NCBI GenBank assembly: GCA_043815085.1 | Contig: JBDRJG010000001.1 | Location: 1,594-65,593 of the forward strand | Reading direction: 5' to 3' | Source of the DNA: Candidatus Iainarchaeum sp. | Lineage (GTDB): Archaea; Nanobdellota; Nanobdellia; Pacearchaeales; GW2011-AR1 | Length of the DNA stretch: 64,000 nt | Shown: in pieces, positions 1-64,000 of the stretch | Layout: the number at the start of each line of letters is the position of its first letter | Numbering within the stretch: the first letter of the stretch is position 1 | The notes under the pieces: model-generated | Databases searched by the model: none | What the model saw: only the letters and a program-made list of their open reading frames with translations | What the model was told of the DNA's origin: nothing | Program-made: the position numbers and the translations under genes

Positions 1-60
1 TGGCTCAAAGCAGGTCCAGGAACCATTGCTCCTCCTTCCACCAAAAGTTTAATCTGCATT
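1..60 (-). CDS. rpl11: ribosomal protein uL11 (L11), N-terminal fragment running off the window edge
   Basis: Reverse strand from ATG at 60 reads MQIKLLVEGGAMVPGPALSQ, which matches the conserved L11 N-terminus (xVLVxGGKAxxGPPLGP). It lies downstream of spt5 as in the archaeal secE-nusG-L11 cluster. Confidence 0.6.
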
Positions 61-109
61 TTAATTTCCTACATTCTTTAATTTAATTTTATATACAATT
101 TCTTTTAAT

Positions 110-580
110 TTATTCATTTTCTTCTTCCTCTTCACGTCTTATGACTTTAACATTATCTATTTTAACTGTGAGTGGTAAAGGAACAACTGCTCCAAATAAA
201 CTCACAACAACTTCTTCTTTTTGTTTGTCTATTCTTAAAACTTTTGCTTTTTCTCCCTTGAGTGTTGAGCCTATCAATTCAACAATGTCTCCTTCTTTAA
301 TTGAAACACTTTCTACTGTTGGCTGAACCATTCCTTTAATTTCTTCATACCCTATTGTCTTTCCTATAATTCCCTTCACATACGGGAGATTAAAAACAGC
401 TTCTTCTGCAGATTCTCTGTCTTCTGCCTCGAGAAAAATATATCCTCTCAATCCATGAGGACGCAAAACAGAATAGACATTAAGATTTTTTTTCTCTGCC
501 CTGTTAGAAATCATATCTACTGCCCTCTCTTCTTTATTTGTCGTCACTTTTATTATAAACATCATTTTATCTTGTTCCAA
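110..580 (-). CDS. spt5: transcription elongation factor Spt5 (NusG family; NGN + KOW domains)
   Basis: 156 aa. It has an NGN-like N-terminus (FIIKVTTNKEERAVDMI) and a C-terminal KOW motif (GDIVELIGSTLKGEKAKVLRIDKQKEEVVVSL). The secE and L11 genes are its neighbours. Confidence 0.8.
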   Translation of the reverse strand: MEQDKMMFIIKVTTNKEERAVDMISNRAEKKNLNVYSVLRPHGLRGYIFLEAEDRESAEEAVFNLPYVKGIIGKTIGYEEIKGMVQPTVESVSIKEGDIVELIGSTLKGEKAKVLRIDKQKEEVVVSLFGAVVPLPLTVKIDNVKVIRREEEEENE

Positions 581-753
581 CTACCTCTTAATATCTAAGA
601 AGTAGATTATAATTTATAAAATTGCGGGTTTATAAATTTATTCTTTTAGTTTTGTTTTCTAAAAGATTTTGGTGAAAAAATTTTGTAATTTTTTCTCCAA
701 AATAGCAACTGCATAAAAGACTAATAAATATTTATGTTCTCTGTTAAATAAAA

Positions 754-921
754 TTATTTTGCAAAAAGTTTCATAATTAATGCAATAATAAAGCCTCCAA
801 GCCCGATTATCCCTATTCCAATTGCAGAAATCTTTGCTGTCTGCTCAAATTCTTTTTTCGTCGGCTTTTTCAAAACCTGCCAGACTCTCTTGCATTTCAA
901 TAAAAATGATTTTATTTCCAT
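754..921 (-). CDS. secE: protein translocase subunit SecE/Sec61-gamma (55 aa, not in the ORF track)
   Basis: Manual translation gives MEIKSFLLKCKRVWQVLKKPTKKEFEQTAKISAIGIGIIGLGGFIIALIMKLFAK. It has the basic N-terminus with the 'KKPTKKE' motif and a single C-terminal TM helix. It sits immediately upstream of spt5, the canonical archaeal position. Confidence 0.65.
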   Translation of the reverse strand: MEIKSFLLKCKRVWQVLKKPTKKEFEQTAKISAIGIGIIGLGGFIIALIMKLFAK

Positions 922-955
922 AATTAAATTAGATAGAAAGGGTTTTTAAAATTAT

Positions 956-1345
956 TTAAAATCTATTTGGATGTTCTTTCTTTAAATCCGAAATAACTTC
1001 CCAAATTATATACTCCTCTTTTAATTGTTCAATTATAGCATGATAATTTTCTGCTCCATCATAAACTTTGTAACCTTCTAATCCATCTTTTAATTTATCT
1101 GGAGCCCAATAAGCTAGATAACTTATAAATGGCCAGGGCTGAACTGAAAATTTTTTTGCTCTTGTTTCTAAATAGCTTATACCAGGAAATGTTGGAATAT
1201 TCTCTCTAAGTTCTGCTTTTCTTCTATCAATTTCTTCATTTGTTAAACCAAGAAATTTCTCAATATCCTTATCTTTTTTAAAGGAAATAGATAATTTTCC
1301 ATCTTTTGTAATGTCTTTTCTTATTTTTGCCATTTCAATTCTCAA
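956..1345 (-). CDS. hypothetical protein (129 aa)
   Basis: Long ORF between secE and ftsZ on the same strand. Its start overlaps the ftsZ stop. No recognisable motif. Confidence 0.4.
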   Translation of the reverse strand: MRIEMAKIRKDITKDGKLSISFKKDKDIEKFLGLTNEEIDRRKAELRENIPTFPGISYLETRAKKFSVQPWPFISYLAYWAPDKLKDGLEGYKVYDGAENYHAIIEQLKEEYIIWEVISDLKKEHPNRF

Positions 1346-2441
1346 AAAACTCTATTCCTAATTCTTCCTCTATTTCCTTGTGCTTCAAAGATTCAAGAGA
1401 TTCACTATGCCCAAAAATCTGCGAAGATTTTACACCTGTTACAATGAGCAAAACTCTTATTGATTTTTCCATGTCCTCTGAAATCTGAGCTCCGCCAATT
1501 AATTTTGCATCAGGACTCAATTTTTCTCCTATTGTTCCTATTATTGTTTTGTATTCTTCAAGACTCATGTTTGGTCCTCCAACAACATTTACCAATGCTC
1601 CTGTTGCATCTGAAATATCTACATCTAAAAGAGGATTATTTATTGCTTTCTCAATTGCTTCCATTGCCCTATTCTGGCTGTTAGACTCTCCCATTCCTAT
1701 TAGTGAAACCCCCCCATTAGACATTACTGTTTTTACATCTGCAAAATCTAAGTTAACTAAACCAGTTGTGGTGACTAATTCTGTTACACCTTTCACTGCA
1801 TTTGTTAAAACCTCATCAGCAATCTTAAATGCTGTGTGCAATGGCAAATCAGGAGCCAATTCCAAAAGTTTGTCATTTGGTATAACAATTAAAGTATCTA
1901 CAACCCCTTCTAATCTTTCTAATCCATCCATTGCATTTTCTATTCTCTTTTTTCCTTCCATTGTGAAGGGCAAAGTTACTATTGCAATTGTCAGAGCCCC
2001 TTGTTTTTTCGCAAGCCCTGCAATGACTGGCGCTGCTCCTGTTCCTGTTCCTCCTCCTAATCCGCAAGTGAGAAAAATCATATCTGAACCCACAATTTTC
2101 TTTTTTATTTCTGATTCAGATTCTTTTGCAGCCTCCTGTCCAACCTGTGGATTGCTTCCTGCACCCAATCCCTGAGTCAACTCCTTTCCAATTAGAACTT
2201 TCTGATCTGCATTGGAATAGAGTAAATCCTGTGCATCAGTATTTACTGCAATTAACTCTCCTCCTCTAATTCCAATTTCTTTCATTCTACTAAGAGAATT
2301 ATTCCCTCCTCCGCCTATTCCTATCACCTTTATTTTTGCTGATTGTTTTTTCAAGAGTTCTTCAAGTTCTATATCTATCTCTCTTAACTCAGCCGATGGA
2401 GAATATTCGAAAGACTCATCATCTCTATTTATATCTGCCAT
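1335..2441 (-). CDS. ftsZ: cell division GTPase FtsZ
   Basis: 368 aa. It has the tubulin/FtsZ signature GGGTGTGAAPVIA, an N-terminal IGIGGGGNN and the T7 loop region. ftsZ is typically adjacent to secE-nusG in archaea. Confidence 0.9.
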   Translation of the reverse strand: MADINRDDESFEYSPSAELREIDIELEELLKKQSAKIKVIGIGGGGNNSLSRMKEIGIRGGELIAVNTDAQDLLYSNADQKVLIGKELTQGLGAGSNPQVGQEAAKESESEIKKKIVGSDMIFLTCGLGGGTGTGAAPVIAGLAKKQGALTIAIVTLPFTMEGKKRIENAMDGLERLEGVVDTLIVIPNDKLLELAPDLPLHTAFKIADEVLTNAVKGVTELVTTTGLVNLDFADVKTVMSNGGVSLIGMGESNSQNRAMEAIEKAINNPLLDVDISDATGALVNVVGGPNMSLEEYKTIIGTIGEKLSPDAKLIGGAQISEDMEKSIRVLLIVTGVKSSQIFGHSESLESLKHKEIEEELGIEFFEN

Positions 2442-2561
2442 ATGTTCTAAAAGAAAAGTTTATTTTTAAGCATTATTGTGATTTTAAATTAGTTATTTGT
2501 TGGTTTTAGGGATTATTATAGTTTTAGTTAGATTTTTAAACAGATAAATGTCTCAAAAGCC

Positions 2562-3104
2562 ATGAGAAATATTGAAGAAAAGATTAAGGGGTCTGTAATC
2601 CCAACTGCAGATGAAATTGAAGATATAGTTAGAGCTAAAAAAGCAATTGAATATAATAAGAAAAATAATTTAAATATCCCTTATATTCTCTCTGGTTTAG
2701 GCCCAGATACAAATAAATTTTTAGAAGGGGATTTTAATGGAGAAATAAACTTCCACAAGGAACTTTATGAATATATGATGAACAACACTAAAGAGATCTT
2801 TGGGGTTGACATCAATGCTCTTGACACTGTTGGGAATATTTTACAAACATTTCCCTCTGAGCAAGAAGGAAAATATTTATTTTTTAGTTATCCTCTTCAT
2901 AATCTCAGAACAAGATTAATTGAAAAAGACCTTAAAAGAGAAAAAGCAATTTCAGAAAACTTAAAAATAATCTATGTAAACACAACAAAAAATTTGTTTA
3001 AAAATCTCTTTTATGAAACTCTTGCATTTACAAAATATTTTTTAATTAAAAGAAATAAATTAAAAAATCTTGCTAAAGGGGCTTCTTCTCTTCAATTTCC
3101 TTAA
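2562..3104 (+). CDS. hypothetical protein (180 aa)
   Basis: ORF with coding-like composition and no recognisable motif. Confidence 0.35.
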   Translation: MRNIEEKIKGSVIPTADEIEDIVRAKKAIEYNKKNNLNIPYILSGLGPDTNKFLEGDFNGEINFHKELYEYMMNNTKEIFGVDINALDTVGNILQTFPSEQEGKYLFFSYPLHNLRTRLIEKDLKREKAISENLKIIYVNTTKNLFKNLFYETLAFTKYFLIKRNKLKNLAKGASSLQFP

Positions 3105-3714
3105 TTTCAAGATTTAATCCCAAAATCTCTTTATATTTCTCTTTAAAAAGTTCTATAAATTTCACCATACTTTTTTCAGCATCTAAAATTAATTTGCCAT
3201 CCTTAATCTCAAATTTAAACTCTCGTCTAAAGAAAAAATCATTCAATGCCTTAATTTTTTCATTTAAATCTTCAATTTTTTTAAGAACTTTTATTTTATA
3301 AATAATCTCTTTTCCTGCCAAGGGATTATTAAAATCCACCATAACTCTTCCCCCTGAAACAGTCAAGACTTTCCCAATCTTATTATCAAAATTAAAGACT
3401 GCTCCTGGAATTGGATTTATCTTGTGCTCTATAAAGACTTTTATTGGCATTCTCTGAATTAAATCTGGATTTCTTCTTCCAAATGCTTTTTCCGGACTTA
3501 ATTCTATCTCATATTCGCCAATCTCCTTTCCAATTAAAAAATTATCAATTTCCTCAAGGAACATCCCATTTCCAAGAGAGAAGACAAATGGTTTTGCTTC
3601 TGCATTAGGATTTAGTTTTTTAATTTCATCTGAAATATTCGAATCAAAAACCTCCCCCTCTTTTATTCTTCCTGTAAATTCGATTTCAATGAAATCATTT
3701 TTCTTAAGGCTCAT
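3073..3714 (-). CDS. FKBP-type peptidyl-prolyl cis-trans isomerase (archaeal long-type, SlyD-like)
   Basis: 213 aa. The N-terminal FKBP domain is visible (DFIEIEFTGRIKEGEVFDSN ... FVFSLGNGMFLEEIDNFLIGKEIGEYEIELSPEKAFG), followed by an insert-in-flap/C-terminal domain. Confidence 0.7.
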   Translation of the reverse strand: MSLKKNDFIEIEFTGRIKEGEVFDSNISDEIKKLNPNAEAKPFVFSLGNGMFLEEIDNFLIGKEIGEYEIELSPEKAFGRRNPDLIQRMPIKVFIEHKINPIPGAVFNFDNKIGKVLTVSGGRVMVDFNNPLAGKEIIYKIKVLKKIEDLNEKIKALNDFFFRREFKFEIKDGKLILDAEKSMVKFIELFKEKYKEILGLNLEIKEIEEKKPL

Positions 3715-3764
3715 TAATTTTCTTAAGTAAAAACGTTTATAAATGTATTTTTTTTGTTTAATTT

Positions 3765-4157
3765 ATGGTTTTAAAAATTATTAATGCAACAGAGGTAAAA
3801 GTGGGGACAAATATTATCGTTGGTGGAACTGTCTGCACTGTAAAAAGCATAGACATTTCAAAGACAGGAAAACACGGACATGCTAAATGTAGAATTGAGG
3901 CAGTTGGAATTATAAATGGAACAAAAAAGGTTTTTGTTGTCCCCGGACATGAAAGATTAGAGGTTCCAAATGTGGATAAAAGAAAAGCACAAATCCTTTC
4001 AAAAGAAGACGGAAAAGCAAGTTTAATGGATTTAGAAAATTTCGAAACAATTGAAGTTCCTTGCCCAGACAAAACTGTATTTGAAGAGCTTGAAGAAGGT
4101 GGTAACTGCGAATATTGGGATATTGAGGGGGATAAAATAATAAAGAGAAGATTATAA
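3765..4157 (+). CDS. eif5a: translation initiation factor 5A (aIF5A)
   Basis: 130 aa. It has the hypusine-site motif SKTGKHGHAKCRIEAVGI and an OB-fold C-terminal half. The ORF on the opposite strand (3758-4180) is antisense noise. Confidence 0.85.
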   Translation: MVLKIINATEVKVGTNIIVGGTVCTVKSIDISKTGKHGHAKCRIEAVGIINGTKKVFVVPGHERLEVPNVDKRKAQILSKEDGKASLMDLENFETIEVPCPDKTVFEELEEGGNCEYWDIEGDKIIKRRL

Positions 4158-4158
4158 A

Positions 4159-4323
4159 ATGGGAAAAATACCAGAAGCACAAAATAGATTATTTAAGAAT
4201 GTTTTTGTCTGTAAGAATTGCAAAGCAAAGATAAAATCAGATATTCAAAAAGTTTTAAAGGGAAAAGTAAGATGCAGAAAATGCGGAAAGAAAGCTTTTC
4301 GCCCAATAAAAAAGAATAAATAA
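4159..4323 (+). CDS. rpl40e: ribosomal protein L40e (54 aa, not in the ORF track)
   Basis: Manual translation gives MGKIPEAQNRLFKNVFVCKNCKAKIKSDIQKVLKGKVRCRKCGKKAFRPIKKNK. It is a small basic protein with a CxxC...CxxC zinc ribbon that resembles archaeal L40e. It starts 1 nt after the eif5a stop. Confidence 0.7.
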   Translation: MGKIPEAQNRLFKNVFVCKNCKAKIKSDIQKVLKGKVRCRKCGKKAFRPIKKNK

Positions 4324-4389
4324 CAAAATTGATAGTCTTACCATTATCCTTTTAAACCTAATTTTACTTAACGTTAAGAGGGAAAAAAT

Positions 4390-5817
4390 ATGAATTTTAT
4401 TGGATATGATATTATATTTTTAGTAGTATTTCTAATTTTTATTTCTGCTTTTCTCTATTTTAATCGAAAAAATCTGAAAAAAGAAGGACTTTTATTTTTG
4501 TATAAAACTACTTGGGGAATGAAGCAGATTGACAAAATTGGAAAAAGATATCAAAAAACCCTCAAATTTCTTAGTTACATCTCAATAACTATGGGATATC
4601 TCCTAATGGTTTCTATGCTTTATTTACTTGGAAAGATAATTTATCTCTATGTTACATATCCTTCTATTGTTCGAGCAATAAAAGTTCCCCCAATCACACC
4701 TCTTATACCTTATCTACCCCAAATGTTCAAACTTGATTTTCTGCCTCCTTTTTATTTTACATACTGGATAATAATTCTCGCTCTAATTGCTATAACTCAT
4801 GAATTTGCGCATGGAATACTTATGAAAAGATATGGAGTAAGAATAAAATCAACTGGTTTTGGTTTTTTTCCTTTCTTTCTTCCAATATTTTTAGCTGCAT
4901 TTGTTGAGCAAGATGAGAAGAGCATGATAAAAAGCAGCAAATTTAATCAGATGGCAATTCTATCTGCAGGGACCTTTGCGAATGTATTAACTGCTATTTT
5001 CTTTTTTGTAATAATGTGGTTATTCTTTACAGTCTCTTTTGTTCCAGCAGGAGCTCAATTTAACACCTATTCATATTCTATTGTTGCTATTTCTGGAATT
5101 AGTTCTATTAACAATATATCTCTTGAAAATGCAACTTATTTGCAATTATTGAATTTTTCTAATGAAGATGGATTAAATAAAATAGAATATCAAGGCAAAA
5201 CTTACCTGATGAACAAGATTGGTTTAGAAGAACAAAAAGGAACCTCTAATCTTTTAATATTATATGAAGACGCTCCAGCCATTAACGCGAATTTGGAAGG
5301 GGCGATAGTATCTGTGAACAATATTAAAATAAACGGTTGGGAAGAGTTTGGAGAACAAATTTCAAACTTCTCTCCTGGAGAGAATATAACAATAAAAACA
5401 ATTATAGATGATGAAGTTAAAAATTATGAGATAACTCTTGGAGAAAGTCCAGATAATCCTGAAGAGCCATATGTGGGGGTTGGATATGCTGAACAAAAGA
5501 GAAGTGGACTGCTCGGAAAAGTAGTTGAAACCCTTTCTTCTTTTAAGAAACAATATATATATTATGAGCCAAAATTTGAAGCAGCAGAATTTCTTTATGA
5601 TTTGCTATGGTGGATTGTTTTAATAAGTATAAGCGTTGCACTTGTAAATATGCTCCCTATGGGGATCTTCGACGGAGGAAGGTTCTTTTACCTAACAATT
5701 CTGGGCCTAACCAAATCAAAGAAAAAAGCAGAAAAATGGTTCAAAATTTCAACTAACTTTTTATTATTCCTATTAATTGTTCTTATGATTTTATGGGCGA
5801 TTAGTTGGATAAAGTAA
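4390..5817 (+). CDS. site-2 protease (M50 family intramembrane metalloprotease) with an internal PDZ-like domain
   Basis: 475 aa polytopic membrane protein. It has the HEFAHG zinc-binding motif in a TM helix and a C-terminal NMLPMGIFDGGR (LDG motif). A soluble insert lies between them. Confidence 0.75.
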   Translation: MNFIGYDIIFLVVFLIFISAFLYFNRKNLKKEGLLFLYKTTWGMKQIDKIGKRYQKTLKFLSYISITMGYLLMVSMLYLLGKIIYLYVTYPSIVRAIKVPPITPLIPYLPQMFKLDFLPPFYFTYWIIILALIAITHEFAHGILMKRYGVRIKSTGFGFFPFFLPIFLAAFVEQDEKSMIKSSKFNQMAILSAGTFANVLTAIFFFVIMWLFFTVSFVPAGAQFNTYSYSIVAISGISSINNISLENATYLQLLNFSNEDGLNKIEYQGKTYLMNKIGLEEQKGTSNLLILYEDAPAINANLEGAIVSVNNIKINGWEEFGEQISNFSPGENITIKTIIDDEVKNYEITLGESPDNPEEPYVGVGYAEQKRSGLLGKVVETLSSFKKQYIYYEPKFEAAEFLYDLLWWIVLISISVALVNMLPMGIFDGGRFFYLTILGLTKSKKKAEKWFKISTNFLLFLLIVLMILWAISWIK

Positions 5818-5848
5818 GTTTTAAAATCTGTTTTTAATTCTAATTCTT

Positions 5849-6862
5849 ATGATTCCAGAGAAAATAAAAAATATTCTTAAAAAGCAACATTACGAATTAG
5901 TCGGAAAACACTCTGCTGTGCAGATTTGCAGATGGACAAAAAAATCTTTGAGAAATGAAGGGGTTTGCTATAAAGAAAAATTTTATGGAATAAAATCACA
6001 TTTATGCTGTCAAATGAGTCCGGCTGTTATGTGGTGTCCAAATAAATGTGTGCATTGTTGGAGAGCAATTGAACTGACCATAGGAGAAAAACTTCCTGAA
6101 AAAGACATTGATTCCCCGTCGGCAATTATAGAAGGATGCATAAAAGCACAAAGAAAACTGCTTAAAGGGTTCAATATAGACAAATATTCAAAAAAGAAAC
6201 AATTAAGCAAAGCAGATATGAAAAAATACCGGGAAGCCCAAGAACCAATGCAATTTGCAATCTCGCTTTCTGGTGAACCAACTGTTTATCCTTGTATTGG
6301 GGGGTTAATTTCAGAGCTTCGTAAAAGAGGAAAAACTTCTTTTTTAGTTACAAATGGTCTATATCCTGAGAAACTTAAGGAATTATTAAAAGAGAATCAA
6401 CTGCCTACTCAATTATACATTTCTATTAACACTCCAAATGAAGAACTTTACAATATATTCCATAGAAGCAAAATTAAAAATGCTTGGGAAAAATTAAATG
6501 AGACTTTGGAACTTCTACTAAAGCTGAAAGGAAAAACTCGAACTATCTTTAGAATGAATCTTGTAAAAAATCTCAACATGTTTCCTGAACAAGCAAAAGA
6601 ATATGCTCAATTAATAAAAAAATCAAACCCCCTATTCGTGGAAATTAAAGGATTTATGAGTGTAGGCTTTGCAAGGGAAAGATTGGGATATGATAGAATG
6701 CCAACTGATAAAGAAATGGAGAATTTTATAGTTGTATTATTAAAAGAACTAAAGAAAATAGGATTGAAAGAGTATAATTTGCTTGATAAGCATGAATATT
6801 CTAGAGCTTATGTTTTGGGAAGAAATAGGAAAGATTTGAAGATAAAAGATAGTGAAATTTAA
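5849..6862 (+). CDS. taw1: tRNA 4-demethylwyosine synthase (radical SAM; TYW1/Taw1)
   Basis: 337 aa. HSAVQICRWTKKSL...CYKEKFYGIKSHLCCQMSPAVMWCPNKCVHCWR matches the Taw1 N-terminal Cys cluster plus the CxxxCxxC radical-SAM motif. Confidence 0.75.
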   Translation: MIPEKIKNILKKQHYELVGKHSAVQICRWTKKSLRNEGVCYKEKFYGIKSHLCCQMSPAVMWCPNKCVHCWRAIELTIGEKLPEKDIDSPSAIIEGCIKAQRKLLKGFNIDKYSKKKQLSKADMKKYREAQEPMQFAISLSGEPTVYPCIGGLISELRKRGKTSFLVTNGLYPEKLKELLKENQLPTQLYISINTPNEELYNIFHRSKIKNAWEKLNETLELLLKLKGKTRTIFRMNLVKNLNMFPEQAKEYAQLIKKSNPLFVEIKGFMSVGFARERLGYDRMPTDKEMENFIVVLLKELKKIGLKEYNLLDKHEYSRAYVLGRNRKDLKIKDSEI

Positions 6863-6901
6863 CAACAAATTTTATAACCCCCTATAAATTCTTGATATTC
6901 T

Positions 6902-8839
6902 ATGATGTGGAATTTATACGAAGATGAAGAGTTTCTTAAACCTCTTAAATTCTCAAATGGGAAAACTCAGGAGGATGTTGTAAGAGAAGTTCTTGAAGCA
7001 ATAAAAGAGGGGCACAAAGTAATTTTTATAAATGGGAAATGTGGGACCGGGAAAAGTGCGATTGCGTTAAACATTGCAAAGAAGATTGGAAAGACATCAA
7101 TAATAGTCCCTGGAAAGAATCTCCAGCAACAGTATAAAAAAGATTATGAGAATAATAAATATCTTCTTAAGAAAGATAACACAAAACTAAAGATAAGTGT
7201 AATAACGGGAAGAAATAACCACAAATGCAAATTTCTTGAGGATGATAAAAATGCAATTCCCGCAATAAAAAAAGAAATTAATTCAAAATTATATGATATT
7301 TTTTCTGGAAAGAGAGAAAAATTGAATAGAATGACTGCGAATGATTTTTCTGCAGACAATTTTAATATTCCCTGCAGAATAGAAATAAAAGAAAAAAATA
7401 TCTCTAAAATAAAAGAATATCTAAAGCAAAACAAAAAAGTGAACATAGCTGACTTTGAGAGATTAAGTGATATAAAGAGAATCCCGATTGCATCTCTCTG
7501 CCCCTATTGGAGTCCTGTTTTCCCTGAAGATTTTGAATCAAAATATCTTGGAAAAGTTGAAAAAAGAAAATATAAAGGATTAAATGGAAAAGAATTTATC
7601 TTTTATCTCAGAAAACCCGGATGTAAATTTTATGAACAATTTAATTCTTACATAGATTCTGATGTTATCGTATTTAATTCATTAAAATATGAATTTGAAT
7701 TTGCAATGAATAGAAAACCTTTTACTGAAGCAGAAATTATAGACGAATGTGATGAATTTCTCGATAGTTTTGCGAATCAAAGAACAATAAATATAGACAG
7801 ATTGCAAAATTCGCTCTCACAAATACCTTCCTCGAATAGAGAAAATTTTCAAAAAATACAAGAGATTATGGAAATTCTCAAGCATCTAAAAACAGACAAG
7901 CAAGTTTTAAAATCATTGGATACAAATGAGATTATCCCTCTTAAAAAAACAGGAATCTATGATTTAATTAATATTTTCCTAAAAGAGCCTGGATTTCTAG
8001 AAGATATTGACGAAGATAGCTATGCCTATGATATTGAAAAAACTGCATTTATATTTGAGCATTTTCTTGACGAGAGTTATGTTATATTTAATAAAAAAGA
8101 GGAAAATCTAATTGCAAATATTGTCACAACAAATCTCTCTAAAAAATTCAAATGGCTAAAAGATAAGAATAAAGTCCTTATTTTAATGTCTGGAACGATT
8201 CATTCAAAAGATGTTTTAAAAGATATCTTCGGAATTGAAGAATTCAAATTAATAGAAGCGGAGACTAAACAGCCCGGAGAAATAAGAATAAGAAGAACAG
8301 GACTAGAGATGGATTGTAAATATTCAAACTTTTCTAATAACAAATTTACACGAAAAGATTATCTTTCTGCATTTGACAGATGCATTGATATTGCTGAAAA
8401 ACCAGTGCTCGTGCATGTGAATGGATTTTCTGACTTAGCAAGTGAGGATGAGATTAAAAAATTTAATCTAAAAAATTTTCCATCTAGAAGGAATTTAATT
8501 GAAAGTCAAAATGAGGACAAGGAAGGATTAATAGTTCAAAATTTTAAAAATAAAAAAACAGACATCTTATTTTCAACAAGAGTGTCTAGAGGAATGGATT
8601 TCCCTGGAGAGCAATGTCGAAGCATAATTTTCACTAAATATCCAAATCCAGACATAAAAAACTCTTTTTGGAGAATTTTAGGAAAAACACGCCCGATGCA
8701 TTATTGGAACTTTTATCGGGACAAAGCGCGTAGAGAATTGCTGCAAAAAGTATACAGGGGAGTAAGACATGAAGGAGATTATGTTTATGTTTTAAGTCCT
8801 GATAAAAGAGTTACTGATTTTTTTGAAAAAACAAATTAA
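6902..8839 (+). CDS. Rad3/XPD-like (DEAD_2 family) helicase, putative
   Basis: 645 aa. It has a Walker A motif INGKCGTGKSAIALNIA. Four Cys residues in the N-terminal half (NHKCKF, IPCRIE, SLCPYW) may ligate an FeS cluster. The C-terminus DILFSTRVSRGMDFPGEQCRSIIFTKYPNP resembles the XPD/DinG helicase C-terminal motif. Confidence 0.55.
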   Translation: MMWNLYEDEEFLKPLKFSNGKTQEDVVREVLEAIKEGHKVIFINGKCGTGKSAIALNIAKKIGKTSIIVPGKNLQQQYKKDYENNKYLLKKDNTKLKISVITGRNNHKCKFLEDDKNAIPAIKKEINSKLYDIFSGKREKLNRMTANDFSADNFNIPCRIEIKEKNISKIKEYLKQNKKVNIADFERLSDIKRIPIASLCPYWSPVFPEDFESKYLGKVEKRKYKGLNGKEFIFYLRKPGCKFYEQFNSYIDSDVIVFNSLKYEFEFAMNRKPFTEAEIIDECDEFLDSFANQRTINIDRLQNSLSQIPSSNRENFQKIQEIMEILKHLKTDKQVLKSLDTNEIIPLKKTGIYDLINIFLKEPGFLEDIDEDSYAYDIEKTAFIFEHFLDESYVIFNKKEENLIANIVTTNLSKKFKWLKDKNKVLILMSGTIHSKDVLKDIFGIEEFKLIEAETKQPGEIRIRRTGLEMDCKYSNFSNNKFTRKDYLSAFDRCIDIAEKPVLVHVNGFSDLASEDEIKKFNLKNFPSRRNLIESQNEDKEGLIVQNFKNKKTDILFSTRVSRGMDFPGEQCRSIIFTKYPNPDIKNSFWRILGKTRPMHYWNFYRDKARRELLQKVYRGVRHEGDYVYVLSPDKRVTDFFEKTN

Positions 8840-8849
8840 GAATTATATT

Positions 8850-9563
8850 TTATTGAGTTTTAACTGATTCTTTCTGTTTTAAGAGCATTTTCCAGATTAA
8901 ATATACTAAAACTATAAGATAAATTATGCTAAGCCAAATAATTACTGCAGATAAAATTGGACTACTTTTTACAAACACCTCCCCAAAGTAAGTTTGAATA
9001 AAAATTAGGGGAATCAATCCAAGTCCAGTTCCCAGCAAAAAATTCCATGTTTTCATCTTACTCAAACCTGCTAAATAACTGAACAAATCAGAAGTTGTAA
9101 GAGGATTTATTCTAAGAATAAAGAGAGAGAAAATTCCGTATTTCTCTGAAAAATTGTCAAACTTTATTCTTAAATTTTTGTTAATTTTTCTTTCGACAAA
9201 ATTTCTTCCATATTTTCTTGCTATTCCAAAAGCTATTAATGCCCCAAGTAAATTCCCTATAAGTGTCAGAATCCCTCCATAAAATGCCCCAAATAAAACT
9301 CCTCCAGCAACATATAAGACAACAGCTGGGATTGGAGCAAGAACACATTCTAATATCACCAAAAGAATAAACATTAATTCTCCGAATATTCCGAAAGAAT
9401 TCACAAAAGATATAATTGAATCTGGATTATTATGTACAAGAGAATATATTACTCCTGAAGAAAAAGAGGAATAGAAAAATATTGTTGAAATTAAAATTAA
9501 GATAAGTATAATTAACCAGTTTTCTTTAAGGAATTTTAAAGATTTCTCTACTCTTTTTCCCAT
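8850..9563 (-). CDS. DedA/TVP38/SNARE-associated family membrane protein (paralog 1)
   Basis: 237 aa multi-TM protein with DedA signature stretches (YVAGGVLFGAFYG; RINPLTTSDLFSYLAGLSKMK). Confidence 0.7.
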   Translation of the reverse strand: MGKRVEKSLKFLKENWLIILILILISTIFFYSSFSSGVIYSLVHNNPDSIISFVNSFGIFGELMFILLVILECVLAPIPAVVLYVAGGVLFGAFYGGILTLIGNLLGALIAFGIARKYGRNFVERKINKNLRIKFDNFSEKYGIFSLFILRINPLTTSDLFSYLAGLSKMKTWNFLLGTGLGLIPLIFIQTYFGEVFVKSSPILSAVIIWLSIIYLIVLVYLIWKMLLKQKESVKTQ

Positions 9564-9605
9564 TAATAAAAGAATATTTTTTATTATATATAAATATACT
9601 GAAAG

Positions 9606-10307
9606 CTAATTGGAAGCGATTTTTTGTCTTTTTTTCGTCTTTTTGAAAAAGAGAAAATACAAAAATCCCAATAAAAGAGCAGTTAAATAAATTATTGCAA
9701 TTCCCAAGAATATTTTAAACAAAAGAGGATTCTTCCCAATTTCTTTTCCAAAGTATGTCTGGATGAAAATTGCAGGAGCCAGTCCTAAAAGTGTCCATAT
9801 TAAGAATTCCCGTAATTTCATCTTTGTTAGGCCGGCAAGATAACTCCAGATATCTGAAGAAGTTAAAGGATTTACTCTAAGAATAAATATTGAAAGTTTT
9901 CCGTATTTGTCAGAAAAAGCATCAAATTTATCAATATGCTTTTTTTCTATTTTTTTCTCCACAAAAGCCCTTCCATATATCCTAGCAATTTTGAATGCAA
10001 TTGAAGAACCGATTGCTACCCCAATCATTATGAGAATCCACGAGACATAAGGCCCAAAAACAATTCCTCCAGCTACGTAAAAGAAAAATGGATGAATCGG
10101 AGCGAGAACAATCCCTGCAATAATCAAGAGAATATAAATTAAAAAAGAAATTCCTTTAAATGAAGAGATAAAAAGAATCATCTCTTCCTGATTAAAATTT
10201 ATTAAAGAATAAAAAAACCCTCTTGTAATATAAGAATATAATAGAAATCCCAAAATAATAAGGAAAATAGCAAAAATTATCCAATCAATTAATCTCTTTT
10301 TACGCAT
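9606..10307 (-). CDS. DedA/TVP38 family membrane protein (paralog 2, tandem duplicate)
   Basis: 233 aa. It is collinear with 8850-9563 (YVAGGIVFGPY; RVNPLTSSDIWSYLAGLTKMK). Confidence 0.7.
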   Translation of the reverse strand: MRKKRLIDWIIFAIFLIILGFLLYSYITRGFFYSLINFNQEEMILFISSFKGISFLIYILLIIAGIVLAPIHPFFFYVAGGIVFGPYVSWILIMIGVAIGSSIAFKIARIYGRAFVEKKIEKKHIDKFDAFSDKYGKLSIFILRVNPLTSSDIWSYLAGLTKMKLREFLIWTLLGLAPAIFIQTYFGKEIGKNPLLFKIFLGIAIIYLTALLLGFLYFLFFKKTKKRQKIASN

Positions 10308-10351
10308 GTTTTAACTAAGTTTATTCTCTTTAAAAGGAATACGCCTCCGGC

Positions 10352-10450
10352 ATAAGTCTCGCTTTTAGAACAACGCCCTCTAATTTTATCTTGAAATATA
10401 TACGTATAATCTCTTTTTAAAAATGAGGCTGCTACTTAGTGGGTGCAGAA
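10352..10450. repeat. roughly 100-nt intergenic direct repeat, copy 1 (the twin is at 11713-11810)
   Basis: The copies are nearly identical. The only internal difference is A5 versus A4. Core sequence: TAAGTCTCGCTTTTAGAACAACGCCCTCTAATTTTATCTTGAAATATATACGTATAATCTCTTTTTAAAA(A)TGAGGCTGCTACTTAGTGGGTGCAGAA. Confidence 0.8.
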
Positions 10451-10465
10451 AAGAAGATTAATGAG

Positions 10466-11635
10466 TTAGAAAACAAGTTCTTTAGGACCTTTTAAATCAT
10501 CTCTAATCTCTGGATTATCCCGAGGATTATAAGCCCCTTCATTTTTAATTCTTATTTGAGAATCTCTTGTAACATATCCTATTTTCTTTGATTTTATGCC
10601 ATATTCTGACGCAATTTTAATAACTCCTTCTGGATCTGGAGTGATAATCACCATCCCTTGACCCATATTCCAGGTTTTATATGCTTCAATATCTGAAACA
10701 TTTCCTAATGCTTGCGTATACTTCATAAACTCGGACGGTTCAAAAGGAGCGTCTATTATTGCTCCTAATTGGGAAGGTTTTAATATCCTCCCAAGTTTTC
10801 CAGGAACTCCTCCGCCAGTTATATGTGCTACTCCATGAACTTTCGTCTTTGGCTCTCCGTTGTATCCTCCAAACATATCAACAACTGCAGCAGTATAAAT
10901 CTTTGAAGGAGTTAATGCTAGATCTGCTAAACTCGTATTTCCTCTTTTCCAAGGGACTTGATGCCAATTGTCACCATGATTATTTTTCATAATTTTTCTA
11001 ACTAAAGATAAACCATTTGACCTGAATCCTTCTTCTCTCAATCCAACTAAATAATCTCCTTCTTTAATTTCTTTTCCAGTAAACAATCTATCTCTATTAG
11101 CAAACCATACAACCGCCGCTCCCCAATTATAATTAAAGGATCCAAATCCTCCAACCCTGTTTCCAAGTTCAGCTACTTCTCCGTTAACAATTGCTACATT
11201 TGCTGCTTTTGCAGCACCAATGTACCCTTCTGCTAATTGTCTTATCTCTTCAATAAATGGTTTTTCAGAAGTTCCAAGTGAATTAACATCAAGAATTGAA
11301 CCAATTAAAACTGGCTCTGCCCCTCTTACAACTGCATCATCTGTAACCATTGCAAATAAGTCATAAGCGATTGTTCTATGATTCTTGACTCTTTCAGCCA
11401 ATTCCATTTTTGTTCCGACACCATCAAATCCAATATTCATTAAAGTTCCAGTAGGCAAATGAGAAACATCAATTGCTCTAACTCCTGTAAAATCATCAAA
11501 AGGAACAATTACTTCTCCCAATTTTCCTTTTCTATTATCCCAAGTTCGTTTTGCAGCATTATATAAAATTTTAGAAACATCATCGCCCAAATCAATATTC
11601 ACTCCTGAATCTGCATAGGTTGATTTTTGTGCCAT
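10466..11635 (-). CDS. PurM-like protein (AIR synthase-related; phosphoribosylformylglycinamidine cyclo-ligase family)
   Basis: 389 aa. The N-terminus MAQKSTYADSGVNIDLGDD resembles the PurM N-terminus (YKDAGVDIDAG). PurM N- and C-domain architecture is present. Confidence 0.55.
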   Translation of the reverse strand: MAQKSTYADSGVNIDLGDDVSKILYNAAKRTWDNRKGKLGEVIVPFDDFTGVRAIDVSHLPTGTLMNIGFDGVGTKMELAERVKNHRTIAYDLFAMVTDDAVVRGAEPVLIGSILDVNSLGTSEKPFIEEIRQLAEGYIGAAKAANVAIVNGEVAELGNRVGGFGSFNYNWGAAVVWFANRDRLFTGKEIKEGDYLVGLREEGFRSNGLSLVRKIMKNNHGDNWHQVPWKRGNTSLADLALTPSKIYTAAVVDMFGGYNGEPKTKVHGVAHITGGGVPGKLGRILKPSQLGAIIDAPFEPSEFMKYTQALGNVSDIEAYKTWNMGQGMVIITPDPEGVIKIASEYGIKSKKIGYVTRDSQIRIKNEGAYNPRDNPEIRDDLKGPKELVF

Positions 11636-11712
11636 TATTTAATATGTTTAATTTTATTTTTAAAGATTATTGTGATTTTTTTCTAAAATTCTTTTATATA
11701 TTAAATCCCGCC

Positions 11713-11810
11713 GTAAGTCTCGCTTTTAGAACAACGCCCTCTAATTTTATCTTGAAATATATACGTATAATCTCTTTTTAAAATGAGGCTGCTACTTAGT
11801 GGGTGCAGAA
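11713..11810. repeat. roughly 100-nt intergenic direct repeat, copy 2 (the twin is at 10352-10450)
   Basis: See copy 1. The two copies bracket the purM-like gene. Each lies in the spacer between consecutive minus-strand genes. Confidence 0.8.
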
Positions 11811-11834
11811 TAACACAGATAAGAATCCAAGTCC

Positions 11835-12818
11835 TTACAACTCTTCCCAAGAAACCACTTTATCAGAAGTTTTTCCTCTTAGTTCATTGAGTGTTAGTTT
11901 TTTCTCTAAAAGATAGCGTTCTAGTGTTTCCTTTAGACCATCTATAATCCCATCTCCCTTTAACATTACTTCTGTGCAATATTGTAGATTATTGGCTCCG
12001 TATGCTAAAAAAGATACTATTGTTTCTAAATCAGTACTTGTTCCCCCAGAAGCAGAAACAGGGATTCCTGTTTTTGCCAAATTATTTACAATAAGGAAAG
12101 CGAAAGGTTTTATTGTGTGGTAAGAAATCCCTCCTGGAGTTGTTCTGCCCTTGGTATTTAATCTTGGAGAAAGATTTGCTGGATTAATTGAAGTTAAACC
12201 TGCTATTGTGTTAATTGCCGCAATCGCATTAGCCCCATTCGTATGGCAAACTTCGGCAACTAATCTTTCATTTGGGTAAACCACATAAGGTAATTTTGGC
12301 ATTATTATTCCTTCCTTTCTAAAGTTATCTGCCACGGTTCTTGTAATTCTTCCACATAAATCATGGTTCTGACCTATCAAATAACCTCTCCCATGAGCAT
12401 CACTATGTGGGCAAGAGAAATTTAATTCAAACCCATCTATGAGGGTCTTAGAAAAGGCCTGAGCAAGAGTTTTCCATTCTTCTAAGTTATCCGAAGCGAA
12501 GAGACTTACAAGCAAAAGATTATTTGGAAATTCTCTTTTTAATTTCTTAGTTTGTTCTACCCAATAGTCGATAGATAACTCTGAACCCATTTCATAATTT
12601 TGTAATGCAGTTTTCTCACCCCCATAACTCAAATATCTCATATGCGGAGATTTATCTTTTAAGGGATTAAGAACCACACTTTTGGTTATTGCCCCAGCCC
12701 ATCCTTTAGAAAATGCTTGTGAGATTGCACAATAATCTCTGGTGGGGGGTCCAGAAGCTAGAATAAAAGGACTATCTAATCTCTTTCCACAAAAATCTAC
12801 GGATAAATTAGCGTCCAT
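11835..12818 (-). CDS. dihydroorotate dehydrogenase-family TIM-barrel flavoprotein (PyrD-like)
   Basis: 327 aa. It starts with FCGKRLDSPFILASGPP. Mid-protein NFSCPHS and a C-terminal VSASGGTSTDLETIVSFLAYGANNLQYCT resemble DHOD/DHPD family motifs. Confidence 0.55.
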   Translation of the reverse strand: MDANLSVDFCGKRLDSPFILASGPPTRDYCAISQAFSKGWAGAITKSVVLNPLKDKSPHMRYLSYGGEKTALQNYEMGSELSIDYWVEQTKKLKREFPNNLLLVSLFASDNLEEWKTLAQAFSKTLIDGFELNFSCPHSDAHGRGYLIGQNHDLCGRITRTVADNFRKEGIIMPKLPYVVYPNERLVAEVCHTNGANAIAAINTIAGLTSINPANLSPRLNTKGRTTPGGISYHTIKPFAFLIVNNLAKTGIPVSASGGTSTDLETIVSFLAYGANNLQYCTEVMLKGDGIIDGLKETLERYLLEKKLTLNELRGKTSDKVVSWEEL

Positions 12819-12906
12819 AAAAACCCAAAAGGAAAATACTTTAAAAGAATATATTTCTTTAATCGCTATAATAACACTCTGTTTGGGCGTTGAATAGAAT
12901 GAGATA

Positions 12907-12986
12907 CGCCCCCAGCAGGAATCGAACCTGCGAGCCCAAAGGGCCTGGTTCTCAAGACCAGTGCAATACCACTATGCGATGGAGGC
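12907..12986 (-). tRNA. tRNA-Ser (anticodon UGA), class II with a long variable arm
   Basis: Hand-folded cloverleaf. The acceptor stem is GCCUCCA/UGGGGGC. The D-loop is AGUGGUA. The anticodon stem CUGGU/ACCAG closes loop CUUGAGA, giving anticodon UGA. The variable arm is 13 nt (GCCCUUUGGGCUC). The T-arm is GCAGG-UUCGAUU-CCUGC. The discriminator is G. No CCA is encoded. Confidence 0.7.
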
Positions 12987-13063
12987 CCCCATAAACTTAC
13001 TTCATTCACTAAATTATTAATGACTAAAATAGAATCAAAGTTTAGATTAAAAATCTTACTGTC

Positions 13064-13450
13064 TCACAATTTTTTTCTTAAAAAGAACAAATAATAAACC
13101 AAAGGCAAAATTCCCGGTAAAATAAGACAGCCAATCACCATTGCAATTGCATTTGCAACATTTTTCTCTTTTATTGCGACTAATACAATTAAAGAAATTG
13201 CATATAATCCAGAGTATGCATAAAATATAATTAACCATCTCATAGAAGACAACATTGAAAATATCATTTGATTAACAGCTTCTTCTGTTGAAGCTTTTGT
13301 AGGACCAGAAAAAACACTAACTAATACAATTACAGCTAAAATCACTAAAATTAAAGTGGCTATATCATAAAATACTCTTGTTTTACTCATTAGATTAATT
13401 AATAAAATATAATTCTTAAATTTTACTATAATCCAAAAATTCTTCTCCAC
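13064..13450 (-). CDS. hypothetical small membrane protein (128 aa)
   Basis: Four predicted hydrophobic helices. No motif. Confidence 0.4.
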   Translation of the reverse strand: MEKNFWIIVKFKNYILLINLMSKTRVFYDIATLILVILAVIVLVSVFSGPTKASTEEAVNQMIFSMLSSMRWLIIFYAYSGLYAISLIVLVAIKEKNVANAIAMVIGCLILPGILPLVYYLFFLRKKL

Positions 13451-13698
13451 CAGGGTTTTTTTATTGGAATTGGTCTATCATTTTCATCAAGAATCTCATA
13501 TTTTATAGTTGGTTTCTCTCTAAGAATTGGTGCCTCTTCTGCAAGCTCTTTTTGGGTCCTTTCAAGAGCAGAATCTATCATTGTCCTTGAATAACCTTGA
13601 TTAATTAGCGCCCATTTAAGAGATTCTCCAGTATATCCTTTTTTTAAATTTTTCTTAAAATAATCCACAAGTCTGCTTTTATATTCCTCGCTTCTCAT
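13426..13698 (-). CDS. hypothetical protein (90 aa)
   Basis: ORF overlapping the downstream gene by 25 nt. No motif. Confidence 0.35.
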   Translation of the reverse strand: MRSEEYKSRLVDYFKKNLKKGYTGESLKWALINQGYSRTMIDSALERTQKELAEEAPILREKPTIKYEILDENDRPIPIKKPWWRRIFGL

Positions 13699-13735
13699 AA
13701 TAAAAACAAGAAGGTTGAAGTTTAAAAGATTTTGT

Positions 13736-15220
13736 TTATTTAAAAATTATTGGCTTTTCTCTCTTATAATAATCAATTGCTTCTTGCAAACGAGGCCTTG
13801 ATTCTGCATAAATTGTCAGAATATTGCTTCCCTTTTTTAATTTATTTCCAACATGCGCAGAAAGATATAATCCTGAAGATTTATCAACTGGGCATCCTGC
13901 AATTCTTGCAAGCAAGTTAATCTTTATATTATCAATAGATTCTACTCTCAAAGAAGAACTTGCAAGAATATCTTTTTTGAATTTTCCTAATTCAAGATGT
14001 TTTATACTTCCATTCTGGGCTTTAATTATCTCTACAAATTTTTTAAATGCTTTTCCAGAATCCAAAATTTCTTCTGCTCTTGCAAAACCTTTTCCTTTCT
14101 TTGTCTTTCCTGTCATTTCTAGGAGTTGCCCAGCTAAAAACAGGGATTTTTCTCTCAAATCTTTCGGCCCCCCAGTTTCAAAAGGGTTCAAAACTTTAAT
14201 CACATCCATAAGTTCAAGTATTGGCCCAATTCCATTTCCAATTGGTTGATCTCCTTTGGTTAAAACAACTTTTAATTTAATTTTAAAATGCTTTCCTAAC
14301 CTTTCAAAACTCTTCTTTAGTTTAAGTGCTGATTTTTTGTTTACCTTCGCTGTCTTTCCATAAGGAATATCTATAATAAGATATTTACTTCCAACTGCAA
14401 TTTTTTTAGCCATTATAGAGGCTAAAAGTTGTGCATAGGGGTCAATTTTAAGTATTCTCTCTACTCGAATTATTTTTGAATCTGCTGGAACTAATTCCAG
14501 TGAGCCGCCCCAAACAAGAAATGCTCCTGTTTTTCTGATTATTTTTTTTAATTCTTTAATTGAAAATTCTACCTGGGCAATTGATTCTATCACATCTGCT
14601 GTCCCAGTAGCACTAGTTATTGCTTTCGAAGAAGTTTTTGGAACAGTTAGTCCTGCAGCAGCACAGATAGACACAACAATAGGGGTTGTTCTATTCCCTG
14701 GAATTCCTCCTATACAATGTTTATCCACTATAAACTTTCCAGGCAGAGAAAGAACATCCCCTGATTCAATAAATGCCTCAATCAGACTAATCGTTTCTTT
14801 GAGATTCATCTTATTTTCATACATTCCTGAGACAAAGAGCGCAATCTCTGGATCAGAAAGAGAATTATTTACTATATCTTTTATTATCTCTTTAATTTCT
14901 TCTTTAGAAAGTTTCTTTTTATCCACTTTTTTTCTTATATAAGAAAGGCTAACAGGGGATTTTGCAATATTTACATCTACTCTCTGCCCTTCTCGCAAGC
15001 TAAATAATTCTTTTATTTCAGAAGAGATTCCAATTTCATCTTCCTTAATAATTTTCTCAACAATATCTACAATAGAAGAAAATTCGCCATCCTTCCTTGA
15101 GAGTTTCTCAATAGATATTCTATCATTCTTATGAATCCCCATCTTTTCTGCAGTCTTTAGATTAAGCATAACTACCGGAATTCCTGCAGACCATTTTAAC
15201 AAACGAACTTTTAGCTCCAT
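13736..15220 (-). CDS. deoA: AMP phosphorylase / thymidine phosphorylase family protein (archaeal DeoA-like)
   Basis: 494 aa. The pyrimidine-nucleoside phosphorylase core is present (DKHCIGGIPGNRTTPIVVSICAAAGLTVPKTSSKAITSATGTADVIE). An extra N-terminal roughly 80-aa domain is typical of archaeal AMP phosphorylases of about 500 aa. Confidence 0.7.
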   Translation of the reverse strand: MELKVRLLKWSAGIPVVMLNLKTAEKMGIHKNDRISIEKLSRKDGEFSSIVDIVEKIIKEDEIGISSEIKELFSLREGQRVDVNIAKSPVSLSYIRKKVDKKKLSKEEIKEIIKDIVNNSLSDPEIALFVSGMYENKMNLKETISLIEAFIESGDVLSLPGKFIVDKHCIGGIPGNRTTPIVVSICAAAGLTVPKTSSKAITSATGTADVIESIAQVEFSIKELKKIIRKTGAFLVWGGSLELVPADSKIIRVERILKIDPYAQLLASIMAKKIAVGSKYLIIDIPYGKTAKVNKKSALKLKKSFERLGKHFKIKLKVVLTKGDQPIGNGIGPILELMDVIKVLNPFETGGPKDLREKSLFLAGQLLEMTGKTKKGKGFARAEEILDSGKAFKKFVEIIKAQNGSIKHLELGKFKKDILASSSLRVESIDNIKINLLARIAGCPVDKSSGLYLSAHVGNKLKKGSNILTIYAESRPRLQEAIDYYKREKPIIFK

Positions 15221-15254
15221 CTTTTTTAATAATTAGAAAAATTGATTTTTATAT

Positions 15255-16295
15255 TTATTCTTTTTCTGGTTTCTGAATAAAAACTTCAGGCGTCTTTTTA
15301 TCTCTATAAATTTCTAAAATTATAAGAAGATAAGCAAGAATCAAAGGCCCAAGTATAACTCCGAATATTCCGAATACAAAAAGTCCTCCTATTATTCCTA
15401 TTAGAATTATTGAAGAATTGAGCTTAGTGAATTTTGAAACAAAGATCGGTTTGAGGAGAGTTTCAATTAGAATAGAGATTAATCCGAAGGCAGTTACACC
15501 TAATGCAGCGAGGGTATTTCCTGCAATAAGGAAATAAACTGCAACAGGAAGCCAAACAATAACATTCCCAAAGACAGGAATTATTCCTGCAAATGCTGCA
15601 AGAACTGCTAGCAATACTGCATTAGGGGCTTTAAATACAAAAAAACCTATTGCAGCTATCAACCCCTGAATTATTCCGACTATTACCTGCCCATATAAAA
15701 CAGAGAGTGTTATTTCTTTAGTTGATTTAATTAATTTTTCATCCACGTCTCTTGAAAAAGGAAGCAGACTTTTAACATACAAAACTAATTTATCTCCATC
15801 TCTCAAAACAAAAAAGAAGGTGAAAAAGACCACAATTAATTGCAGAATAATCTTTGGAATATTTAAAAGAATGCTCGAGAAAGAATTCATAAGAGAATTT
15901 GTTGCTTTTGTTATAAATGTTCTTAGAGCATTAGCCACTTCATTTGAAAATGTGTCTGACTGGAAAAAATTAGGGAAAAATTTTGTGAGGGTAGTCACGA
16001 AATCCATTTGCTGAGAAGCAATGTAAAATTTTATTGATTGATTTATTACCGCTGGTGCCAAATACCAAAGAGGAACAATAATCAAAACAATTAAAAGCAG
16101 ACAGATTAAAGATGCTGTTAAATTTTTCCTTTTCAGAAATTTAATCGCGAACTTATAAATTGGGCTGAATATAAATGCTAACAAAATCCCGAGAATTATA
16201 GCCATTAGAATTGGTTTTATTATTAGAAAAGCAAGGAATATCAAGGCGATTGCTGAAATTAACGGGACAGCCTTTTTGAAAAAATCGTCTGACAT
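15255..16295 (-). CDS. AI-2E family transporter (PerM/YdiK-like, UPF0118)
   Basis: 346 aa with roughly 8 TM helices. The topology and a conserved C-terminal segment are consistent with AI-2E family. Confidence 0.55.
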   Translation of the reverse strand: MSDDFFKKAVPLISAIALIFLAFLIIKPILMAIILGILLAFIFSPIYKFAIKFLKRKNLTASLICLLLIVLIIVPLWYLAPAVINQSIKFYIASQQMDFVTTLTKFFPNFFQSDTFSNEVANALRTFITKATNSLMNSFSSILLNIPKIILQLIVVFFTFFFVLRDGDKLVLYVKSLLPFSRDVDEKLIKSTKEITLSVLYGQVIVGIIQGLIAAIGFFVFKAPNAVLLAVLAAFAGIIPVFGNVIVWLPVAVYFLIAGNTLAALGVTAFGLISILIETLLKPIFVSKFTKLNSSIILIGIIGGLFVFGIFGVILGPLILAYLLIILEIYRDKKTPEVFIQKPEKE

Positions 16296-16393
16296 ATTTT
16301 ATTCTCTCGGGTTTTTCTCCATATAAAATAACCCGTAAGAATTTATAAAGGTTTGTCAAAAAAGTTTATAAAGTTGCTAGATGAAAAAGAATT

Positions 16394-17104
16394 ATGAACT
16401 TTATAAAAAAAGTGCATGACAGGAAGTTTGATGAAGAAGTCCATCTGCAGTTCCAGAGATTCTCAAAAGGAGAATTCAAAAATAGGGCTATACTAAACGC
16501 AAAATTCTCTGGAGGAAGATATACAATAAATACTAGCGCAGAGTTTGCAAATGAACTTGTGAAAGAAGTTGCAGAAAAATTGGGTTCAAAAAAGACAAAA
16601 GTGAGTGGTGCGATAATCTCCACTTTAGATTTGAAAAAAGATTTGGAATTTAAAGAGATTAAACAATTTCAGGGAGTTAAAAAATATATTCTTGAAAACG
16701 AGATGTCTGGCTCCGAGATTGTTAATTTAATCAATAAATTTCCAAAAGCATTTTTTGCATTAAGTTTTGATGCTGGAGATGAAACCATTCTTAAAACTAA
16801 AGTGAAATCTCCAAAATCTGGAAAGCCAGGAACAAAGGGGGAAGAAGCACCAAAGCCAGATTTCTGCAAATTAGTAACCAAAGACAAAAAAATTGCAGAA
16901 AATTTCATTTTTGAGAAGCCTGAATTTAAGAATGCAAAGGTTGTTCATGATTTTATTATTGAAAATATTAAGATTCCAGATGAACTGAAAGATTCAGAGG
17001 ATTTTGCACTTGTGAGAGAAAAAGCATTGCGCATTGGAAAGATTCTTAGAAAGGCGGAAATCGACGGAGAAAAACTTGTGAGAGAGTTGGATTTTAGTGC
17101 TTGA
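16394..17104 (+). CDS. hypothetical protein (236 aa) immediately upstream of the r-protein operon
   Basis: Long ORF with coding-like composition. No motif recognised. Confidence 0.45.
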   Translation: MNFIKKVHDRKFDEEVHLQFQRFSKGEFKNRAILNAKFSGGRYTINTSAEFANELVKEVAEKLGSKKTKVSGAIISTLDLKKDLEFKEIKQFQGVKKYILENEMSGSEIVNLINKFPKAFFALSFDAGDETILKTKVKSPKSGKPGTKGEEAPKPDFCKLVTKDKKIAENFIFEKPEFKNAKVVHDFIIENIKIPDELKDSEDFALVREKALRIGKILRKAEIDGEKLVRELDFSA

Positions 17105-17202
17105 GCGAAGCCTTTTTAAATCCCCTTTTTCTTGATAATTTATCCAGGGTAGAAATAAAATGATAATTTCCGCATTATTACCAAACATAAACAATATAGA
17201 AA

Positions 17203-18156
17203 ATGCCTTCAACAAAATCTCCAAGAAAAGGAAGTTTGCAGTTCTGGCCTCGAAAGAGAGTCAACAGATTTTTACCTAGTGTAAACTGGAAAGCTATTAA
17301 TTCTGGAAAGAGTCTAAAGGGGTTTATTGGATACAAGGCAGGGATGGTATCTGTTGAAATTAAGGATTTAACCCCCAATTCTATGACAAAAGATAAAAGA
17401 ATAATTATTCCAGGCACAATAATAGAATGCCCCTCTATGAAAATATTTTCTGTGAGATTCTATAAAAATGGCAGAGTTGCAAAAGAAATTCTTGCTGAAA
17501 ACCCAGATAAAGAACTTAAAAGAAGAGTCAAGCTTCCAAAAGAACATAAATTTAAATTAGATTCTGTAAAAAGTGAAGAATACGACAATGTTTCTATAAT
17601 TGCTTATTCTCAAGTGAAAAAAACAGAGATAAAGAAAAAACCAGATATGACAGAAATTGGATTGAATGGAAGTTTAGATGAAAAAATGAACTTCATTAAA
17701 ACGCATTTAAATAAAGAAATCTCTTTAGCTGAAATTTTCTCTTCAGGAGAACTTGTTGACTTAAGGGGCTTAACAAAAGGAAAAGGTTTTCAGGGCCCAA
17801 TAAAGAGATTTGGGGCCCACTTAAGATTCCACAAATCTGAAAAAGGAGTGAGAAAAATAGGGAGCATTGGACCTTGGCATCCTGCTCGTGTAACTTTCAG
17901 AGTTCCAATGGCCGGGCAGATGGGGATGTTCACACGAGTGCATTATAATCAAAAAATAATTTCCCTAGGCAAAGCACAAGATTCCCAAGATAAACTTAAA
18001 AATCTAAAAAATTATGGAAACCTTAATACAGATTATCTAATTGTTACGGGCTCTGTTCAGGGAGTTCCAAAAAGACCGTTATTAATTACAGCTACTCTTA
18101 GAACGAGCAAAATGCAGAAAAAGAAAAATTATGAATTTTTGGAGATTAAAAGATGA
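17203..18156 (+). CDS. rpl3: ribosomal protein uL3
   Basis: 317 aa. PRKGSLQFWPRKRV is the hallmark L3 N-terminus, and FQGPIKRFG...GSIGPWHP is in the conserved core. Confidence 0.9.
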   Translation: MPSTKSPRKGSLQFWPRKRVNRFLPSVNWKAINSGKSLKGFIGYKAGMVSVEIKDLTPNSMTKDKRIIIPGTIIECPSMKIFSVRFYKNGRVAKEILAENPDKELKRRVKLPKEHKFKLDSVKSEEYDNVSIIAYSQVKKTEIKKKPDMTEIGLNGSLDEKMNFIKTHLNKEISLAEIFSSGELVDLRGLTKGKGFQGPIKRFGAHLRFHKSEKGVRKIGSIGPWHPARVTFRVPMAGQMGMFTRVHYNQKIISLGKAQDSQDKLKNLKNYGNLNTDYLIVTGSVQGVPKRPLLITATLRTSKMQKKKNYEFLEIKR

Positions 18157-18455
18157 GACACAATGTTAACGAAAAAGTTTTGAAGAAAGGAATTGAAGAA
18201 ATTTTCAAAAAGAACATAAATAATGCAGAAAAAGAATTAGCCACACGATTAGAAGAGAGTAAAAATGAAACAGATAAAAAGGTGTTTGATTATTCTTTTA
18301 AAAATTTATATGATGTCAAAGAAAGATATCTTTCTTTGGTAAGTGCTGTCTCACATTATTTAGATAAAAATAAAATAAAAAAATATGAAGCTGAAATAGA
18401 TAATATGATAGATGAAAAAATTAGGGAATTAAAAAATTATATGGATAGTAAATAA
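18153..18455 (+). CDS. hypothetical K/E-rich protein (100 aa) inserted between rpl3 and rpl4
   Basis: Its ATG overlaps the L3 stop (ATGA). Predicted helical, charged protein. Not a known r-protein family. Confidence 0.5.
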   Translation: MRHNVNEKVLKKGIEEIFKKNINNAEKELATRLEESKNETDKKVFDYSFKNLYDVKERYLSLVSAVSHYLDKNKIKKYEAEIDNMIDEKIRELKNYMDSK

Positions 18456-18469
18456 AAGGGAATACAAAA

Positions 18470-19264
18470 ATGAAAGCAAAAGTATATGATACAAATGGAA
18501 AAGAAAAATCTCAGGTAGAACTTCCTAAAGAATTTTCTGCTGTTATTCGAGAAGATGTTGTTGCAAAGGTTCTTGAAACAAAGAAAAAACAGCAACCTTA
18601 CTCTCCATCTCCTGTTGCTGGAAAACAGCATTCTGCAAAAGGAAAAGTTAGACATAAAAGACACGTCTGGAGAAGCGGTTATGGAAGAGGTCAATCAAGA
18701 GTTCCAAGAAAAATATTTTCAAGAAAAGGTTCTCAATTCATTTGGCAAGGAGCTGAAGTCCCCCAAGCAAGAGGGGGTATGAGAGCGCATCCTCCAAAGG
18801 TTGTACAATTCTTAAGAGATTTAAAAATAAACAAAAAAGAACTGAGAATTGCTTTTGAATCTGCATTGAGTTCAACTGCAAATGAAAAATATGTTCTAAA
18901 AAAATATTCTAATCTTGAAAAAATTGATAAAAAAGTCCCATTAGTTCTTGTCTCAAACATTACAGAATTGAAAATAAAAGAACTGCTTAATGCATTAAAG
19001 AATATTCTTGGAAAAGAATTATTTGGGATAGCAATAAGAAAGAAATCTGTTCGAGCAGGAAAAGGAAAACTTCGAGGAAGAAAATATAAATCTAGTGCTG
19101 GAATGCTTTTTGTTTTAGGAAATAATGAAAAATTAAAAACAAATGCATTTGAAGTAAAAAGAGTCAAAGAACTAAATGTATTTGATTTAGCTAAAGGTGG
19201 TCTAGGAAGATTAACAATTTACACTGAAAAAGCAATTAGAGATTTAGGAGAAAAAAGAAAATGA
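18470..19264 (+). CDS. rpl4: ribosomal protein uL4
   Basis: 264 aa. Archaeal L4 signature (SWGTGRAVARIPRV-like region: HSAKGKVRHKRHVWRSGYGRGQSRVPRK). Confidence 0.9.
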   Translation: MKAKVYDTNGKEKSQVELPKEFSAVIREDVVAKVLETKKKQQPYSPSPVAGKQHSAKGKVRHKRHVWRSGYGRGQSRVPRKIFSRKGSQFIWQGAEVPQARGGMRAHPPKVVQFLRDLKINKKELRIAFESALSSTANEKYVLKKYSNLEKIDKKVPLVLVSNITELKIKELLNALKNILGKELFGIAIRKKSVRAGKGKLRGRKYKSSAGMLFVLGNNEKLKTNAFEVKRVKELNVFDLAKGGLGRLTIYTEKAIRDLGEKRK

Positions 19265-19503
19265 ACCTAAAACCATTAGCAACTGAAAAAGCAATAATGA
19301 AAATAGAAGCTGAAAATATTTTAACATTCGTAACTGAATTAAAAGCGACAAAATCTGAAATAAAAAAGGATATTGAAGAATTATTCAGGGTCAAGATTGA
19401 TAAAATATCCACTCAAATAAGAAACAATCAAAAGATTGCTTATGTTAAATTAAACAAAAAAGATCTTGCAATTGATGTTGCAACTAAATTGGGATTGATG
19501 TAA
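19261..19503 (+). CDS. rpl23: ribosomal protein uL23
   Basis: 80 aa. Conserved L23 fold signature. Operon position between L4 and L2. Confidence 0.85.
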   Translation: MNLKPLATEKAIMKIEAENILTFVTELKATKSEIKKDIEELFRVKIDKISTQIRNNQKIAYVKLNKKDLAIDVATKLGLM

Positions 19504-19504
19504 A

Positions 19505-20200
19505 ATGGGAAAAAGAATAATTCAACAAGCGCGCGGGCACGGAAGTATGACTTATCAGGCAAAGAAAAAATCTTTTGTCTATAAAATTCAATATCCAAGG
19601 AAACTCCAAGGAGAAGGAACAGTTATAAAGTTGATAAATTCTTCTGCACATAGTGCGCCACTGGCTAAAGTCTTGTACAATGAAGGAAGTTTCTACATTC
19701 CTGCCTTTAAAGAAATGGTTGAAGGCCAAAAAATTTCTTTTGAAGGGGAATTGAAAAATGGGAGCATTCTTCCTCTGGAAAAGATACCAATTAAAACATT
19801 TATATACTGCATTGAATCTCGCCCGGGAGATGGGGGAAAATTTATTAAAACAGCTGGAAGCAATGCGATTGTAACAAGAGTTGTTGGAAATCAGATTTTA
19901 GTTTTAATGCCTTCAAAAAAGGAAAAAAAATTTAATCCAAAATGCAGAGCAATAATAGGGCAGATTGCAGGACATGGAAGATTAGATAAGCCAATTATAA
20001 AGGCCGGAAAAATGCATTATATTAAAAAATCAAAAAATAAATTATGGCCTAGAACAAGCGCAGTTAAAATGAATGCAATAGATCATCCTTTTGGTTCGGG
20101 TAGAGGAAAGAATATTAAGAGCAAAATTGCAAAGCGAAATGCACCTGCTGGAAGAAAAGTTGGCTTAATTAGACCAAAAAGAACAGGTAAAAAGAAATAA
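19505..20200 (+). CDS. rpl2: ribosomal protein uL2
   Basis: 231 aa. MGKRIIQQARGHGS at the N-terminus and the conserved AIDHPFGSGRGKN motif. Confidence 0.9.
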   Translation: MGKRIIQQARGHGSMTYQAKKKSFVYKIQYPRKLQGEGTVIKLINSSAHSAPLAKVLYNEGSFYIPAFKEMVEGQKISFEGELKNGSILPLEKIPIKTFIYCIESRPGDGGKFIKTAGSNAIVTRVVGNQILVLMPSKKEKKFNPKCRAIIGQIAGHGRLDKPIIKAGKMHYIKKSKNKLWPRTSAVKMNAIDHPFGSGRGKNIKSKIAKRNAPAGRKVGLIRPKRTGKKK

Positions 20201-20201
20201 A

Positions 20202-20507
20202 ATGGAAATAACAAATATGTATAATACTTTGAACGGAAATGAATGTCAAAAACATTTAGAAAAGTTAATTAAAAATGAAGCAGAAGGGAGAATAGTAATT
20301 TGGGGGCACAAACATAAAATTGATGTTGAGGATAGCAACACTTTTCATAACATAGCTCAAGAAATGAAGGTCAAAAATATTAACAATTTTTGTGGAGGGT
20401 TACATTATATTGGAGAGGTTGAAAAAGAACTTTGGACAATTTGCCTAGATGATGAATTAAATCAAGCTTTTTTAGACAAATATGGGGAGGAATATCAAAT
20501 TAATTAA
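20202..20507 (+). CDS. hypothetical protein (101 aa) inserted between rpl2 and rps19
   Basis: It starts 2 nt after the L2 stop. The first codons MEIT and 18 nt around the start are identical to the start of rps19 (direct repeat 20199-20216 / 20505-20522). Cys/His-containing. No known family. Confidence 0.5.
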   Translation: MEITNMYNTLNGNECQKHLEKLIKNEAEGRIVIWGHKHKIDVEDSNTFHNIAQEMKVKNINNFCGGLHYIGEVEKELWTICLDDELNQAFLDKYGEEYQIN

Positions 20508-20508
20508 A

Positions 20509-20904
20509 ATGGAAATAACAAAAAAACAAATTACATATAAGGGAAAGACTATTGAAGAGCTGAAAGCCTTGGATGTTCGTGAATTTGCCAAATATCTTCC
20601 GTCAAGAGGAAGGAGAAGTGTTCTCAGAAATTTCCAGAAAATTGAATATTTTACTAAGAGAGCAAAAGAGAAAATTGAAAGAGGAAAAAAGATAAAAACT
20701 CATAATCGAGGATTGGTTATTGTGCCCCAGCTAATCGGAATGAATATTCAAGTTCATAATGGAAGAGCTTTTTTACCTGTTCAAATTGAGCCAGAAATGC
20801 TTGGACACAGATTAGGAGAGATGGCTCTTACAAGATCAAAAGTAACACACAGTAAAGCAGGTGTTGGAGCAACAAAAGGAAGTAAACATAAGGCTAAAAA
20901 ATAA
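20509..20904 (+). CDS. rps19: ribosomal protein uS19
   Basis: MEITKKQITYKGKTIEELKAL...GLVIVPQLIGMNIQVHNGRAFLPVQIEPEMLGHRLGEMALTR matches S19. The ORF-track start at 20482 is an upstream in-frame extension. Confidence 0.85.
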   Translation: MEITKKQITYKGKTIEELKALDVREFAKYLPSRGRRSVLRNFQKIEYFTKRAKEKIERGKKIKTHNRGLVIVPQLIGMNIQVHNGRAFLPVQIEPEMLGHRLGEMALTRSKVTHSKAGVGATKGSKHKAKK

Positions 20905-20906
20905 AA

Positions 20907-21548
20907 ATGACTGAAAAAAGTTACAACCCAAATCAAAAGGAAAAAAAGGCAATGAAAAAACAGCCGAAGCAGATAGAAGCTAAACCAAAACAGCCAGAAA
21001 AAATTGAAACTCCGATAGCTGAAGCTAAACCAAAACAGGAAGAAACTGGTTCAGAAAAAACAGAAGAAAAAAAAATAGATGAAACTTCAAAAACTGAAAA
21101 ACCAGAAGAAAAAAAATCTGAATCAAAAAAACCTGCTAAAAAGATTAAAAAAGAAATTGTGATGGTGAATGCAAAAAGTGTCCCTATTTCTACAAAATAT
21201 GCAATTTATATCTGTAAATTTGTCAAAGGAAAAAGAATAGAAGATGCTATAAGAGATTTAGAGCAGGTTATACTATTAAAAAAAGTTGTTCCAATGAAAG
21301 GAGAATATGCACATCAAAAAGGAAAAGGAATAAGTGGAGGAAAATTCCCTCAAAGAGCTGCAAAATCTTTCATAGTCTTGCTTAAAAGTCTTGCAGGAAA
21401 TGCAAACAATCATGAAATCAACGAACCAATAATAACTGAAGCAATTGCGAACCAAGCTGCAATGCCCTTCGGAAGATTTGGAAGAGTGAGAAGAAAGAGA
21501 ACACACATTACAATTAAAGCAAGAGAAGCAAAGGAGAAGAAAAAATGA
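20907..21548 (+). CDS. rpl22: ribosomal protein uL22 with a roughly 85-aa K/E/P-rich N-terminal extension
   Basis: 213 aa. The C-terminal 130 aa match L22 (AKSVPISTKYAIYICKFVKGKRIEDAIRDLEQV...). The N-terminus is low-complexity (KPKQ/EEKK repeats). Confidence 0.85.
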   Translation: MTEKSYNPNQKEKKAMKKQPKQIEAKPKQPEKIETPIAEAKPKQEETGSEKTEEKKIDETSKTEKPEEKKSESKKPAKKIKKEIVMVNAKSVPISTKYAIYICKFVKGKRIEDAIRDLEQVILLKKVVPMKGEYAHQKGKGISGGKFPQRAAKSFIVLLKSLAGNANNHEINEPIITEAIANQAAMPFGRFGRVRRKRTHITIKAREAKEKKK

Positions 21549-21805
21549 ATAACATAGTAAAATACACCGCCATACAAAAAATGTTTGAATCTTCAAAAGA
21601 GTTAATTGAACAGTTAAAGAGCCCCGAGGTATTGATAAGGACTTTGAAAAAATATGTTAATGAAGGATTAGAAGCATATAAAGAAAAAAATACAGATTCG
21701 TTTCAATTTAATAATCGTTTATATCAAGTTACTTTTGACAGAGCGAAAAAAGTAGGGGTGAATATTTCGGAATATCCAATAATATTGGAGGCACTAATGA
21801 ATTAA
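21545..21805 (+). CDS. hypothetical protein (86 aa) inserted between rpl22 and rps3
   Basis: Its ATG overlaps the L22 stop (ATGA). It ends 1 nt before the S3 start. No known family. Confidence 0.5.
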   Translation: MNNIVKYTAIQKMFESSKELIEQLKSPEVLIRTLKKYVNEGLEAYKEKNTDSFQFNNRLYQVTFDRAKKVGVNISEYPIILEALMN

Positions 21806-21806
21806 A

Positions 21807-22499
21807 ATGGAAGAAAAACAAATTGTAAAATTCAAAAAAGATGAATTTGCCATTCGCGAGTCAATTAAAAAAATGCTTGGCAAAGGAAAAGTTAGCAAGA
21901 TTAGAATCGAATACACTCCAGTTGGAGAAAAAGTAATAATCTCAACAAGCAAGCCTGGCTTAATTATCGGAAGAGGAGGGGAAAAATTAAATGAGATTAC
22001 AGAGCATCTAAAGAAAAATTTCAAATTTGAAAATCTGCATATTGAAATTGAAGAAATAACCTCTCCTGAATTTGATGCGCAGATAATTGCAGATGATATT
22101 GCATTAGGATTGGAGAGATTTGGTCCATTAAAATTTAAGGTAATTGTATATCGAACACTCGAAAGAATAATGAGAGCTGGAGCACTTGGATGCGAGATAA
22201 GATTGGGGGGAAAACTTCCAGGTTCAAGAGCAAAATCATGGAGATTCGCCCAAGGATATTTAATAAAAACAGGAGATGGTGCAAAAGTTGTGGACAGAGC
22301 CCAGTCACGAGCAGAAACAAAACCTGGAACTGTTGGAATAAAAGTAAGTATACTTTCTCCGCATGCAATATTAAAAGATAAAATAGACATTAATGAAGAA
22401 TTAATAAAACAATTAAAGACAAATTCAAAAGAATTAGAGGAAAAATCAATCAAGAAAATAAAAAAATCCCGCAAAAAAATGGGAAGTAAAAAGAAATGA
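21807..22499 (+). CDS. rps3: ribosomal protein uS3 (KH domain) with a K-rich C-terminal tail
   Basis: 230 aa. KH-domain region GLIIGRGGEKLNEITEHLKKNF. Conserved SWRFAQGYLIKTGDGAKV. Confidence 0.9.
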   Translation: MEEKQIVKFKKDEFAIRESIKKMLGKGKVSKIRIEYTPVGEKVIISTSKPGLIIGRGGEKLNEITEHLKKNFKFENLHIEIEEITSPEFDAQIIADDIALGLERFGPLKFKVIVYRTLERIMRAGALGCEIRLGGKLPGSRAKSWRFAQGYLIKTGDGAKVVDRAQSRAETKPGTVGIKVSILSPHAILKDKIDINEELIKQLKTNSKELEEKSIKKIKKSRKKMGSKKK

Positions 22500-22684
22500 A
22501 ATACAAAGAAATATCAAAAATGACTCAGGAAGAAAGAGACAAAAAGATAAGAGAATTAAAAATGGAACTGATTAAATCTAAGACAAAAACTTCAAAAACA
22601 GGGAATCCTAAACAAATTAAAAAAATAATTGCAAGAATACTAACGTTCAATACCTCTAAATTGGGAGTATTGAAGAACAAATAA
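22496..22684 (+). CDS. rpl29: ribosomal protein uL29
   Basis: 62 aa helical protein. MTQEERDKKIRELKMELIKSK is the typical L29 motif. Overlaps the S3 stop. Confidence 0.8.
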   Translation: MKYKEISKMTQEERDKKIRELKMELIKSKTKTSKTGNPKQIKKIIARILTFNTSKLGVLKNK

Positions 22685-22688
22685 AAAC

Positions 22689-22988
22689 ATGGAAATAGAT
22701 CCAACAACAGGATTGCCTTTAGAGGCAATAGAATGGGAAAACCTCACAAGGGGTTCGCAAAGGATAACCGTGAAAACAGACAAAAAACGATATGGAAAAC
22801 TCGTGACTGTTATAAGTGGATTTGACAAGGGAGTCGATGTGAAGAAAATCGCAAAAAGTCTGAAAAATGAACTGGCTTGCGGTGGAACTTACAAAGACGA
22901 TAAAATAGAACTCCAAGGAGACCACATGAGAAAAATAAAACCAATTTTGGTAAGACTTGGTTTTGACAACAACTCAGTAGAGGAATAA
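22689..22988 (+). CDS. sui1: translation initiation factor SUI1 (aIF1)
   Basis: 99 aa. GKLVTVISGFDKGVDVKKIAKSLKNELACGGTYKDDKIELQGDHMRKIKPILVRLGF matches the SUI1 core. Confidence 0.85.
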   Translation: MEIDPTTGLPLEAIEWENLTRGSQRITVKTDKKRYGKLVTVISGFDKGVDVKKIAKSLKNELACGGTYKDDKIELQGDHMRKIKPILVRLGFDNNSVEE

Positions 22989-23004
22989 ACATTCAAAAAA
23001 CAAA

Positions 23005-23340
23005 ATGGCAAAAAAAGAAAAAACAAAAGTAGAAGCAAGAGAAATAGTTGAAGCTAAAATTGACAGGAGAGTGGGAACCAGGGGGAAAATATTTGAAGGT
23101 ATTGTAACTAAAAAATTTCCTAAAAGAGTTGTTATTGAATTTGAGAGAATGATTTATGTAAAAAAATATGAGAGATACGCTAAATTAAAAACAAAAATAC
23201 ACGCAAGATTGCCTAAAATTCTTGAAAAAGAAATTAATTTAGGTGATTTAATAAGAGTTCATGAATGCAGACCATTGAGCAAAATTATACATTTTGTTAT
23301 TATTTCAAAAGTTAAAGATGCCAAGGAGGTTGGAAAATGA
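23005..23340 (+). CDS. rps17: ribosomal protein uS17
   Basis: 111 aa. GIVTKKFPKRVVIEFERMIYVKKYERYAKLKTKIHAR is the S17 OB-fold signature. Confidence 0.85.
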   Translation: MAKKEKTKVEAREIVEAKIDRRVGTRGKIFEGIVTKKFPKRVVIEFERMIYVKKYERYAKLKTKIHARLPKILEKEINLGDLIRVHECRPLSKIIHFVIISKVKDAKEVGK

Positions 23341-23738
23341 AAGCTATAAGTGCACGGGGAACAGAAGCATTAAATCTTGGGGCAAATCTAATTGCAGCAG
23401 ACAATAGCGGAGCTAAGATTGTTCGACTAGTTTCAGTAAAAAAAGCAAAGGCAAAAAAAGCTAAGCAGGTTGCTGCAAAAATTGCTGACTGGGTAAAAGT
23501 TTCAGTAAGAAAAGGTGTTCCAGACATGAAAGGAAAAGTTTTCGACGCTGTTATAATAAGGCAAAAAAAACCATATAGAAGATTGAATGGGGAAAGGGTT
23601 GGATTTGAAGACAATGCAGTTGCAATATTAAAGGACGATAAAGGAAATCCAAAAGGAACTCGAATTAAAGGGCCAATTGCAAGGGAGGTTCAGGAGAGAT
23701 GGGTGCAAGTTGCCAAAATCGCTTCAATAGTATATTAA
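23337..23738 (+). CDS. rpl14: ribosomal protein uL14
   Basis: 133 aa. ADNSGAKIVRLVSV and the C-terminal GPIAREV motifs. Confidence 0.9.
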   Translation: MKAISARGTEALNLGANLIAADNSGAKIVRLVSVKKAKAKKAKQVAAKIADWVKVSVRKGVPDMKGKVFDAVIIRQKKPYRRLNGERVGFEDNAVAILKDDKGNPKGTRIKGPIAREVQERWVQVAKIASIVY

Positions 23739-23739
23739 A

Positions 23740-24177
23740 ATGAAAAAGAAATTTTCAAAACACTGGAAAGCAAGTTCTCAGCCGAGAAAACAAAGAAAGT
23801 ACAGAGCGAATGCCCCAATCCATCTCAGAAAAAAGTTTGTGAGTATAAATTTGTCAAAAGAACTTAGAAAAAAAGAAGGAAAAAGAAATCTTCCAGTTAT
23901 AAAAAATGATAAAGTAAAAATATGTAGAGGAAAATTTAAAGGGAAGGAAGGAAAGGTTCTTGAAGTTAATTTAAAAAGAGCAAAAATTATTGTTGAAGGA
24001 ATTCAGGTTAAAAAGATGGACGGCTCAAAAGCGAATGTAAAAATGCAACCTTCAAATTTGCAAATTATTGAACTTGTTGAAAGAAAAAAGAAGCAAATTA
24101 AAGAAAATAAAAAAAGTGAGAAAAAAACTATTAAAAAGGAAACAAAAGATAAAACTAAACTGGAGGAGAAAAAATGA
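23740..24177 (+). CDS. rpl24: ribosomal protein uL24 (KOW) with a K-rich C-terminal extension
   Basis: 145 aa. KNDKVKICRGKFKGKEGKVLEVN is the KOW motif. Confidence 0.85.
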   Translation: MKKKFSKHWKASSQPRKQRKYRANAPIHLRKKFVSINLSKELRKKEGKRNLPVIKNDKVKICRGKFKGKEGKVLEVNLKRAKIIVEGIQVKKMDGSKANVKMQPSNLQIIELVERKKKQIKENKKSEKKTIKKETKDKTKLEEKK

Positions 24178-24824
24178 GTCATCTAAAAAGACAATCAGTA
24201 CCAAAAAGCTGGCCTATACCAAGAAAAGGGACTACTTTTGTGGTTAAACCAAATTTTGGATTTTCAAAAGGAATGCCCCTATTGATTATTCTAAGAGACA
24301 TGCTAAAAATAGCCAAAGACAGAAAAGAAGTGAAAAAAGCTATTCATTTTAAGAGCATATTGGTAAATGGAAGAGAAGCGAGAGACGAAAGAGAAGGCAT
24401 ATTGTTATTTGATGTCATAACAATTGTTCCATCTAAAAAAAATTATAGACTTACTCTCTCTACAAAAGGAAAATTTGAATTGAAAGAAATAAAAGAAAAT
24501 GAAGCAAGTTCTAAAATAGCAAAAATTATAGGAAAAAAGATTCTAAAAGGAAAGAAAGTTCAATTAAATTTAAGTGATGGGAGAAATTTCCTTTCAGATG
24601 CAAAGTGTAGAACAAATGATTCGGTTCTTATTAATTTTAAAAAGAAAAAAATTGAAAAATGTCTTTTTCTAAGGGAAAACTCAAATGTATTTGTTTTTGC
24701 TGGAAAACATTCAGGAACAGCCGGTAAAATTGAGAAAATCAATGAAGAAAAGAAAATGGCAAGTATAGAAAAGGGTAATGAAAAAATTAATGTTTTAATT
24801 AAACAGTTTATGGTAATTGAATAA
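24174..24824 (+). CDS. rps4e: ribosomal protein S4e
   Basis: 216 aa. MSHLKRQSVPKSWPIPRKGTTFVVKP is the S4e N-terminus. Confidence 0.85.
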   Translation: MSHLKRQSVPKSWPIPRKGTTFVVKPNFGFSKGMPLLIILRDMLKIAKDRKEVKKAIHFKSILVNGREARDEREGILLFDVITIVPSKKNYRLTLSTKGKFELKEIKENEASSKIAKIIGKKILKGKKVQLNLSDGRNFLSDAKCRTNDSVLINFKKKKIEKCLFLRENSNVFVFAGKHSGTAGKIEKINEEKKMASIEKGNEKINVLIKQFMVIE

Positions 24825-25365
24825 AATGAAAGAAAAATCAAAATTAATTAAAGAGAGAGAAAACGAAAAGGAAAACCCAATGAGAAAAATAAAAATTGAA
24901 AAAATAACTCTAAGTGTAGGCGGAACCGGAGAAACCCTTGAAAAAGGCTTCAAACTTTTGAAGTTCCTGACAGGAAGAACCCCTGCAAAAATGAAATCTA
25001 GAAAAAGAATTCCAACTCTTGGAGTTAGGCCCGGACTTGAAATTGGGGCAGTTGTTACAATTAGGAAAAATGCAGGAGAATTTTTGAAGAGACTATTAAA
25101 TACATTCGATAATGTTTTAAGAAAAAAACAAATAAGTGAAAATAATTTTTCATTTGGAATAAAAGAGTATATAGAAATACCGGGAACTGAATATCAAAGA
25201 GAGATTGGAATTATGGGGTTGGATGTAAGTGTGATATTTAAAAGAACAGGAAGAAGAGTGAGATTGAAAAAAATAAAGGGGGGGAAAGTTCCTAAAAAAC
25301 AAATGATTTCAAAAGAAGAAATAATTAAATTTATGGAAGAGACTTTCTCTACGGGGTTTATATAA
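24817..25365 (+). CDS. rpl5: ribosomal protein uL5
   Basis: 182 aa. NPMRKIKIEKITLSVGG matches the archaeal L5 N-terminus. Also GLDVSVIFKR. A short extra N-terminal extension is possible; the alternative start is M22. Confidence 0.85.
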   Translation: MNKMKEKSKLIKERENEKENPMRKIKIEKITLSVGGTGETLEKGFKLLKFLTGRTPAKMKSRKRIPTLGVRPGLEIGAVVTIRKNAGEFLKRLLNTFDNVLRKKQISENNFSFGIKEYIEIPGTEYQREIGIMGLDVSVIFKRTGRRVRLKKIKGGKVPKKQMISKEEIIKFMEETFSTGFI

Positions 25366-25595
25366 TGACCGCGAGTGATTGGAAAAAAATATTGAAACAG
25401 CTCGATGCTAAACCAGTTATAAAACAGAAATATATAAAACATAATAAACCGAGAGAAAGAAAGACAGGAATTGCTGCCAAAAAATGCGAGAGATGCGGAA
25501 GATTTGGAGCACATATAAAATCATACGGATTAAATTTATGTCGACACTGCGTTAGAGGAATAGCAGTTGAAATCGGCTTTCAAAAATACAGTTAA
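25365..25595 (+). CDS. rps14: ribosomal protein uS14 (Zn-binding type Z)
   Basis: CERCGRFGAHIKSYGLNLCRHCVRGIAVEIGFQKYS is the C4 zinc-ribbon S14 signature. 76 aa including an N-terminal extension. Confidence 0.8.
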   Translation: MTASDWKKILKQLDAKPVIKQKYIKHNKPRERKTGIAAKKCERCGRFGAHIKSYGLNLCRHCVRGIAVEIGFQKYS

Positions 25596-25596
25596 A

Positions 25597-25986
25597 ATGG
25601 AAACAACAACAGAAATAAAAAATAATGAAAAAGAATATATGAAAGAAATAGATTTCCTTGGGGTGTTACAATTTCAATATTGGATAAATAAAAAATTATG
25701 TAGAGATAATCCAAATAAAGATTATGTCTTCTTAGATGAAGGACTGGGTAAAGGAGAATTTGTTAAATTGATTAAAGAAGGAGAAAAAATTATGGTAAAA
25801 ACTTTTGATATTAAGGGTTATGGTGATTTAGAAGGAAATCTAATTGAGGTTAAAACAGTAAAACAAGGGTACCCCTTAAGTGTATCTGTTTATAGAAATT
25901 TTGATAAAACAAAAGATTCTAAGAAACAACAAATTTATTATGATGCTCTTAAGAAATCTAAATTTTATAATGGAGTTAAAAACTAA
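25597..25986 (+). CDS. hypothetical protein (about 129 aa from METTTEIKNN) inserted between rps14 and rps8
   Basis: It starts 2 nt after the S14 stop and ends 2 nt before the S8 ATG. No known family. The ORF track's upstream start at 25567 overlaps S14. Confidence 0.5.
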   Translation: METTTEIKNNEKEYMKEIDFLGVLQFQYWINKKLCRDNPNKDYVFLDEGLGKGEFVKLIKEGEKIMVKTFDIKGYGDLEGNLIEVKTVKQGYPLSVSVYRNFDKTKDSKKQQIYYDALKKSKFYNGVKN

Positions 25987-25987
25987 A

Positions 25988-26368
25988 ATGTCACACGATG
26001 TAGTTGCAGACGCACTAAACATGATAAAGAATGCTCAAAAAGCTAGAAATGATACTGTTAGAATAGATAGAATCTCAAATCTACTTATAGAAATTCTTAA
26101 AATTATGAAACAGGAAAAAGCAATCAAGAAGTATAAGATTGATGCTAAGGAAAAATCAATAATGCTCACAATTGGAGAACTTGCTGAATGCAAGGCAATA
26201 AAGCCAAGATTCAGTTGCGATAAAAATCAAATAGAAAAATACAGAAGAAGATATCTGCCATCGAGAAATCTGGGAACTTTAATAATCTCCACAAACAAAG
26301 GATTAATGACCCATAAAGAAGCTCAAACTGAAAATGCGGGGGGTTGCTTAATTGCATATTTTTATTAA
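25988..26368 (+). CDS. rps8: ribosomal protein uS8
   Basis: MSHDVVADALNMIKNAQKARNDTV is the S8 N-terminus. The C-terminus is GGCLIAYFY. The ORF-track start at 25880 is a spurious upstream extension. Confidence 0.85.
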   Translation: MSHDVVADALNMIKNAQKARNDTVRIDRISNLLIEILKIMKQEKAIKKYKIDAKEKSIMLTIGELAECKAIKPRFSCDKNQIEKYRRRYLPSRNLGTLIISTNKGLMTHKEAQTENAGGCLIAYFY

Positions 26369-26369
26369 A

Positions 26370-26915
26370 ATGGTCAGAAAAAATTTACTGCAAGAAATTG
26401 AAATTCCAGAAAATGTTGAGATTGGGATAAATGGAAAAGAAATCTCGGTTAAAGGACCTGAAGGAGAAAATATAAGGAAATTTGATATTGAAAAAATTAA
26501 AATTGAGAAAAAAGATGGAAAAATAATAATTGAACATCCTTCAGCTACAAAAAAGGAAAAAAGGAAAATTAATACGATAATTGCACATCTAAAAAACATG
26601 ATTCGGGGAGTTCAGAAAAAATTTGAATATAAGCTGAAAATATGCGCGGTTCATTTTCCAATAACAATTGAGATTAAAGGGAATAAAGTATTAATTAAAA
26701 ATTTTCTCGGAGAAAAAACACCAAGAAAATGTTCTATCCCGGAAGGGGCGGAGATAGAAATTAATAAAGATATTATAACCACAAAATCAGTGAACAGAGA
26801 AATTGCAGGACAGGCTGCTGCTAATTTCGAGGCTGCAACAAGAGTAAGAAACAGAGATAGGAGAGTTTTCCAGGATGGAATTTTCATAATCAATAAAATA
26901 GGAAAAGAGATATAA
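26370..26915 (+). CDS. rpl6: ribosomal protein uL6
   Basis: MVRKNLLQEIEIPENVEIGINGKEISVKGPEGE is the tandem L6 alpha/beta domain signature. Confidence 0.85.
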   Translation: MVRKNLLQEIEIPENVEIGINGKEISVKGPEGENIRKFDIEKIKIEKKDGKIIIEHPSATKKEKRKINTIIAHLKNMIRGVQKKFEYKLKICAVHFPITIEIKGNKVLIKNFLGEKTPRKCSIPEGAEIEINKDIITTKSVNREIAGQAAANFEAATRVRNRDRRVFQDGIFIINKIGKEI

Positions 26916-26916
26916 A

Positions 26917-27327
26917 ATGGCAGAGAGAAAAAGACCCAAATTTTTAAGAAGGACTTCAGTAAGATTGTCTAAATTAGGGAAAAAAAGAAAGAAAAAACAA
27001 ATCTGGAGAAGACCCACTGGCAGAGATAATAAAATGAGAGAAAAAAGAAGAGGAAAGCCCGCTACTGTGAGCACGGGATATTCTACAGAAAAGAGTATTA
27101 AAGGAAAAATAAATGGAAAAACTCCTGTATTTGTAAAAAATATTGAAGAACTTAAAAATATAGGGAAAAATCAGATAGTAACTCTTGGAAAAATAGGAAA
27201 AAAGAAAAAAATTGAAATTGCAAAAAAGGCAAGAGAATTGAAAATTGAAATTGCAAATTTAAATATTAAAAAGTTCCTTAGGAAAAACGACAAGAAGACA
27301 GAAAATAAACAGGAGAATAAAAAATGA
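26917..27327 (+). CDS. rpl32e: ribosomal protein L32e
   Basis: 136 aa. PKFLRRTSVRLSKLGKKRKKKQIWRRPTGRDNKMR matches L32e. K-rich C-terminal tail. Confidence 0.85.
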   Translation: MAERKRPKFLRRTSVRLSKLGKKRKKKQIWRRPTGRDNKMREKRRGKPATVSTGYSTEKSIKGKINGKTPVFVKNIEELKNIGKNQIVTLGKIGKKKKIEIAKKARELKIEIANLNIKKFLRKNDKKTENKQENKK

Positions 27328-27761
27328 ACCTGAGAGCTAAAAAACAACTTGCTGCAAAGACTTTCGGAATTGGAAAAGAAAGGGTTCTTTTCATAGAAGA
27401 AAGATTAGATGAAATTAAAGAAGCAATAACAAAGCAGGATATGAGGGATTTATACAGGGATGGAGCAATAAAAATCAAAGAAATTAAAGGAAGAAAAAAG
27501 ATAAAAACAAAGAAAAGAAAGAGAAGTGCTGGAAATATTAGAAAAAATGTGAATGTAAGAAAAAGGAATTATGTCATACTTACTAGAAAACTAAGAAAAT
27601 ATGCTAAAGATTTGAAGAATAGAGGAGAATTAGACAAGAATAAAATAAAAGAAATAAGGAAAAAAATAAGAAACAAAACATTTAGAAGTAAGGCTCATAT
27701 GAAAGAGCAAATAGGAGAAAACAAACATGAAAGTCCAAAAACGAAGAAGAAGAGAAAATAA
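27324..27761 (+). CDS. rpl19e: ribosomal protein L19e
   Basis: 145 aa. MNLRAKKQLAAKTFGIGKERVLF is the L19e N-terminus. Confidence 0.85.
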   Translation: MNLRAKKQLAAKTFGIGKERVLFIEERLDEIKEAITKQDMRDLYRDGAIKIKEIKGRKKIKTKKRKRSAGNIRKNVNVRKRNYVILTRKLRKYAKDLKNRGELDKNKIKEIRKKIRNKTFRSKAHMKEQIGENKHESPKTKKKRK

Positions 27762-28215
27762 GACAGATTATCTAAAAAGATTGAAACTGCTCAAAGGAGA
27801 AAAACCCAGAATAGTATTTAGAAAAACAAATAGATATATTCTCGCCCAATATATTATTAGTAAAGAAGCTCAGGATAAGGTGTTGGTTGGAATGAATTCT
27901 AAAGAATTGAACAATTATGGCTGGCCAAAGAATGCACAAGGAAGTTTGAAATCTATTACAGCTTCATATTTAATTGGATATCTAATAGGCAAAAAAATTT
28001 CTGCAAAAAAATTAGAGAATCCTATTTTAGATAGTGGAATGAATAGGGTCTTGCACAAAAATAAAATTTATGCTTTCCTCAAGGGATTGATTGATTCTGA
28101 AGTTAAAATTAGCTGTAAAAAGGAATTATTTCCAGAAGAATCTAGAATAAAAGGAGAACATCTAAAATCTAAAATCCCTTTTCAAGAAATTAAATCAAAG
28201 ATGGAAAAATTGTAG
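27727..28215 (+). CDS. rpl18: ribosomal protein uL18
   Basis: 162 aa. KRRRRENKTDYLKRLKLLKGEKPRIVFRKTNRYILAQYI matches archaeal L18. Confidence 0.85.
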   Translation: MKVQKRRRRENKTDYLKRLKLLKGEKPRIVFRKTNRYILAQYIISKEAQDKVLVGMNSKELNNYGWPKNAQGSLKSITASYLIGYLIGKKISAKKLENPILDSGMNRVLHKNKIYAFLKGLIDSEVKISCKKELFPEESRIKGEHLKSKIPFQEIKSKMEKL

Positions 28216-28315
28216 AAATGAAAATAAGAAATTTTCTAAGTCCTCATAAATTCTGGATACAAAATCAAGAAAAAAATTTGCATTTAGAAATAAATGCTCA
28301 AGGAGATTTTGCATA

Positions 28316-29104
28316 ATGGAAAAAGAATTAGAAAAAAAAGGAATTGAAAAAGAAGAAGACGAGTACGCTGAAATTCCTGAAAAAGTCCTTGATGTTAAAG
28401 ATTTAAAAGAACTCGAACTTATGAATAAAAACAAAGCACCAGAGGAAAAGAAAGAAGGAGCAAGCGGATCCTGGATTCCTAAAACCCGTCTAGGAATTGA
28501 GGTTAAATCCGGAAAAATAAAAAATATTGATGAAATTCTAAAATTAAATAGAAAAATCCTTGAAGTTGAAATTGTGGATTATCTTCTAAACACTAAAACA
28601 GATTTACTTTCAATTGGACAATCAAAAGGAAAATTCGGAGGAGGGAAAAGAAGAGCGTGGAGACAAACTCAAAGAAAAAAGAAAGAGGGAAATGTTCCAA
28701 CATTTTCTGCAATGGCTGTTGCAGGCGATGAAAACGGACACATTGGAATAGGTTATGGAAAATCGATGGAGACTCTTCCTGCTCGAGATAAAGCGACACG
28801 AAAAGCAAAATTAAATATAATAAAAATAAAGAGAGCGTGTTCAGGATTTGACTGTGACTGCCAAGAATTACACACTGTTCCATTTAAGGTAACTGGAAAA
28901 GCCGGAAGTGTGAGAGTAACCCTCATACCTGCCTCTCAAGGAACAGGACTAGTTGTTGCAAATGAACTAAAAAAGATATTAAAACTTGCAGGAATTAAAG
29001 ATGTTTACAGTAAAACATCTGGAAAAGTGAGAACAACATTTAATTTAGCCAAGGCCTGCATGGGTGCTTTGGAGAAGACAACCTCAATGGAGAATAGAGA
29101 ATGA
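28316..29104 (+). CDS. rps5: ribosomal protein uS5 with an acidic roughly 50-aa N-terminal extension
   Basis: 262 aa. WIPKTRLGIEVKSGKI. The S5 dsRBD-like and C-terminal domains are conserved. Confidence 0.85.
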   Translation: MEKELEKKGIEKEEDEYAEIPEKVLDVKDLKELELMNKNKAPEEKKEGASGSWIPKTRLGIEVKSGKIKNIDEILKLNRKILEVEIVDYLLNTKTDLLSIGQSKGKFGGGKRRAWRQTQRKKKEGNVPTFSAMAVAGDENGHIGIGYGKSMETLPARDKATRKAKLNIIKIKRACSGFDCDCQELHTVPFKVTGKAGSVRVTLIPASQGTGLVVANELKKILKLAGIKDVYSKTSGKVRTTFNLAKACMGALEKTTSMENRE

Positions 29105-29463
29105 TATGCATAATTAGAATAAAAGGGCAAGTTGGATTAAGAAGAGATATAGTTGAAACATTGAATCGACTTAGATTGAGAAGAAAATATTCTTGTATTG
29201 TTTTGGAAAAGCCAAATGAAATTCAATTGGGAATGATAAAAAAATTGAGAGATTTTATTGCTTATGGAGAAATTAGCAAAGATACATATAAAGAACTAAT
29301 AAAGAAAAGAGGGATTAAGGATAAAAATGGAAATCTAAAACCTTTTTTTAGACTACACCCCCCTAGAAAAGGAATTGAATCTAAAAAGCATTTCGGAGTT
29401 GGAAAAGGTGTTTTAGGAAATAATGGTGAAAAAATAAATGATTTAGTATTAAGGATGTTGTAA
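29101..29463 (+). CDS. rpl30: ribosomal protein uL30
   Basis: 120 aa. ICIIRIKGQVGLRRDIVETLNRLRLRRKYSCIVL is the L30 ferredoxin-like signature. Confidence 0.85.
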   Translation: MICIIRIKGQVGLRRDIVETLNRLRLRRKYSCIVLEKPNEIQLGMIKKLRDFIAYGEISKDTYKELIKKRGIKDKNGNLKPFFRLHPPRKGIESKKHFGVGKGVLGNNGEKINDLVLRML

Positions 29464-29464
29464 A

Positions 29465-29947
29465 ATGTCATTCAAAAAAACACATAAACGAAAAAAAGTA
29501 TCAAGAATGCATGGAAAGAGTATGGGAACCCATGGATGGGGGGCGAGAAAGAAACATAAAAAATCAGGACATAGAGGAGGGACCGGGATGGCTGGTTCTG
29601 GAAAAAGAGGAGATCAAAAAACCACACTTATTACAAAATTATATGGAAACACGTACTTTGGAAAACAAGGAATTACTTCCAGAAAAACTAAAAGAGATAC
29701 TCGACAGAGAATTAATCTTGAACAAATTGATAAAAACCTTGAAAAGTATGGAAAGAAAACTGCAAAAGGATGGGAAATCAATCTTGAAAAATATAAAATA
29801 TTAGGAAAAGGGGAAATAAAAAATAAATTATTCATAAAATCTTCAGATGCCTCCAAGTCTGCATTAAAGAAAGTGAAGAAGGCTGGAGGAGAAATCATTC
29901 TTCCCAATAAAAAACAGAAAAAAGAAGAAAATTCTGAAGAGAAATAA
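29465..29947 (+). CDS. rpl15: ribosomal protein uL15
   Basis: 160 aa. GWGARKKHKKSGHRGGTGMAGSGKRG is the L15 Gly-rich N-terminus. Confidence 0.85.
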   Translation: MSFKKTHKRKKVSRMHGKSMGTHGWGARKKHKKSGHRGGTGMAGSGKRGDQKTTLITKLYGNTYFGKQGITSRKTKRDTRQRINLEQIDKNLEKYGKKTAKGWEINLEKYKILGKGEIKNKLFIKSSDASKSALKKVKKAGGEIILPNKKQKKEENSEEK

Positions 29948-30002
29948 ATCTGGATTATTGAAAAATCCCAATCTTTAAAAACTGATTTTTATTTAATAAA
30001 AA

Positions 30003-31394
30003 ATGGATTTAAGAAAGATTTTTAACTATATTCCAGAAGTTAAAAAGCCAGAGGAAAAAAAACTTGCATTTAATGTAAAACTCAAATGGACATTAATAGT
30101 TCTTGTCGCTTTTTTCATTCTTGCAAATATTTCTTTGTTCGGAATGTCAAATAATGCCCTTGAAAGATTCAAATATTTGGCAATTATACTTGGAACAGAT
30201 TTTGGTTCGATAATTTCATTGGGTATTGGCCCAATTGTTATGGCTTCTATTATCCTACAATTATTAACTGGTGCAGGAATATTAAATATAGACATCACAA
30301 CTACAGAAGGTAAAAAATTCTTTCAGGGAGTCCAAAAACTTCTTGTCTTCTTTTTCATAATATTTGAATCATGCGTTTATGTATTAATGAAAGGGCTCGA
30401 AGCAATGCCGGGATTTACAGGAATAGTTATCTTTCAACTGATGCTCGGTGGACTTGCAATATTTTACATGAATGAACTTTGTGAAAAATGGGGCTTTGGC
30501 TCTGGTGTTAGTTTGTTTATCGCGGCTGGAGTTTCATGGCATTTATTCTCTGGAGCATTTCAATTTGTAAATCAGCAAGGAGGAAATTGTTTGCTTGATT
30601 TCAAAGGAACTCCTTGTTCAGGAAGGGTTTTAGTTCTGATACAATCTCTGATAAACAAATATCCAGTAGAATTCACGTCTGCTCTTGCAGCCATAATTGC
30701 CACAGTTATAATTTTCCTAATTGTTGTTTGGGCTCAATCATTAAAAGTTGAAATTCCATTATCATTCGGGAGAATAAGAGGGTATGCTATAAAATGGCCT
30801 TTGGCATTTTTCTATGCTTCTGTTATTCCAGTAATTTTAACAGCTGCTTTGGTTGCAAACATACAATTATTTGGGGGATTGCTTGAAAACTGGGCAGGAC
30901 ATCCAACTTTCTTAGGACACTTTGTAAACGGACGCGCAGCCTCTGGTTTTGCTTTCTGGCTAGGAGATACAAATCTTCTTGAGTTAATTATAAGGGGAGG
31001 ATTTTTGCCAAGATTCTTATTACAAGGATTAACGCACATCCTTTTCTATATTGGACTTTGTACAATGTTCTCTGTATTCTGGGTTAAGACTTCTGGGATG
31101 GATTCAAAAGCACAAGCTCAAAAGATTGCTTCTTCAGGATTGCAAGTTTCTGGATTCAGACAAGACATAAGAATTTTAGAGAGCATTTTAGACAGATACA
31201 TCATGCCTCTTACAGTTATGGGGGGTGCTGCAATTGGACTTCTCGCTGCAACAACAGACCTGCTCGGTGCATTAGCATCTGGAACTGCAATACTTCTAGT
31301 TATTATGATTATGTTCCAATTTTACCAGAACATTGCACAGCAACACATGACAGACATGAATCCTACTATGCGTAAATTCATGGGCACGGGATAA
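30003..31394 (+). CDS. secY: preprotein translocase subunit SecY
   Basis: 463 aa, 10 TM. Follows rpl15 as in all archaea. Conserved plug and TM2/TM7 regions. Confidence 0.9.
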   Translation: MDLRKIFNYIPEVKKPEEKKLAFNVKLKWTLIVLVAFFILANISLFGMSNNALERFKYLAIILGTDFGSIISLGIGPIVMASIILQLLTGAGILNIDITTTEGKKFFQGVQKLLVFFFIIFESCVYVLMKGLEAMPGFTGIVIFQLMLGGLAIFYMNELCEKWGFGSGVSLFIAAGVSWHLFSGAFQFVNQQGGNCLLDFKGTPCSGRVLVLIQSLINKYPVEFTSALAAIIATVIIFLIVVWAQSLKVEIPLSFGRIRGYAIKWPLAFFYASVIPVILTAALVANIQLFGGLLENWAGHPTFLGHFVNGRAASGFAFWLGDTNLLELIIRGGFLPRFLLQGLTHILFYIGLCTMFSVFWVKTSGMDSKAQAQKIASSGLQVSGFRQDIRILESILDRYIMPLTVMGGAAIGLLAATTDLLGALASGTAILLVIMIMFQFYQNIAQQHMTDMNPTMRKFMGTG

Positions 31395-31423
31395 GTAAGT
31401 TTAAAAGAGACTTTTGATATTTA

Positions 31424-32041
31424 ATGAATATGACAGAAGAAAACATTTTACCTGAAAATAAAGAGGGGGGATCTTCAGTTCCTCTTGTGGCTCAAAACAA
31501 CAAATCTGCAAAGGAAGGAAGTTTTATGCCTTTAATTCTTATAATGATTGCATCCATGCTAATTGCTTTCTATTGGGATAAACTTCCCTGGATTAGCAAC
31601 TCCATTCACACTATATTTGACCCAAGCGCAGGTGCATTAATAGATTGGAACCTAAATTTAGGAATGATTCTCATTGTATTTGTAATAACACTTCTTACTA
31701 CATTAGTTCAGAAATATGCAACAGATCAAAAGACACTAAAGGAATTAAAAACAGAACAGAAGGAAATCCAAAAACAAATGAAGGAATTTAAAAATCATCC
31801 TGAAAAGGTAATGGAATTGCAAAAAAAACAATTTGCAATGATGCCAAAACAAATGAAGTTAAGCATGAGGGCTATAGCTTATACTGGGATTCCATTTATT
31901 TTGTTCTTTAGATGGTTTAATGATTATTTTATTGCTGCAGGAAATCCAAAATTCTTTGGTTTTCTTGGTTGGTTTTGGTTTTACTTTCTTTTTGCCATAA
32001 TTTTTGGTTCTATTCTTAGAAAGTATTTAGATGTTGTTTAG
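31424..32041 (+). CDS. DUF106 family membrane protein (archaeal YidC/Oxa1/EMC3-like insertase homolog), putative
   Basis: 205 aa. A TM helix is followed by a coiled-coil cytosolic segment (KTLKELKTEQKEIQKQMKEF...ELQKKQFAMMPKQMKL) and two more TM helices. This architecture and its position downstream of secY are typical of DUF106/Ylp1. Confidence 0.5.
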   Translation: MNMTEENILPENKEGGSSVPLVAQNNKSAKEGSFMPLILIMIASMLIAFYWDKLPWISNSIHTIFDPSAGALIDWNLNLGMILIVFVITLLTTLVQKYATDQKTLKELKTEQKEIQKQMKEFKNHPEKVMELQKKQFAMMPKQMKLSMRAIAYTGIPFILFFRWFNDYFIAAGNPKFFGFLGWFWFYFLFAIIFGSILRKYLDVV

Positions 32042-32075
32042 GAAGATTTAAAAGTAATTTATTTTTGTTTTTAGA

Positions 32076-32546
32076 ATGGAAATCAACGAACAAGAATTAA
32101 TGCTTAAATTTCAAATGTTTGAGCAGCAAATTCGTGCAATTCAACAGCAACTACAGGCAGTTGAAGAAGCAATTTTAGATGTAAGCAATCTTAATTTAGG
32201 ACTTGATGATTTAGTTGGAAAAAGAGATTCTGAGATTTTTGCACCAATTGGAAGAGGAATCTATGCTAAAGCTAAACTTCTTTCTGAAGAGCTATTAGTG
32301 GATATTGGGAACAAAAATTTTGTTAAAAAATCAATTCCCGAGACAAAAGAGATTATACAAAATCAAATCAAAAAATTAGAAAAATTAAAAGAGGAATTAA
32401 ACTGCGGTTTAGAGAATATTAATGAAGAATTAACAAGAACTTTTGAAGAAAGTCAAAAAAAGCATAGTTCTTCTGAATGTGATTGTGGAGAAAACTGCGA
32501 ATGCTCTGAACAGGATGAGAATTGTGAATGTAAAAAGGAAAATTAA
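32076..32546 (+). CDS. prefoldin alpha-like coiled-coil protein with a Cys-rich C-terminal tail
   Basis: 156 aa. An N-terminal coiled coil, then a central beta-hairpin region (IFAPIGRGIYAKAKLLSEELLVDIGNKNFVKKSIPE), then a C-terminal coiled coil. The tail is HSSSECDCGENCECSEQDENCECKKEN. Confidence 0.5.
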   Translation: MEINEQELMLKFQMFEQQIRAIQQQLQAVEEAILDVSNLNLGLDDLVGKRDSEIFAPIGRGIYAKAKLLSEELLVDIGNKNFVKKSIPETKEIIQNQIKKLEKLKEELNCGLENINEELTRTFEESQKKHSSSECDCGENCECSEQDENCECKKEN

Positions 32547-32548
32547 CA

Positions 32549-33355
32549 TTAAATCATTCTTCTAACAAACTTGTCATATTTCATCAAACCAAACTCAGTT
32601 ATTATTCCAGAAATATATTTTTTATTCACAAATTCAAATGCAGGATTTTTTAATTTGACATTTTTAGGTGCTTTATCCCAAACTTCATTCAAATTCCTTT
32701 GCTCAAGAGGAATTTTATTCTTTGAAAACTTCCAGGAATCAGCAACTATATAAACCGGAATTTTATTCTCCCTAGCTATTTTTGCAATTAACTCACTTCC
32801 AATTTTATTTATTGCTCCATTTTTTAGTAATGCATCTGCTCCAAGAAAGACCTTATTTACTTTTTTCATTCCTTGTTTTTTTGAAAGAGCATCATCAAGG
32901 GCAGAATCAACAAACATTGTTACTTTTATTTTTGATTTTGCCAATTCTTTTGCTGTTTTTCTTCCTTGAAATAATGGGCGGGTTTCTGTATTATAAACTT
33001 CAAATTTCTTTCCTTTTTTCTTCGCATAAATCAGAGCATTAACAACATTTGTTGAATGGCAATGTGTAAATATTATATCCTTTTTTTTAATTAATTTATA
33101 AACAGCTTCGTTAATTTTACCCTGGGTGGAATTAAAATGATTTAAAATTTCATTATATTTCTTTTTTTCAGCTAAATTCAAAACATAAATCATCATCGGT
33201 TCTGTGGGTCTTGAATGCAAAATTCTATTCTTTGAAAATTTTGTTGGAAAAAGAGCATAGGCTTTTAGTGCTGCTCTGGCGATATTTACAGCTCCTTGAA
33301 TTCTAACAGATTTTATATCTCTCAAAATTTTTTCAAATTCTTTTTTCTTGTTCAT
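32549..33355 (-). CDS. eIF-2B alpha/beta/delta-family protein; candidate ribose-1,5-bisphosphate isomerase or aIF2B-like
   Basis: 268 aa. Family motifs: IFTHCHSTNVVNALIYAKKKGKKFEVYNTETRPLFQGRKTAKELA ... VFLGADALLKNGAINKIGSELIAKIARENKIPVYIVADSWKF. Confidence 0.6.
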   Translation of the reverse strand: MNKKKEFEKILRDIKSVRIQGAVNIARAALKAYALFPTKFSKNRILHSRPTEPMMIYVLNLAEKKKYNEILNHFNSTQGKINEAVYKLIKKKDIIFTHCHSTNVVNALIYAKKKGKKFEVYNTETRPLFQGRKTAKELAKSKIKVTMFVDSALDDALSKKQGMKKVNKVFLGADALLKNGAINKIGSELIAKIARENKIPVYIVADSWKFSKNKIPLEQRNLNEVWDKAPKNVKLKNPAFEFVNKKYISGIITEFGLMKYDKFVRRMI

Positions 33356-33405
33356 ATATTAAATAATTCCCTAACATTTAAAAATTCTCTTTTTTTAAGT
33401 AAAGA

Positions 33406-34257
33406 ATGCTAGAATCCCTTATTGATCCAAGAAAGAGTGAAAAAGGCCCATGGAAAATGTTCTTCGTCGGGCTCATTTATGCTTCACTTTCCCTTTTACT
33501 TGTTCACTGGTTTTTTAAAAATGATCCGGCATTATCAAAAGCTTCTGGAATAATGGTTGTTCTTTTCTGCATTATGTTCAGTTTGCCTTTCATGTATTTT
33601 ATAATTAAAAGAGAAGAGCAAGAAGATGAAGAAATAGAAGGTGCTTTTAGTGTTTGGAAGGCCCATAAAGATGCGATATTTGCTCTTATGTGGTTATTCT
33701 TTGGGTTTATAGTTGCTTTTTCTTTTTGGCACATTGTTCTTCAAGATGCCAATTTACTGAATTTTCAGATTCAAAGTTATTGCCAAATAAATAGCCCCGG
33801 AAATGTAGAAAATTGCGTTTTAGAATACTCTTCTGGAAATCCAACCGGAGCTATGACAAAAGAAATGAGACTCCTATCAATAATAGAAAATAATGCCTAT
33901 GTGATGATTTTTACTTTAATCTTTTCATTAATCTTTGGGGCAGGAGCAATTTTCATATTAGTATGGAATGCAAGCGTTATATCTGCTGCGATAGGAATCT
34001 TCACGAGGTATAATATAAGTGAAATTCCTTTGGGAATTGCGAGATACATGATACATGGATTTCCAGAGATTGCAGCCTATTTTATAACTGCTCTTGCTGG
34101 AGGAATTTTTGGGGTAGGGGCAATAAGACACGGTTTCAAAGACAGAAGGTTCTTGAGAGTTATTGAAAACACCGTAATATTACTCTTTATTGCACTGATT
34201 ATTTTAATCTTTGCTGCACTGATTGAAGTCTATTTTACCCCCTTGCTATTTAAATAA
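33406..34257 (+). CDS. SpoIIM/DUF95-like integral membrane protein, putative
   Basis: 283 aa, roughly 6 TM. HGFPEIAAYFITALAGGIFG resembles the DUF95 conserved HGxxEIPA segment. Confidence 0.4.
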   Translation: MLESLIDPRKSEKGPWKMFFVGLIYASLSLLLVHWFFKNDPALSKASGIMVVLFCIMFSLPFMYFIIKREEQEDEEIEGAFSVWKAHKDAIFALMWLFFGFIVAFSFWHIVLQDANLLNFQIQSYCQINSPGNVENCVLEYSSGNPTGAMTKEMRLLSIIENNAYVMIFTLIFSLIFGAGAIFILVWNASVISAAIGIFTRYNISEIPLGIARYMIHGFPEIAAYFITALAGGIFGVGAIRHGFKDRRFLRVIENTVILLFIALIILIFAALIEVYFTPLLFK

Positions 34258-34292
34258 TTAAATTTAAAACCTTTAATATTCATTAAGATAGA

Positions 34293-35285
34293 ATGGAACC
34301 GCTGTTAATACTCACAATATTTGTTAGTTTTTTCTGTTGTTTTCTTCTAATGCCCTTTTGGATAAGAAAAGCGAAACAAATAGGGCTGGTTTGGGAAGAC
34401 ATGAACAAATTAAATCCTAAAAAGAATGTCGCCGGTTCTGGAGGAATAATTGTTGTATTGAGTACAATGATTGGAATTTTCTTGTACATTGCAATACAAA
34501 CATTTTATTTTAAATCTTCAGATGGAATCTCTATAAGTATTTTTGCTATTCTCAGTTCTATGTTCCTTATAACCGGGGTGGGTTTAATGGACGATTTATT
34601 TGGTTGGAAAAAAGGCGGACTTTCAAAGCGTTCAAGAATTATTCTAATATTGTTATCTGCTGTCCCTTTAATGGTAATTAACGCGGGAGAATCAACAATG
34701 GCTGGAATAAATTTTGGTATACTTTACCCCTTGCTTATTATTCCATTTGGAGTTTTAGGTGCAACAACAACATTTAACTTTTTGGCAGGTTTTAATGGAC
34801 TTGAAGCAAGTCAAGGAATAATTCTATTATCAGCTATGGCAATTCTAACTTCTTTAACAGGGAATCCCTGGCTGAGTGTCGTTGCTTTGTGCATGGTTGC
34901 CTCTCTTATTGCATTTTATATATTCAATAAAAATCCTGCAAAAGTTTTTCCAGGAGATGTCTTAACATATTCTGTAGGAATGATGATTGCAGCCCTTGCA
35001 ATTGTTGGAAATGTGGAGAAAATAGCAGTATTTTTCTTTTTCCCCTATTTGCTTGAGATAATTCTGAAACTTAGGGGAAATCTAAAAAAACAAAGTTTTG
35101 GAAAACCAAACAAAGAGGGGAGCCTTGACATGCCCTATGAGAAGATTTATGGATTGGAACATTTAGCAATATACATTTTAAAGAAAATAAAGCCTAGCAA
35201 AAAAGCCTATGAAAATGAAGTAGTTTTACTAATAAATGGATTTCAAGTTTTGATAATAATCTTAGGATTTTTGTTGTTTCTCTAA
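34293..35285 (+). CDS. aglH: UDP-GlcNAc:dolichyl-phosphate GlcNAc-1-phosphate transferase (MraY/WecA/GPT family; AglH-like)
   Basis: 330 aa polytopic. MDDLFGWKKGG (DDxxD-like), NFLAGFNGLEASQG and VFPGDVLTYSVGMM are MraY/WecA family motifs. Confidence 0.75.
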   Translation: MEPLLILTIFVSFFCCFLLMPFWIRKAKQIGLVWEDMNKLNPKKNVAGSGGIIVVLSTMIGIFLYIAIQTFYFKSSDGISISIFAILSSMFLITGVGLMDDLFGWKKGGLSKRSRIILILLSAVPLMVINAGESTMAGINFGILYPLLIIPFGVLGATTTFNFLAGFNGLEASQGIILLSAMAILTSLTGNPWLSVVALCMVASLIAFYIFNKNPAKVFPGDVLTYSVGMMIAALAIVGNVEKIAVFFFFPYLLEIILKLRGNLKKQSFGKPNKEGSLDMPYEKIYGLEHLAIYILKKIKPSKKAYENEVVLLINGFQVLIIILGFLLFL

Positions 35286-35326
35286 AAATTAAAAAGGTTT
35301 TAAAATGAAGATTTCATATAGTTTTT

Positions 35327-38173
35327 ATGGAAAAGGATGAAGGAATAAAAAAATATTTTTTAAAAAATAATTATAATCTTGTTTTTTCAATTTTGGCTTT
35401 TATTGCTATGTTGTTTTTTATAGCCAGTGTTTCAAAAATAGATCTTAAAATTGGAATATTAACCCAAACAGTTGGATTATTTTCTTCAAGTATGTGGTTT
35501 TTACTTTTATTATCTTTAGTAATTTCTTCTGCTCTTTCTTATTTTGAAAAATACAAATGGATAGCTCTTCCTGTTTTTATCTGGCTCTTAATCTTCACGG
35601 CCCAGTTTAGGACTGCTAATATCTCTCAATTAATTGATATTACAACAGGAAATTATACTCTTGGCCCAGATTTGGATCCTTTCCTGTATCTAAGACTTGC
35701 TGAAGACATAAATCAGGGGATTGTTCCAAGTGTAGATTGCATGAGATATGCTCCAATCTGCTCAAATAATTATGCAAAACAAAGTTTAATGCCTTGGGTA
35801 ATTGTTGGATTTTATAAAATAATATCTCTTTTTAAAGAAGCAACTCTTACATATGCTGCGATTATAACTCCAGTAATCTTATTTCTAATTTCCCTCATAG
35901 GATTTTTCCTCTTTGTGAAAACAATTTTCTCTTTCAAAACAGACAAAATAAAATCCTCTGTAATTGCGTTGATTGCAAGCTTTTTCTATGCGGTCTCTCC
36001 TGCAATGCTGCATAGAACAACAGGGGGAATTCCAGAAATAGAAAGTTTGGGCATGGCTTTCTTTTGGTTTGCAATGTTGTTCTTCAGTTTAGCTTGGAAA
36101 AGTGAAAAAAAGAATAAATGGATAATCTTTGGAATAATTGCAGCATTATTCACAGAATTAATGTCTTTTTCCTGGGGGGGATATAGGTACCTCTATCTGA
36201 TATTCTCTCTGACGGCCTTTGTAATATTTTTCTTAGAAAAAGATATTAAAAAAAATATTATCATATTTTCTTCGTGGTTTATACCTGCAGTAATAATTGA
36301 AATTATAAAATCCAAGGGCATCCAAGGAGTAATAATGAGTATTTCTGGTACAGGAGCTGCTGTAATAATCTTCTTATTATTATTCTTACAAGCTATATTT
36401 ATAAAATTCAAATTAGGAAATAGGTTTAAAAAAATAAATATTCCAAACAACTTAAAAATATTGATTTTAGCAATTATCCTTGGAATAGTGGGTTTATTGG
36501 TTATAAATCCCAAATTACTAATAGATCTCCCTTCCACAATAATTAGGGGACTTTTATCTCCTTTTGGAAGTGCAAGAGTAAGTTTAACTGTTGCTGAGAA
36601 TAGTTCTCCCTATTTTCCTGCAGTAATCTCTCAATTTGGATATATTCTCTGGGCATTTTTAATTTCAACTGTTATTCTATTCTACGAATCAGTAAAACAC
36701 TTTGAGAAAAAAGATAAAGTAAAATTAATTTCATCTTTCATTATTTTTATTTCCTGTATTTCTTTTACAAGAATCTCTTCAACTAGCATGTTAAATGGTG
36801 AAAATGCAATTTCCAAATTTATATTTTTTGCAGGATTTATAATCTTTGCATTAACTATTCTAAATGTGTATGTAAAATCTTATAAAAAGGGGGAAGATTT
36901 AGAAGTATTCAAGAAAATAGATTTTTCTTACATTTTACTCTTAACATTTTCTTTTTGGGCAATAATCTCAATGAGGGGGGCTGTAAGATTATTCTTTATA
37001 GTTTCTCCAATGATAATTCTTGTGGCTTCTGTGCTTCCAGTAAGGTTATACGAAATAAGAAAAAGGTCAAGAGATGATTTACTTAAACTAATTATAATTA
37101 TATTATTAGTTATAGTGACTTTAATCTTCCTCTACACTTTTATTCAATATACTTCTTCTGTGGTATATGAAGCAAAATCAACTGTTCCTGGCATCTACGA
37201 ACAGCAATGGCAAAATGCAATGTCTTGGGTAAGAGAAAATACTGCAATTGGTTCTATTTTTGTTCATTGGTGGGATTATGGATATTGGGTTCAAACAATC
37301 GGAGAAAGACCAACTGTAACAGACGGGGGGCATTTCACTGCTTATTGGGACCACCTAATAGGAAGGTACTTGCTGACAACTCCTTCTCCTGAAACAGCAT
37401 TGAGTTTTATGAAAGCTCACAATGTTTCATATTTGCTTATTGATTCTACAGATTTAGGAAAGTATACTGCATATAGCAGCATAGGAAATGATGAATCAGG
37501 AGGGGATAGATATTCTTGGCTGCCTATAATGCAATCAAGCCCTTCACAAATACAAGAAACACAAAATGGAACAATAAAAATATATTCTGGAGGATTTGGA
37601 CTTGATGAAGATATTATATATGAAAAAGATGGAAAAGAAAATTTATTGTCAAAATCAAAAACAGGTTTGGGGGGGGTAGTTCTAGAATATGTGGGCAATT
37701 CAATAAACCAACCAGAAGGAGTTTTTATACAAAATGGAAATCAAATAAGACTTCCATTAAGATATGCCTATTATAATAAAAATCTTTATGATTTTAAAGA
37801 AGGAATTGAAGCAACAGTAATGATACTTCCTTCCATGACAAATGATGCAACTTCAGGAGTAAAGATTGATTATACAGGAGCAATGATTTATTTATCTAAT
37901 AAAACTAGAAACGGTTTATTTGCACAACTATATCTTATGGATGATTCTCTAAAACAATATCCAACTGTAAAAATTTCACATGTTGAACAGGATGTTATAA
38001 TCGATTATCTTAATGCTCAAGGAGCAAATCTAGAGTTTGTATATTACGGGGGATTTAGAGGGCCTATTAAAATATGGGAAGTGAATTATCCTGAGAACAT
38101 AATTGCAAAAGAGGAATTTCTAAGAATGTCTGGAAAATACGCTGAATTTGATAACCTCACTTTTGTAAAATGA
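35327..38173 (+). CDS. aglB: archaeal oligosaccharyltransferase AglB (STT3 family)
   Basis: 948 aa. Roughly 13 N-terminal TM helices plus a C-terminal soluble domain. The diagnostic WWDYGYW motif is present (VHWWDYGYWVQTIG). Confidence 0.85.
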   Translation: MEKDEGIKKYFLKNNYNLVFSILAFIAMLFFIASVSKIDLKIGILTQTVGLFSSSMWFLLLLSLVISSALSYFEKYKWIALPVFIWLLIFTAQFRTANISQLIDITTGNYTLGPDLDPFLYLRLAEDINQGIVPSVDCMRYAPICSNNYAKQSLMPWVIVGFYKIISLFKEATLTYAAIITPVILFLISLIGFFLFVKTIFSFKTDKIKSSVIALIASFFYAVSPAMLHRTTGGIPEIESLGMAFFWFAMLFFSLAWKSEKKNKWIIFGIIAALFTELMSFSWGGYRYLYLIFSLTAFVIFFLEKDIKKNIIIFSSWFIPAVIIEIIKSKGIQGVIMSISGTGAAVIIFLLLFLQAIFIKFKLGNRFKKINIPNNLKILILAIILGIVGLLVINPKLLIDLPSTIIRGLLSPFGSARVSLTVAENSSPYFPAVISQFGYILWAFLISTVILFYESVKHFEKKDKVKLISSFIIFISCISFTRISSTSMLNGENAISKFIFFAGFIIFALTILNVYVKSYKKGEDLEVFKKIDFSYILLLTFSFWAIISMRGAVRLFFIVSPMIILVASVLPVRLYEIRKRSRDDLLKLIIIILLVIVTLIFLYTFIQYTSSVVYEAKSTVPGIYEQQWQNAMSWVRENTAIGSIFVHWWDYGYWVQTIGERPTVTDGGHFTAYWDHLIGRYLLTTPSPETALSFMKAHNVSYLLIDSTDLGKYTAYSSIGNDESGGDRYSWLPIMQSSPSQIQETQNGTIKIYSGGFGLDEDIIYEKDGKENLLSKSKTGLGGVVLEYVGNSINQPEGVFIQNGNQIRLPLRYAYYNKNLYDFKEGIEATVMILPSMTNDATSGVKIDYTGAMIYLSNKTRNGLFAQLYLMDDSLKQYPTVKISHVEQDVIIDYLNAQGANLEFVYYGGFRGPIKIWEVNYPENIIAKEEFLRMSGKYAEFDNLTFVK

Positions 38174-38964
38174 ACAAATTTATTGAATCATTAAAATATG
38201 TAACCCTCTTATTCCAAATAAATGGAAATAGAATTAAATATATAAAATCAGTTATTGCATATAAATTAACAAAACACCCAAAGGCAATAACATTTCCAGA
38301 AATGGTGATTAGATTATATAATGTTAAGCTAATTGCTCGGAAAAATACACAAGATTCAGCTATTTTATCTACTCTTTATGAAAGAGGACTAACAAAGTAT
38401 TTATTAAATAAAAAGCCAAGTTTTTTTGTTGATGTTGGGTCACATATAGGAAGATTCTCAATTTTATTAGCTAAAAATGGTTCAAATGTGCTTGCTATTG
38501 AACCAAGTTCAAGCAACTATAAACAATTATATAAAAATATCCTATTCAATAATTTAAACAATATAGAAATATTAAATATGGGATGTTCGAATAGAGAAGG
38601 AATAGGAAAATTAGCAATGACAAAAGGATATACAGGAAATAATACTTTTTTGGAAAGAAAGGGCAAGAATATAGAGAAAGTAAAATTAAGAAAGTTGGAT
38701 AATCTTATAAATAAAAAGATGGACAATAAAGACATAATAAAAATAGATGTAGAGGGCTTTGAAATAAGGGTGTTAAAAGGTATGGAAAAGATATTGAAAA
38801 CACAGAGCCCAATAATTATAACTGAAATTCTTTGTGATAAAGATAAAAAAGAAATTAATGATTTTCTAAATAAGTTTAATTATTATAACACTAAAATTTT
38901 AGATGAAAGGAATTTTGTTTTTGAGAAAGTAATGGAAAAAACAATATTTCTTAAATTAAAATAA
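38170..38964 (+). CDS. FkbM-family SAM-dependent methyltransferase
   Basis: 264 aa. FVDVGSHIGRFSILLAKNGSNVLAIEPSSSNYKQL is the FkbM family motif. Confidence 0.7.
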   Translation: MNKFIESLKYVTLLFQINGNRIKYIKSVIAYKLTKHPKAITFPEMVIRLYNVKLIARKNTQDSAILSTLYERGLTKYLLNKKPSFFVDVGSHIGRFSILLAKNGSNVLAIEPSSSNYKQLYKNILFNNLNNIEILNMGCSNREGIGKLAMTKGYTGNNTFLERKGKNIEKVKLRKLDNLINKKMDNKDIIKIDVEGFEIRVLKGMEKILKTQSPIIITEILCDKDKKEINDFLNKFNYYNTKILDERNFVFEKVMEKTIFLKLK

Positions 38965-38977
38965 TTAAAGGAAAAAA

Positions 38978-40141
38978 ATGAAACTAAAAGAAAGAAAGCT
39001 CAAGATAGCATTATTTTATCCTTGGATAAAGAGCAGGGGGGGGGCGGAAAAAGTATTACTTGAAATTATGAAAATTAAAGATTTTAATTTTGATTTATAT
39101 ACTTGGGTTTATGATGAAAAAGATTCTTTCAAGGAATTTAAAAACTTGAAAATTAATGTAATCGGTTCAAATATTTTAAGAAAACTTTCCAAAATGAAAC
39201 TTTTGAGAGGATTATTCCTTCCATTTAGTTTATTTTCAAAAATCCCTCTTGAAAAATATGATTATTTTTTGATTTATACTTCTGGCACAGGAGAGTTTAT
39301 TACTTTTAGAAATTACAAGAAAGGAAAAACAATAGGATATGTGAATACAATTCTTAGAGATGCCTACCCTGAAATTGTAAAATGGAATATGAAAAATATA
39401 TATAAAAATGTATTTTCAAGGATTATTTACCTTGCATCTGTTAAAATCTACAGATTTTTTGAAAAAATAGCCTGGAAGAGGATTGACTTTCCAATATTTA
39501 TATCGGAAGAGGGTTTTAAAAGAGCTGAAAAACAAGGGCTTTTAAAAAATAAAAAAGCAAAAGTTATTTATGTTCCCGTTGATACATCTAACTTTCTTAA
39601 ACTTCCTTCAAACAAGGGAAGTTTTTTTCTTTATGTATCTCGATTCAATCCTCCAAAAAGGCAGGATTTATTAATAAAAGCCTGGATAAAGTTTTCTAAA
39701 AAATACCCTAATGAAAAATTAATTCTTTCAGGAGGCTTGGAAAATAAAAAATATTTTGAATATATAAAAAAGCTTTCAGAAAGTGCAAAAAATATTGATA
39801 TAAAAGAAGGATTGGACAACGAGAAAATTTTAAAATTATATGGAAAATCTAAGGCAGTAATATTTGTTCCCTTCTTGGAAGATTTTGGAATTGTTCCCTT
39901 TGAAGCATTGGCAACTGGAAAGCCAATTATTGCAGTTGACAAGGGGGGATATGTTGATTTAATAAAAGGCATACCCCAATATTATCCTATTAAAGAAGCG
40001 GAAAATGAAGATTTATTTGTTGAAAATATAGCAAACTCCTTAAAGAAATTTATGAAGTCAAATATAAAACCAAAAAAAATAAATATAAAAAATATAAGCC
40101 CGCAAAATTTTAAAAAGGATATTATGAAAGTATTTAGATGA
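38978..40141 (+). CDS. glycosyltransferase family 1 (GT4-like, GT-B fold)
   Basis: 387 aa. The C-terminal EX7E-type region is FGIVPFEALATGKPIIAVDKGG. Confidence 0.7.
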   Translation: MKLKERKLKIALFYPWIKSRGGAEKVLLEIMKIKDFNFDLYTWVYDEKDSFKEFKNLKINVIGSNILRKLSKMKLLRGLFLPFSLFSKIPLEKYDYFLIYTSGTGEFITFRNYKKGKTIGYVNTILRDAYPEIVKWNMKNIYKNVFSRIIYLASVKIYRFFEKIAWKRIDFPIFISEEGFKRAEKQGLLKNKKAKVIYVPVDTSNFLKLPSNKGSFFLYVSRFNPPKRQDLLIKAWIKFSKKYPNEKLILSGGLENKKYFEYIKKLSESAKNIDIKEGLDNEKILKLYGKSKAVIFVPFLEDFGIVPFEALATGKPIIAVDKGGYVDLIKGIPQYYPIKEAENEDLFVENIANSLKKFMKSNIKPKKINIKNISPQNFKKDIMKVFR

Positions 40142-40764
40142 AAAAAATAGATTATACTGCTTTTTTGAAGTGGGAAAATAAATTAAAGAAGAAAGATGTT
40201 CTTTTGGATATTGGCTGCTGGACAGGGATTAACACTGCAAGATTTAATAAAAAATGTGATGCTTGGGGCATGGACATAGACCGAGATAAATTAAACTCTG
40301 CCAATCCAAATATAAAAAACAATCTTAAATACGGAGATGTTACTCAGAAAATACCCTTTACGCAAAAATTTGACTATTGCATTCTGTCGGAGGTTTTAGA
40401 GCATCTAGATAATGATCAGCAGGCATTGGATAACATAAATCAGTGTCTAAAATATAAAGGAAAACTTATCTTGACAACTCCTCGCCAAATCAATTATTTA
40501 GAATTTTGGGATCCGGCATGGATTCGATGGAAACTTGGAATAGGCGGAAAACATAGGCATTATTCAATAGAAGATTTGAATAGACTTCTTTCTCAAAACG
40601 GATTTAAAATAGAAACTTATGCTATTGGATTCGGGTTGGATTTTATATTGACAAGATGGGCAAATATATTTCTTAAACATATTCTACAATCTAAAAAAAT
40701 CATTAAAGGAAAAGTTAAAAATGGTTATTTTGATTTATGTATTATTGCCAAAAAGATAAAATGA
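40138..40764 (+). CDS. class I SAM-dependent methyltransferase
   Basis: 208 aa. VLLDIGCWTGINTARF is motif I. LSEVLEHLDND is the post-II motif. Confidence 0.65.
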   Translation: MKKIDYTAFLKWENKLKKKDVLLDIGCWTGINTARFNKKCDAWGMDIDRDKLNSANPNIKNNLKYGDVTQKIPFTQKFDYCILSEVLEHLDNDQQALDNINQCLKYKGKLILTTPRQINYLEFWDPAWIRWKLGIGGKHRHYSIEDLNRLLSQNGFKIETYAIGFGLDFILTRWANIFLKHILQSKKIIKGKVKNGYFDLCIIAKKIK

Positions 40765-41873
40765 AAAAGATAAAAGTTTATTTACAATATCCCTGGAAAT
40801 TTCCAGATAGCCCCTATTACAAGTACTTAATTGATAATCCCCCAAATAATATAGAATTTTTAAATGTGGAAAATCAGAAAGGGGCAATGACTTCTCTTAA
40901 AAAATTTTTTCTTTCTAATTTTTTAAAAAGAAATATAAGAAAATATTTAACAAAATTTCGTATGGCTGTATTAAATGCCCATTTAACTAAAACCAATAAA
41001 AAGTATGATTTAATCCAGTGTGCACATTGTTTGAGTCTGAATAAATCTCCTTGGATTGCTGATATTGAATGTGGATGGCAATTTTTTGTTGGAAAAGAAA
41101 ATAAAAGAGTTAAAAAAAAGGCAAAAAAAATAATTTTGGCAAATAATTGTAAGAAACTATTGGCTTGGACTGAAGAAACCAAAAGAGAAATGATTAATAT
41201 ACTTCCAGAAATAAGAGACAAAATTGAGATAGTTTATCCCACTGTTCCTTCACAAGATATTAAAAAGAAAAGACATGAGGGAATAAATCTTGTCTTTGTT
41301 GCTAGATATTTTGATCAGAAAGGAGGATATCATGCATTAGAAGTTATGAAAAGATTAACAAACAAATATAATAATGTGAATGGCATAATTGTTTCAACAG
41401 TTCCAGAGGAAATTATAAAAGAGAATAGTAAGAATAAAAAATTAAGATTTTATCCCTTGATGCCCCAAAAAGAAGTATTTGAAAGGGTTTATTCGATTGC
41501 CGATATTTTAATTTATCCGGGTTATGCTGATTCTTTTGGGTTCGGAATGCTTGAATCAATGTCTTTTGGAATTCCAATTATAACTGTAAATGGTTATTCG
41601 AGAAAAGAATTAATAACTGGGGGGAAAACAGGTTTTGTAATTGATTTCCCACAAGGAGCTAAAAATTCATATAGCTTTGATTGGAAAAAAATAGATAACC
41701 TGGGGGAACAAATTATTGCTGAGATGGTTAAAAAAGCATCATTTTTAATTGAAAATAAAAAACTCAGAGAAAAAATGTCTAAAAACTGTCTCAAGGAAAT
41801 TGAGTCTGGAAGATTCTCTATAAAAGAGAGAGATAAAAAATTAAAAAGAATTTATGGGGAAGCGTTAAATTAA
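40737..41873 (+). CDS. glycosyltransferase family 1 (GT-B)
   Basis: 378 aa. FGFGMLESMSFGIPIITVNGYSRKELITGGKTGFVID. Confidence 0.7.
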   Translation: MYYCQKDKMKKIKVYLQYPWKFPDSPYYKYLIDNPPNNIEFLNVENQKGAMTSLKKFFLSNFLKRNIRKYLTKFRMAVLNAHLTKTNKKYDLIQCAHCLSLNKSPWIADIECGWQFFVGKENKRVKKKAKKIILANNCKKLLAWTEETKREMINILPEIRDKIEIVYPTVPSQDIKKKRHEGINLVFVARYFDQKGGYHALEVMKRLTNKYNNVNGIIVSTVPEEIIKENSKNKKLRFYPLMPQKEVFERVYSIADILIYPGYADSFGFGMLESMSFGIPIITVNGYSRKELITGGKTGFVIDFPQGAKNSYSFDWKKIDNLGEQIIAEMVKKASFLIENKKLREKMSKNCLKEIESGRFSIKERDKKLKRIYGEALN

Positions 41874-41876
41874 ACG

Positions 41877-42461
41877 ATGATAAGAATACTAAAGGAATTT
41901 AATAACTATCTACAAAAAAATTATAAATTCGGTTTTGTAAACCATTATCCATTTAGAACTTCAATCTATATAGCCAAAGAACATTTTAAGAGAGAACAGA
42001 TAATCGCTGTGGAGATAGGTACGTTTAAGGGACAAAATGCACTTAATATATTACAACAATTAAATATAAAGAGGATATACTTAATTGACCCTTATTCTAA
42101 ATATGAAGCTTATAAAAAAGATCCTTCTGGAAAGAATGTTGATAAAAACAGAGAGATTGCGAAGAAAAGATTAAAGAAATACGCAAATAAGATTGTGTGG
42201 GTTAGAAAATTTTCAGAGCAAGCAGTTAAAGACATAAAAGAAAAAATTGACTTTATTTATATAGATGGTAATCATGATTATGAGTATGTTAAAGGCGATA
42301 TGGAGAATTATTGGAAAATCTTAAAAGAAGGGGGAATAATGGCTGGACACGATGTTCCCACTGATTCTGTTTTAAAGGCATTTTGTGAATTTATTAATAA
42401 ACATAAACTTGAACCGCATATATGGAACATGGATTGGTGGATATTCAAACATAAAATATGA
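41877..42461 (+). CDS. class I SAM-dependent methyltransferase (Methyltransf_24-like)
   Basis: 194 aa. IAVEIGTFKGQNALNI...IYIDGNHDYEYVKGDMENYWKILKEGGIMAGHDV. Confidence 0.6.
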   Translation: MIRILKEFNNYLQKNYKFGFVNHYPFRTSIYIAKEHFKREQIIAVEIGTFKGQNALNILQQLNIKRIYLIDPYSKYEAYKKDPSGKNVDKNREIAKKRLKKYANKIVWVRKFSEQAVKDIKEKIDFIYIDGNHDYEYVKGDMENYWKILKEGGIMAGHDVPTDSVLKAFCEFINKHKLEPHIWNMDWWIFKHKI

Positions 42462-42479
42462 ATTTGGGAATATTCAAAT

Positions 42480-43430
42480 TTAAATTAAAAAGAATCTGAA
42501 TTTTATTGCACCTCTCCAAATAGCAATTCTTTTAACAAACATTGTTAAGGGCAACAGTATTAAAACCAAAATTGTATCTTTTATTTTAAAAGTCCTTCCT
42601 TCAATCAAATATTTTTTTAAGCAGTAAACTGTTCCTGGAAAAAGATAAATCCAAATTAAAATCGAGGGTTTTATAAAAATGCATACAAAAAATAAAATAA
42701 TTGTTAATAACTCCATTGGGAAAGCGATTCTCATAAAAGTGGGTATCTGCTCTTTTATCAGTGGATTATTTTTGTGCTTTTTAAAACACAACGCGTCTCC
42801 AACATATCTTTTTCTTTCAAAAACAAATCTTTTAATTGTAAATCTTGAAGATTTATGAAAGGCTTCTGCTTTTTCATTAAAAGAATGTTTAAAACCTTTT
42901 TCTAAAGCTGTCAAACCAAAATCAGTATCTTCTCTAAAAACAATTATTTTTTCTTCAAATTTACAAACTTTCCCAACTTCTTTCCTAATTCCAAAATTTG
43001 CGGTTAAGAATTTAAGAGAATTAGATGTATTTTCTATTACCCTATCAAATAAGGGCCTATCTTTTGACTCATAAGAAAGTTTCCCTTCAACCATATCTGA
43101 ATTAACTAGTGATTTTTCCATTTCATTTATCCAATTCTCACCAGGATAACAATCTGAATCCATAAAAAGGATATTTTTTCCTTTAGATAACTTCATTCCA
43201 AGATTTCTATTTGCAGGGGCCCCCGGAACTTTTGACCTAAAATATTTTATTCCTTTACTTTTGCAAAATTCTTTTAATTCTAAAGAAAATTCATCTGAAG
43301 ATTTAACATCATTAACCACTAAAATCTCCCTCTCTTTTTTAATTTTATTTCCTAAATAAATTAACAATTTGTCTAAACATCGATATATAGACCTATCATT
43401 CATAACAGGGATAACAATGCTTGTTTTCAT
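42480..43430 (-). CDS. glycosyltransferase family 2 (GT-A) with C-terminal TM segments
   Basis: 316 aa. SIVIPVMNDRS...LFMDSDCYPGENW is the DxD region. Confidence 0.7.
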   Translation of the reverse strand: MKTSIVIPVMNDRSIYRCLDKLLIYLGNKIKKEREILVVNDVKSSDEFSLELKEFCKSKGIKYFRSKVPGAPANRNLGMKLSKGKNILFMDSDCYPGENWINEMEKSLVNSDMVEGKLSYESKDRPLFDRVIENTSNSLKFLTANFGIRKEVGKVCKFEEKIIVFREDTDFGLTALEKGFKHSFNEKAEAFHKSSRFTIKRFVFERKRYVGDALCFKKHKNNPLIKEQIPTFMRIAFPMELLTIILFFVCIFIKPSILIWIYLFPGTVYCLKKYLIEGRTFKIKDTILVLILLPLTMFVKRIAIWRGAIKFRFFLI

Positions 43431-43590
43431 ATTTTATTTAATTAATAATCCTTTTTAAATATAAGGTGTTTTATATTAAAACAATTAAAAAAAATAAATT
43501 TTGTATAATTCTTGATTTTCACCAGGATTTCTTGGAGGAATCAGCCTATATCAAAGAAATTTAATTGAATATTTGAAATGCTTCAAAAAG
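43431..43590 (+). pseudogene. decayed duplicate of the promoter plus first roughly 30 codons of the GT1 gene at 45026
   Basis: 43431-43498 is almost identical to 44971-45025 (TTTATTTAATTAATAA.CTTTTTAAATATAAGGT.TTTTAT(A)TTAAAACAATTAAA). 43519-43590 matches 45052-45120 (ACCAG.ATTTCTTGGAGGAAT.AGCCTATATCAAAGAAATTTAATTGAATATT). The ATG is mutated to AAA and an in-frame stop follows. Confidence 0.6.
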
Positions 43591-43667
43591 AGAAAGGAAA
43601 AATAGTTGAAAAATAGATATTTCTTAACACACAAATTTATTTAAATCTATTTTTAAAAAGAGATAGT

Positions 43668-44939
43668 ATGGAAAAAGAAGGTGGTCTGAAAAAATATTTA
43701 ATTAATCCCCCATCTCCATTTTTAATTGATGAAAAGGTGTTTCCAAATCTAGGTTTGATAAGTTTAGCCACTTCACAAGACTTGGATATTATTGATTTTT
43801 CTGGAGATAAAAATTTTGAAGAAACGGCAAAGAAAATTAATGGTGATTGGTTTGGTTTTTATTCAACAACCCCCCAATTCCCCACGACTTACAAAATTTT
43901 CAAAGAAATTAAAAAGAATAACCCCCATGCAAAATTTGTAATTGGCGGGCCTCATGCTTCTGCGGTTTATAATTTAGATAAAGAAGATATAAACAAAAAA
44001 AGAATAGAAGAGTTTGACTTTATTTTTGTAGGAGAAGCTGAAAAGGAAATTGAATTAAAAAACAAATACAATTTTTCCAAGCTTATTAAAAATATTGATG
44101 AAATAAAGATTCCAAATAGAAATAAAGTAAAAATAGAGGAATACCATTATAATATACTTGGTAAAAAGACCACAACAATTATGACTCAAAGAGGTTGCCC
44201 ATTCCAATGTGTTTTCTGTTCAGGTAGAGAAGTTGAGATGTATAACAAAGTAAGACAACATTCTGCAAATAGAATCCTCGAGGAAATGGATTATTTAAAT
44301 TCTGAATTTGGATATGAAGCTTTTATGTGGTATGACGATGAAATAAATACAAACCCCGGAAGATTGGAAGAGATAGCATATTTACTTAAAAAAAGAAATT
44401 ATATCCATAGAGGATTTGTAAAGAGCGATTTAATTGTAAAAAATCCAAAGAGCCTTGATTATCTAGCAGATATGGGTTTTGTTGAATTGTGTTTTGGGTG
44501 TGAAAGTGGAAGTAACAGAATACTCGAAGCAGTCGGCAAAGGAACAAATTATGATATAAATCTAAAAGCAACTAAATTAATAAAAGAAAGAGGAATGAAA
44601 ACAAAGGTTTTCATGATGGTTGGATTGCCTGATGAAAATTATGAAGACGTTATGCTAACTAAAAAGTGGTTAGAAGAAGCTAAACCCGATGATTTTGATA
44701 TTACCATCCTTAATCCTTATCCTGGCTCAAAAATATATAATCTTGCAAAGCCTACAAAAGAATTAAATGGATATAATTTTGAGTATAATGGTTTGTTCTT
44801 TAATAAGATAGATTTCGCAAAGGATGATTCTTTTTATAAAGGAAAGATTGGAGAGTATCCTTGTTCTGTGAGGACAAAAAGTTTGACATCAGAAGAGATA
44901 GTTAATCTAAGAGAAAATATTGAAAAAGATTTAAAATGA
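43668..44939 (+). CDS. B12-binding domain radical SAM protein (class B)
   Basis: 423 aa. N-terminal cobalamin-binding Rossmann-like domain. CxxxCxxC (MTQRGCPFQCVFCSG). Confidence 0.75.
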   Translation: MEKEGGLKKYLINPPSPFLIDEKVFPNLGLISLATSQDLDIIDFSGDKNFEETAKKINGDWFGFYSTTPQFPTTYKIFKEIKKNNPHAKFVIGGPHASAVYNLDKEDINKKRIEEFDFIFVGEAEKEIELKNKYNFSKLIKNIDEIKIPNRNKVKIEEYHYNILGKKTTTIMTQRGCPFQCVFCSGREVEMYNKVRQHSANRILEEMDYLNSEFGYEAFMWYDDEINTNPGRLEEIAYLLKKRNYIHRGFVKSDLIVKNPKSLDYLADMGFVELCFGCESGSNRILEAVGKGTNYDINLKATKLIKERGMKTKVFMMVGLPDENYEDVMLTKKWLEEAKPDDFDITILNPYPGSKIYNLAKPTKELNGYNFEYNGLFFNKIDFAKDDSFYKGKIGEYPCSVRTKSLTSEEIVNLRENIEKDLK

Positions 44940-45025
44940 TTAATTTGTGGAGACAATGTATTTTTTATATTTTATTTAATTAATAAATCTTTTTAAATAT
45001 AAGGTATTTTATTAAAACAATTAAA

Positions 45026-46162
45026 ATGAAATCAATTTGCCTAGTCTCTGGTTCTTCACCAGAATTTCTTGGAGGAATTAGCCTATATCAAAGAAATTTA
45101 ATTGAATATTCAAAAAAGAATAATTTAGACTTTCGCTTCACGTGGATTTATCCTGGAAAAGAAAATAAAGAGTTTATTTTGAATGAAATAAGATGTATAG
45201 AATTAAAATCAATTAAATATCCTTTTTTAGAAGAATTTGATTTTGCAAGAAAAGTGAGAAAAATAATATCAAAAAAAAACTTTGATATAATAAATACTCA
45301 TGCAAATTGGGGTTATTTTTTAAAAAATTATAATAAAAGAGAAAACCAAAAAATAATTCATACCTGCCATGGTGTAAGTTACCAATACTTTAAAGTTCAA
45401 TTTTCTCGTTTTGGATTTTTTAGATATTTATTATACACCCTTTTGCCTCTTATCTATTTATTAGAGAAACCTCCAATGAAGAAAGCAGATAAAATTATTT
45501 GTGTCGCAGAAAAAGTTAAAGAAGATTTAGAAAAAATTTACTGGAAAAGAAAAAATCTAAAAGTTATTAGAACCGGAGTTGACATCAAAAATTTTAAAAG
45601 TATTTCTAAAGGAAAATCAAGAAAAGAATTAAATCTTGATAAAAATAAAATTTATGGGCTTTATTCAGGAAGAGGGGGATATTTCAACAAGGGGCTTGAT
45701 CGTGCAGTTAATTTAGGAAAAGAATTATATATATTAAATAAAAATTTTAGATTAATCGTAATCGGCTCAGATAAAATTAAATGTAAAGAATATTTAGATG
45801 AACCTTTCATAATTTATAGGGGAATTATTGATAGAAATATCCTAAATAAATACTATTCTGCAAGTGATTTCTTTTTTTCTTTATCAAGATATGAAGGGGG
45901 GGCACCAACTCTTGCTGTTGGCGAAGCAATGGCTTCGGAATGTCTTGTTGTTTGCTCTAAGGATTCTAAACCAGAAATAATTGAAAATGATGCAAATGGC
46001 TTAATAATTGAAAATTTTGATAAAAATGATGCGAACAAGATTATAAGAGTCTTAAATGATAAAAAAAATAAAAGTGAAATAATAAAAAATTCAATTAAAA
46101 CAATTAAAGAACTTTCCCTTGAAAAATGGGGGGAGAAATATTTTGAGATATTAATGGATTAG
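45026..46162 (+). CDS. glycosyltransferase family 1 (GT-B)
   Basis: 378 aa. SRYEGGAPTLAVGEAMASECLVVCSKDSKPEIIENDANGLII. Confidence 0.7.
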   Translation: MKSICLVSGSSPEFLGGISLYQRNLIEYSKKNNLDFRFTWIYPGKENKEFILNEIRCIELKSIKYPFLEEFDFARKVRKIISKKNFDIINTHANWGYFLKNYNKRENQKIIHTCHGVSYQYFKVQFSRFGFFRYLLYTLLPLIYLLEKPPMKKADKIICVAEKVKEDLEKIYWKRKNLKVIRTGVDIKNFKSISKGKSRKELNLDKNKIYGLYSGRGGYFNKGLDRAVNLGKELYILNKNFRLIVIGSDKIKCKEYLDEPFIIYRGIIDRNILNKYYSASDFFFSLSRYEGGAPTLAVGEAMASECLVVCSKDSKPEIIENDANGLIIENFDKNDANKIIRVLNDKKNKSEIIKNSIKTIKELSLEKWGEKYFEILMD

Positions 46163-46193
46163 ATTGTGTAAATTATCCAAGAATATAAAATAT

Positions 46194-46877
46194 TTATCTT
46201 AATCCGAGAGAGAAACCTTCTTTGTTCTGATTAAATTGTTTCTCTCTATATTCGGCATTATCCTCTCCTCTTTGATTGAGAGGACATTCAGAAGCAGAAT
46301 ATATATTTTCTATGGATAGTCCCATTTTGTGGGCCCTTCCAACGAGAAACATTAAAGTTGCCCAACCCTTATCTCCCTCAATCTCTTTTACTTGATTGCC
46401 TAAAGAACTTGAAAAAAGCTTTGGTCCATAAATAAAATCCCCTTTAATTCTTGTTTCATCTTCAATTATTTGGTTCATTTTTCCCTCCCATTCTCGCTGA
46501 TGAACTGGAAAAGTCTTCATTTGCTCAGAAGTTCTGCTAATAGCAGCAAAAACACCCTTTCCTGCAAAATATTGATTAAGTGATTTCTCTAAACCATTTA
46601 CAAACCAATCATATTTATCAGGTTCTGTATATAAAACAAAATATGCATTTTGCGATGCCCTCAATATAGAATTTTTGTGCTGATATGTCAATCCTCCTTG
46701 AACAGTTTCAACATTGTGCCCCATTAATTTCAAAGAATTGATAAATCTCTCAGAACTTCCCCCATCTGCAATATAGACAGGATAGTTAGTCTTAGATAAA
46801 ACCTCAAGTGCAGATTCCATCAATTCTGCATTCCCTTTTTTATCAAAAGTCATTGTTGCAATTGCTAATTTTTCCAT
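46194..46877 (-). CDS. hypothetical protein (227 aa)
   Basis: ORF in the glycan island. No motif recognised. Confidence 0.4.
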   Translation of the reverse strand: MEKLAIATMTFDKKGNAELMESALEVLSKTNYPVYIADGGSSERFINSLKLMGHNVETVQGGLTYQHKNSILRASQNAYFVLYTEPDKYDWFVNGLEKSLNQYFAGKGVFAAISRTSEQMKTFPVHQREWEGKMNQIIEDETRIKGDFIYGPKLFSSSLGNQVKEIEGDKGWATLMFLVGRAHKMGLSIENIYSASECPLNQRGEDNAEYREKQFNQNKEGFSLGLR

Positions 46878-47014
46878 AAAACATTCAAGAGGCCCCCTTT
46901 TTAAATACTTATATTATGCAAAATATTGATTAAAAATTTTTAATAGAAAAAGAATACAAAAAAACCTCATCCAATCACAACAATCTTTTAAAAAGATAAG
47001 ATAATCCCTAAAAA

Positions 47015-48112
47015 ATGGAAAAGAGATATGATTATCTTGTTGTTGGATGTGGTTTTTCAGGGATTGTTCTTGCTGAAAGACTGTCTTCTATAGGCAAAAA
47101 AGTCCTAATTATTGATAAAAGAAATCATATTGGAGGAAATTGTTATGATTATAAATCTGGAAATATTTTGGTGCAAAAATATGGACCGCATATATTTCAT
47201 ACAAAGAATAAAGATGTTTTTGAATATCTAAATAAGTTCACAAAATTTAATAACTATCAGCATAAAGTTTTAGCATATTATGATAAAAGATATTTTCCAA
47301 TTCCAATAAATCTAAATACTGTAAATAAATTCTTTAATATAAATTTAAAAGATGAAAAAGAACTAAAAATCTTCCTTAAAGATAAAGTCAAAGTAGTCAA
47401 AAAAATAAAAAATTCTGAAGATGTTGTGGTATCTAAATTTGGAGAAAAATTATATGAAGCATTTGTAAAAATTTATACAAAGAAACAATGGGACAAATAT
47501 CCTCACGAACTTGATAAATCTGTTTTAGAACGTCTCCCTATAAGATATAATAAAAATGATTTTTATTATGATGATCTCTTTCAGGGGATGCCAGAAAAAG
47601 GGTTTAAAAGAATGTTCGAGAAAATGCTTTCAAATAAAAATATATCCATAAAATTAGATACCCCATATACAGAAAATTTAAAAAATATTGCTAAGGAGAT
47701 TATATGGACAGGGAAAATTGATGAATATTTTAATTACAAATTTGAAAAATTAGAATATAGAAGCGTGGATTTTATTTTTGAAAAATTCAGATTAAAAAAT
47801 TTCCTTCCTAATTCAGTAGTTAATTTCACTGAGGAAAGATTTAAGTTTTTAAGGATAACTGAGTTTAAAAAGTTCTATGGAATAAAATCAAAAAAAACAA
47901 TAATTTGTAGAGAATTTTACTTTGGGGAGGGGGAACCAGCTTATCCTGTTTATAATAAAAAGAATCTTAAACTTTTAAAAAAATACTTAAATGAATCAGA
48001 AAAAGAAAAAAACATTTATTTTCTTGGACGATTAGGGAGATATAAATACATAAATATGGATCAGTGTGTGGAAGAAGCATTAGAATTGTTTGAAAAGATA
48101 AAAAACAGATAG
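47015..48112 (+). CDS. glf: UDP-galactopyranose mutase
   Basis: 365 aa. YDYLVVGCGFSGIVLAERL is the FAD dinucleotide motif. IGGNCYDY...GPHIFHT is the UGM signature. Confidence 0.8.
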   Translation: MEKRYDYLVVGCGFSGIVLAERLSSIGKKVLIIDKRNHIGGNCYDYKSGNILVQKYGPHIFHTKNKDVFEYLNKFTKFNNYQHKVLAYYDKRYFPIPINLNTVNKFFNINLKDEKELKIFLKDKVKVVKKIKNSEDVVVSKFGEKLYEAFVKIYTKKQWDKYPHELDKSVLERLPIRYNKNDFYYDDLFQGMPEKGFKRMFEKMLSNKNISIKLDTPYTENLKNIAKEIIWTGKIDEYFNYKFEKLEYRSVDFIFEKFRLKNFLPNSVVNFTEERFKFLRITEFKKFYGIKSKKTIICREFYFGEGEPAYPVYNKKNLKLLKKYLNESEKEKNIYFLGRLGRYKYINMDQCVEEALELFEKIKNR

Positions 48113-48123
48113 GTAATTTAAAA

Positions 48124-49065
48124 TTATATCTTTTTCCTTAAAAAGTTCATAATTCTTATTGGAAAAAGACTTAATAAATAATAGATTACAAGTTGCTTAT
48201 CAAAACCGTAATTTCTAAAATAACTTTTTATATTTTTTCTTAATTTTTTCCCCTGGTTATCTTGAAATTCTGCAATAATGTTTATTTTCAAATTAGATTT
48301 GTTAGAATCTACTGAAATTTTTACTTCTGGGGGCTCTAAATTTTCATAATCATCTTTTCCTGTTTTTATTCGCTGTTGATAAAATTCTTTTGCTTTTTGA
48401 AAAAAATAATCTGGATTTTTCTTAATAAAAGTGGCAGAGTTTTGATTAACTCTATATTTAATAAGGAATTCAGGAAGATTTGTGATTTTTTTTCTTGCAG
48501 ACAAAACATTTAAAATAAAATCATAATCATCAGAAATTGAAAATTTTTCTCTGTAAAAAAATTCTTTTGTGTTTCTATACATTACAGAGGGATGAAGTAT
48601 GCAATTTGTTTTTTCTAATTTCCTTACAGTTTTTGAAGGATTGTCATATTTTAAAAAAACCCCTAATCTATTTCCTTCTTCATCTATTATAATTGCAGAA
48701 CCCCCAATTAAGAATATTTCAGGGTGTTTATCCAAATAATCTGCCTGAATTTTAAACCTGTCTCTAAGCGAGACATCATCTGAATCCATTACTGCTATGT
48801 ATTCTCCCCTAGCCATTTTTAATCCTCTATTTCTTGTATTCACGCACCCCAAATTTTTTTTATTATTTAACAAAATTATTCTTTTATCTTTTTTCGAATA
48901 TTTTTTTATTATCTCTAATGATTTATCTTTTGACTCATCATTGATTATAATAAATTCAAAATCCTCAAAACTTTGATTTAAAATAGAAGTTATGGTTTCC
49001 TCTAAGAATTTCTTTGCATTATAAACGGGTAATATTACAGATATTTTAGGATTTTTTCTTTTCAT
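48124..49065 (-). CDS. glycosyltransferase family 2
   Basis: 313 aa. ISVILPVYNAKKFLEETITSILNQSFEDFEFIIINDESKDKS...YIAVMDSDD. Confidence 0.75.
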   Translation of the reverse strand: MKRKNPKISVILPVYNAKKFLEETITSILNQSFEDFEFIIINDESKDKSLEIIKKYSKKDKRIILLNNKKNLGCVNTRNRGLKMARGEYIAVMDSDDVSLRDRFKIQADYLDKHPEIFLIGGSAIIIDEEGNRLGVFLKYDNPSKTVRKLEKTNCILHPSVMYRNTKEFFYREKFSISDDYDFILNVLSARKKITNLPEFLIKYRVNQNSATFIKKNPDYFFQKAKEFYQQRIKTGKDDYENLEPPEVKISVDSNKSNLKINIIAEFQDNQGKKLRKNIKSYFRNYGFDKQLVIYYLLSLFPIRIMNFLRKKI

Positions 49066-50078
49066 TTTTTAGATTCGATTATCTCTTTAAATCTCTTTTG
49101 AATCCTCCTTATATCTAAATCTCTTGGGGGCTTATTATCATTATACCAAGGCTCTCTAAGAATCTTTTCATATAATTTATCATCATTATCGACTTTTATT
49201 ATATATTTTATAAATTCCTTCATATTTTTAAAATCATTATAGTTTATGAAACTTTTTGTGTTGAACTCTTTATTTACATCTTTATGTCCAAAATAAATTG
49301 GTATACTGTTTACTAACATGGGATGAGTTAGTTTCTCTGATATATACCCTGACCTTGAAGAATTTTCAAATGCAGTCGTAAATTTATATTTTTTTATGAA
49401 ATTTAATTTATCTATTACACAACTTGCAGAAATCCTTGATTCTTTTGGACTATTGTATCTTATTGGGGGCATATTGTTCATGCATCTTCCAGGAGCATCA
49501 ATTTTCTTGTATTTACTTAATTCTTTAAAAAAATCGTTTCTTTTGGCAATATCACGAGCATAAATAAAATTACAGAATTCAGTTTTTTCTTTTTTTATTT
49601 TATTAAAATTAATTTTCTTTTTTATCGTGGGAATTCCAAAGTTTTTTAACTGATAATCATTAACTATAATTATGAGTTTCATATGTCTTGGATTATTTAT
49701 TTCTTCTTCAGGATATTCTGAGAAAGCCCAACCACATTTATTCATATTTGGTTTTATAAGTTCTGAACCAAAGAAAATTTTTACAAAATTTCCCTCGGGC
49801 AGGGGAAATTTGTCTTTTATAGAAAAATTGGAAATCTTTGAATAAATTTCCCTTAATAAAATATATAATTTAGGGGATATTCTCCTTATAAAATCTCCTT
49901 TTTTTGATAAATCTCCGGAAGTCTTTATTTCTTGATAAACAGAATAAAAAAGATAATCTGGATTTTCGCTTATTTTAACATCATATAAGTTTCTAAGGGT
50001 ATTAGTAAGAAAGTTATTTTCTGGGTTAAATCCCTCCCAAAAATACTTGAAGTTTATTTTTATTGTTTTCTTTTTCAT
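49062..50078 (-). CDS. GT10-like alpha-1,3-fucosyltransferase, putative
   Basis: 338 aa. KYKFTTAFENSSRSGYISEKL matches the alpha-1,3-FucT motif (YKFxxAFENSxxxxYxTEK). Confidence 0.6.
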   Translation of the reverse strand: MKKKTIKINFKYFWEGFNPENNFLTNTLRNLYDVKISENPDYLFYSVYQEIKTSGDLSKKGDFIRRISPKLYILLREIYSKISNFSIKDKFPLPEGNFVKIFFGSELIKPNMNKCGWAFSEYPEEEINNPRHMKLIIIVNDYQLKNFGIPTIKKKINFNKIKKEKTEFCNFIYARDIAKRNDFFKELSKYKKIDAPGRCMNNMPPIRYNSPKESRISASCVIDKLNFIKKYKFTTAFENSSRSGYISEKLTHPMLVNSIPIYFGHKDVNKEFNTKSFINYNDFKNMKEFIKYIIKVDNDDKLYEKILREPWYNDNKPPRDLDIRRIQKRFKEIIESKK

Positions 50079-50121
50079 CTTTTTAAGAAAAATCTCAAAT
50101 ATATAAATCTACTTTCCATAA

Positions 50122-51633
50122 TTATTTTCTCTTAAATATGCCCTTAATTAATCCAAAATCTTCTCTATTTATCCCTTTTGTTAATATTAAAACTCCAAAA
50201 TAAACTCCTGCCCCCAGGATTATTTCCAATACCCCGAAGAATAGATTCATATTAATAAAATGGCTAAAAGCTAATAAAAAAATAGACATTATTGCTGTTG
50301 CAAATATTGGGCTCCTTAAGCCAATCCCCTTAACTTTAAAATTAAATTCTTTTTTTGCATAAAAGACAAGTAAACCTAACAAAAGTATTCTACTAAGAGA
50401 GGTTGCTAATCCAACCCCCGCCATCATAAATAAAGGATTATTTTTAAATAAAAAGATTACTAAAACATTTAACAAAATGTTTATAAATAAAGAGAAAAGA
50501 ACTGATTTGCTTACTATTTGTGGTTTTTCTTTTGATTGGAAGATTATTGAATATAATCCAATTAGAGGAGTTGTAACTATCAAAAGAGCTAAAAAATAAA
50601 GGGGGATTGTTCCAAGAATATATTCATTTCCATAAATTGCCTTAATTAAATATTTAGCTATAAAAATCATCCCTGCAGTTGCGGGTATTGAAATAATTAA
50701 TATGTACCTCAAAGTCTTGTGAAATCCTCTGCTAAATCTTTTTCCATTTATCTGGGTAAAAATTGGAAGAAATATACCCGACAAAGAAAATAAAGCGGCA
50801 ATTGTAAGAACTAAACTCAGTGCTACCCTATAATATCCTAAATATTCAAATGCAACAAATTTACCCAACATTAATGTATCCACAGAACCAAAAAATACAA
50901 GAGAAAGGCTAGCAACCCCCATAAACTCTAAAAATTTCAAAACCTTTTTTTTGTTTATGTATACTTTTGGACCAAAAAATAAATTTCTATCTCTTTTAAA
51001 TAATATTAAGATTGTTATAAACAAAACAATCGCTCCTGAAACGAAAAATGCTATAAATAAACCCGAAACCTTAAAAGCATCTGAAAGAATCATGAGTGCT
51101 AACAAAGAAAATGAAATCTTAAAAATTTGATAAAAAACACCTAATATTGTTGGAATCCTTAGTTCTTTTAGTGCAAGAAAAAAAGTGGAAAAGAAATTCC
51201 AAAAAGACTCCATAATTAAAAAGAGGCAAGAAAAGATTAAGGGGTAAAATAATAAAGGATTTTGATATAATTTATAAGAGATTAGCTTTGACAAAATAAT
51301 TACCATAACAACGACTATAAAAACTGCCAAAACTTTTATCCTTAATAAAAATCTGAAATAAGAGCGTGCCTGAGATATCTTTCTCCTGCCGATGGAAATT
51401 GATAAATATCTTAACAGAGTATCATCTAATCCAAAATTTGTAAAGACCATAAATATTGCTATTATTGACAAAACTAAAGAATAAACACCAAATAATTCTG
51501 GTAAAAGCATTCTTGCAATAATTATAGTAAAAATTAATCCTCCAATTTTTAGGATTATGCTAGAAAATAAATTGTAACCTGTATTTTTCACAGATACTTT
51601 TGACAGATTTTGATTATTTATGCCTACTTCCAT
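50122..51633 (-). CDS. oligosaccharide flippase (MOP/Wzx-like polysaccharide biosynthesis protein)
   Basis: 503 aa, about 14 TM helices. Typical Wzx/MATE-like topology in a glycan cluster. Confidence 0.65.
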   Translation of the reverse strand: MEVGINNQNLSKVSVKNTGYNLFSSIILKIGGLIFTIIIARMLLPELFGVYSLVLSIIAIFMVFTNFGLDDTLLRYLSISIGRRKISQARSYFRFLLRIKVLAVFIVVVMVIILSKLISYKLYQNPLLFYPLIFSCLFLIMESFWNFFSTFFLALKELRIPTILGVFYQIFKISFSLLALMILSDAFKVSGLFIAFFVSGAIVLFITILILFKRDRNLFFGPKVYINKKKVLKFLEFMGVASLSLVFFGSVDTLMLGKFVAFEYLGYYRVALSLVLTIAALFSLSGIFLPIFTQINGKRFSRGFHKTLRYILIISIPATAGMIFIAKYLIKAIYGNEYILGTIPLYFLALLIVTTPLIGLYSIIFQSKEKPQIVSKSVLFSLFINILLNVLVIFLFKNNPLFMMAGVGLATSLSRILLLGLLVFYAKKEFNFKVKGIGLRSPIFATAIMSIFLLAFSHFINMNLFFGVLEIILGAGVYFGVLILTKGINREDFGLIKGIFKRK

Positions 51634-51736
51634 CTTTTTATAAGAAAACCTTTATTTTTAAAGATAAGTAAGTAGGATATAAAACTATAAGATAACCTCA
51701 ATAAAGATTAAAAAGGGTAAAGTATCTTAAAAATAT

Positions 51737-51880
51737 ATGGCAGATATTTTATGTACAATCATGGGTGTTATGGATATAATTGCCGGAATATTAATTATTC
51801 TTAATTTTGGAAACAATATTCTCGGAATTATTTTTGGCATTGCGATGATTGGAAAAGGGGGATTTAGTTTGATAGGATGA
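51737..51880 (+). CDS. small hydrophobic peptide (47 aa) translationally coupled to the downstream radical SAM gene
   Basis: Manual translation gives MADILCTIMGVMDIIAGILIILNFGNNILGIIFGIAMIGKGGFSLIG. It is Gly/Ile-rich with a C-terminal GKGG. Its TGA stop overlaps the ATG of the 51877 gene (ATGA). It is absent from the ORF track because it is under 60 aa. Confidence 0.5.
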   Translation: MADILCTIMGVMDIIAGILIILNFGNNILGIIFGIAMIGKGGFSLIG

Positions 51881-53301
51881 AAAATTCTAAAGATAAAGTT
51901 TTGCTGGTGACTAGTAGTTGTGAGGATACCCCTTTTGTTCCTGAAGGTAGATTTAATGAACTATCCCATTATCCTATTGGTTTAGCATATTTATATTCTT
52001 ATATTGAATCAAAGGGATTTGATGTTAAAATGCTCTCCCATAATCATAAATCAGATAAAGATTGTTTTAAAGAAGTTATAGAAGAAATAGAAAATTTTTC
52101 TCCAGACATTGTTGGTTTTCAAATATTAACTTCAAACAGAGTTAGTAGCTATCATTTAATTGAATATATACATCAAAATTATCCAAAAATTAAAATAATA
52201 GTCGGGGGGATTCATGTTACAATAATGTATAAACAATTAATTGAAAAATATCCTTTTTTAATAGCAGTTCTGGGTGAGGGTGAAATAACTTTGTTTGAAT
52301 TGATTAAGGAATTAGATAAAAAAAGCCCCAATCTTAAGAAAATTGATGGACTTGGATTTTATAAAAACAATAGCGTAATGAGAACAAAACCAAGAAAATT
52401 AATAGAAAATTTAGATACTCTGCCTTTTCCAAAGCATGAACTATTTTTTAAAAATCCTAAAAGAGATTCTGGATGTCTCTTAACTTCAAGGGGGTGTTAT
52501 TTCTCATGTAGTTTTTGTTGTTTAAATCCAGAAGCAAAAAGAATTGTAAGATTTAGGTCTCCAAAAAACGTTGTTGATGAAATAGAATATATGGTTAAAA
52601 GTTTTCCACAAATGACAGAAATATTCATACATGATGATTCTTTTTTTAGCAACAATGAAAGAGTTATAAAAATTTGTGATGAAATAATTAAGCGAAAAAT
52701 AAAAATGAATTTTGTGTGTGAAGGTAGAATTAAGCCTATAAGCAGCGAAATGATTAAAAAACTGGAACAAGCTAATTTTAAAAGAGTTCTATTGGGTATA
52801 GAAAGTGGAGACAATGGAATTTTAAAGGCTTGCCATAAGGGAATAAATCAAGAAGATATATTGCATGCCTTCAAATTATTTTCAAAATCTTCTATAAATC
52901 TTAAAACACTTTTGATTATTGGTCTGCCCGGAGAAAATATAGGAACAATAAAAGAAACTGTCAGATTTATAAAAAAATGCCAAAAAATAAAATATGTTTC
53001 TTATGGTAATATCAAACCCCTACTAATGGTTTTTCCTGGAACAGAAGTTTATGAAATTGCAAAGTCAAAGGGAATGATTAATGATAATTATTGGCTCTCT
53101 GAAAAAGTAATTCCTCTATATACTATAGAAAACAGTTATGAAAGACTGAAAGAACTTGGGAATATCCTCTTAGATAATATTGCTTTTAGCAGAATAATCA
53201 CTCCAAAAGGATTTAGAGCTCAATTTGATATGATTCCTTATTTAACAAAATATTTACTAATTAAAGTGATGGAAAAAATAAAAAAAGATATTAAAGATTA
53301 A
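51877..53301 (+). CDS. B12-binding domain radical SAM protein (class B), paralog A
   Basis: 474 aa. DIVGFQILTSNRVSSYHLIEYIHQNYPKIKIIVGGIHVT is the B12-binding domain. CxxxCxxC is SRGCYFSCSFCC. Confidence 0.75.
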   Translation: MKNSKDKVLLVTSSCEDTPFVPEGRFNELSHYPIGLAYLYSYIESKGFDVKMLSHNHKSDKDCFKEVIEEIENFSPDIVGFQILTSNRVSSYHLIEYIHQNYPKIKIIVGGIHVTIMYKQLIEKYPFLIAVLGEGEITLFELIKELDKKSPNLKKIDGLGFYKNNSVMRTKPRKLIENLDTLPFPKHELFFKNPKRDSGCLLTSRGCYFSCSFCCLNPEAKRIVRFRSPKNVVDEIEYMVKSFPQMTEIFIHDDSFFSNNERVIKICDEIIKRKIKMNFVCEGRIKPISSEMIKKLEQANFKRVLLGIESGDNGILKACHKGINQEDILHAFKLFSKSSINLKTLLIIGLPGENIGTIKETVRFIKKCQKIKYVSYGNIKPLLMVFPGTEVYEIAKSKGMINDNYWLSEKVIPLYTIENSYERLKELGNILLDNIAFSRIITPKGFRAQFDMIPYLTKYLLIKVMEKIKKDIKD

Positions 53302-53326
53302 AAAGGATAAATTATCTTAAAAATAT

Positions 53327-53347
53327 ATGGCAGATGGGAGGATTTAG
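53327..53347 (+). pseudogene. internally deleted remnant of the 47-aa peptide gene (MADGRI*)
   Basis: ATGGCAGAT + GGGAGGATTTAGTTT retains the first 9 nt and the last roughly 15 nt of the 51737-51880 ORF. It has the same upstream motif ATCTTAAAAATATATGGCAGAT. Confidence 0.45.
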
Positions 53348-53356
53348 TTTTATATA

Positions 53357-54790
53357 ATGAAAAATTTTAAAAATAAAGTTTTGCTGATAACAAGCAGTTT
53401 TGAAGACCTTTTGACAGATGAAGGAAAGATGACTGAGGAATGGGGTGAAGAAACATATTACCCCTTGGGGTTGGCTTATATACATTCTTATCTTGAATCT
53501 AAAGGTATGGAGGTAGAGACCCTCTGGCTTAATCACAAACCATATGAGAATTGCTTTAAAGAAGTAATTGATAAGGTAAAATATTTTGCTCCTGATGTTG
53601 TGGGTTTTCAAATGCTAACTTGTAATAGGGTGAGTAGTTATTATCTGATTGAATGGATACATAAAAATTATCCTAAAATTAAAATAGTCCTTGGAGGAAT
53701 TCATTCTACGATAATGTATAAACAATTAATTGAAAAATATCCTTTCTCAATAACAGTGCTTGGTGACGGTGAAATAACTCTCTTTAAACTTATAAAAGAA
53801 TTGAACAAAAAAAGCCCCAATCTTAAAAAGATTGATGGAATTGCATTCTATAAAAATAATAGTGTAATAAGAACAAAGGCAAGAAAATTAATAGAAGATT
53901 TGGACAGTCTACCTTTCCCCAAGCATGAAGTATTTTTTAATTATAGTAAAAGATGGACTGGTAGTTTGTTAAGTACAAGGGGATGTCCTAATGCATGTAG
54001 TTTTTGTTGCCTAAATCCTGAGTCTAAGAGGATTGTAAGATTCAGAGATCCTAAAAAAGTTGTGGATGAAATAGAATATATGATAAATAAATTCCCCCAG
54101 ATGAAAGAACTTTCCATAAACGACGATTCTTTTTTTGTTAATAATCAAAAAGTAATAGATATTTGCAATGAGATAATAAAGAGAAAGATAAAAATGGATT
54201 TTGTGTGTAGTGGGAGAATTAAACCAATAAGTAAAGAAGTTGTTGAAAAACTTGAAGAAGCCAATTTTATAAGGGTTACACTTGGTATAGAAAGTGGAGA
54301 TGATGGGATATTAAAATCCTGCCATAAAGGAATAAACCAAGAAGATATTCTAAAGGCATTTAAATTATTTTCTAAATCAAATATACATCTTAAAACCTAT
54401 TTAATCATCGGTTTACCTGGAGAAAGTATAGAAACAATAAAAGAAACTGCCAGATTTATAAGAAAATTACAAAAAATAAAATATGTATCCTATCCTACCT
54501 GTTTCAATATTCTTTTTGTTTATCCCGGAACAGAAGTTTATGAGATTGCTAAATCAAAAGGATTTATTGATGATGAGTTTTGGCTTGCTGACAAGCAGAT
54601 TCCATTATATACTGCAGAAAACAGTTATGAAAAGCTGAAAGAATTTGAAAAAATCCTCGCGGATAATCTATCTTTTTATAGGATAATGACTCCGAAAGGG
54701 TTTAAGGCCCAATTTGAAACTATCCCTTACTTATTAAAATATGGTTTTCAAAGAATAGCGACGCTGTTAAAAAAAGGAAGATTGCTCTAA
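53357..54790 (+). CDS. B12-binding domain radical SAM protein (class B), paralog B (tandem duplicate of 51877-53301)
   Basis: 477 aa. It is collinear with paralog A along the whole length, by eye roughly 70% identical. CxxxCxxC is TRGCPNACSFCC. Confidence 0.75.
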   Translation: MKNFKNKVLLITSSFEDLLTDEGKMTEEWGEETYYPLGLAYIHSYLESKGMEVETLWLNHKPYENCFKEVIDKVKYFAPDVVGFQMLTCNRVSSYYLIEWIHKNYPKIKIVLGGIHSTIMYKQLIEKYPFSITVLGDGEITLFKLIKELNKKSPNLKKIDGIAFYKNNSVIRTKARKLIEDLDSLPFPKHEVFFNYSKRWTGSLLSTRGCPNACSFCCLNPESKRIVRFRDPKKVVDEIEYMINKFPQMKELSINDDSFFVNNQKVIDICNEIIKRKIKMDFVCSGRIKPISKEVVEKLEEANFIRVTLGIESGDDGILKSCHKGINQEDILKAFKLFSKSNIHLKTYLIIGLPGESIETIKETARFIRKLQKIKYVSYPTCFNILFVYPGTEVYEIAKSKGFIDDEFWLADKQIPLYTAENSYEKLKEFEKILADNLSFYRIMTPKGFKAQFETIPYLLKYGFQRIATLLKKGRLL

Positions 54791-54833
54791 ATAACATAGT
54801 AATCTTTTTAAATCCCTAAATTTACCTACTGAT

Positions 54834-55547
54834 ATGAAATCTCTAGCAAGATATTTTTATAAAATAAGAAGTTTTCTACCAAATATTAAGCGAAATAAAC
54901 TTTATAATTTTATAAAGAGTTTATTAGTGTATGATGAAAATGAAAAGAATATTTTAAGAGCTTTAGAGTTTGTGAAGCTGAATGATTTAGAAGGAGATTA
55001 TGCAGAATTTGGGGTTTATAATGGAGAGAGTTTTATTATTGCATGTTATTTCTCCAAGTTTTTTAAATTAAAAAACATGAAATTTTATGCATTCGATAGT
55101 TTTGAAGGATTACCTAGTCCAGAAAAAGAAGATTTGGGATTTTATTGGAAAGAGGGAGATTGTAATTGTTCTCTTGAGAAATTTAAAAGTAATCTTAAAA
55201 AAGCAAAAGTTGATTTAAATGGAGTAGTAAGTATAAAAGGGTGGTATAATGAAACTTTAAAAAAGGGTAAGAAATATGGAATCAAAAAGCTTGCTTTTAT
55301 CCATGTTGATTGTGATTATTACTCTTCTACAAAACTAGTGTTTGAATATATAAAACCCTTTTTACAAGAAGGAACTGTTATTCTATTTGATGATTGGTAT
55401 TGCTATAATGCAAGCGCTGAGGAAGGAGAACAGAAGGCATTTGGAGAGTTCTTAAAGAAAAACAAACATATTTCGTTTATAGATTTTCCAGCAGAGGGTC
55501 TGAAAAAAATGTTTATATGTCAAAAAATAGGCAAGAAATATGCATGA
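54834..55547 (+). CDS. TylF/MycF-family (macrocin O-methyltransferase-like) SAM-dependent O-methyltransferase
   Basis: 237 aa. FIHVDCDYYSSTKLVFEYIKPFLQEGTVILFDDW is the TylF family signature. Confidence 0.65.
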   Translation: MKSLARYFYKIRSFLPNIKRNKLYNFIKSLLVYDENEKNILRALEFVKLNDLEGDYAEFGVYNGESFIIACYFSKFFKLKNMKFYAFDSFEGLPSPEKEDLGFYWKEGDCNCSLEKFKSNLKKAKVDLNGVVSIKGWYNETLKKGKKYGIKKLAFIHVDCDYYSSTKLVFEYIKPFLQEGTVILFDDWYCYNASAEEGEQKAFGEFLKKNKHISFIDFPAEGLKKMFICQKIGKKYA

Positions 55548-55709
55548 TGAGAAAAAACTTATTTAAATAGGGAGATTAAAGAAATACACACTCAACATCA
55601 TTATTTATATTTTTTAATTGTTCAAAAACTTCTTGATTATATTGCCCCAAATTTAAAAATATTCTCAAATTATCTTTTCCGGATACAACCTCTTCTGGCT
55701 TCCTGCAAA

Positions 55710-56420
55710 TTAAATTTGTCCCATATATCCTTCTCCGTGAGGATAATTTTCTAAAGCATGTTTATAAGAAATAGGGACCCCCGTATCAAACCAAGTAAAT
55801 ACTTTCCCAGACATTCTTTTATCTATCAAGGCTTTGAATCCATTAGAAACTTGTATTTCCCCAAAAATTAAATTTTTATTTGATTCAAGTTGTTCCCAAA
55901 AATAATCATAATCTTTTATTCCAGATAATCCAATGAATGCATATTCGTTATCTGTTTTTACTTTATCATCAATCCTTACTACTATTTTTTCATCATTCAT
56001 TTTTGCTGAACAAAATCTACTTGTATCATTAACTTTTGCTAATCCAAACCAGTTTTCATCTGGAGGGGGAACTTCTTCTCTAACTAAGGTATCTGCGGCA
56101 AAAAAGATAAATGGGCATTGAAGGTCTTCTTTACACTTCAATAATGAGTAACCGGGGCCTGTCCCTGGACCAATATATTTATCAACTTCTACATGAACCA
56201 ACTTTCTTTTTGGATATGCATGATTAAGGTAAGAAATTAATTGGTCTTTTTTATATCCTACAGCTATTACAATTTCCACGTCTTCTGGAAATTTTTCTAT
56301 TATATGACAAATAGATGGCTTTCCATGAACTGGAATAAGGGCTTTATTAAAAATATTAGAAAACTCTCCAATACGGCTTCCAATTCCTGCAGCAAGGATA
56401 CAAACTTTGTAGTTTCCCAT
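55710..56420 (-). CDS. sugar-phosphate/phospho-base nucleotidyltransferase (stand-alone paralog of the N-terminal domain of 59569-61167)
   Basis: 236 aa. KVCILAAGIGSRIGEFSNIFNKALIPVHGKP is the NTP-transferase G-rich loop. It is highly similar to the first roughly 230 aa of the 532-aa fusion protein. Confidence 0.65.
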   Translation of the reverse strand: MGNYKVCILAAGIGSRIGEFSNIFNKALIPVHGKPSICHIIEKFPEDVEIVIAVGYKKDQLISYLNHAYPKRKLVHVEVDKYIGPGTGPGYSLLKCKEDLQCPFIFFAADTLVREEVPPPDENWFGLAKVNDTSRFCSAKMNDEKIVVRIDDKVKTDNEYAFIGLSGIKDYDYFWEQLESNKNLIFGEIQVSNGFKALIDKRMSGKVFTWFDTGVPISYKHALENYPHGEGYMGQI

Positions 56421-56456
56421 ATTAATATTAAATGAAATTATTTATAAACTTATTTC

Positions 56457-57389
56457 TTAACTCTTTCCAATAGCTCTTCCATAAGCATTTTCAAGAACTA
56501 ATAAATTTTCTAAATTATTGGCCGCAATAACTGCATCAGCATTTTCAATATCGTATCCTTCTGTTTGAATTAATTCTCTAGAGGGGGAAAGATAATAACA
56601 TCTAGATTCTCCTCCTGCTTCATTAACATGTAAAAGTCCAACAACATCGAATGGACCTCCAATTGCAGTTGTTATATTTCCAACAAGCAAGGGTCTTCCT
56701 TGGGCTGTAAGTGCATAATGGCTTCCATTACTCTGGGAAGAGCTTTCTTTAGCTCCTGCATTTTCAAGTTCATTTGATAAGGTTCTTCTTCCTTCTTGTG
56801 TTAACATTTCTTTTAATCCATTTTTTGTTTTTCTCTTAAATGGAAAGGGTATATCCACTAAAACTATTGAATCGTCCTTTATTTTATGATTATTTACTTT
56901 AATAGGCACCCCATTTTCATATACCCATTTTTGAGAGGGATAATCAAAAATATTCTTCCAAGCTCCTTCTCCTTTAGCTGAAAACCATGCTCTCCCTGTA
57001 GAAGGTTCCATTGTTCCGCAAGCTAAAACCTCTTTATTCTTAGAATCATAAGCACCCAAAATAACTGTTGGGGTTGGGACCCCCACTAAAAATCCTCCTG
57101 TTCCATCTAAAGGGTCATGATAAATAACAATATTAGATTCCAAATTTCCAATCTCTTCATCTGATTCTTCTTGATTTAACCTATATTGTCCTAAATCTCT
57201 TTGAATTATTGGAAGTGCTAAAGCTTGGCTTGTTGTATCTACAATAGTTACTGCTGATTTATCTCCTTTTATAATATATTCAGACAGATCAACTTCTCCA
57301 AGAATTGCTTTCCTAATATAATTAGAGGAAACTGCTAATGCTTCTTTAGAACATTCAATGAATTTTCTTGCGTCAAAGTATTCTTCCAT
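56457..57389 (-). CDS. inositol monophosphatase/FBPase family phosphatase
   Basis: 310 aa. IVIYHDPLDGTGGF contains the IMPase DPxDGT motif. Confidence 0.65.
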   Translation of the reverse strand: MEEYFDARKFIECSKEALAVSSNYIRKAILGEVDLSEYIIKGDKSAVTIVDTTSQALALPIIQRDLGQYRLNQEESDEEIGNLESNIVIYHDPLDGTGGFLVGVPTPTVILGAYDSKNKEVLACGTMEPSTGRAWFSAKGEGAWKNIFDYPSQKWVYENGVPIKVNNHKIKDDSIVLVDIPFPFKRKTKNGLKEMLTQEGRRTLSNELENAGAKESSSQSNGSHYALTAQGRPLLVGNITTAIGGPFDVVGLLHVNEAGGESRCYYLSPSRELIQTEGYDIENADAVIAANNLENLLVLENAYGRAIGKS

Positions 57390-57455
57390 ATTTTCCCAAC
57401 AATTGCTTGGTTTTTAAATTTTATTGTTGTAAAAACATATTTATTTTATTTTAAA
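57387..57455 (-). promoter_or_regulatory. duplicated promoter/5' leader element, copy 1 (the twin is at 58095-58150)
   Basis: Roughly 60 nt near-identical sequence (AAATAAAATAAATATGTTTTTACAACAATAAAATTTAAAAACCAAGCAATTGTTGG(G)AAAATATGGAA) running into the start codon of the IMPase-family gene. Confidence 0.6.
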
Positions 57456-58109
57456 TTGTTCATAACTGTAATAATCAAATCCTTTAGGAGTGAAAATAAA
57501 ATGCCCCACATCAACTATAAATGGTTTGCTTTCACCCAACGCAGGCATTTCATTTATTACTTTTATTATATCTGATATATTATTAGGATTTCTTTCCTCT
57601 GTGAACCTATTTACTGTCATGTGGGCTCCCCAAGCTAAAGTAGTTTCTAATCCTCTTTGTTTAGAATTTTTACCAATTTCTTGCATTGTATTAAAGAAGT
57701 TTTCATCTGGATTTCCTTTTGCGATTAAACTATTTTTATTATACAACCAAGAATCATAATTTATTGTTGGTCTTCTTAACCCCTTAACTGAGGAATCAAC
57801 ACTTTTTGATAATTCTTCTAAAACTCCTTTATCTAATGAAAAATCATCGCTTGTGCCTTCAACAAGAATTGTTGTATGTAAATTAGATTTATCATAAATA
57901 ATTGAGGGAATTATTTCTGAAACTTTATAAGAGACATTTGTAGCAGACTCTACAATCTTATCTGGATGTCTAAATACAATTAAGTATGAGCCTTGATATT
58001 TTGGAATATTTGGAACAACCCCTGTTTCTTCTAATGAAGAAGATTCCATTCTGCTATAAATTGAATTTTGCTTTTCTAAAAAATCTTTGAATTCCATATT
58101 TTCCAACAA
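57441..58109 (-). CDS. 2H phosphoesterase superfamily protein (LigT-like), putative
   Basis: Two H-x-T-x motifs (NLHTTILVEG; GAHMTVNRF) about 85 aa apart. The duplicated 5' leader shared with the downstream gene points to a start at the internal ATG at 58097 (MEFKDF...). Confidence 0.5.
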   Translation of the reverse strand: MLENMEFKDFLEKQNSIYSRMESSSLEETGVVPNIPKYQGSYLIVFRHPDKIVESATNVSYKVSEIIPSIIYDKSNLHTTILVEGTSDDFSLDKGVLEELSKSVDSSVKGLRRPTINYDSWLYNKNSLIAKGNPDENFFNTMQEIGKNSKQRGLETTLAWGAHMTVNRFTEERNPNNISDIIKVINEMPALGESKPFIVDVGHFIFTPKGFDYYSYEQFKIK

Positions 58110-58150
58110 TTGCTTGGTTTTTAAATTTTATTGTTGTAAAAACATATTTA
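58095..58150 (-). promoter_or_regulatory. duplicated promoter/5' leader element, copy 2
   Basis: Same element immediately upstream of, and including, the ATG of the 2H-phosphoesterase gene. Confidence 0.6.
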
Positions 58151-58152
58151 TT

Positions 58153-58587
58153 TTATTTGTGTTCTGAATCTATTCTCCCTGAAGGTCTTTCTCCATCATC
58201 CAAAACTCTTATAACATCGTCAACGTGGGGAGTTGATACTTCTTGTAAAATAATATCTGTAAGGGCAATAACTCTATGCTTTCTAGGAGGAACAACTGTG
58301 AAAGAATCGTCTGCTTTCATTAATCTTTTTTCTATTTTTCCTTTTTCATTTTCCAACCAAACTTCTGCCTTACCTTCAATAATATAATTTGTTTCTATCT
58401 TTCTTTCATGGTATTGGAAACTGGTCTTTTCCCCCTTATTGATGTAAATTCTTTTATAACAATAACCCCTTCCGTTAGAATCTTCCCAGAGCTCTAACCA
58501 AACTTCTTTTCCCCAAGGCTTTTTTACTGTGCATGGAAAAGTATAATTTTCATATCCCCTTGGCCTATGTAGTTTTGGTCTATCCAT
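58153..58587 (-). CDS. cupin-domain protein (mannose-6-phosphate isomerase type II-like cupin)
   Basis: 144 aa. KPWGKEVWLE...YCYKRIYINKGEKTSFQYHERKIETNYIIEGKAEVWLEN matches the PMI-type cupin motif. Confidence 0.55.
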   Translation of the reverse strand: MDRPKLHRPRGYENYTFPCTVKKPWGKEVWLELWEDSNGRGYCYKRIYINKGEKTSFQYHERKIETNYIIEGKAEVWLENEKGKIEKRLMKADDSFTVVPPRKHRVIALTDIILQEVSTPHVDDVIRVLDDGERPSGRIDSEHK

Positions 58588-59572
58588 AATGATTAATCGC
58601 CTCCATTATTTCTTTAATTATATTCTCTTTTATATCTTCTCTTTTTTCTAGTTCATTAATTATTCTTTTATAACTTTCTGAAGAAAAATGATAATGTCCG
58701 GCAATCGTACAACATAAAAACTTATTTTCAGGCTTATTTTTATGCATCCATTTTCCCCATTTCTTTTCATTATAAACTTCTTCTAAAAAATCTTCAAAAT
58801 TAATGCCATACATTAAACATTTACTTAAGACAATGCTTGTTTGGATAACTCCTAATTGGGGGGCAATATTCATTGCGTCAACAATCCCTTTTCTAGACTC
58901 AATTTCTTCTTTAGATAGATAATCTGCATTATGTTCTTTTAATTTTATTCCTTTTTCTTTCATAATTTTGGATACTCTTTCTACAAATTGCTTATTAAAA
59001 TTTCCAATCTGGTTGATTTCTTTAATAAGGCTCCCAGTTTGAATAACATAGAATTCTGGTTTACAAAATTGCAGGAAAAAATCTATTTCTTTCTCTATCT
59101 CTTCTAAATTAATTATCCCAAAATTGGTTCCAATATTTTCGTCAGTTCCCATTTCAAGTGAGATTGAGTGATTCAACCTTAAACAATATTCTACTGCTTT
59201 TTTAGATTCTTGCAACATTTCGTCGTTATTTCCCTTAAAATGACAGAAATCTATATGAATTAAATCAAAACCTAACTCTATATCTGATTTTATGGTTTTA
59301 TAGGTATCTTCTAAATCATAATTTCCATTAAATCCTGGTCCACAGTGATCACGACATATTCTTACATTGCTATTTGGATATTTTTGCCTCATAACCTTTA
59401 TAAAATTCATAAATTCTTTAGTCGTCCAATTGTTCACATATCCGCCAGAGTAATCTATTTGATTTTTAGACGCTATAATCATTAATTCTTTTCTATGATA
59501 ATTAGATACTCTAAAAATTGCTTCGATTATTTCTGTACTCATTGGACCTATCCCTAAATTAGAATTAATCAT
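58580..59572 (-). CDS. GatZ/KbaZ-like protein (tagatose-bisphosphate aldolase non-catalytic subunit / tagatose-6-P kinase family), putative
   Basis: 330 aa. GIGPMSTEIIEAIFRVSNYHRKELMIIASKNQIDYSGGYV...RICRDHCGPGF parallels the GatZ N-terminus (GIxSVCSAHPxVIEAAL...IEATSNQVNQFGGYTG...GGDHLGPN). Confidence 0.45.
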   Translation of the reverse strand: MINSNLGIGPMSTEIIEAIFRVSNYHRKELMIIASKNQIDYSGGYVNNWTTKEFMNFIKVMRQKYPNSNVRICRDHCGPGFNGNYDLEDTYKTIKSDIELGFDLIHIDFCHFKGNNDEMLQESKKAVEYCLRLNHSISLEMGTDENIGTNFGIINLEEIEKEIDFFLQFCKPEFYVIQTGSLIKEINQIGNFNKQFVERVSKIMKEKGIKLKEHNADYLSKEEIESRKGIVDAMNIAPQLGVIQTSIVLSKCLMYGINFEDFLEEVYNEKKWGKWMHKNKPENKFLCCTIAGHYHFSSESYKRIINELEKREDIKENIIKEIMEAINHYG

Positions 59573-61167
59573 GTTATTGTTCCAATTTCTTTTAATGCAT
59601 AATAAAGTTTGCTCTTTCCCAAAAAATATAGCATTAAATCAAAAGGATCATTGTGCAAAGGGGACATATTTAAAAAAATTAATGCCATTAATAATTTTAT
59701 TTTTTTAAAATCATATCCATTCTTTGTTATAAAAGATTCAAATTCTTCTTTTGCCTCTAAGAGATTGTTTTTTATAGAAAAGTCATAATAAACACTGGAA
59801 CCGCTAATATCAAAAGAGAAGTCTCCTTTTTTTATTAACTGATAAGAAAGATTTATTCCCCCATATAGTTTTGCCAAATCATAATATACATCCCCATATT
59901 TAGTTAAACCGCCAAAATCTTGTCTCCAATCCAAAAGAACAAATTTTTGCAAATTACTTTTTAAGTCTACTGTTACAAGAACATTATCAAATTGTAAATC
60001 CCCGTGAAAATTACTTGGTGTTCCTTCAATTAGATATTTCCAATCAATTTTTTCTAAAAGATCTTTTAAAGGAGGAATTTGAACCCCATTAATATTATTC
60101 CATCCGTCTTCTATCCCTGTTTTTTTATAAAATTGGTCTAATCTTTCAATAGTCTTATCATAATAGAATCTTTTGCATGCTTCTTGAAATTGCTTTTTGT
60201 TTTCTTCATCAAGATCCTGAATTTTCCAAAGATAACTCTTGGTCCAATGAAGAAAATCTTTGACTAATTGTCTATTTATTACATCATACAAAACTTGCCC
60301 ATCTATTTTTTTATAACAATAAAAATTTTCACTCTGTGATTCTATTTCTGGACATAGAGTAGAAAGATATCTTGCTCTCTCAATTCTTTTTTTTACTATA
60401 TTGGAGTCTCCAAAAAACTTGATAACCCTCCCATTTACAAAATAAATAAATTCATTTCCCTTACTAAAATCAAAATTACTTGTTGCGCCAGAAAAACTTT
60501 CATTGGTTTCTTTATAATTTTTAAAATTTCCAGTATCAAACCAAGTTACACCTATAGGAACAAGCTTCTTTTCAATTAATCTACTAAATCCATTAGAAAC
60601 TTGAACTTCCCCACTCTTTAATTCCTTGTTTTTTTCAAGACCATCAAAATATTCATTATAATCTTTAATCCCTGCAACTCCTATAAAAGCAAATTTATTA
60701 TCACATTTTATTTTATCATCCAATTGATATACTAAATTATTTTTTATTTTGACAGTGCAATATGGCTCAGTTTCCTTTACTGGAGCAATTCCAAACCAAT
60801 TTTCAGTTGGTTCTGGAATTTTTTCTAAAATAATTGTGTCTGCTACAAAAAATATAAATGGGCATTGTAATTGATCTTTACATTTTAATATAGAATGCCC
60901 TGGACCGGTTCCAGGCCCCATATACTTATCTACTTCAACATAAGTTATTTTTCTTTCAGGGTGGGCTAAACTAAGATAACCAATTATTGTTTCTTTCTTG
61001 TGTCCAACAGCAACAACTATCTCCACTTCCTCTGGAAATTTTTCTATTATGTAGGAAATCACTGCCTTATTATTTATGGGCAAGACTGCTTTGTTCACGT
61101 TTTCTGTTAGTGCTCCCATCCTATTTCCCACACCCGCAGCAAGAATGCAAACTTTGTAATTATTCAT
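59569..61167 (-). CDS. bifunctional nucleotidyltransferase / kinase (APH/choline-kinase-like fold) fusion protein
   Basis: 532 aa. The N-terminal roughly 230 aa NTP-transferase domain (KVCILAAGVGNRMGALTENVNKAVLPINNK) is paralogous to 55710-56420. The C-terminal domain has a Brenner-type HGDLQFDNVLV catalytic loop and FVLLDWRQDFGG. Confidence 0.65.
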   Translation of the reverse strand: MNNYKVCILAAGVGNRMGALTENVNKAVLPINNKAVISYIIEKFPEEVEIVVAVGHKKETIIGYLSLAHPERKITYVEVDKYMGPGTGPGHSILKCKDQLQCPFIFFVADTIILEKIPEPTENWFGIAPVKETEPYCTVKIKNNLVYQLDDKIKCDNKFAFIGVAGIKDYNEYFDGLEKNKELKSGEVQVSNGFSRLIEKKLVPIGVTWFDTGNFKNYKETNESFSGATSNFDFSKGNEFIYFVNGRVIKFFGDSNIVKKRIERARYLSTLCPEIESQSENFYCYKKIDGQVLYDVINRQLVKDFLHWTKSYLWKIQDLDEENKKQFQEACKRFYYDKTIERLDQFYKKTGIEDGWNNINGVQIPPLKDLLEKIDWKYLIEGTPSNFHGDLQFDNVLVTVDLKSNLQKFVLLDWRQDFGGLTKYGDVYYDLAKLYGGINLSYQLIKKGDFSFDISGSSVYYDFSIKNNLLEAKEEFESFITKNGYDFKKIKLLMALIFLNMSPLHNDPFDLMLYFLGKSKLYYALKEIGTIT

Positions 61168-61411
61168 TTTGTTCAGAAAAAAATTTAATATTAAATAAGG
61201 GATGCATAATTATAACCAATATATTCTCTCTTCCTGTTCTTCTCATTTTTACTCGATTATCCTGTGAGCGACCTTAACTTATTTTTATATGTTCTTGTCC
61301 GCTTTTTAATAATCACTGATAGATAAATTAAGTTATTTATAAAGTTTGTGGAATATTTTTATATAAATTCTTTATACAAAAATTCTTAAAGACTGATTTT
61401 TAATAATAGAT

Positions 61412-62833
61412 ATGAAAGTATTGTTTGTTTATCATAATAGGGTAGAAGATGGTTATATGCCCCAAGTAATCGCCATTTTAGGAGGAGCACTCAAACAAGA
61501 AGGAATAGAAACTAAATTCTTTGATACAACTTTTTACAGAGATAAAAACGATATTTTTATAAATAACGATAGAAAAGTTAGAGAATCTCAAAAAAAAGGA
61601 GGGTACCAACCTGTCCAAGGATTCGGCTTTGAAAGAGAGGTAGTCGACCTCAAAGAAAAATTTTTAGAAGTAGTAGAAGAATACAAACCAGATTTAATTG
61701 CTGCAACTTCTACATCTTTTGAGTTTAATTCTCTTTTGGATTTTATCCTTCCGGCTAAAAAGAAATTTAATGTTCCTGTTATTGTGGGGGGATCACATGC
61801 CACAGTGGTTCCTGAAAAAGCAATCCAGAAAGAGGGGGTTGATTTTATATGTGTCGGACAAGGAGAGAAACCCTTACTTGAACTTGTCCGAAGAATGGAA
61901 AATAGAGGAGATATCACAACTATCCCTAGTCTGTGGATTAAATCTCCTAACGGAGAAATAATAAGAAATAAAATTGGGCTGCAAATTGAAAATATGGATG
62001 ATACTCCCGAAGCAGATTGGGATTTAATAGATGAAAGACACAGGATACGGCCATTTGAGGGTGAAGTAAAAAGATATGGTTGGTTTGAGATAAGCAGAGG
62101 ATGCCCTTATAGCTGTAGTTATTGTATTAATTCAAAATTGCACAAAATAGAGCTAGAGGGGGGAGTAAAACCTGGAGCTTATAGATTTTTTTCCCCAAAA
62201 GAGATAATAAGAAGAATGAAAAAATATAAAGAAAAATATGGTTTTAATCATGTGCAGTGTATAGATGAAAATATGGCTGCAATGCCTTTAGAGAAATTAA
62301 AGGAACTTGCTAAACTATACAAAGAAAATATAGGGTGTAGTTTTTTCACACAAAGCAGACCCGAATGTTTTGTTACGAGTCCCGAAAAAGCAAAAATAAT
62401 GGCTGAAATGGGTTGTAAGATGGTTGGTCTTGGTGTTGAAAGTGGAAATGAGGAATTGCGTAGGACCATACTAAATAGGCCAATGAAAGATGGAATTGTT
62501 GAGGAGGCTGTAAGAATATTAAAAAACTCTGGAATTATGGTTGCGACATATTATATTATAGGATTTCCAACTGAAACAGAAGAGATGATTAAACAGACTA
62601 TTGATTTACATAGAAGAATACAACCAGATAGATTTTCTGTTAGATTTTTACATCCTTTCCCAGGAACATCTATAAGAAATATTTGTGTTAAAGAAGGATA
62701 TATTTCAGATAATTATGAGGATATTAATTCGGATGCTTCTTTTTTCAGAGACCCAGTTTTAAATCTTCCTTCTCCTCCACACCCTACAAAAGAAAGACTA
62801 AAAGAGCTGAGAGAAGAATTTGAGAGATATTAA
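61412..62833 (+). CDS. B12-binding domain radical SAM protein (class B)
   Basis: 473 aa. N-terminal B12-binding domain (PDLIAATSTSFEFNSLLDFI...VIVGGSHAT). CxxxCxxC is ISRGCPYSCSYC. Confidence 0.75.
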   Translation: MKVLFVYHNRVEDGYMPQVIAILGGALKQEGIETKFFDTTFYRDKNDIFINNDRKVRESQKKGGYQPVQGFGFEREVVDLKEKFLEVVEEYKPDLIAATSTSFEFNSLLDFILPAKKKFNVPVIVGGSHATVVPEKAIQKEGVDFICVGQGEKPLLELVRRMENRGDITTIPSLWIKSPNGEIIRNKIGLQIENMDDTPEADWDLIDERHRIRPFEGEVKRYGWFEISRGCPYSCSYCINSKLHKIELEGGVKPGAYRFFSPKEIIRRMKKYKEKYGFNHVQCIDENMAAMPLEKLKELAKLYKENIGCSFFTQSRPECFVTSPEKAKIMAEMGCKMVGLGVESGNEELRRTILNRPMKDGIVEEAVRILKNSGIMVATYYIIGFPTETEEMIKQTIDLHRRIQPDRFSVRFLHPFPGTSIRNICVKEGYISDNYEDINSDASFFRDPVLNLPSPPHPTKERLKELREEFERY

Positions 62834-63315
62834 TTATTAATCTCTTTCTTTCCTCCAAAAAAAATCTTGTTAATTTTTATACAAGCATCACAAACAGCCC
62901 CCTCCCCAGAATTGGAAGGAGTTATATATTTGGCCCAATTTTTTGCTTCAATTCTTGCATTGGCTGGAGCAATACCAAATAAGCAATCTCTAATTATTAG
63001 GGCATCAAATATGCCATCACCAATAAAAATAGTATTTTTAAACCCAAACCTCTCTTTTATCCACATAAACCTATCTCCTTCTGGCACAAGCTCTATTTTA
63101 TAACCCATTTCTTCAATCCTTTTCTTAGAAATTGCAAAGCCCCTCTTATCTGCACTAATAAAAAAGATATTTAATTTATCTCTAATCAATTTAAGACCAT
63201 CAGAATCATGGGGTCCAAAAATCTTGTATGCCTTTCCTTTTTCAGAATATAAAAATTGTCCTGTGGTCATTACTCCATCTACATCTAAAACAAAATTCAA
63301 TTTCTTATTTTCCAT
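62830..63315 (-). CDS. KdsC-like HAD-superfamily sugar-phosphate phosphatase (subfamily IIIA)
   Basis: 161 aa. FVLDVDGVMTTGQFLYSEKGKAYKIFGPHDSDGLKLIR...FIGDGIFDA are the KdsC/NeuNAc-9-P phosphatase-type motifs. Confidence 0.65.
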   Translation of the reverse strand: MENKKLNFVLDVDGVMTTGQFLYSEKGKAYKIFGPHDSDGLKLIRDKLNIFFISADKRGFAISKKRIEEMGYKIELVPEGDRFMWIKERFGFKNTIFIGDGIFDALIIRDCLFGIAPANARIEAKNWAKYITPSNSGEGAVCDACIKINKIFFGGKKEINN

Positions 63316-64000
63316 TTTCCCTTAAAAAATCTTCCAATAGAGAATTTGGAATTTCTTTGCTGGTGTATATTTCAAATTGTTTTGCTGCTTGGTGAGTTGT
63401 CATAAAAAACCCCGGAATAACGGTTTTACTTAGTTTCTTGGCAGTTTTTATTAAATTTGTATCTCCAATAACCACATCCATAACAACTTCATAGTTAGAA
63501 ATAGATTCTTTTTCTATGGGGGTATCTTCCTTATTACAAAAACCTATACTTGTGGCATTAATTAGAAGAAATTTATTTGGGGATTTATTTCGCTCATCCC
63601 AATTTAAAACATTTGCATTTAGTCTCTTTGCTAAATCTCTTGCTTTTTCAAAATTCCTGTTCGCGATTGTTAATTTCCCACCTAAATCTCTTATAGCGTA
63701 TCCAATTGCTGTAGCAACACTTCCTGCACCCATCATTAAAACCTCTTTATTATTAATATCTGTTTTCTCCTGAATCGCCTTTTTTGCTCCGTAATAGTCT
63801 GTATTGTACCCCACTAATAATCCATCCTTATTCAGTATGGTATTTACTACCCCTATTTCGCGAGCAGAATCGTCAAGCTCATCCAAAAAATTTATAACTT
63901 CTTTTTTATGGGGCATTGAAACACTGCATCCATGAAAATTCTCCTTTAATAGAGAGGTCATAGATTTTAATTGTGAAGAATCAACTTTTAATGGAAAATA
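63305..64000 (-). CDS. shikimate dehydrogenase-like (AroE family) oxidoreductase, 5'-partial; the ORF remains open to the window edge
   Basis: GCSVSMPHKKEVINFLDELDDSAREIGVVNTILNKDGLLVGYNTDYYG matches the AroE substrate domain (NVTxPxK...GAVNT...GyNTDgxG). LMMGAGSVATAIGYAIRDLGG is the NAD(P) Rossmann motif. No stop is seen upstream in frame before position 64000. Confidence 0.6.
   Translation of the reverse strand, partial: YFPLKVDSSQLKSMTSLLKENFHGCSVSMPHKKEVINFLDELDDSAREIGVVNTILNKDGLLVGYNTDYYGAKKAIQEKTDINNKEVLMMGAGSVATAIGYAIRDLGGKLTIANRNFEKARDLAKRLNANVLNWDERNKSPNKFLLINATSIGFCNKEDTPIEKESISNYEVVMDVVIGDTNLIKTAKKLSKTVIPGFFMTTHQAAKQFEIYTSKEIPNSLLEDFLRENGK

Follow-up and report, generated by a model that had tools for sequence, protein, structure and literature searches.

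Genomic context of ORF129

The window analysed here, a stretch of 64,000 nt, carries the S10-spc ribosomal protein (r-protein) operon of a Pacearchaeota-like DPANN archaeon. Between the genes for S14 and S8 lies a small open reading frame, ORF129, whose position and immediate surroundings are as follows:

25365..25595, + strand: ribosomal protein S14 gene, 76 aa, the upstream neighbour (PF00253, E = 4.2e-07; TAA at 25593-25595)
25593..25599, + strand: left junction TAAAATG, i.e., S14 stop, 1 nt and ORF129 start, read from the sequence
25597..25986, + strand: ORF129, encoding an orphan 129-aa protein (NCBI: hypothetical protein ABIE36_00225); ATG at 25597, TAA at 25984-25986
25597..25806, + strand: ORF129 codons 1-70, the constrained N-terminal half (74% identity to the orthologue at the related locus L001; dN/dS 0.20)
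25972..25975, + strand: GGAG, a Shine-Dalgarno-like motif for S8 within the ORF129 3' end (codons ..YNGVKN*), read from the sequence
25984..25990, + strand: right junction TAAAATG, i.e., ORF129 stop, 1 nt and S8 start, read from the sequence
25988..26368, + strand: ribosomal protein S8 gene, 126 aa, the downstream neighbour (PF00410, E = 7.3e-24; ATG at 25988)

The first-pass annotation had described ORF129 as coupled to both neighbours, starting 2 nt after the S14 stop and ending 2 nt before the S8 start, and the two TAAAATG junctions bear this out, as each has a 1-nt spacer that places the start at stop + 2. These junctions leave no space for a promoter or terminator of the gene's own, which suggests that ORF129 is co-transcribed with the operon; no T5+ run occurs inside it. 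A Shine-Dalgarno motif is absent upstream of the left junction, pointing to termination-reinitiation coupling, by which ribosomes would terminate on S14, restart 1 nt on at TAA-A-ATG and translate ORF129. The 3' end of the gene would then supply GGAG and a second TAA-A-ATG, handing the ribosomes over to S8. The same ending, GGAG(G) followed by the S8 ATG 8-12 nt further on, was found in other occupants of the S14|S8 junction and in mini-ORF spacers. The product has 24 K+R and 20 D+E residues (pI 8.95, net charge +4) and a normal amino-acid composition that includes W, C, Y and F, while the r-proteins of the window all have a pI > 9.5.

Coding status and selection

ORF129 is a genuine coding gene under purifying selection. 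By a compositional estimate, its open frame has a chance probability of about 4.5e-7; none of 200,000 shuffles that preserved composition kept the frame open (0/200,000), and the two alternative frames contain 11 and 24 stops. Compared with its orthologue at L001, which comes from an independent assembly and has the same sequence in both a JGI contig and a Logan SRA assembly, ORF129 has a dN/dS of 0.38 (95% bootstrap interval 0.22-0.62). The first-pass annotation had made a lack of purifying selection across relatives the ground for abandoning its proposal, and because such selection is present, that ground does not apply. The idea that ORF129 is an error of annotation or assembly, or a non-coding spacer left open by chance, has nothing in its favour except the absence of homologues; it is refuted by the improbability of the frame and by the dN/dS against an independent assembly, and we regard its probability as negligible.

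Constraint is distributed unevenly along the gene. Codons 1-70 show a dN/dS of 0.20 (interval 0.09-0.44), a clear amino-acid-level constraint, and codons 71-129 show 0.70 (interval 0.34-1.57). The C-terminal half is thus nearly neutral, save for the DNA that doubles as translation-initiation region of S8. Overall, dN is 0.21 against 0.04-0.16 in the r-protein neighbours, a difference stated as 3-7x faster evolution.

Taxonomic distribution and homology searches

In the databases searched, ORF129 is a taxonomically restricted (orphan) gene of a narrow clade. A word-indexed search of 5.8 billion proteins, together with a full HMMER scan of 1.84 billion representatives, returned only the query itself and one further protein (P0002), besides a hit to P0003. 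The latter, a 1856-aa repetitive helical protein from the full HMMER scan (E = 6e-8), was rejected as a chance match: its score adds up seven weak repeats of ~28 bits, with 23-30% identity apiece, on the least conserved part of ORF129. The only clear homologue among the 5.8 billion proteins has 64% identity and occupies the same slot in the nearest sampled relative; ORF129 proteins form 2 clusters in that collection, the widest count of the family is at most 9 proteins, and a profile search gained merely weak ORFs of the same slot. ORF129 is carried by the window and by L001 and L002, two loci that are identical in DNA. In the ten next-closest relatives after L001 (L006, L008, L003, L004, L009, L011, L005, L013, L027 and L007), S14|S8 is a bare TAAAATG.

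The earlier statement that ORF129 is not a known r-protein holds: it has no Pfam match at E ≤ 1 and nothing relevant in NCBIfam, a PDB sequence search found nothing, and PDB profile searches (alignments A1 and A7) gave 0 matches at E ≤ 10, ribosome chains included. Searches of Pfam, PHROGs and PADLOC revealed no nuclease, toxin or defence domain in ORF129. Viral contigs, phage records and plasmid records contained no relatives. AlphaFold2 returned a mean pLDDT of 37 with both a 2-sequence and a 9-sequence MSA, i.e., no usable model for a protein that the first-pass annotation had judged probably beta-rich.

Other occupants of the S14|S8 slot share the first ~10 codons of ORF129 (METxTEIK). We define here an 'M(E)T-EIKKVNNLEEL..G' group for this slot (L017, L032, L036, P0008, P0009 and P0010), to which ORF129 bears a colinear likeness at both termini and at an FLG-like motif (hhalign P 0.058); jackhmmer found no link between them. 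All sampled members of the ORF129/S14|S8 group with known context sit in the r-protein (spc) operon and none elsewhere.

Coupled inserts in the window and in related operons

ORF129 is part of a lineage-wide set of such genes. The four coupled insertions described earlier for this operon, after L3, L2, L22 and S14, are all present, and a fifth, at 28218-28316, had been overlooked. Besides ORF129, the window holds:

18153..18455, + strand: coupled 100-aa orphan ORF at the L3|L4 junction; weak relatives in L036 and L078 (same slot) and in L032 (L24|S4e slot)
20202..20507, + strand: coupled 101-aa acidic orphan ORF at the L2|S19 junction; relatives in L009, L056, L068 and L069
21545..21805, + strand: coupled 86-aa orphan ORF at the L22|S3 junction; L032 homologue in the same slot, 59% identity, dN/dS 0.23
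28218..28316, + strand: 32-codon mini-cistron MKIRNFLSPHKFWIQNQEKNLHLEINAQGDFA at L18|S5, whose stop overlaps the S5 start as TAATG; in a 62-member spacer family

Searches of Pfam, NCBIfam, PHROGs and PADLOC with the sister inserts gave no significant match. SUI1 fills the L29|S17 position in the window and its relatives, and SecY was also seen. Outside the operon, a Pfam scan of the window covered 10 small ORFs, and an Rfam scan of the window found only a tRNA-Ser.

Across 142 related loci, coupled same-strand ORFs are present in ~13% of r-protein junctions, with 0 to 16 per operon and a maximum filling of 16/21 junctions in one operon. Among 137 occupied junctions in 64 loci, a same-strand ORF took up 80% or more of the space in 121, and an opposite-strand ORF did so in 7. 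This pattern was replicated in 80 metagenome loci, where 138 of 1055 junctions were occupied, 128 of the 138 with such ORFs. The inserts keep to the spacings of r-protein genes on both sides. Of the 79 that were scored, 64 have their start at +1 or -4 relative to the stop of the preceding gene, and in 55 the end lies at +1 or -4 relative to the start of the next one. Two junction types, TAAAATG and ATGA, predominate at all three kinds of boundary, r-gene|r-gene, r-gene|insert and insert|r-gene. Sense-strand T-runs, which resemble archaeal terminators, did not discriminate between inserts and r-genes.

The inserts are a diverse class. The 236 distinct insert ORFs fell into 185 families or clusters, 157 of them singletons. 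An apparent '5-member L14|L24 family' proved to be an artefact of ORF starts that overran into the conserved L14 3' end in another frame, and disappeared once the starts were trimmed. Inserts have a median pI of 6.9 (51% are acidic) and a GC content 4 points under that of r-genes. A Pfam domain was detected in only about 8 of 149, and the known ones are housekeeping enzymes (DEDD exonuclease, HAD and MazG). We also considered inserts as degenerate duplicates of the adjacent r-protein genes and rejected this idea, as phmmer gave a single trivial match, a mis-split S5 start. The dN/dS of every measurable insert pair was 0.13-0.56, well below 1, which shows that the proteins matter beyond the mere openness of their frames, in a set that is biased towards conserved pairs because only recognisable homologues are measurable.

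These data bear on whether ORF129 could be a new lineage-specific r-protein or a ribosome-associated factor (for assembly, hibernation or modulation) that works with the small subunit. Such a role would be consistent with the predicted co-transcription and translational coupling with S14 and S8, the mildly basic product, the purifying selection on residues 1-70, the spc location of all relatives with known context, the distant S14|S8 group included, and the residence of non-ribosomal translation genes such as SUI1 in the same operon. Nevertheless, none of the ten genomes that follow L001 in closeness carries ORF129, its evolution outpaces that of the adjacent r-protein genes several-fold, its family is tiny and it matches neither r-protein models nor PDB ribosome chains, while the insert class as a whole is neutral to acidic, mutually unrelated and includes HAD and MazG enzymes. 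We therefore consider a ribosomal role for ORF129 unlikely, even though a tie to translation would also explain why the ORF129/S14|S8 group and the L2|S19 family are confined to the operon.

The broader proposal of the first-pass annotation, that this lineage systematically recruits extra small proteins into its translational core, came with a suggested check of whether the four inserts co-occur phylogenetically. They do not, each recurring in different related loci (ORF129 in L001/L002; the L2|S19 insert in L009/L056/L068/L069; the L22|S3 insert in L032; the L3|L4 insert in L036/L078/L032), and systematic recruitment is therefore unsupported. The bare junction in ten relatives, the near-neutral pI of the class, its many singletons, its enzyme domains and the horizontal exchange described below also speak against it.

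Turnover and mobility of the inserts

Even in genome pairs with 76-85% r-protein identity, occupants of the same slot are often unrelated at both the protein and the DNA level, and 26 of 102 homologous insert pairs are found in different slots. The junctions thus combine variable occupancy with unrelated occupants between the same conserved flanks, as flexible-gene hotspots do.

The L2|S19 insert at 20202-20507 is horizontally exchanged and lies in a recent recombination tract. Its dS relative to L009 is 0.37, against 0.8 to >2 for all r-genes, and a block of 83-97% DNA identity to L009 runs from ~19890 to ~20475, extending into the L2 3' end. The insert is flanked by a perfect 18-nt direct repeat, TAAAATGGAAATAACAAA, at 20198-20215 and 20505-20522 (repeats D3/D13), which is a duplicated S19 start. 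All members of its family with known context lie directly upstream of S19, inside the r-protein operon. ORF129 itself shows no sign of horizontal transfer: its dS relative to L001 (0.56) falls inside the range of the flanking genes (0.40-2.2), so its history could be vertical descent plus losses.

Could ORF129 be the cargo of a dedicated mobile element aimed at stop/start junctions, such as an integron-like cassette, a homing-endonuclease-type selfish gene or a toxin-antitoxin system? The slot switching of insert families and the horizontal transfer of a sister insert with an 18-nt flanking repeat might suggest so, as might the duplication of at least 9 nt of the downstream gene start in 3 of 86 inserts (0 of 1137 controls) and the identity of the junction strings on both sides of 28 of 76 inserts (23% expected). 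Against this, ORF129 and the sister inserts lack nuclease, integrase and toxin domains, and the searches of viral contigs and of phage and plasmid records yielded no relatives. The flanks of ORF129 hold neither attC-like nor terminal inverted repeats, and no direct or inverted repeats bracket 25597-25986 beyond the 7-nt TAAAATG, which any coupled gene needs. We regard this possibility as highly improbable.

The states seen at S14|S8 form a series, from the bare junction through spacers with only a Shine-Dalgarno motif and coupled mini-ORFs of 6-22 codons to ORFs of 60-136 aa. This series would suit a birth of ORF129 de novo, or from captured non-genic DNA, in an ancestral S14|S8 mini-ORF spacer, the gene being young and still gaining constraint. 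The start (METxTEIK..) and end (..KFYNGVKN*) of ORF129 resemble those of other S14|S8 ORFs and mini-ORFs (e.g., MKIKNKFGEIKN), and the lack of homologues elsewhere, the lack of an AlphaFold2 fold and the lower GC content of inserts point the same way. However, the composition of ORF129 is normal, W, C, Y and F included, its N-terminal 70 aa are already well constrained, and no intermediates join a mini-ORF to the 129-aa body. Furthermore, the likeness of the ends could reflect common initiation-region constraints, and the similarity to the rest of the S14|S8 ORFs falls short of significance (hhalign P 0.06; nothing from jackhmmer). A recent origin in the slot is, in our estimation, fairly improbable.

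Mini-cistrons at short junctions

Short spacers in these operons often hold a candidate cistron of their own: a mini-ORF coupled at both ends occurs in 108 of 135 (80%), compared with 22 (16%) expected from shuffles. A conserved mini-cistron of 18-20 codons (MKANQRFSFIQNK..GGYFK) was found at 12 kinds of junction, with the unit at 28218-28316 in the window as one example, and the 3' module AGGAGATTTTGCATAATG of the L18|S5 mini-cistron of the window also occurs at other junctions in L003, L006, L011 (three junctions), L077, L080 and L149. The mini-cistron family has no consensus RNA structure. We considered whether large inserts are cargo that split a mini-cistron; since mini-cistron motifs are not present in the large inserts, this idea was rejected. 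On the speculative account given further below, the MKANQRFSFIQNK..GGYFK mini-cistron would represent a novel type of relay element that is translated between cistrons.

ORF129 itself might be a translated spacer that is kept open to relay ribosomes from S14 to S8, its amino-acid sequence being largely free to drift. In addition to the abundance of doubly coupled mini-ORFs, this would fit the dN/dS of codons 71-129, whose interval spans 1, the DNA-level constraint on the ORF129 3' end as the S8 initiation region, and the divergence of same-slot occupants beyond recognition among close relatives. It does not fit the amino-acid-level constraint on codons 1-70. Moreover, most relatives relay with a 1-nt junction, and a 390-nt spacer is therefore unnecessary, while DNA-level tests suggest replacement over drift for the unrelated same-slot ORFs. 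We consider a pure spacer function improbable.

A probable accessory gene in a proposed permissive slot

On balance, we lean towards the view, which we hold to be slightly better than even, that ORF129 is a restricted accessory gene that rides the S10-spc operon, performs a dispensable role and represents one case of a clade-wide turnover of slots. The operon's stop/start junctions would be permissive slots where small ORFs, most of them orphans, come and go, replace one another or shift to another slot, and the conserved r-protein flanks may let inserts pass from one lineage to the next by recombination. Three features might help an occupant to persist: the slot would guarantee its expression, imprecise deletion or a nonsense mutation would hurt the essential downstream genes, and the conserved flanks would permit its spread. 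The excess of doubly coupled mini-ORFs in short spacers is in line with this idea of sheltering and relay. Since selection acts on the amino-acid sequence of residues 1-70, the product most probably performs a lineage-specific task in the cell that is dispensable, presumably as a small soluble protein.

A bolder version of this account treats the junctions of this operon, the most conserved one in biology, as both a protected nursery and an exchange market for new proteins in this DPANN clade, in which ORF129 is young and either slot-born or captured, some residents may bind the ribosome and thereby create strain-specific ribosome variants, and the mini-cistron serves as a relay element. We offer it as a speculation that is rather unlikely to be correct.

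For ORF129 itself the message is modest: a real yet dispensable-looking gene. The set to which it belongs has wider implications. The S10-spc cluster is usually held to be invariant and syntenic, and its genes are the standard markers for placing uncultured archaea and bacteria phylogenetically; the finding that about one junction in eight across a DPANN clade holds a coupled, fast-evolving orphan gene changes the picture of an invariant block. A literature search for variable ORFs in DPANN r-protein operons found no earlier description, which does not prove that none exists. These operons offer a clean natural system for studying the origin, persistence and movement of orphan genes, because the flanks are alignable across genera and gain, loss, replacement and recombination tracts can therefore be dated against them. 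They also raise the testable idea that open frames gain shelter from translational coupling to essential genes and that this coupling feeds gene birth. Finally, they warn against automatically taking an 'extra' ORF in an r-protein operon for a component of the ribosome.

Comparison with known systems

Non-ribosomal residents of the archaeal S10-spc cluster are familiar, namely aIF1/SUI1, the RNase P protein Rpp29, SecY and adenylate kinase. ORF129 resembles them as a non-r-protein gene embedded in the r-protein cluster with predicted co-transcription. In contrast, these residents are ancient, widely conserved and of known function, whereas ORF129 is present in two sampled genomes and evolves several-fold faster. 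Lineage-specific archaeal r-proteins are exemplified by the Sulfolobus-specific L45a, L46a and L47a, which emerged from ribosome proteomics or cryo-EM. Like these, ORF129 is small, taxonomically restricted and devoid of homologues outside its clade; however, L45a, L46a and L47a are defined by their presence in ribosomes and occur clade-wide, whereas ORF129 is defined by its sequence and is missing in close relatives.

Phage morons and hyperplastic regions consist of orphan ORFs between conserved phage core genes, usually with their own promoter and terminator. The inserts described here likewise are small orphan ORFs set among conserved genes in synteny, and they too turn over rapidly and are often exchanged horizontally, but ORF129, with its 1-nt junctions, would rely on the host operon transcript, and no phage relatives of it were found. 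Integron cassettes are single ORFs that share one orientation, lack a promoter and are expressed from one lying upstream; their functions are highly diverse and for the most part unknown. The inserts share the promoterless, co-oriented, single-ORF format; unlike cassettes, they lack attC-like repeats and are interleaved with essential genes rather than arranged in an array.

Integration hotspots or islets of flexible genes between conserved core genes are known from bacterial pangenomes. The operon slots resemble them in harbouring variable, often orphan genes between syntenic flanks, with unrelated occupants in close relatives, and in exchange by flank recombination, for which the 20202-20507 insert provides evidence. 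They differ in that no tRNA, integrase or repeat marks the slots, and in that the occupants are co-oriented and mostly coupled by 1-nt or 4-nt-overlap junctions (64/79 at the start, 55/79 at the end). The slots described here lie inside one essential, translationally coupled operon, where exchange has a single-gene grain and up to 16 of 21 positions are filled.

Anatomy of ORF129 and its operon

ORF129, an orphan frame of 129 codons, lies in an S10-spc-type archaeal cluster on the plus strand of the window (about 17203-31394), in the order L3, L4, L23, L2, S19, L22, S3, L29, SUI1, S17, L14, L24, S4e, L5, S14, S8, L6, L32e, L19e, L18, S5, L30, L15, SecY. Both of its junctions, on the S14 side and on the S8 side, read TAAAATG.

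Features of the S14-S8 junction as read from the sequence
25593-25595, plus strand: S14 stop (TAA)
25597-25986, plus strand: ORF129, 129 codons, ATG at 25597 and TAA at 25984-25986
25988, plus strand: S8 start

Chance would hardly keep a frame open over this length: base composition gives P of about 4.5e-7, stop codons interrupted every one of 200,000 shuffles, and the two other frames contain 11 and 24 stops. The first-pass annotation had counted four coupled insertions in the operon. The three besides ORF129 (18153-18455, 20202-20507 and 21545-21805) are all present, and a fifth, lying between L18 and S5, had been overlooked: a mini-ORF of 32 codons at 28218-28316.

Other features of the cluster were also observed. 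Of the 76 residues of S14, the Pfam model for the family spans only 28-76; codons 1-27 (window 25365-25445) form an N-terminal extension that is conserved in L001, the nearest sampled relative. The L22 N-terminus (20907-21170) carries a K/E/P-rich extension of about 85 aa, which contains a 25-nt tandem-like repeat (20976-21000 and 21021-21045) and is found in diverged form in L001. SUI1/aIF1 (22689-22988) sits between L29 and S17 in both the window and L001, and an Rpp29-like RNase P ORF is absent from the L29-S17 region of both. The source MAG is labelled by NCBI as a 'Candidatus Diapherotrites' archaeon, which is probably imprecise, since every close relative recovered by way of S8 bears a Pacearchaeota, Woesearchaeota or Nanoarchaeota label.

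Homologues and selective constraint

Among 5.8 billion proteins, the search returned just ORF129 itself and P0002 (64% identity, 128 aa), its homologue from L001, which occupies the same S14-S8 slot on a 214-kb contig. L001 shares 84% identity with the window across concatenated r-proteins, and an independent SRA assembly (L002) has the P0002 gene with identical DNA. Few as these homologues are, the chance that ORF129 is an artefact is negligible in our estimate. Scanning 1.84 billion representatives in full with HMMER added solely P0003, a repetitive 1856-aa protein, which we judged to be probably a chance match: ORF129 residues 71-120 (window 25807-25960) align with each of its seven helical repeats at 23-30% identity and about 28 bits, and the score is the sum of these seven weak repeats (summed E 6e-8). 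The view that ORF129 is not a known r-protein was borne out, with no match in Pfam, NCBIfam, PHROGs or PADLOC; PDB profile searches gave no match either. AlphaFold2 returned a mean pLDDT of 37 with both a 2-sequence and a 9-sequence alignment, and therefore no fold can be claimed.

Against L001, ORF129 shows dN of 0.21, dS of 0.56 and dN/dS of 0.38 (bootstrap interval 0.22-0.62). Purifying selection, on which the earlier proposal that small proteins are systematically recruited into the translational core had been staked, is thus detected for ORF129. It nevertheless evolves several-fold faster than the neighbouring genes (dN/dS 0.05-0.23 for r-protein genes over the same comparison), and the constraint is uneven along its length.

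Selection along ORF129, window against L001
Codons 1-70: dN/dS 0.20 (interval 0.09-0.44)
Codons 71-129: dN/dS 0.70 (interval 0.34-1.57, which includes 1)

The S14-S8 slot in relatives

Loci were sampled by anchoring on S8 (62 related genome loci and 80 metagenome loci), and the window r-proteins were mapped onto them. ORF129 is not a conserved component: the ten relatives next closest after L001 have a bare TAAAATG at this junction, as do about half of all loci, and elsewhere the slot contains an SD-only spacer, a coupled mini-ORF (6-22 codons) or a different ORF (60-136 aa). Weighing this distribution together with the constraint on codons 1-70, we find it unlikely that ORF129 is a true ribosome-associated factor.

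Several of the other ORFs in the slot share the first roughly 10 codons of ORF129 (M-E-T-x-T-E-I-K-K) and have a C-terminus in common with it, in which the Shine-Dalgarno motif of S8 is encoded (..GGAG(G).. 8-12 nt ahead of the ATG). Homology between the bodies was not significant (nothing by jackhmmer, hhalign P 0.058). Searching 5.8 billion proteins with a profile built from this loose group gave just 9; three were new, two of them in the S14-S8 slot and one in L5-S14. Birth of ORF129 de novo in the slot seems quite improbable. We give still less credence to ORF129 as a mere translated relay spacer, a reading to be weighed between the initiation motif in its C-terminus and the constraint on its N-terminus.

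Coupled inserts across the clade

We defined an occupied junction as 150-1200 nt between r-genes. The genome set contains 137, spread over 22 different slots; a same-strand ORF fills at least 80% of 121 of them and an opposite-strand ORF of just 7. Of the 1055 metagenome junctions, 138 (13%) are occupied, 128 with such same-strand ORFs. The load of an operon varies between none and 16 of 21 slots; a few genomes are heavily loaded, among them L039 (16/21 junctions), L116 (13/22), L032 (11/22) and L009 (8/22), while many relatives have none. The inserts show the coupling geometry of the r-genes themselves (TAAAATG or ATGA overlap) on the left side in 64 of 79 scored and on the right in 55 of 79.

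The 236 distinct insert ORFs form 185 clusters, including 157 singletons. Their median length is 103 aa and their median pI 6.9, with 51% acidic, whereas every window r-protein has a pI above 9.5; a TM-like stretch occurs in just 3 of 120, and GC content is 4 points lower than in r-genes. Only about 8 of 149 carry a Pfam domain, namely four DEDD exonucleases (L4-L23), two HAD hydrolases (L23-L2), one MazG and one DUF5680. The DEDD (RNase T/Rv2179c-like) 3'-5' exonuclease, of 211-245 aa and 50-57% identity, is a stable occupant of L4-L23 in several genomes, with 7 members including metagenome loci, and of all the inserts it has the strongest claim to be a genuine recruit related to translation or RNA.

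DEDD exonuclease inserts in related loci
L018:2831-3568
L037:2981-3676
L054:2564-3199
L056:1914-2552

Turnover and horizontal exchange

Window and L001 r-proteins differ by 16%, and of the five occupied slots between them ORF129 alone is shared. In genome pairs at 76-85% r-protein identity, same-slot ORFs often lack both protein similarity (z about 0) and DNA similarity (z < 3), whereas true orthologues at that distance score z of 5-28, a result that favours replacement or independent gain over drift. Homologous inserts lie in different slots in 26 of 102 pairs. An orphan family with the motif YLHSLIMPNPQN (153-162 aa, dN/dS 0.13, no Pfam domain) is well conserved and, by its positions, a clear case of slot change.

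Positions of the YLHSLIMPNPQN family
L19e-L18: L018:11676-12143, L031:3795-4262, L045, L053 and L055
L3-L4: L035:2516-3004 and L044:2774-3259

One horizontal exchange was found at L2-S19. The window insert (20202-20507) and its L009 counterpart share 81% identity, although the r-proteins of the two genomes share only 74%. The dS of the insert is 0.37, whereas all twenty r-genes have values from 0.8 to >2. DNA identity of 83-97% extends from the 3' third of L2 (about window 19890) across the insert and ends at S19; this is a recombination tract, and the insert is younger than the split of the two genomes. A perfect 18-nt direct repeat, TAAAATGGAAATAACAAA, brackets the insert (20198-20215 and 20505-20522), and the first four codons of the insert (MEIT) therefore duplicate the S19 start. 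Together, repeat and tract have the look of a scar left by recombination or insertion. The start of the downstream gene is duplicated over 9 nt or more in 3 of 86 inserts versus 0 of 1137 controls. ORF129 itself has no comparable scar or transfer signal, its dS is within the flank range, and viral contigs, phage records and plasmids yielded no relatives; that it is cargo of a dedicated mobile element is very unlikely.

A recurrent mini-cistron

Among spacers of 18-149 nt, 108 of 135 hold a mini-ORF coupled at both ends, versus 22 expected from shuffles (z 22.7). A single DNA family, represented in 40 loci and at 12 different slots, takes in 62 of 138 spacers and encodes a peptide of 18-20 codons (consensus MKANQRFSFIQNKxxGGYFK) whose start overlaps the upstream stop and whose stop overlaps the downstream start (for example L017:7556-7613, L032:6622-6679, L011:4345-4399 and L011:7680-7727). 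No consensus RNA structure was found for the family. Its strict core motif has 15 matches inside clusters and 1 at a contig edge beyond mapped genes, so the mini-cistron appears confined to the r-protein cluster. It could act as a translated relay or be a mobile mini-element. The fifth window insert (28218-28316, plus strand; variant MKIRNFLSPHKFWIQNQEKNLHLEINAQGDFA) is of its '..GDFA*' subtype, whose 3' module AGGAGATTTTGCATAATG recurs at three L011 junctions.

At L2-S19, L003 (2962-3018) and L006 are without the 101-aa insert and carry a 15-16-codon mini-ORF of the same family, MKNK(K)FFK..KLGDFA. Three L026 spacers (6543-6637, 11302-11406 and 9604-9731) contain an SD-plus-start module, GATAAAAAnCAGGAGnnTTTTCATAATG, in 2-3 tandem copies, which suggests local duplication of initiation regions.

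Interpretation and comparison with known systems

The evidence best supports a reading, held with modest confidence, of ORF129 as a taxonomically restricted accessory gene that rides in the operon. It would be expressed through the operon transcript and termination-reinitiation coupling, its 3' end probably serving also as the S8 initiation region. The permissive junction would guarantee expression and so allow ORF129 to persist, and imprecise deletions or nonsense mutations in it may be polar on essential genes, which would shelter it. Constraint on the N-terminal 70 residues speaks for a protein with some role, and the lack of the gene in close relatives speaks for a role that is dispensable and specific to the lineage. 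The data establish the anatomy, the selection, the distribution, the turnover and one horizontal exchange; expression, sheltering and any function of the protein are inferred from them.

By itself ORF129 is an ordinary orphan gene; the interest lies in the clade-wide pattern that it exposed. In the literature searched, neither the variable coupled ORFs nor the mini-cistron turned up as described for r-protein operons of DPANN archaea, and a paper on the Asgard r-protein cluster mentions only mis-annotated hypothetical proteins (PMC10833476). The closest known pattern is that of flexible-gene hotspots between core genes, which the clade-wide junction inserts resemble; unlike those hotspots, the inserts here lie inside an essential coupled operon and at single-gene grain.

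What the first reader, a model, noticed from the sequence alone, without database searches (positions are those of the whole stretch)
43668..62833. Four cobalamin (class B) radical SAM enzymes embedded in a protein-glycosylation island
The 34-64 kb island contains AglH and AglB, at least 6 glycosyltransferases, UGM and a flippase, plus four paralogous B12-binding radical SAM proteins (43668, 51877, 53357 and 61412). Class-B radical SAMs usually catalyse methylations at unactivated carbons or other difficult C–C and C–H chemistry. Four of them beside five conventional SAM methyltransferases suggest heavily C-methylated or otherwise radical-modified sugars, or lipid-carrier modification, on this organism's surface glycan. 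That is unusual for archaeal agl clusters.
Basis: inference. Interest (0 to 1): 0.6.

Follow-up and report, generated by a model that had tools for sequence, protein, structure and literature searches.

The report
B12-type radical enzymes in glycan island
An ultra-small (DPANN) archaeon keeps four vitamin-B12-type radical SAM enzymes, from three uncharacterised families, inside the gene cluster that builds the sugar chains on its surface proteins; relatives in other tiny archaea, tiny bacteria and some phages show the same arrangement, which points to sugar chemistry nobody has yet described.

Summary
ORFs at 43668, 51877, 53357 and 61412 each carry a Pfam B12-binding domain, a Radical_SAM domain and a CxxxCxxC motif. 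They lie in a 30-kb N-glycosylation island with AglH-like GT4, AglB (WWDYG), six further glycosyltransferases, UGM, a Wzx-like flippase and four (not five) ordinary methyltransferases.

They are three families, not four close paralogues. RS2 and RS3 are a conserved tandem pair (70% identical). RS1 and RS4 are about 25% identical to all the others. None reaches any curated NCBIfam family cut-off.

All 13 contexts of homologues I annotated (DPANN, CPR, Omnitrophota) were glycan clusters, and nine sampled T4-like phage contigs with RS1 relatives were also rich in sugar genes. RS4 travels with a nucleotidyltransferase/cupin operon. A distant homologue is fused to an HddC-like nucleotidyltransferase beside GmhA/HddA/GmhB homologues, so it probably acts on a nucleotide-activated sugar. 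An RS2/3 homologue is fused to an FkbM methyltransferase.

Best reading: cytoplasmic tailoring enzymes of glycan precursors, most likely cobalamin-mediated C-methylases. The chemistry is inferred, not shown. Cobalamin use is least certain for RS1, whose closest solved relative is the cobalamin-free diol dehydratase AprD4. I rate this a new variant of a known kind, of moderate interest.

The parts
43668..44939 (+). RS1: class-B-type radical SAM protein (423 aa), family 1. Cobalamin use is uncertain.
   Evidence: Pfam Radical_SAM 89.5 bits, B12-binding 36.3 bits. CPFQCVFC motif. The family profile's best solved match is AprD4 (6.4e-24), over the radical SAM core only. Homologues sit between GT1 and GT2 genes in agl clusters.
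51877..53301 (+). RS2: class B radical SAM protein (474 aa), family 2, first of a tandem pair.
   Evidence: Pfam B12-binding 78.9 bits, Radical_SAM 77.5 bits. 69.6% identical to RS3. RS2-type orthologues are kept beside RS3-type ones in relatives.
53357..54790 (+). RS3: class B radical SAM protein (477 aa), family 2, second of the tandem pair.
   Evidence: Pfam hits. 100% identical to an NCBI 'Candidatus Diapherotrites archaeon' protein. AlphaFold2 model pLDDT 89.3; best folds are CysS, OxsB, TsrM and TokK. The family profile aligns to OxsB from position 40, including the B12 domain.
61412..62833 (+). RS4: class B radical SAM protein (473 aa), family 3.
   Evidence: Pfam hits. AlphaFold2 model pLDDT 89.9; best folds are TsrM, AprD4 and QCMT. 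The B12 domain aligns to TokK, TsrM and OxsB. The conserved neighbourhood contains nucleotidyltransferase and cupin genes.
55710..61167 (-). Operon divergent from RS4, with six genes: LicC-like nucleotidyltransferase fused to an APH-like kinase (59569-61167), a GatZ/class-II-aldolase-like TIM barrel (58580-59572), a PMI-like cupin (58153-58587), an unknown 222-aa protein (57441-58109), an IMPase/FBPase-family phosphatase (56457-57389) and a MobA-like nucleotidyltransferase (55710-56420). I presume it makes a nucleotide-activated sugar.
   Evidence: Pfam and NCBIfam hits. LicC 1jyk is the best solved match. HGDLQFDN motif and a sub-threshold APH hit of 20.9 bits. The same gene set lies next to an RS4 orthologue on a 146-kb JGI contig.
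62830..63315 (-). KdsC/YrbI-like HAD sugar-phosphate phosphatase, convergent with RS4 and overlapping it by 4 bp.
   Evidence: Pfam Hydrolase_3. TIGR01670 51.5 bits, below cut-off. A HAD gene follows the RS4 orthologue.
54834..55547 (+). TylF-type (sugar) O-methyltransferase directly downstream of RS2-RS3.
   Evidence: Pfam TylF 66.5 bits.
46194..51633 (.). Block that travels with RS2/RS3 in a relative: unknown 227-aa protein (46194-46877, -), UDP-galactopyranose mutase (47015-48112, +), GT2 (48124-49065, -), GT10 fucosyltransferase-like (49062-50078, -) and Wzx-like flippase (50122-51633, -).
   Evidence: Pfam hits. Orthologues of all five lie beside the RS3/RS2 pair in L001.
34293..43430 (.). 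Core of the N-glycosylation cluster: AglH-like GT4 (34293-35285), AglB (35327-38173), FkbM methyltransferase, GT1, Methyltransf_23, GT1, Methyltransf_24, and GT2 (42480-43430, -, divergent from RS1).
   Evidence: Pfam hits. WWDYG at AglB residue 648 and multiple hydrophobic (transmembrane-like) windows in the crude hydropathy scan.
45026..46162 (+). GT4-family (GT-B fold) glycosyltransferase directly downstream of RS1.
   Evidence: Pfam Glyco_transf_4 plus Glycos_transf_1. Orthologues occur in L001 and L007.

Best explanation
The four proteins are soluble, cytoplasmic tailoring enzymes of the N-glycan pathway of a DPANN (Diapherotrites-type) archaeon. They belong to three uncharacterised families with the class B (B12-domain) radical SAM architecture.

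Proposed mechanism (inferred). The [4Fe-4S] cluster on CxxxCxxC reductively cleaves SAM to a 5'-deoxyadenosyl radical. The radical abstracts a hydrogen from an unactivated sugar carbon. Methylcobalamin held in the N-terminal Rossmann domain then delivers a methyl group, as in GenK, Fom3, TokK and CysS. The substrates are nucleotide-activated or dolichol-linked sugars on the cytoplasmic side. Modification would therefore precede flipping by the Wzx-like flippase and transfer to protein by AglB.

RS4 most likely acts on the nucleotide-activated sugar made by the operon it diverges from (isomerase, kinase, phosphatases, nucleotidyltransferases). RS2 and RS3 are a retained duplicate pair that probably perform two distinct or successive steps on one sugar. 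They are linked to fucosyltransferase-family GTs (GT10/GT11), NDP-sugar enzymes and an O-methyltransferase. RS1 works with its flanking GT2 and GT4 glycosyltransferases and is the least certain to use cobalamin.

Shown: domain architecture, family distinctness and conserved glycan context. Inferred: substrate class, methyl transfer and cobalamin use.
For: Architecture. All four have B12-binding plus Radical_SAM domains above the Pfam cut-offs and a CxxxCxxC motif. No hydrophobic window passes the crude hydropathy scan. No SPASM or other auxiliary-cluster domain was reported by Pfam.

Fold. The RS3 model (pLDDT 89.3) best matches the cobalamin-bound enzymes CysS, OxsB, TsrM and TokK (TM 0.64-0.68), ahead of AprD4. 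The RS4 model (pLDDT 89.9) matches TsrM, AprD4, QCMT, OxsB, CysS and TokK. The N-terminal domains of the RS2/3 and RS4 family profiles align to the B12 domains of OxsB, TokK and TsrM. A GGxH motif is invariant or nearly so in all three families and is shared with TokK (GGPH).

Not members of known families. The best NCBIfam scores are 105-160 bits against cut-offs of 251-750.

Context. Every annotated context of homologues is a glycan cluster.
- RS2/3 family: L001 (DPANN; AglB, GT4, GTs, RS3, RS2, UGM, GT2, GT10, flippase), L003 (Parcubacteria; the gene lies between an SDR and a DegT aminotransferase), L005 (Omnitrophota; GT10, RS, epimerase, GT2, GT11), L010 (Falkowbacteria; DegT, SDR, GT, RS, carbamoyltransferase, GT11), L012 (flippase, then RS).
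- RS1 family: L007, L008, a JGI 382-kb contig and L172, all with GT1/GT2 neighbours and most with SpoIIM, GT4 and AglB.
- RS4 family: a JGI 146-kb contig with the same HAD, NTase, 548-aa, GatZ-like and cupin set, plus L009 and L170.

Fusions. P0347 is an HddC-like NTase fused to B12 and radical SAM domains (32% identical to RS4). It is followed by genes whose best NCBIfam matches are GmhB (150 bits), HddA (181 bits) and GmhA (101 bits), all below those models' cut-offs. P0088 is an RS2/3-family protein (53% identical) fused to an FkbM methyltransferase.

Phages. The 150 neighbour ORFs of RS1 relatives on 9 IMG/VR contigs are dominated by NDP-sugar SDRs, GT1/GT2 and methyltransferases, alongside gp32, DnaB and RNR.

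Precedent. Most characterised B12 radical SAM enzymes are methylases (list in PMC12931638).
Against: - No enzyme of any of the three families has been characterised, so methyl transfer is an analogy only.
- A Pfam B12-domain hit does not prove cobalamin binding. AprD4 and ArsL homologues sit in the same similarity network and do not bind it (PMC12931638).
- AprD4 is the best solved sequence match of the RS1 family. No solved cobalamin binder aligns to RS1's N-terminal domain.
- The fusion that links RS4 to NDP-heptose is only 32% identical, outside the tight RS4 clade (53-91%).
- RS4's neighbours fall into two non-homologous module types (vs 21 and 42), so the substrate may differ between them.
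- DPANN archaea largely lack cofactor biosynthesis (PMC8407392), so cobalamin would have to be scavenged. No cobalamin-related gene turned up among the window ORFs I scanned, and no cobalamin riboswitch is in the window.
- The window's island has no SDR dehydratase or epimerase, although relatives carry several.
Confidence: 0.55

Rival explanations
1. The enzymes are glycan-pathway enzymes but not methylases. They would perform other radical chemistry on sugars: AprD4-like 1,2-diol dehydration (deoxygenation), OxsB/HpnJ-like ring contraction or rearrangement, epimerisation or C-C bond formation. Some of these reactions need no cobalamin. This is most plausible for RS1.
For: AprD4, a sugar-acting and cobalamin-free enzyme, is the best solved sequence match of the RS1 family (6.4e-24). 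By single-sequence search it is also the best solved match for RS3 and the second best for RS1 and RS4. HpnJ, which contracts a sugar ring in hopanoid biosynthesis, is the best NCBIfam hit for RS1 and RS2. OxsB (ring contraction) is the best profile match of the RS2/3 family (7e-30). The window island lacks any SDR 4,6-dehydratase, so deoxygenation would need another route.
Against: The AprD4 NCBIfam model scores only 50-77 bits against a cut-off of 500. No AprD3-type partner reductase is adjacent. The N-terminal domains of RS2/3 and RS4 do align to true cobalamin-binding domains. Methylases are the large majority of characterised class B enzymes.
Confidence: 0.25
2. They modify the lipid carrier (dolichol phosphate) or membrane lipids rather than the sugars, in the manner of archaeal GDGT ring synthases or methylases, or of the ladderane-type lipid radical SAM enzymes.
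For: The ladderane 'lipid biosynthesis B12-binding/radical SAM' model scores 135-137 bits for RS2 and RS3. The genes lie next to membrane-associated steps (AglH-like GT4, flippase).
Against: Those scores are far below the cut-off of 360. The same families occur at 50-58% identity in CPR bacteria, Omnitrophota and Melainabacteria, and more distantly (31-43% identity) on phage contigs, none of which share archaeal lipids. Conserved neighbours are NDP-sugar enzymes, nucleotidyltransferases and GTs, not isoprenoid genes. The known fusions are to a nucleotidyltransferase and to a methyltransferase. No comparison with GrsA/GrsB sequences could be made.
Confidence: 0.07
3. They modify a peptide or protein, either a RiPP or the S-layer/glycoprotein substrate itself, as PoyB/C, ApyD, QCMT and Mmp10 do.
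For: The RiPP enzyme ApyD scores 88-137 bits. QCMT (9ccb), a protein C-methylase, is the best solved single-sequence match for RS1 and RS4.
Against: All scores are far below the cut-offs. No precursor-peptide, protease or transporter genes typical of RiPP clusters were seen. Neighbourhoods are consistently sugar-nucleotide and GT genes.
Confidence: 0.05
4. The placement in the island is incidental. The genes would be unrelated housekeeping or decaying radical SAM genes that happen to lie in a variable region.
For: The island has lower G+C (0.255-0.29) than its flanks (0.30-0.35), which suggests a plastic region where unrelated genes could accumulate.
Against: All four are intact and full length relative to homologues (96-100% coverage). 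They keep invariant cluster-binding cysteines. They recur in glycan clusters across two domains of life and in phages. RS2-type and RS3-type orthologues are both retained on several contigs.
Confidence: 0.03

Closest known systems
[quoted passage not shown]
   Same: Class B architecture and a sugar substrate. They methylate unactivated sp3 carbons of a hexose (C-6', C-4''). Several such enzymes can act in one pathway, as with the RS2/RS3 pair.
   Different: They belong to secondary metabolism in actinomycetes and act on free pseudo-oligosaccharides, not on a protein N-glycan pathway. No sequence or model of them was available, so relatedness was not tested. They are listed as characterised in PMC12931638.
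Fom3 with Fom1 (fosfomycin): B12 radical SAM methylase whose substrate is cytidylylated by a LicC-like nucleotidyltransferase
   Same: The logic matches what I propose for RS4. A nucleotidyltransferase first attaches a nucleotide handle, then the class B radical SAM enzyme modifies the nucleotide-linked substrate. RS4 diverges from a LicC-like NTase (best solved match 1jyk), and a homologue is fused to an NTase.
   Different: Fom3's substrate is a phosphonate. No PEP mutase or phosphonate genes are present here. The neighbours are sugar-phosphate enzymes (PMI-like cupin, aldolase-like protein, IMPase-like and KdsC-like phosphatases).
AprD4 (apramycin): radical SAM 1,2-diol dehydratase, PDB 6fd2
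   Same: It is the best solved sequence match of the RS1 family profile (6.4e-24) and a top match for the others. It acts on a sugar (paromamine) and has a B12-like Rossmann N-terminal domain.
   Different: It does not bind cobalamin and is not a methylase (PMC12931638). The NCBIfam AprD4 model scores 50-77 bits against a cut-off of 500. Similarity covers the radical SAM core only.
CysS (cystobactamid; PDB 9n1b) and TokK (PDB 7kdx): iterative cobalamin-dependent methylases
   Same: CysS is the best structural match to the RS3 model (E 9e-23, TM 0.68). TokK shares the GGPH motif. CysS extends an O-methyl group carbon by carbon. RS2/RS3 sit next to a TylF O-methyltransferase, and a homologue is fused to an FkbM methyltransferase.
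   Different: Only 17-19% identity. CysS and TokK are 625-680 aa with extra C-terminal domains and act on carrier-linked small molecules. The iterative O-alkyl idea for RS2/RS3 is speculation.
HpnJ (hopanoid cyclitol-ether formation) and BchE
   Same: They are the highest-scoring curated NCBIfam models for RS1 and RS2 (HpnJ) and RS3 (BchE). HpnJ acts on a sugar-derived moiety.
   Different: Scores of 105-160 bits against cut-offs of 481-578, so these proteins are not members. No hopanoid or bacteriochlorophyll genes are present.
Characterised archaeal agl clusters (Haloferax volcanii AglB-S, Methanococcus AglA-Z, Sulfolobus)
   Same: AglB with WWDYG, an AglH-type priming GT4, soluble GTs, SAM methyltransferases and a Wzx-like flippase.
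   Different: To my knowledge none of the characterised clusters contains a class B radical SAM enzyme. Here there are four, and the feature is shared with other DPANN clusters.

Membership tests
Radical SAM superfamily | CxxxCxxC motif that ligates the [4Fe-4S] cluster, within a Radical_SAM (PF04055) core | tested here: met
   PF04055 scores 77-90 bits against a cut-off of 29.5 for all four. Motifs are CPFQCVFC, CYFSCSFC, CPNACSFC and CPYSCSYC. The three cysteines are invariant in each family alignment.
Class B (cobalamin-dependent) radical SAM | N-terminal Rossmann-type B12-binding domain (PF02310) preceding the radical SAM core | tested here: met
   PF02310 scores: RS2 78.9, RS3 62.9, RS4 47.5, RS1 36.3 bits, against a cut-off of 32.1. 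RS1 is marginal.
Class B (cobalamin-dependent) radical SAM | N-terminal domain homologous to, or superposable on, that of enzymes solved with cobalamin bound | tested here: inconclusive
   Met for the RS2/3 family (OxsB alignment from position 40, plus TokK and CysS) and by fold. Met for the RS4 family (TokK 91-236, TsrM, OxsB) and by fold. Not met for the RS1 family, where only the core aligns, best to the cobalamin-free AprD4. No RS1 model was made.
Class B (cobalamin-dependent) radical SAM | Actual binding and use of cobalamin | not testable with these tools
   Needs purified protein. AprD4 and ArsL homologues show that the domain signature alone is not sufficient (PMC12931638).
Curated class B families in NCBIfam (HpnJ, BchE, PhpK, ladderane lipid enzyme, ApyD, BzaD, QCMT/TIGR04014, TIGR04013, HpnR, TsrM, KedN5, AprD4, ArsL, TIGR04295) | Whole-protein score at or above the model's curated cut-off | tested here: not met
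   Best scores: RS1 105 (HpnJ, cut-off 578), RS2 149 (HpnJ), RS3 160 (BchE, cut-off 481), RS4 113 (PhpK, cut-off 600) and 110 (TIGR04013, cut-off 251).
   No reference sequences or models for these were reachable with the tools. Only HpnR, HpnJ, BchE, TsrM and AprD4 could be tested, through NCBIfam and the PDB.
Archaeal N-glycosylation (agl) cluster | AglB/STT3 oligosaccharyltransferase with the WWDYG catalytic motif | tested here: met
   35327-38173 encodes a 948-aa protein. STT3 scores 37.5 bits (cut-off 24.5) and STT3-PglB_core 22.8 bits (just below its cut-off of 23). WWDYG lies at residue 648, and 17 hydrophobic windows were counted.
Archaeal N-glycosylation (agl) cluster | Priming polyprenyl-phosphate sugar-1-phosphate transferase (AglH type), glycosyltransferases and a flippase in the same locus | tested here: met
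   PF00953 scores 102 bits at 34293-35285. Six further GTs are present, and a Polysacc_synt/MurJ-like protein lies at 50122-51633.
NDP-heptose pathway (GmhA / HddA / GmhB / HddC) as the substrate supplier of RS4-like enzymes | Isomerase, kinase, phosphatase and nucleotidyltransferase of that pathway adjacent to the radical SAM gene | tested here: inconclusive
   In L171 (fusion P0347, 32% identical to RS4) the neighbours' best hits are GmhB (150 bits), HddA (181 bits) and GmhA (101 bits), all below the equivalog cut-offs. In the window the four roles are filled by non-homologous proteins (PMI-like cupin, APH-like kinase, HAD and IMPase-like phosphatases, NTases). The sugar could be a hexose or a heptose.

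The most novel reading that the evidence does not exclude
DPANN archaea, CPR bacteria and some T4-like phages decorate their surface glycans with sugars that carry radical-installed carbon substituents. These could be C-methyl or chain-extended sugars. For the RS2/RS3 pair with its O-methyltransferase, they could instead be O-ethyl or O-isopropyl ethers built by CysS-like iterative methylation. At least three previously unrecognised families of cobalamin-dependent radical SAM enzymes acting on nucleotide-activated sugars would make them. This would be a new branch of sugar-nucleotide biochemistry. It would also make the surface coat of these cofactor-auxotrophic episymbionts depend on cobalamin taken from the host or community.
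Probability: 0.3. Interest if true: 0.75.

Novelty: new variant of a known kind. Interest (0 to 1): 0.55.

Why it matters
- No characterised cobalamin-dependent radical SAM enzyme works in protein glycosylation, polysaccharide or sugar-nucleotide biosynthesis. A 2026 review of the class lists none, and the words glycan, sugar and polysaccharide do not occur in it.
- The family searches found 2179 (RS2/3), 546 (RS1) and 264 (RS4) proteins with E <= 1e-10. Those counts include remote class B relatives, but close homologues (50% identity or more) are abundant in DPANN and CPR organisms. They sit precisely in the variable part of glycan clusters, the part that sets surface identity for host attachment and phage recognition.
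- If they are C-methylases of NDP-sugars, they define new monosaccharides and new enzyme tools for late-stage sugar alkylation.
- They would also add a concrete cobalamin requirement to organisms known for minimal metabolism.
- The nucleotidyltransferase-radical SAM and radical SAM-FkbM fusions, and the compact RS4 module, give directly testable substrate hypotheses.

Tried and rejected
- Exact look-up of RS2 in the assembly index found nothing. The source was identified instead through a 100% identical RS3 hit.
- Pattern-based scans of genome contigs and metagenome contigs were dominated by generic radical SAM motifs. They returned mostly remote class B proteins (23-35% identity). Only L010, L011 and L012 were usable, and L011's neighbours were not annotated. 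A planned large neighbourhood census was therefore not possible. A local phmmer census with window proteins was too insensitive for GT families.
- I looked for a cobalamin riboswitch or any Rfam element upstream of the radical SAM genes. The whole window contains only one tRNA.
- I aligned the three ~240-bp divergent intergenic regions upstream of RS1, RS2 and RS4. No convincing shared motif appeared beyond A+T richness.
- I tested whether the ~230-aa C-terminal extension of the ~710-aa RS4 relatives (P0288-P0294), or the extensions of phage RS2/3 relatives, match any island protein. They do not.
- The unknown proteins at 57441-58109 and 46194-46877 have no Pfam, NCBIfam or credible PDB match.
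- Isolated phage genomes (INPHARED) hold no close relative of RS1. The only hit is Streptomyces phage SF3 at 23% identity.
- Seven full-text literature searches found no paper describing class B radical SAM enzymes in DPANN/CPR glycan clusters or in polysaccharide or N-glycan synthesis.
- A phosphonate (Fom1/Fom3-type) pathway for the RS4 module was considered and set aside. No PEP mutase or decarboxylase is present, and the neighbours are sugar-phosphate enzymes.

Full report
**1. What is in the sequence**

- RS1, 43668-44939, 423 aa
- RS2, 51877-53301, 474 aa
- RS3, 53357-54790, 477 aa
- RS4, 61412-62833, 473 aa

Each passes the Pfam gathering thresholds for both a B12-binding domain (PF02310) and a Radical_SAM core (PF04055). 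Each has a CxxxCxxC motif. None has a hydrophobic window passing the crude hydropathy scan, so they are probably soluble cytoplasmic proteins.

The surrounding island runs from about 33.4 to 63.3 kb and is a protein N-glycosylation cluster. It contains:
- SpoIIM-like membrane protein
- AglH-type GT4 (PF00953)
- a 948-aa AglB/STT3 with WWDYG at residue 648
- FkbM, Methyltransf_23, Methyltransf_24 and TylF methyltransferases
- two GT1, two GT2, one GT4/GT1 and one GT10 glycosyltransferase
- UDP-galactopyranose mutase
- a Wzx/MurJ-like flippase

I find four conventional methyltransferases, not five. The left flank (SecY, EMC3-like protein, prefoldin, IF-2B) and the ORFs scanned in the first 17 kb (FtsZ, M50 protease, a Tyw1-like tRNA radical SAM enzyme, helicase and others) are housekeeping. 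I did not scan 16.3-30 kb. The island's G+C (0.255-0.29) is lower than that of its flanks (0.30-0.35).

RS3 is 100% identical to an NCBI protein of a 'Candidatus Diapherotrites archaeon' MAG on a 72-kb contig. The organism is therefore a DPANN archaeon.

**2. Three families, none characterised**

RS2 and RS3 are 69.6% identical. Every other pair is 25-26% identical.

Against NCBIfam, the best curated class B models are HpnJ, BchE, PhpK, the ladderane lipid enzyme, ApyD, TIGR04013, QCMT, HpnR, TsrM and AprD4. They score 50-160 bits against cut-offs of 251-750, so none of the four belongs to a curated family.

Database searches gave 2179 (RS2/3), 546 (RS1) and 264 (RS4) proteins at E <= 1e-10. 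Nearly all are unnamed or carry generic or wrong labels such as 'YgiQ' or 'BchE'.
- RS2/3 relatives at 50-84% identity occur in Diapherotrites, Pacearchaeota, Parcubacteria/Patescibacteria, Omnitrophota and Melainabacteria.
- RS1 relatives occur in Nanoarchaeota-type DPANN and in contigs binned as Patescibacteria.
- RS4 has a tight DPANN clade (53-91% identity) and then drops to 40% or less.

RS2-type and RS3-type proteins are separate orthogroups, and both are kept on the same contigs in at least four relatives. The duplication is therefore old and both copies are maintained.

**3. Are they really cobalamin enzymes?**

A 2026 review states that AprD4 and ArsL homologues fall in the B12 radical SAM similarity network but do not bind cobalamin (PMC12931638). 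The Pfam signature alone is therefore not proof.

- **RS2/3.** The family profile aligns to OxsB from position 40, including the whole N-terminal domain (7e-30). It also aligns to CysS and TokK, but to AprD4 only over the core. The AlphaFold2 model of RS3 (pLDDT 89.3) is closest to cobalamin-bound CysS, OxsB, TsrM and TokK (TM 0.64-0.68), ahead of AprD4.
- **RS4.** The N-terminal domain aligns to the B12 domains of TokK, TsrM and OxsB. The model (pLDDT 89.9) matches TsrM, AprD4, QCMT, OxsB, CysS and TokK about equally.
- **RS1.** The family profile's best solved match is AprD4 (6.4e-24). No solved cobalamin binder aligns to its N-terminal domain.

A GGxH motif in the N-terminal domain is invariant or nearly so in all three families and is shared with TokK. 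I therefore treat RS2, RS3 and RS4 as probable cobalamin enzymes and RS1 as uncertain.

**4.

I obtained annotated neighbourhoods for 13 homologue contexts. All are glycan clusters.

RS2/3 family:
- L001 is a DPANN relative. Its gene order is AglB, GT4, GTs, a TylC3-like C-methyltransferase fusion, RS3, RS2, a homologue of the unknown 227-aa protein, UGM, GT2, SDR, GT10, GMD-like gene and flippase. It carries orthologues of most genes in the window's 45-54.8 kb block (GT4b, the unknown 227-aa protein, UGM, GT2, GT10, flippase, RS2, RS3) in a rearranged order, plus SDR genes the window lacks.
- In L003 (Parcubacteria) the gene lies between an NDP-sugar SDR and a DegT aminotransferase, among GT1 genes.
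- L005 (Omnitrophota) has GT10, the radical SAM gene, an epimerase, GT2 and GT11. It also carries three more B12 radical SAM genes, NeuB and E1 alpha/beta genes.
- L010 (Falkowbacteria) has DegT, SDR, GNAT, a GT, the radical SAM gene, an O-carbamoyltransferase, GT11, another B12 radical SAM gene and GT2.
- L012 (archaeon) has a PMT-type GT, a flippase and the radical SAM gene.

Fucosyltransferase-family GTs (GT10 or GT11) accompany this family in the window, L001, L005 and L010.

RS1 family:
- L007 has GT1, then RS1, then GT17 and GT2. Further along come orthologues of the window's GT4b, GT1a and AglH-like GT4, then SpoIIM and prefoldin.
- L008 has two RS1-like genes among SDRs, DegT genes, E1 alpha/beta, FkbM and an NTase-GHMP kinase fusion.
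- A 382-kb JGI contig has SecY, EMC3, IF-2B, SpoIIM, GT4 and STT3, then RS1, then GT1 and, further on, GT10.
- L172 has STT3, GT4, FkbM and GT2, then RS1, then GT1.

RS4 family:
- A 146-kb JGI contig has SpoIIM, GT4 and STT3, then RS4, HAD, NTP_transf_3, a 548-aa protein, a GatZ-like gene, a PMI-like cupin and a SPASM radical SAM gene. This is the same gene set as window 55710-63315.
- L009 and L170 have an NTase-SDR fusion, a cupin and a phosphodiesterase on one side of RS4. On the other side are a kinase, IMPase-like genes and a sulfatase-family gene.

The fusion context (P0347, L171) is the thirteenth.

Phage contigs give an independent line. RS1 relatives (31-37% identity, full length) lie on dozens of IMG/VR contigs, and RS2/3 relatives (41-43% identity) on six. 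A Pfam census of 150 neighbouring ORFs from nine of the RS1-relative loci gave:
- Epimerase 9, GDP_Man_Dehyd 8
- GT1 8, GT2 6, GT11 2
- UDP-glucose dehydrogenase 4
- Methyltransf_24 4, FkbM 3
- gp32 2, DnaB 2, ribonucleotide reductase 2

These look like T4-like phage genomes with glycan islands.

The refutation condition was 'housekeeping families not conserved near agl genes'. It is clearly not met.

**5. Clues to substrates**

*(a) RS4.* The divergent operon encodes six proteins:
- a LicC-like nucleotidyltransferase (best solved match 1jyk) fused to an APH/choline-kinase-like domain (HGDLQFDN motif; APH 20.9 bits, just below threshold)
- a GatZ/class-II-aldolase-like TIM barrel
- a cupin that passes the Pfam threshold for the mannose-6-phosphate isomerase C-terminal domain
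- an unknown 222-aa protein
- an IMPase/FBPase-family phosphatase
- a second nucleotidyltransferase

A KdsC-like HAD phosphatase overlaps the RS4 stop codon.

Isomerase, kinase, phosphatase and nucleotidyltransferase are the four activities of the NDP-heptose route. They are also those of a mutase-free GDP-mannose route. An aldolase plus a bisphosphatase could supply the ketose phosphate.

Independently, P0347 is an HddC-like nucleotidyltransferase fused to a B12 radical SAM enzyme (32% identical to RS4). The genes that follow it have GmhB, HddA and GmhA as their best matches.

Both lines suggest that RS4-type enzymes act on a nucleotide-activated manno-type hexose or heptose. This is an inference. 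The fusion lies outside the tight RS4 clade, and the L009/L170 modules are built differently.

*(b) RS2/RS3.* The pair is followed directly by a TylF-type O-methyltransferase. A 53%-identical homologue (P0088) carries a C-terminal FkbM methyltransferase domain. The best structural match is CysS, which elongates an O-methyl group by repeated radical methylation. This is consistent with two methylation systems working on one sugar. Iterative O-alkyl extension is possible but speculative.

*(c) RS1.* It is always flanked by GT-B (GT1/GT4) and GT2 glycosyltransferases. In several phage loci a small GT2 gene abuts the RS1-like gene. RS1 may therefore act on the product of that transferase, a lipid-linked intermediate.

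**6. Most likely mechanism and rivals**

Most likely (confidence about 0.55): these are radical SAM/cobalamin C-methylases of glycan precursors. They act in the cytoplasm before Wzx-type flipping and AglB transfer. The more general claim, that they are dedicated glycan-tailoring enzymes, I hold at about 0.85.

Rivals:
- Non-methylating radical sugar chemistry, such as AprD4-like deoxygenation or OxsB/HpnJ-like rearrangement, especially for RS1 (0.25).
- Lipid-carrier or membrane-lipid modification (0.07). This is disfavoured because the families are shared with bacteria and, more distantly, phages, and are fused to nucleotidyltransferase or methyltransferase domains.
- Peptide or protein modification (0.05).
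- Incidental placement (0.03).

Evidence against the best model:
- No member of these families has been characterised.
- The DPANN host probably cannot make cobalamin (PMC8407392).
- No cobalamin-handling gene was found among the ORFs I scanned, and no riboswitch is in the window.

**7. Comparison with what is known, and novelty**

The architecture is that of known class B radical SAM enzymes. The nearest functional analogues are:
- the aminoglycoside sugar C-methylases GenK and GenD1
- the Fom1/Fom3 'nucleotide handle first' logic
- AprD4
- CysS and TokK

Membership in any curated family was tested and not met. GenK, GenD1, Fom3, HpnP and GrsA/B could not be tested for lack of reference sequences. 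The 2026 review's list of characterised B12 radical SAM enzymes contains no glycan, polysaccharide or sugar-nucleotide enzyme. Seven literature searches found no description of these families.

I therefore rate this as a new variant of a known kind: a known enzyme class recruited, as three uncharacterised families, into surface-glycan biosynthesis of DPANN/CPR organisms and some phages. It is not peculiar to this genome.

**8. Verdict**

Interest is 0.55. The finding is a well-founded lead to new sugar chemistry with concrete, testable substrate hypotheses, but it rests on genomic inference alone.

Noticed in passing
L187-L233 and others (IMG/VR contigs); L173-L178: Relatives of RS1 (31-37% identity, full length) lie on dozens of uncultivated 'viral' contigs with G+C from 0.31 to 0.65. 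Relatives of RS2/3 (41-43%) lie on six. In nine sampled RS1-relative loci the neighbours are NDP-sugar SDRs, GTs, UDP-glucose dehydrogenases and methyltransferases, together with gp32, DnaB and RNR. These look like T4-like phages carrying glycan islands with class B radical SAM genes.
   Followed up: partly
Judging by protein similarity, those look DPANN-type. They may be DPANN contigs filed as viral in IMG/VR.
   Followed up: no
window 59569-61167 (-): A 532-aa fusion of a LicC-like nucleotidyltransferase with an APH/choline-kinase-like domain (HGDLQFDN motif). From memory, this is the architecture of LicCA-type kinase-cytidylyltransferases. The second domain scores just below the Pfam threshold.
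   Followed up: partly
window 30003-38173; JGI 382-kb contig; L007; L172: A conserved DPANN 'frame': SecY, EMC3/TMCO1-like protein, prefoldin and/or IF-2B, SpoIIM-like membrane protein, AglH-like GT4 and AglB. A highly variable glycan-gene region follows, so the agl cluster sits at a fixed chromosomal address next to the translocon gene.
   Followed up: partly
L019, L021 (Bathyarchaeota), L022 (Elusimicrobia), L053 (Riflebacteria): Remote class B radical SAM genes occur in rows of 3-6 paralogues, sometimes with GT2 and FkbM genes. Their function is unknown and they were not analysed further.
   Followed up: no
L172 (GCA_043810945.1, labelled Patescibacteria group bacterium): This contig carries an archaeal-style SpoIIM, AglB (STT3 with faint AglB_core-like hit) and GT4 arrangement like the DPANN loci. 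It may be a mis-binned DPANN contig or a lateral transfer.
   Followed up: no
L170 7608-9896 (-), and the equivalent gene in L009: A 762-aa three-part fusion next to RS4 orthologues: sugar-phosphate nucleotidyltransferase, RmlD-like reductase (164 bits) and a PurF-like phosphoribosyltransferase domain (103 bits). This is an unusual combination.
   Followed up: no
L171 (JGI Ga0376277_0002245): The context of the NTase-radical SAM fusion P0347 is a long run of co-directional genes. It includes many small ORFs without Pfam hits, plus GTs, two further radical SAM genes and a heptose-pathway set. It looks virus-like.
   Followed up: no
window 46194-46877 (-) and 57441-58109 (-): Two proteins (227 and 222 aa) have no Pfam, NCBIfam or credible PDB match. 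The 227-aa one is conserved (251 bits) next to the RS2 orthologue and the UGM-GT2 pair in L001 and L002, so it probably belongs to the pathway.
   Followed up: partly
window 34000-63300: The island contains no SDR-type NDP-sugar epimerase or dehydratase, whereas the homologous clusters carry one to several (for example L001, L007, L170). The island's G+C is also 2-5 points below that of its flanks.
   Followed up: no
window 8850-10307 (-) and 5849-6862 (+): Two tandem VTT/DedA-domain membrane proteins lie here. From memory, this family is implicated in polyprenyl-phosphate recycling. A Tyw1-like (wyosine) radical SAM enzyme is the only other radical SAM gene found among the ORFs scanned, and it is clearly housekeeping.
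   Followed up: no
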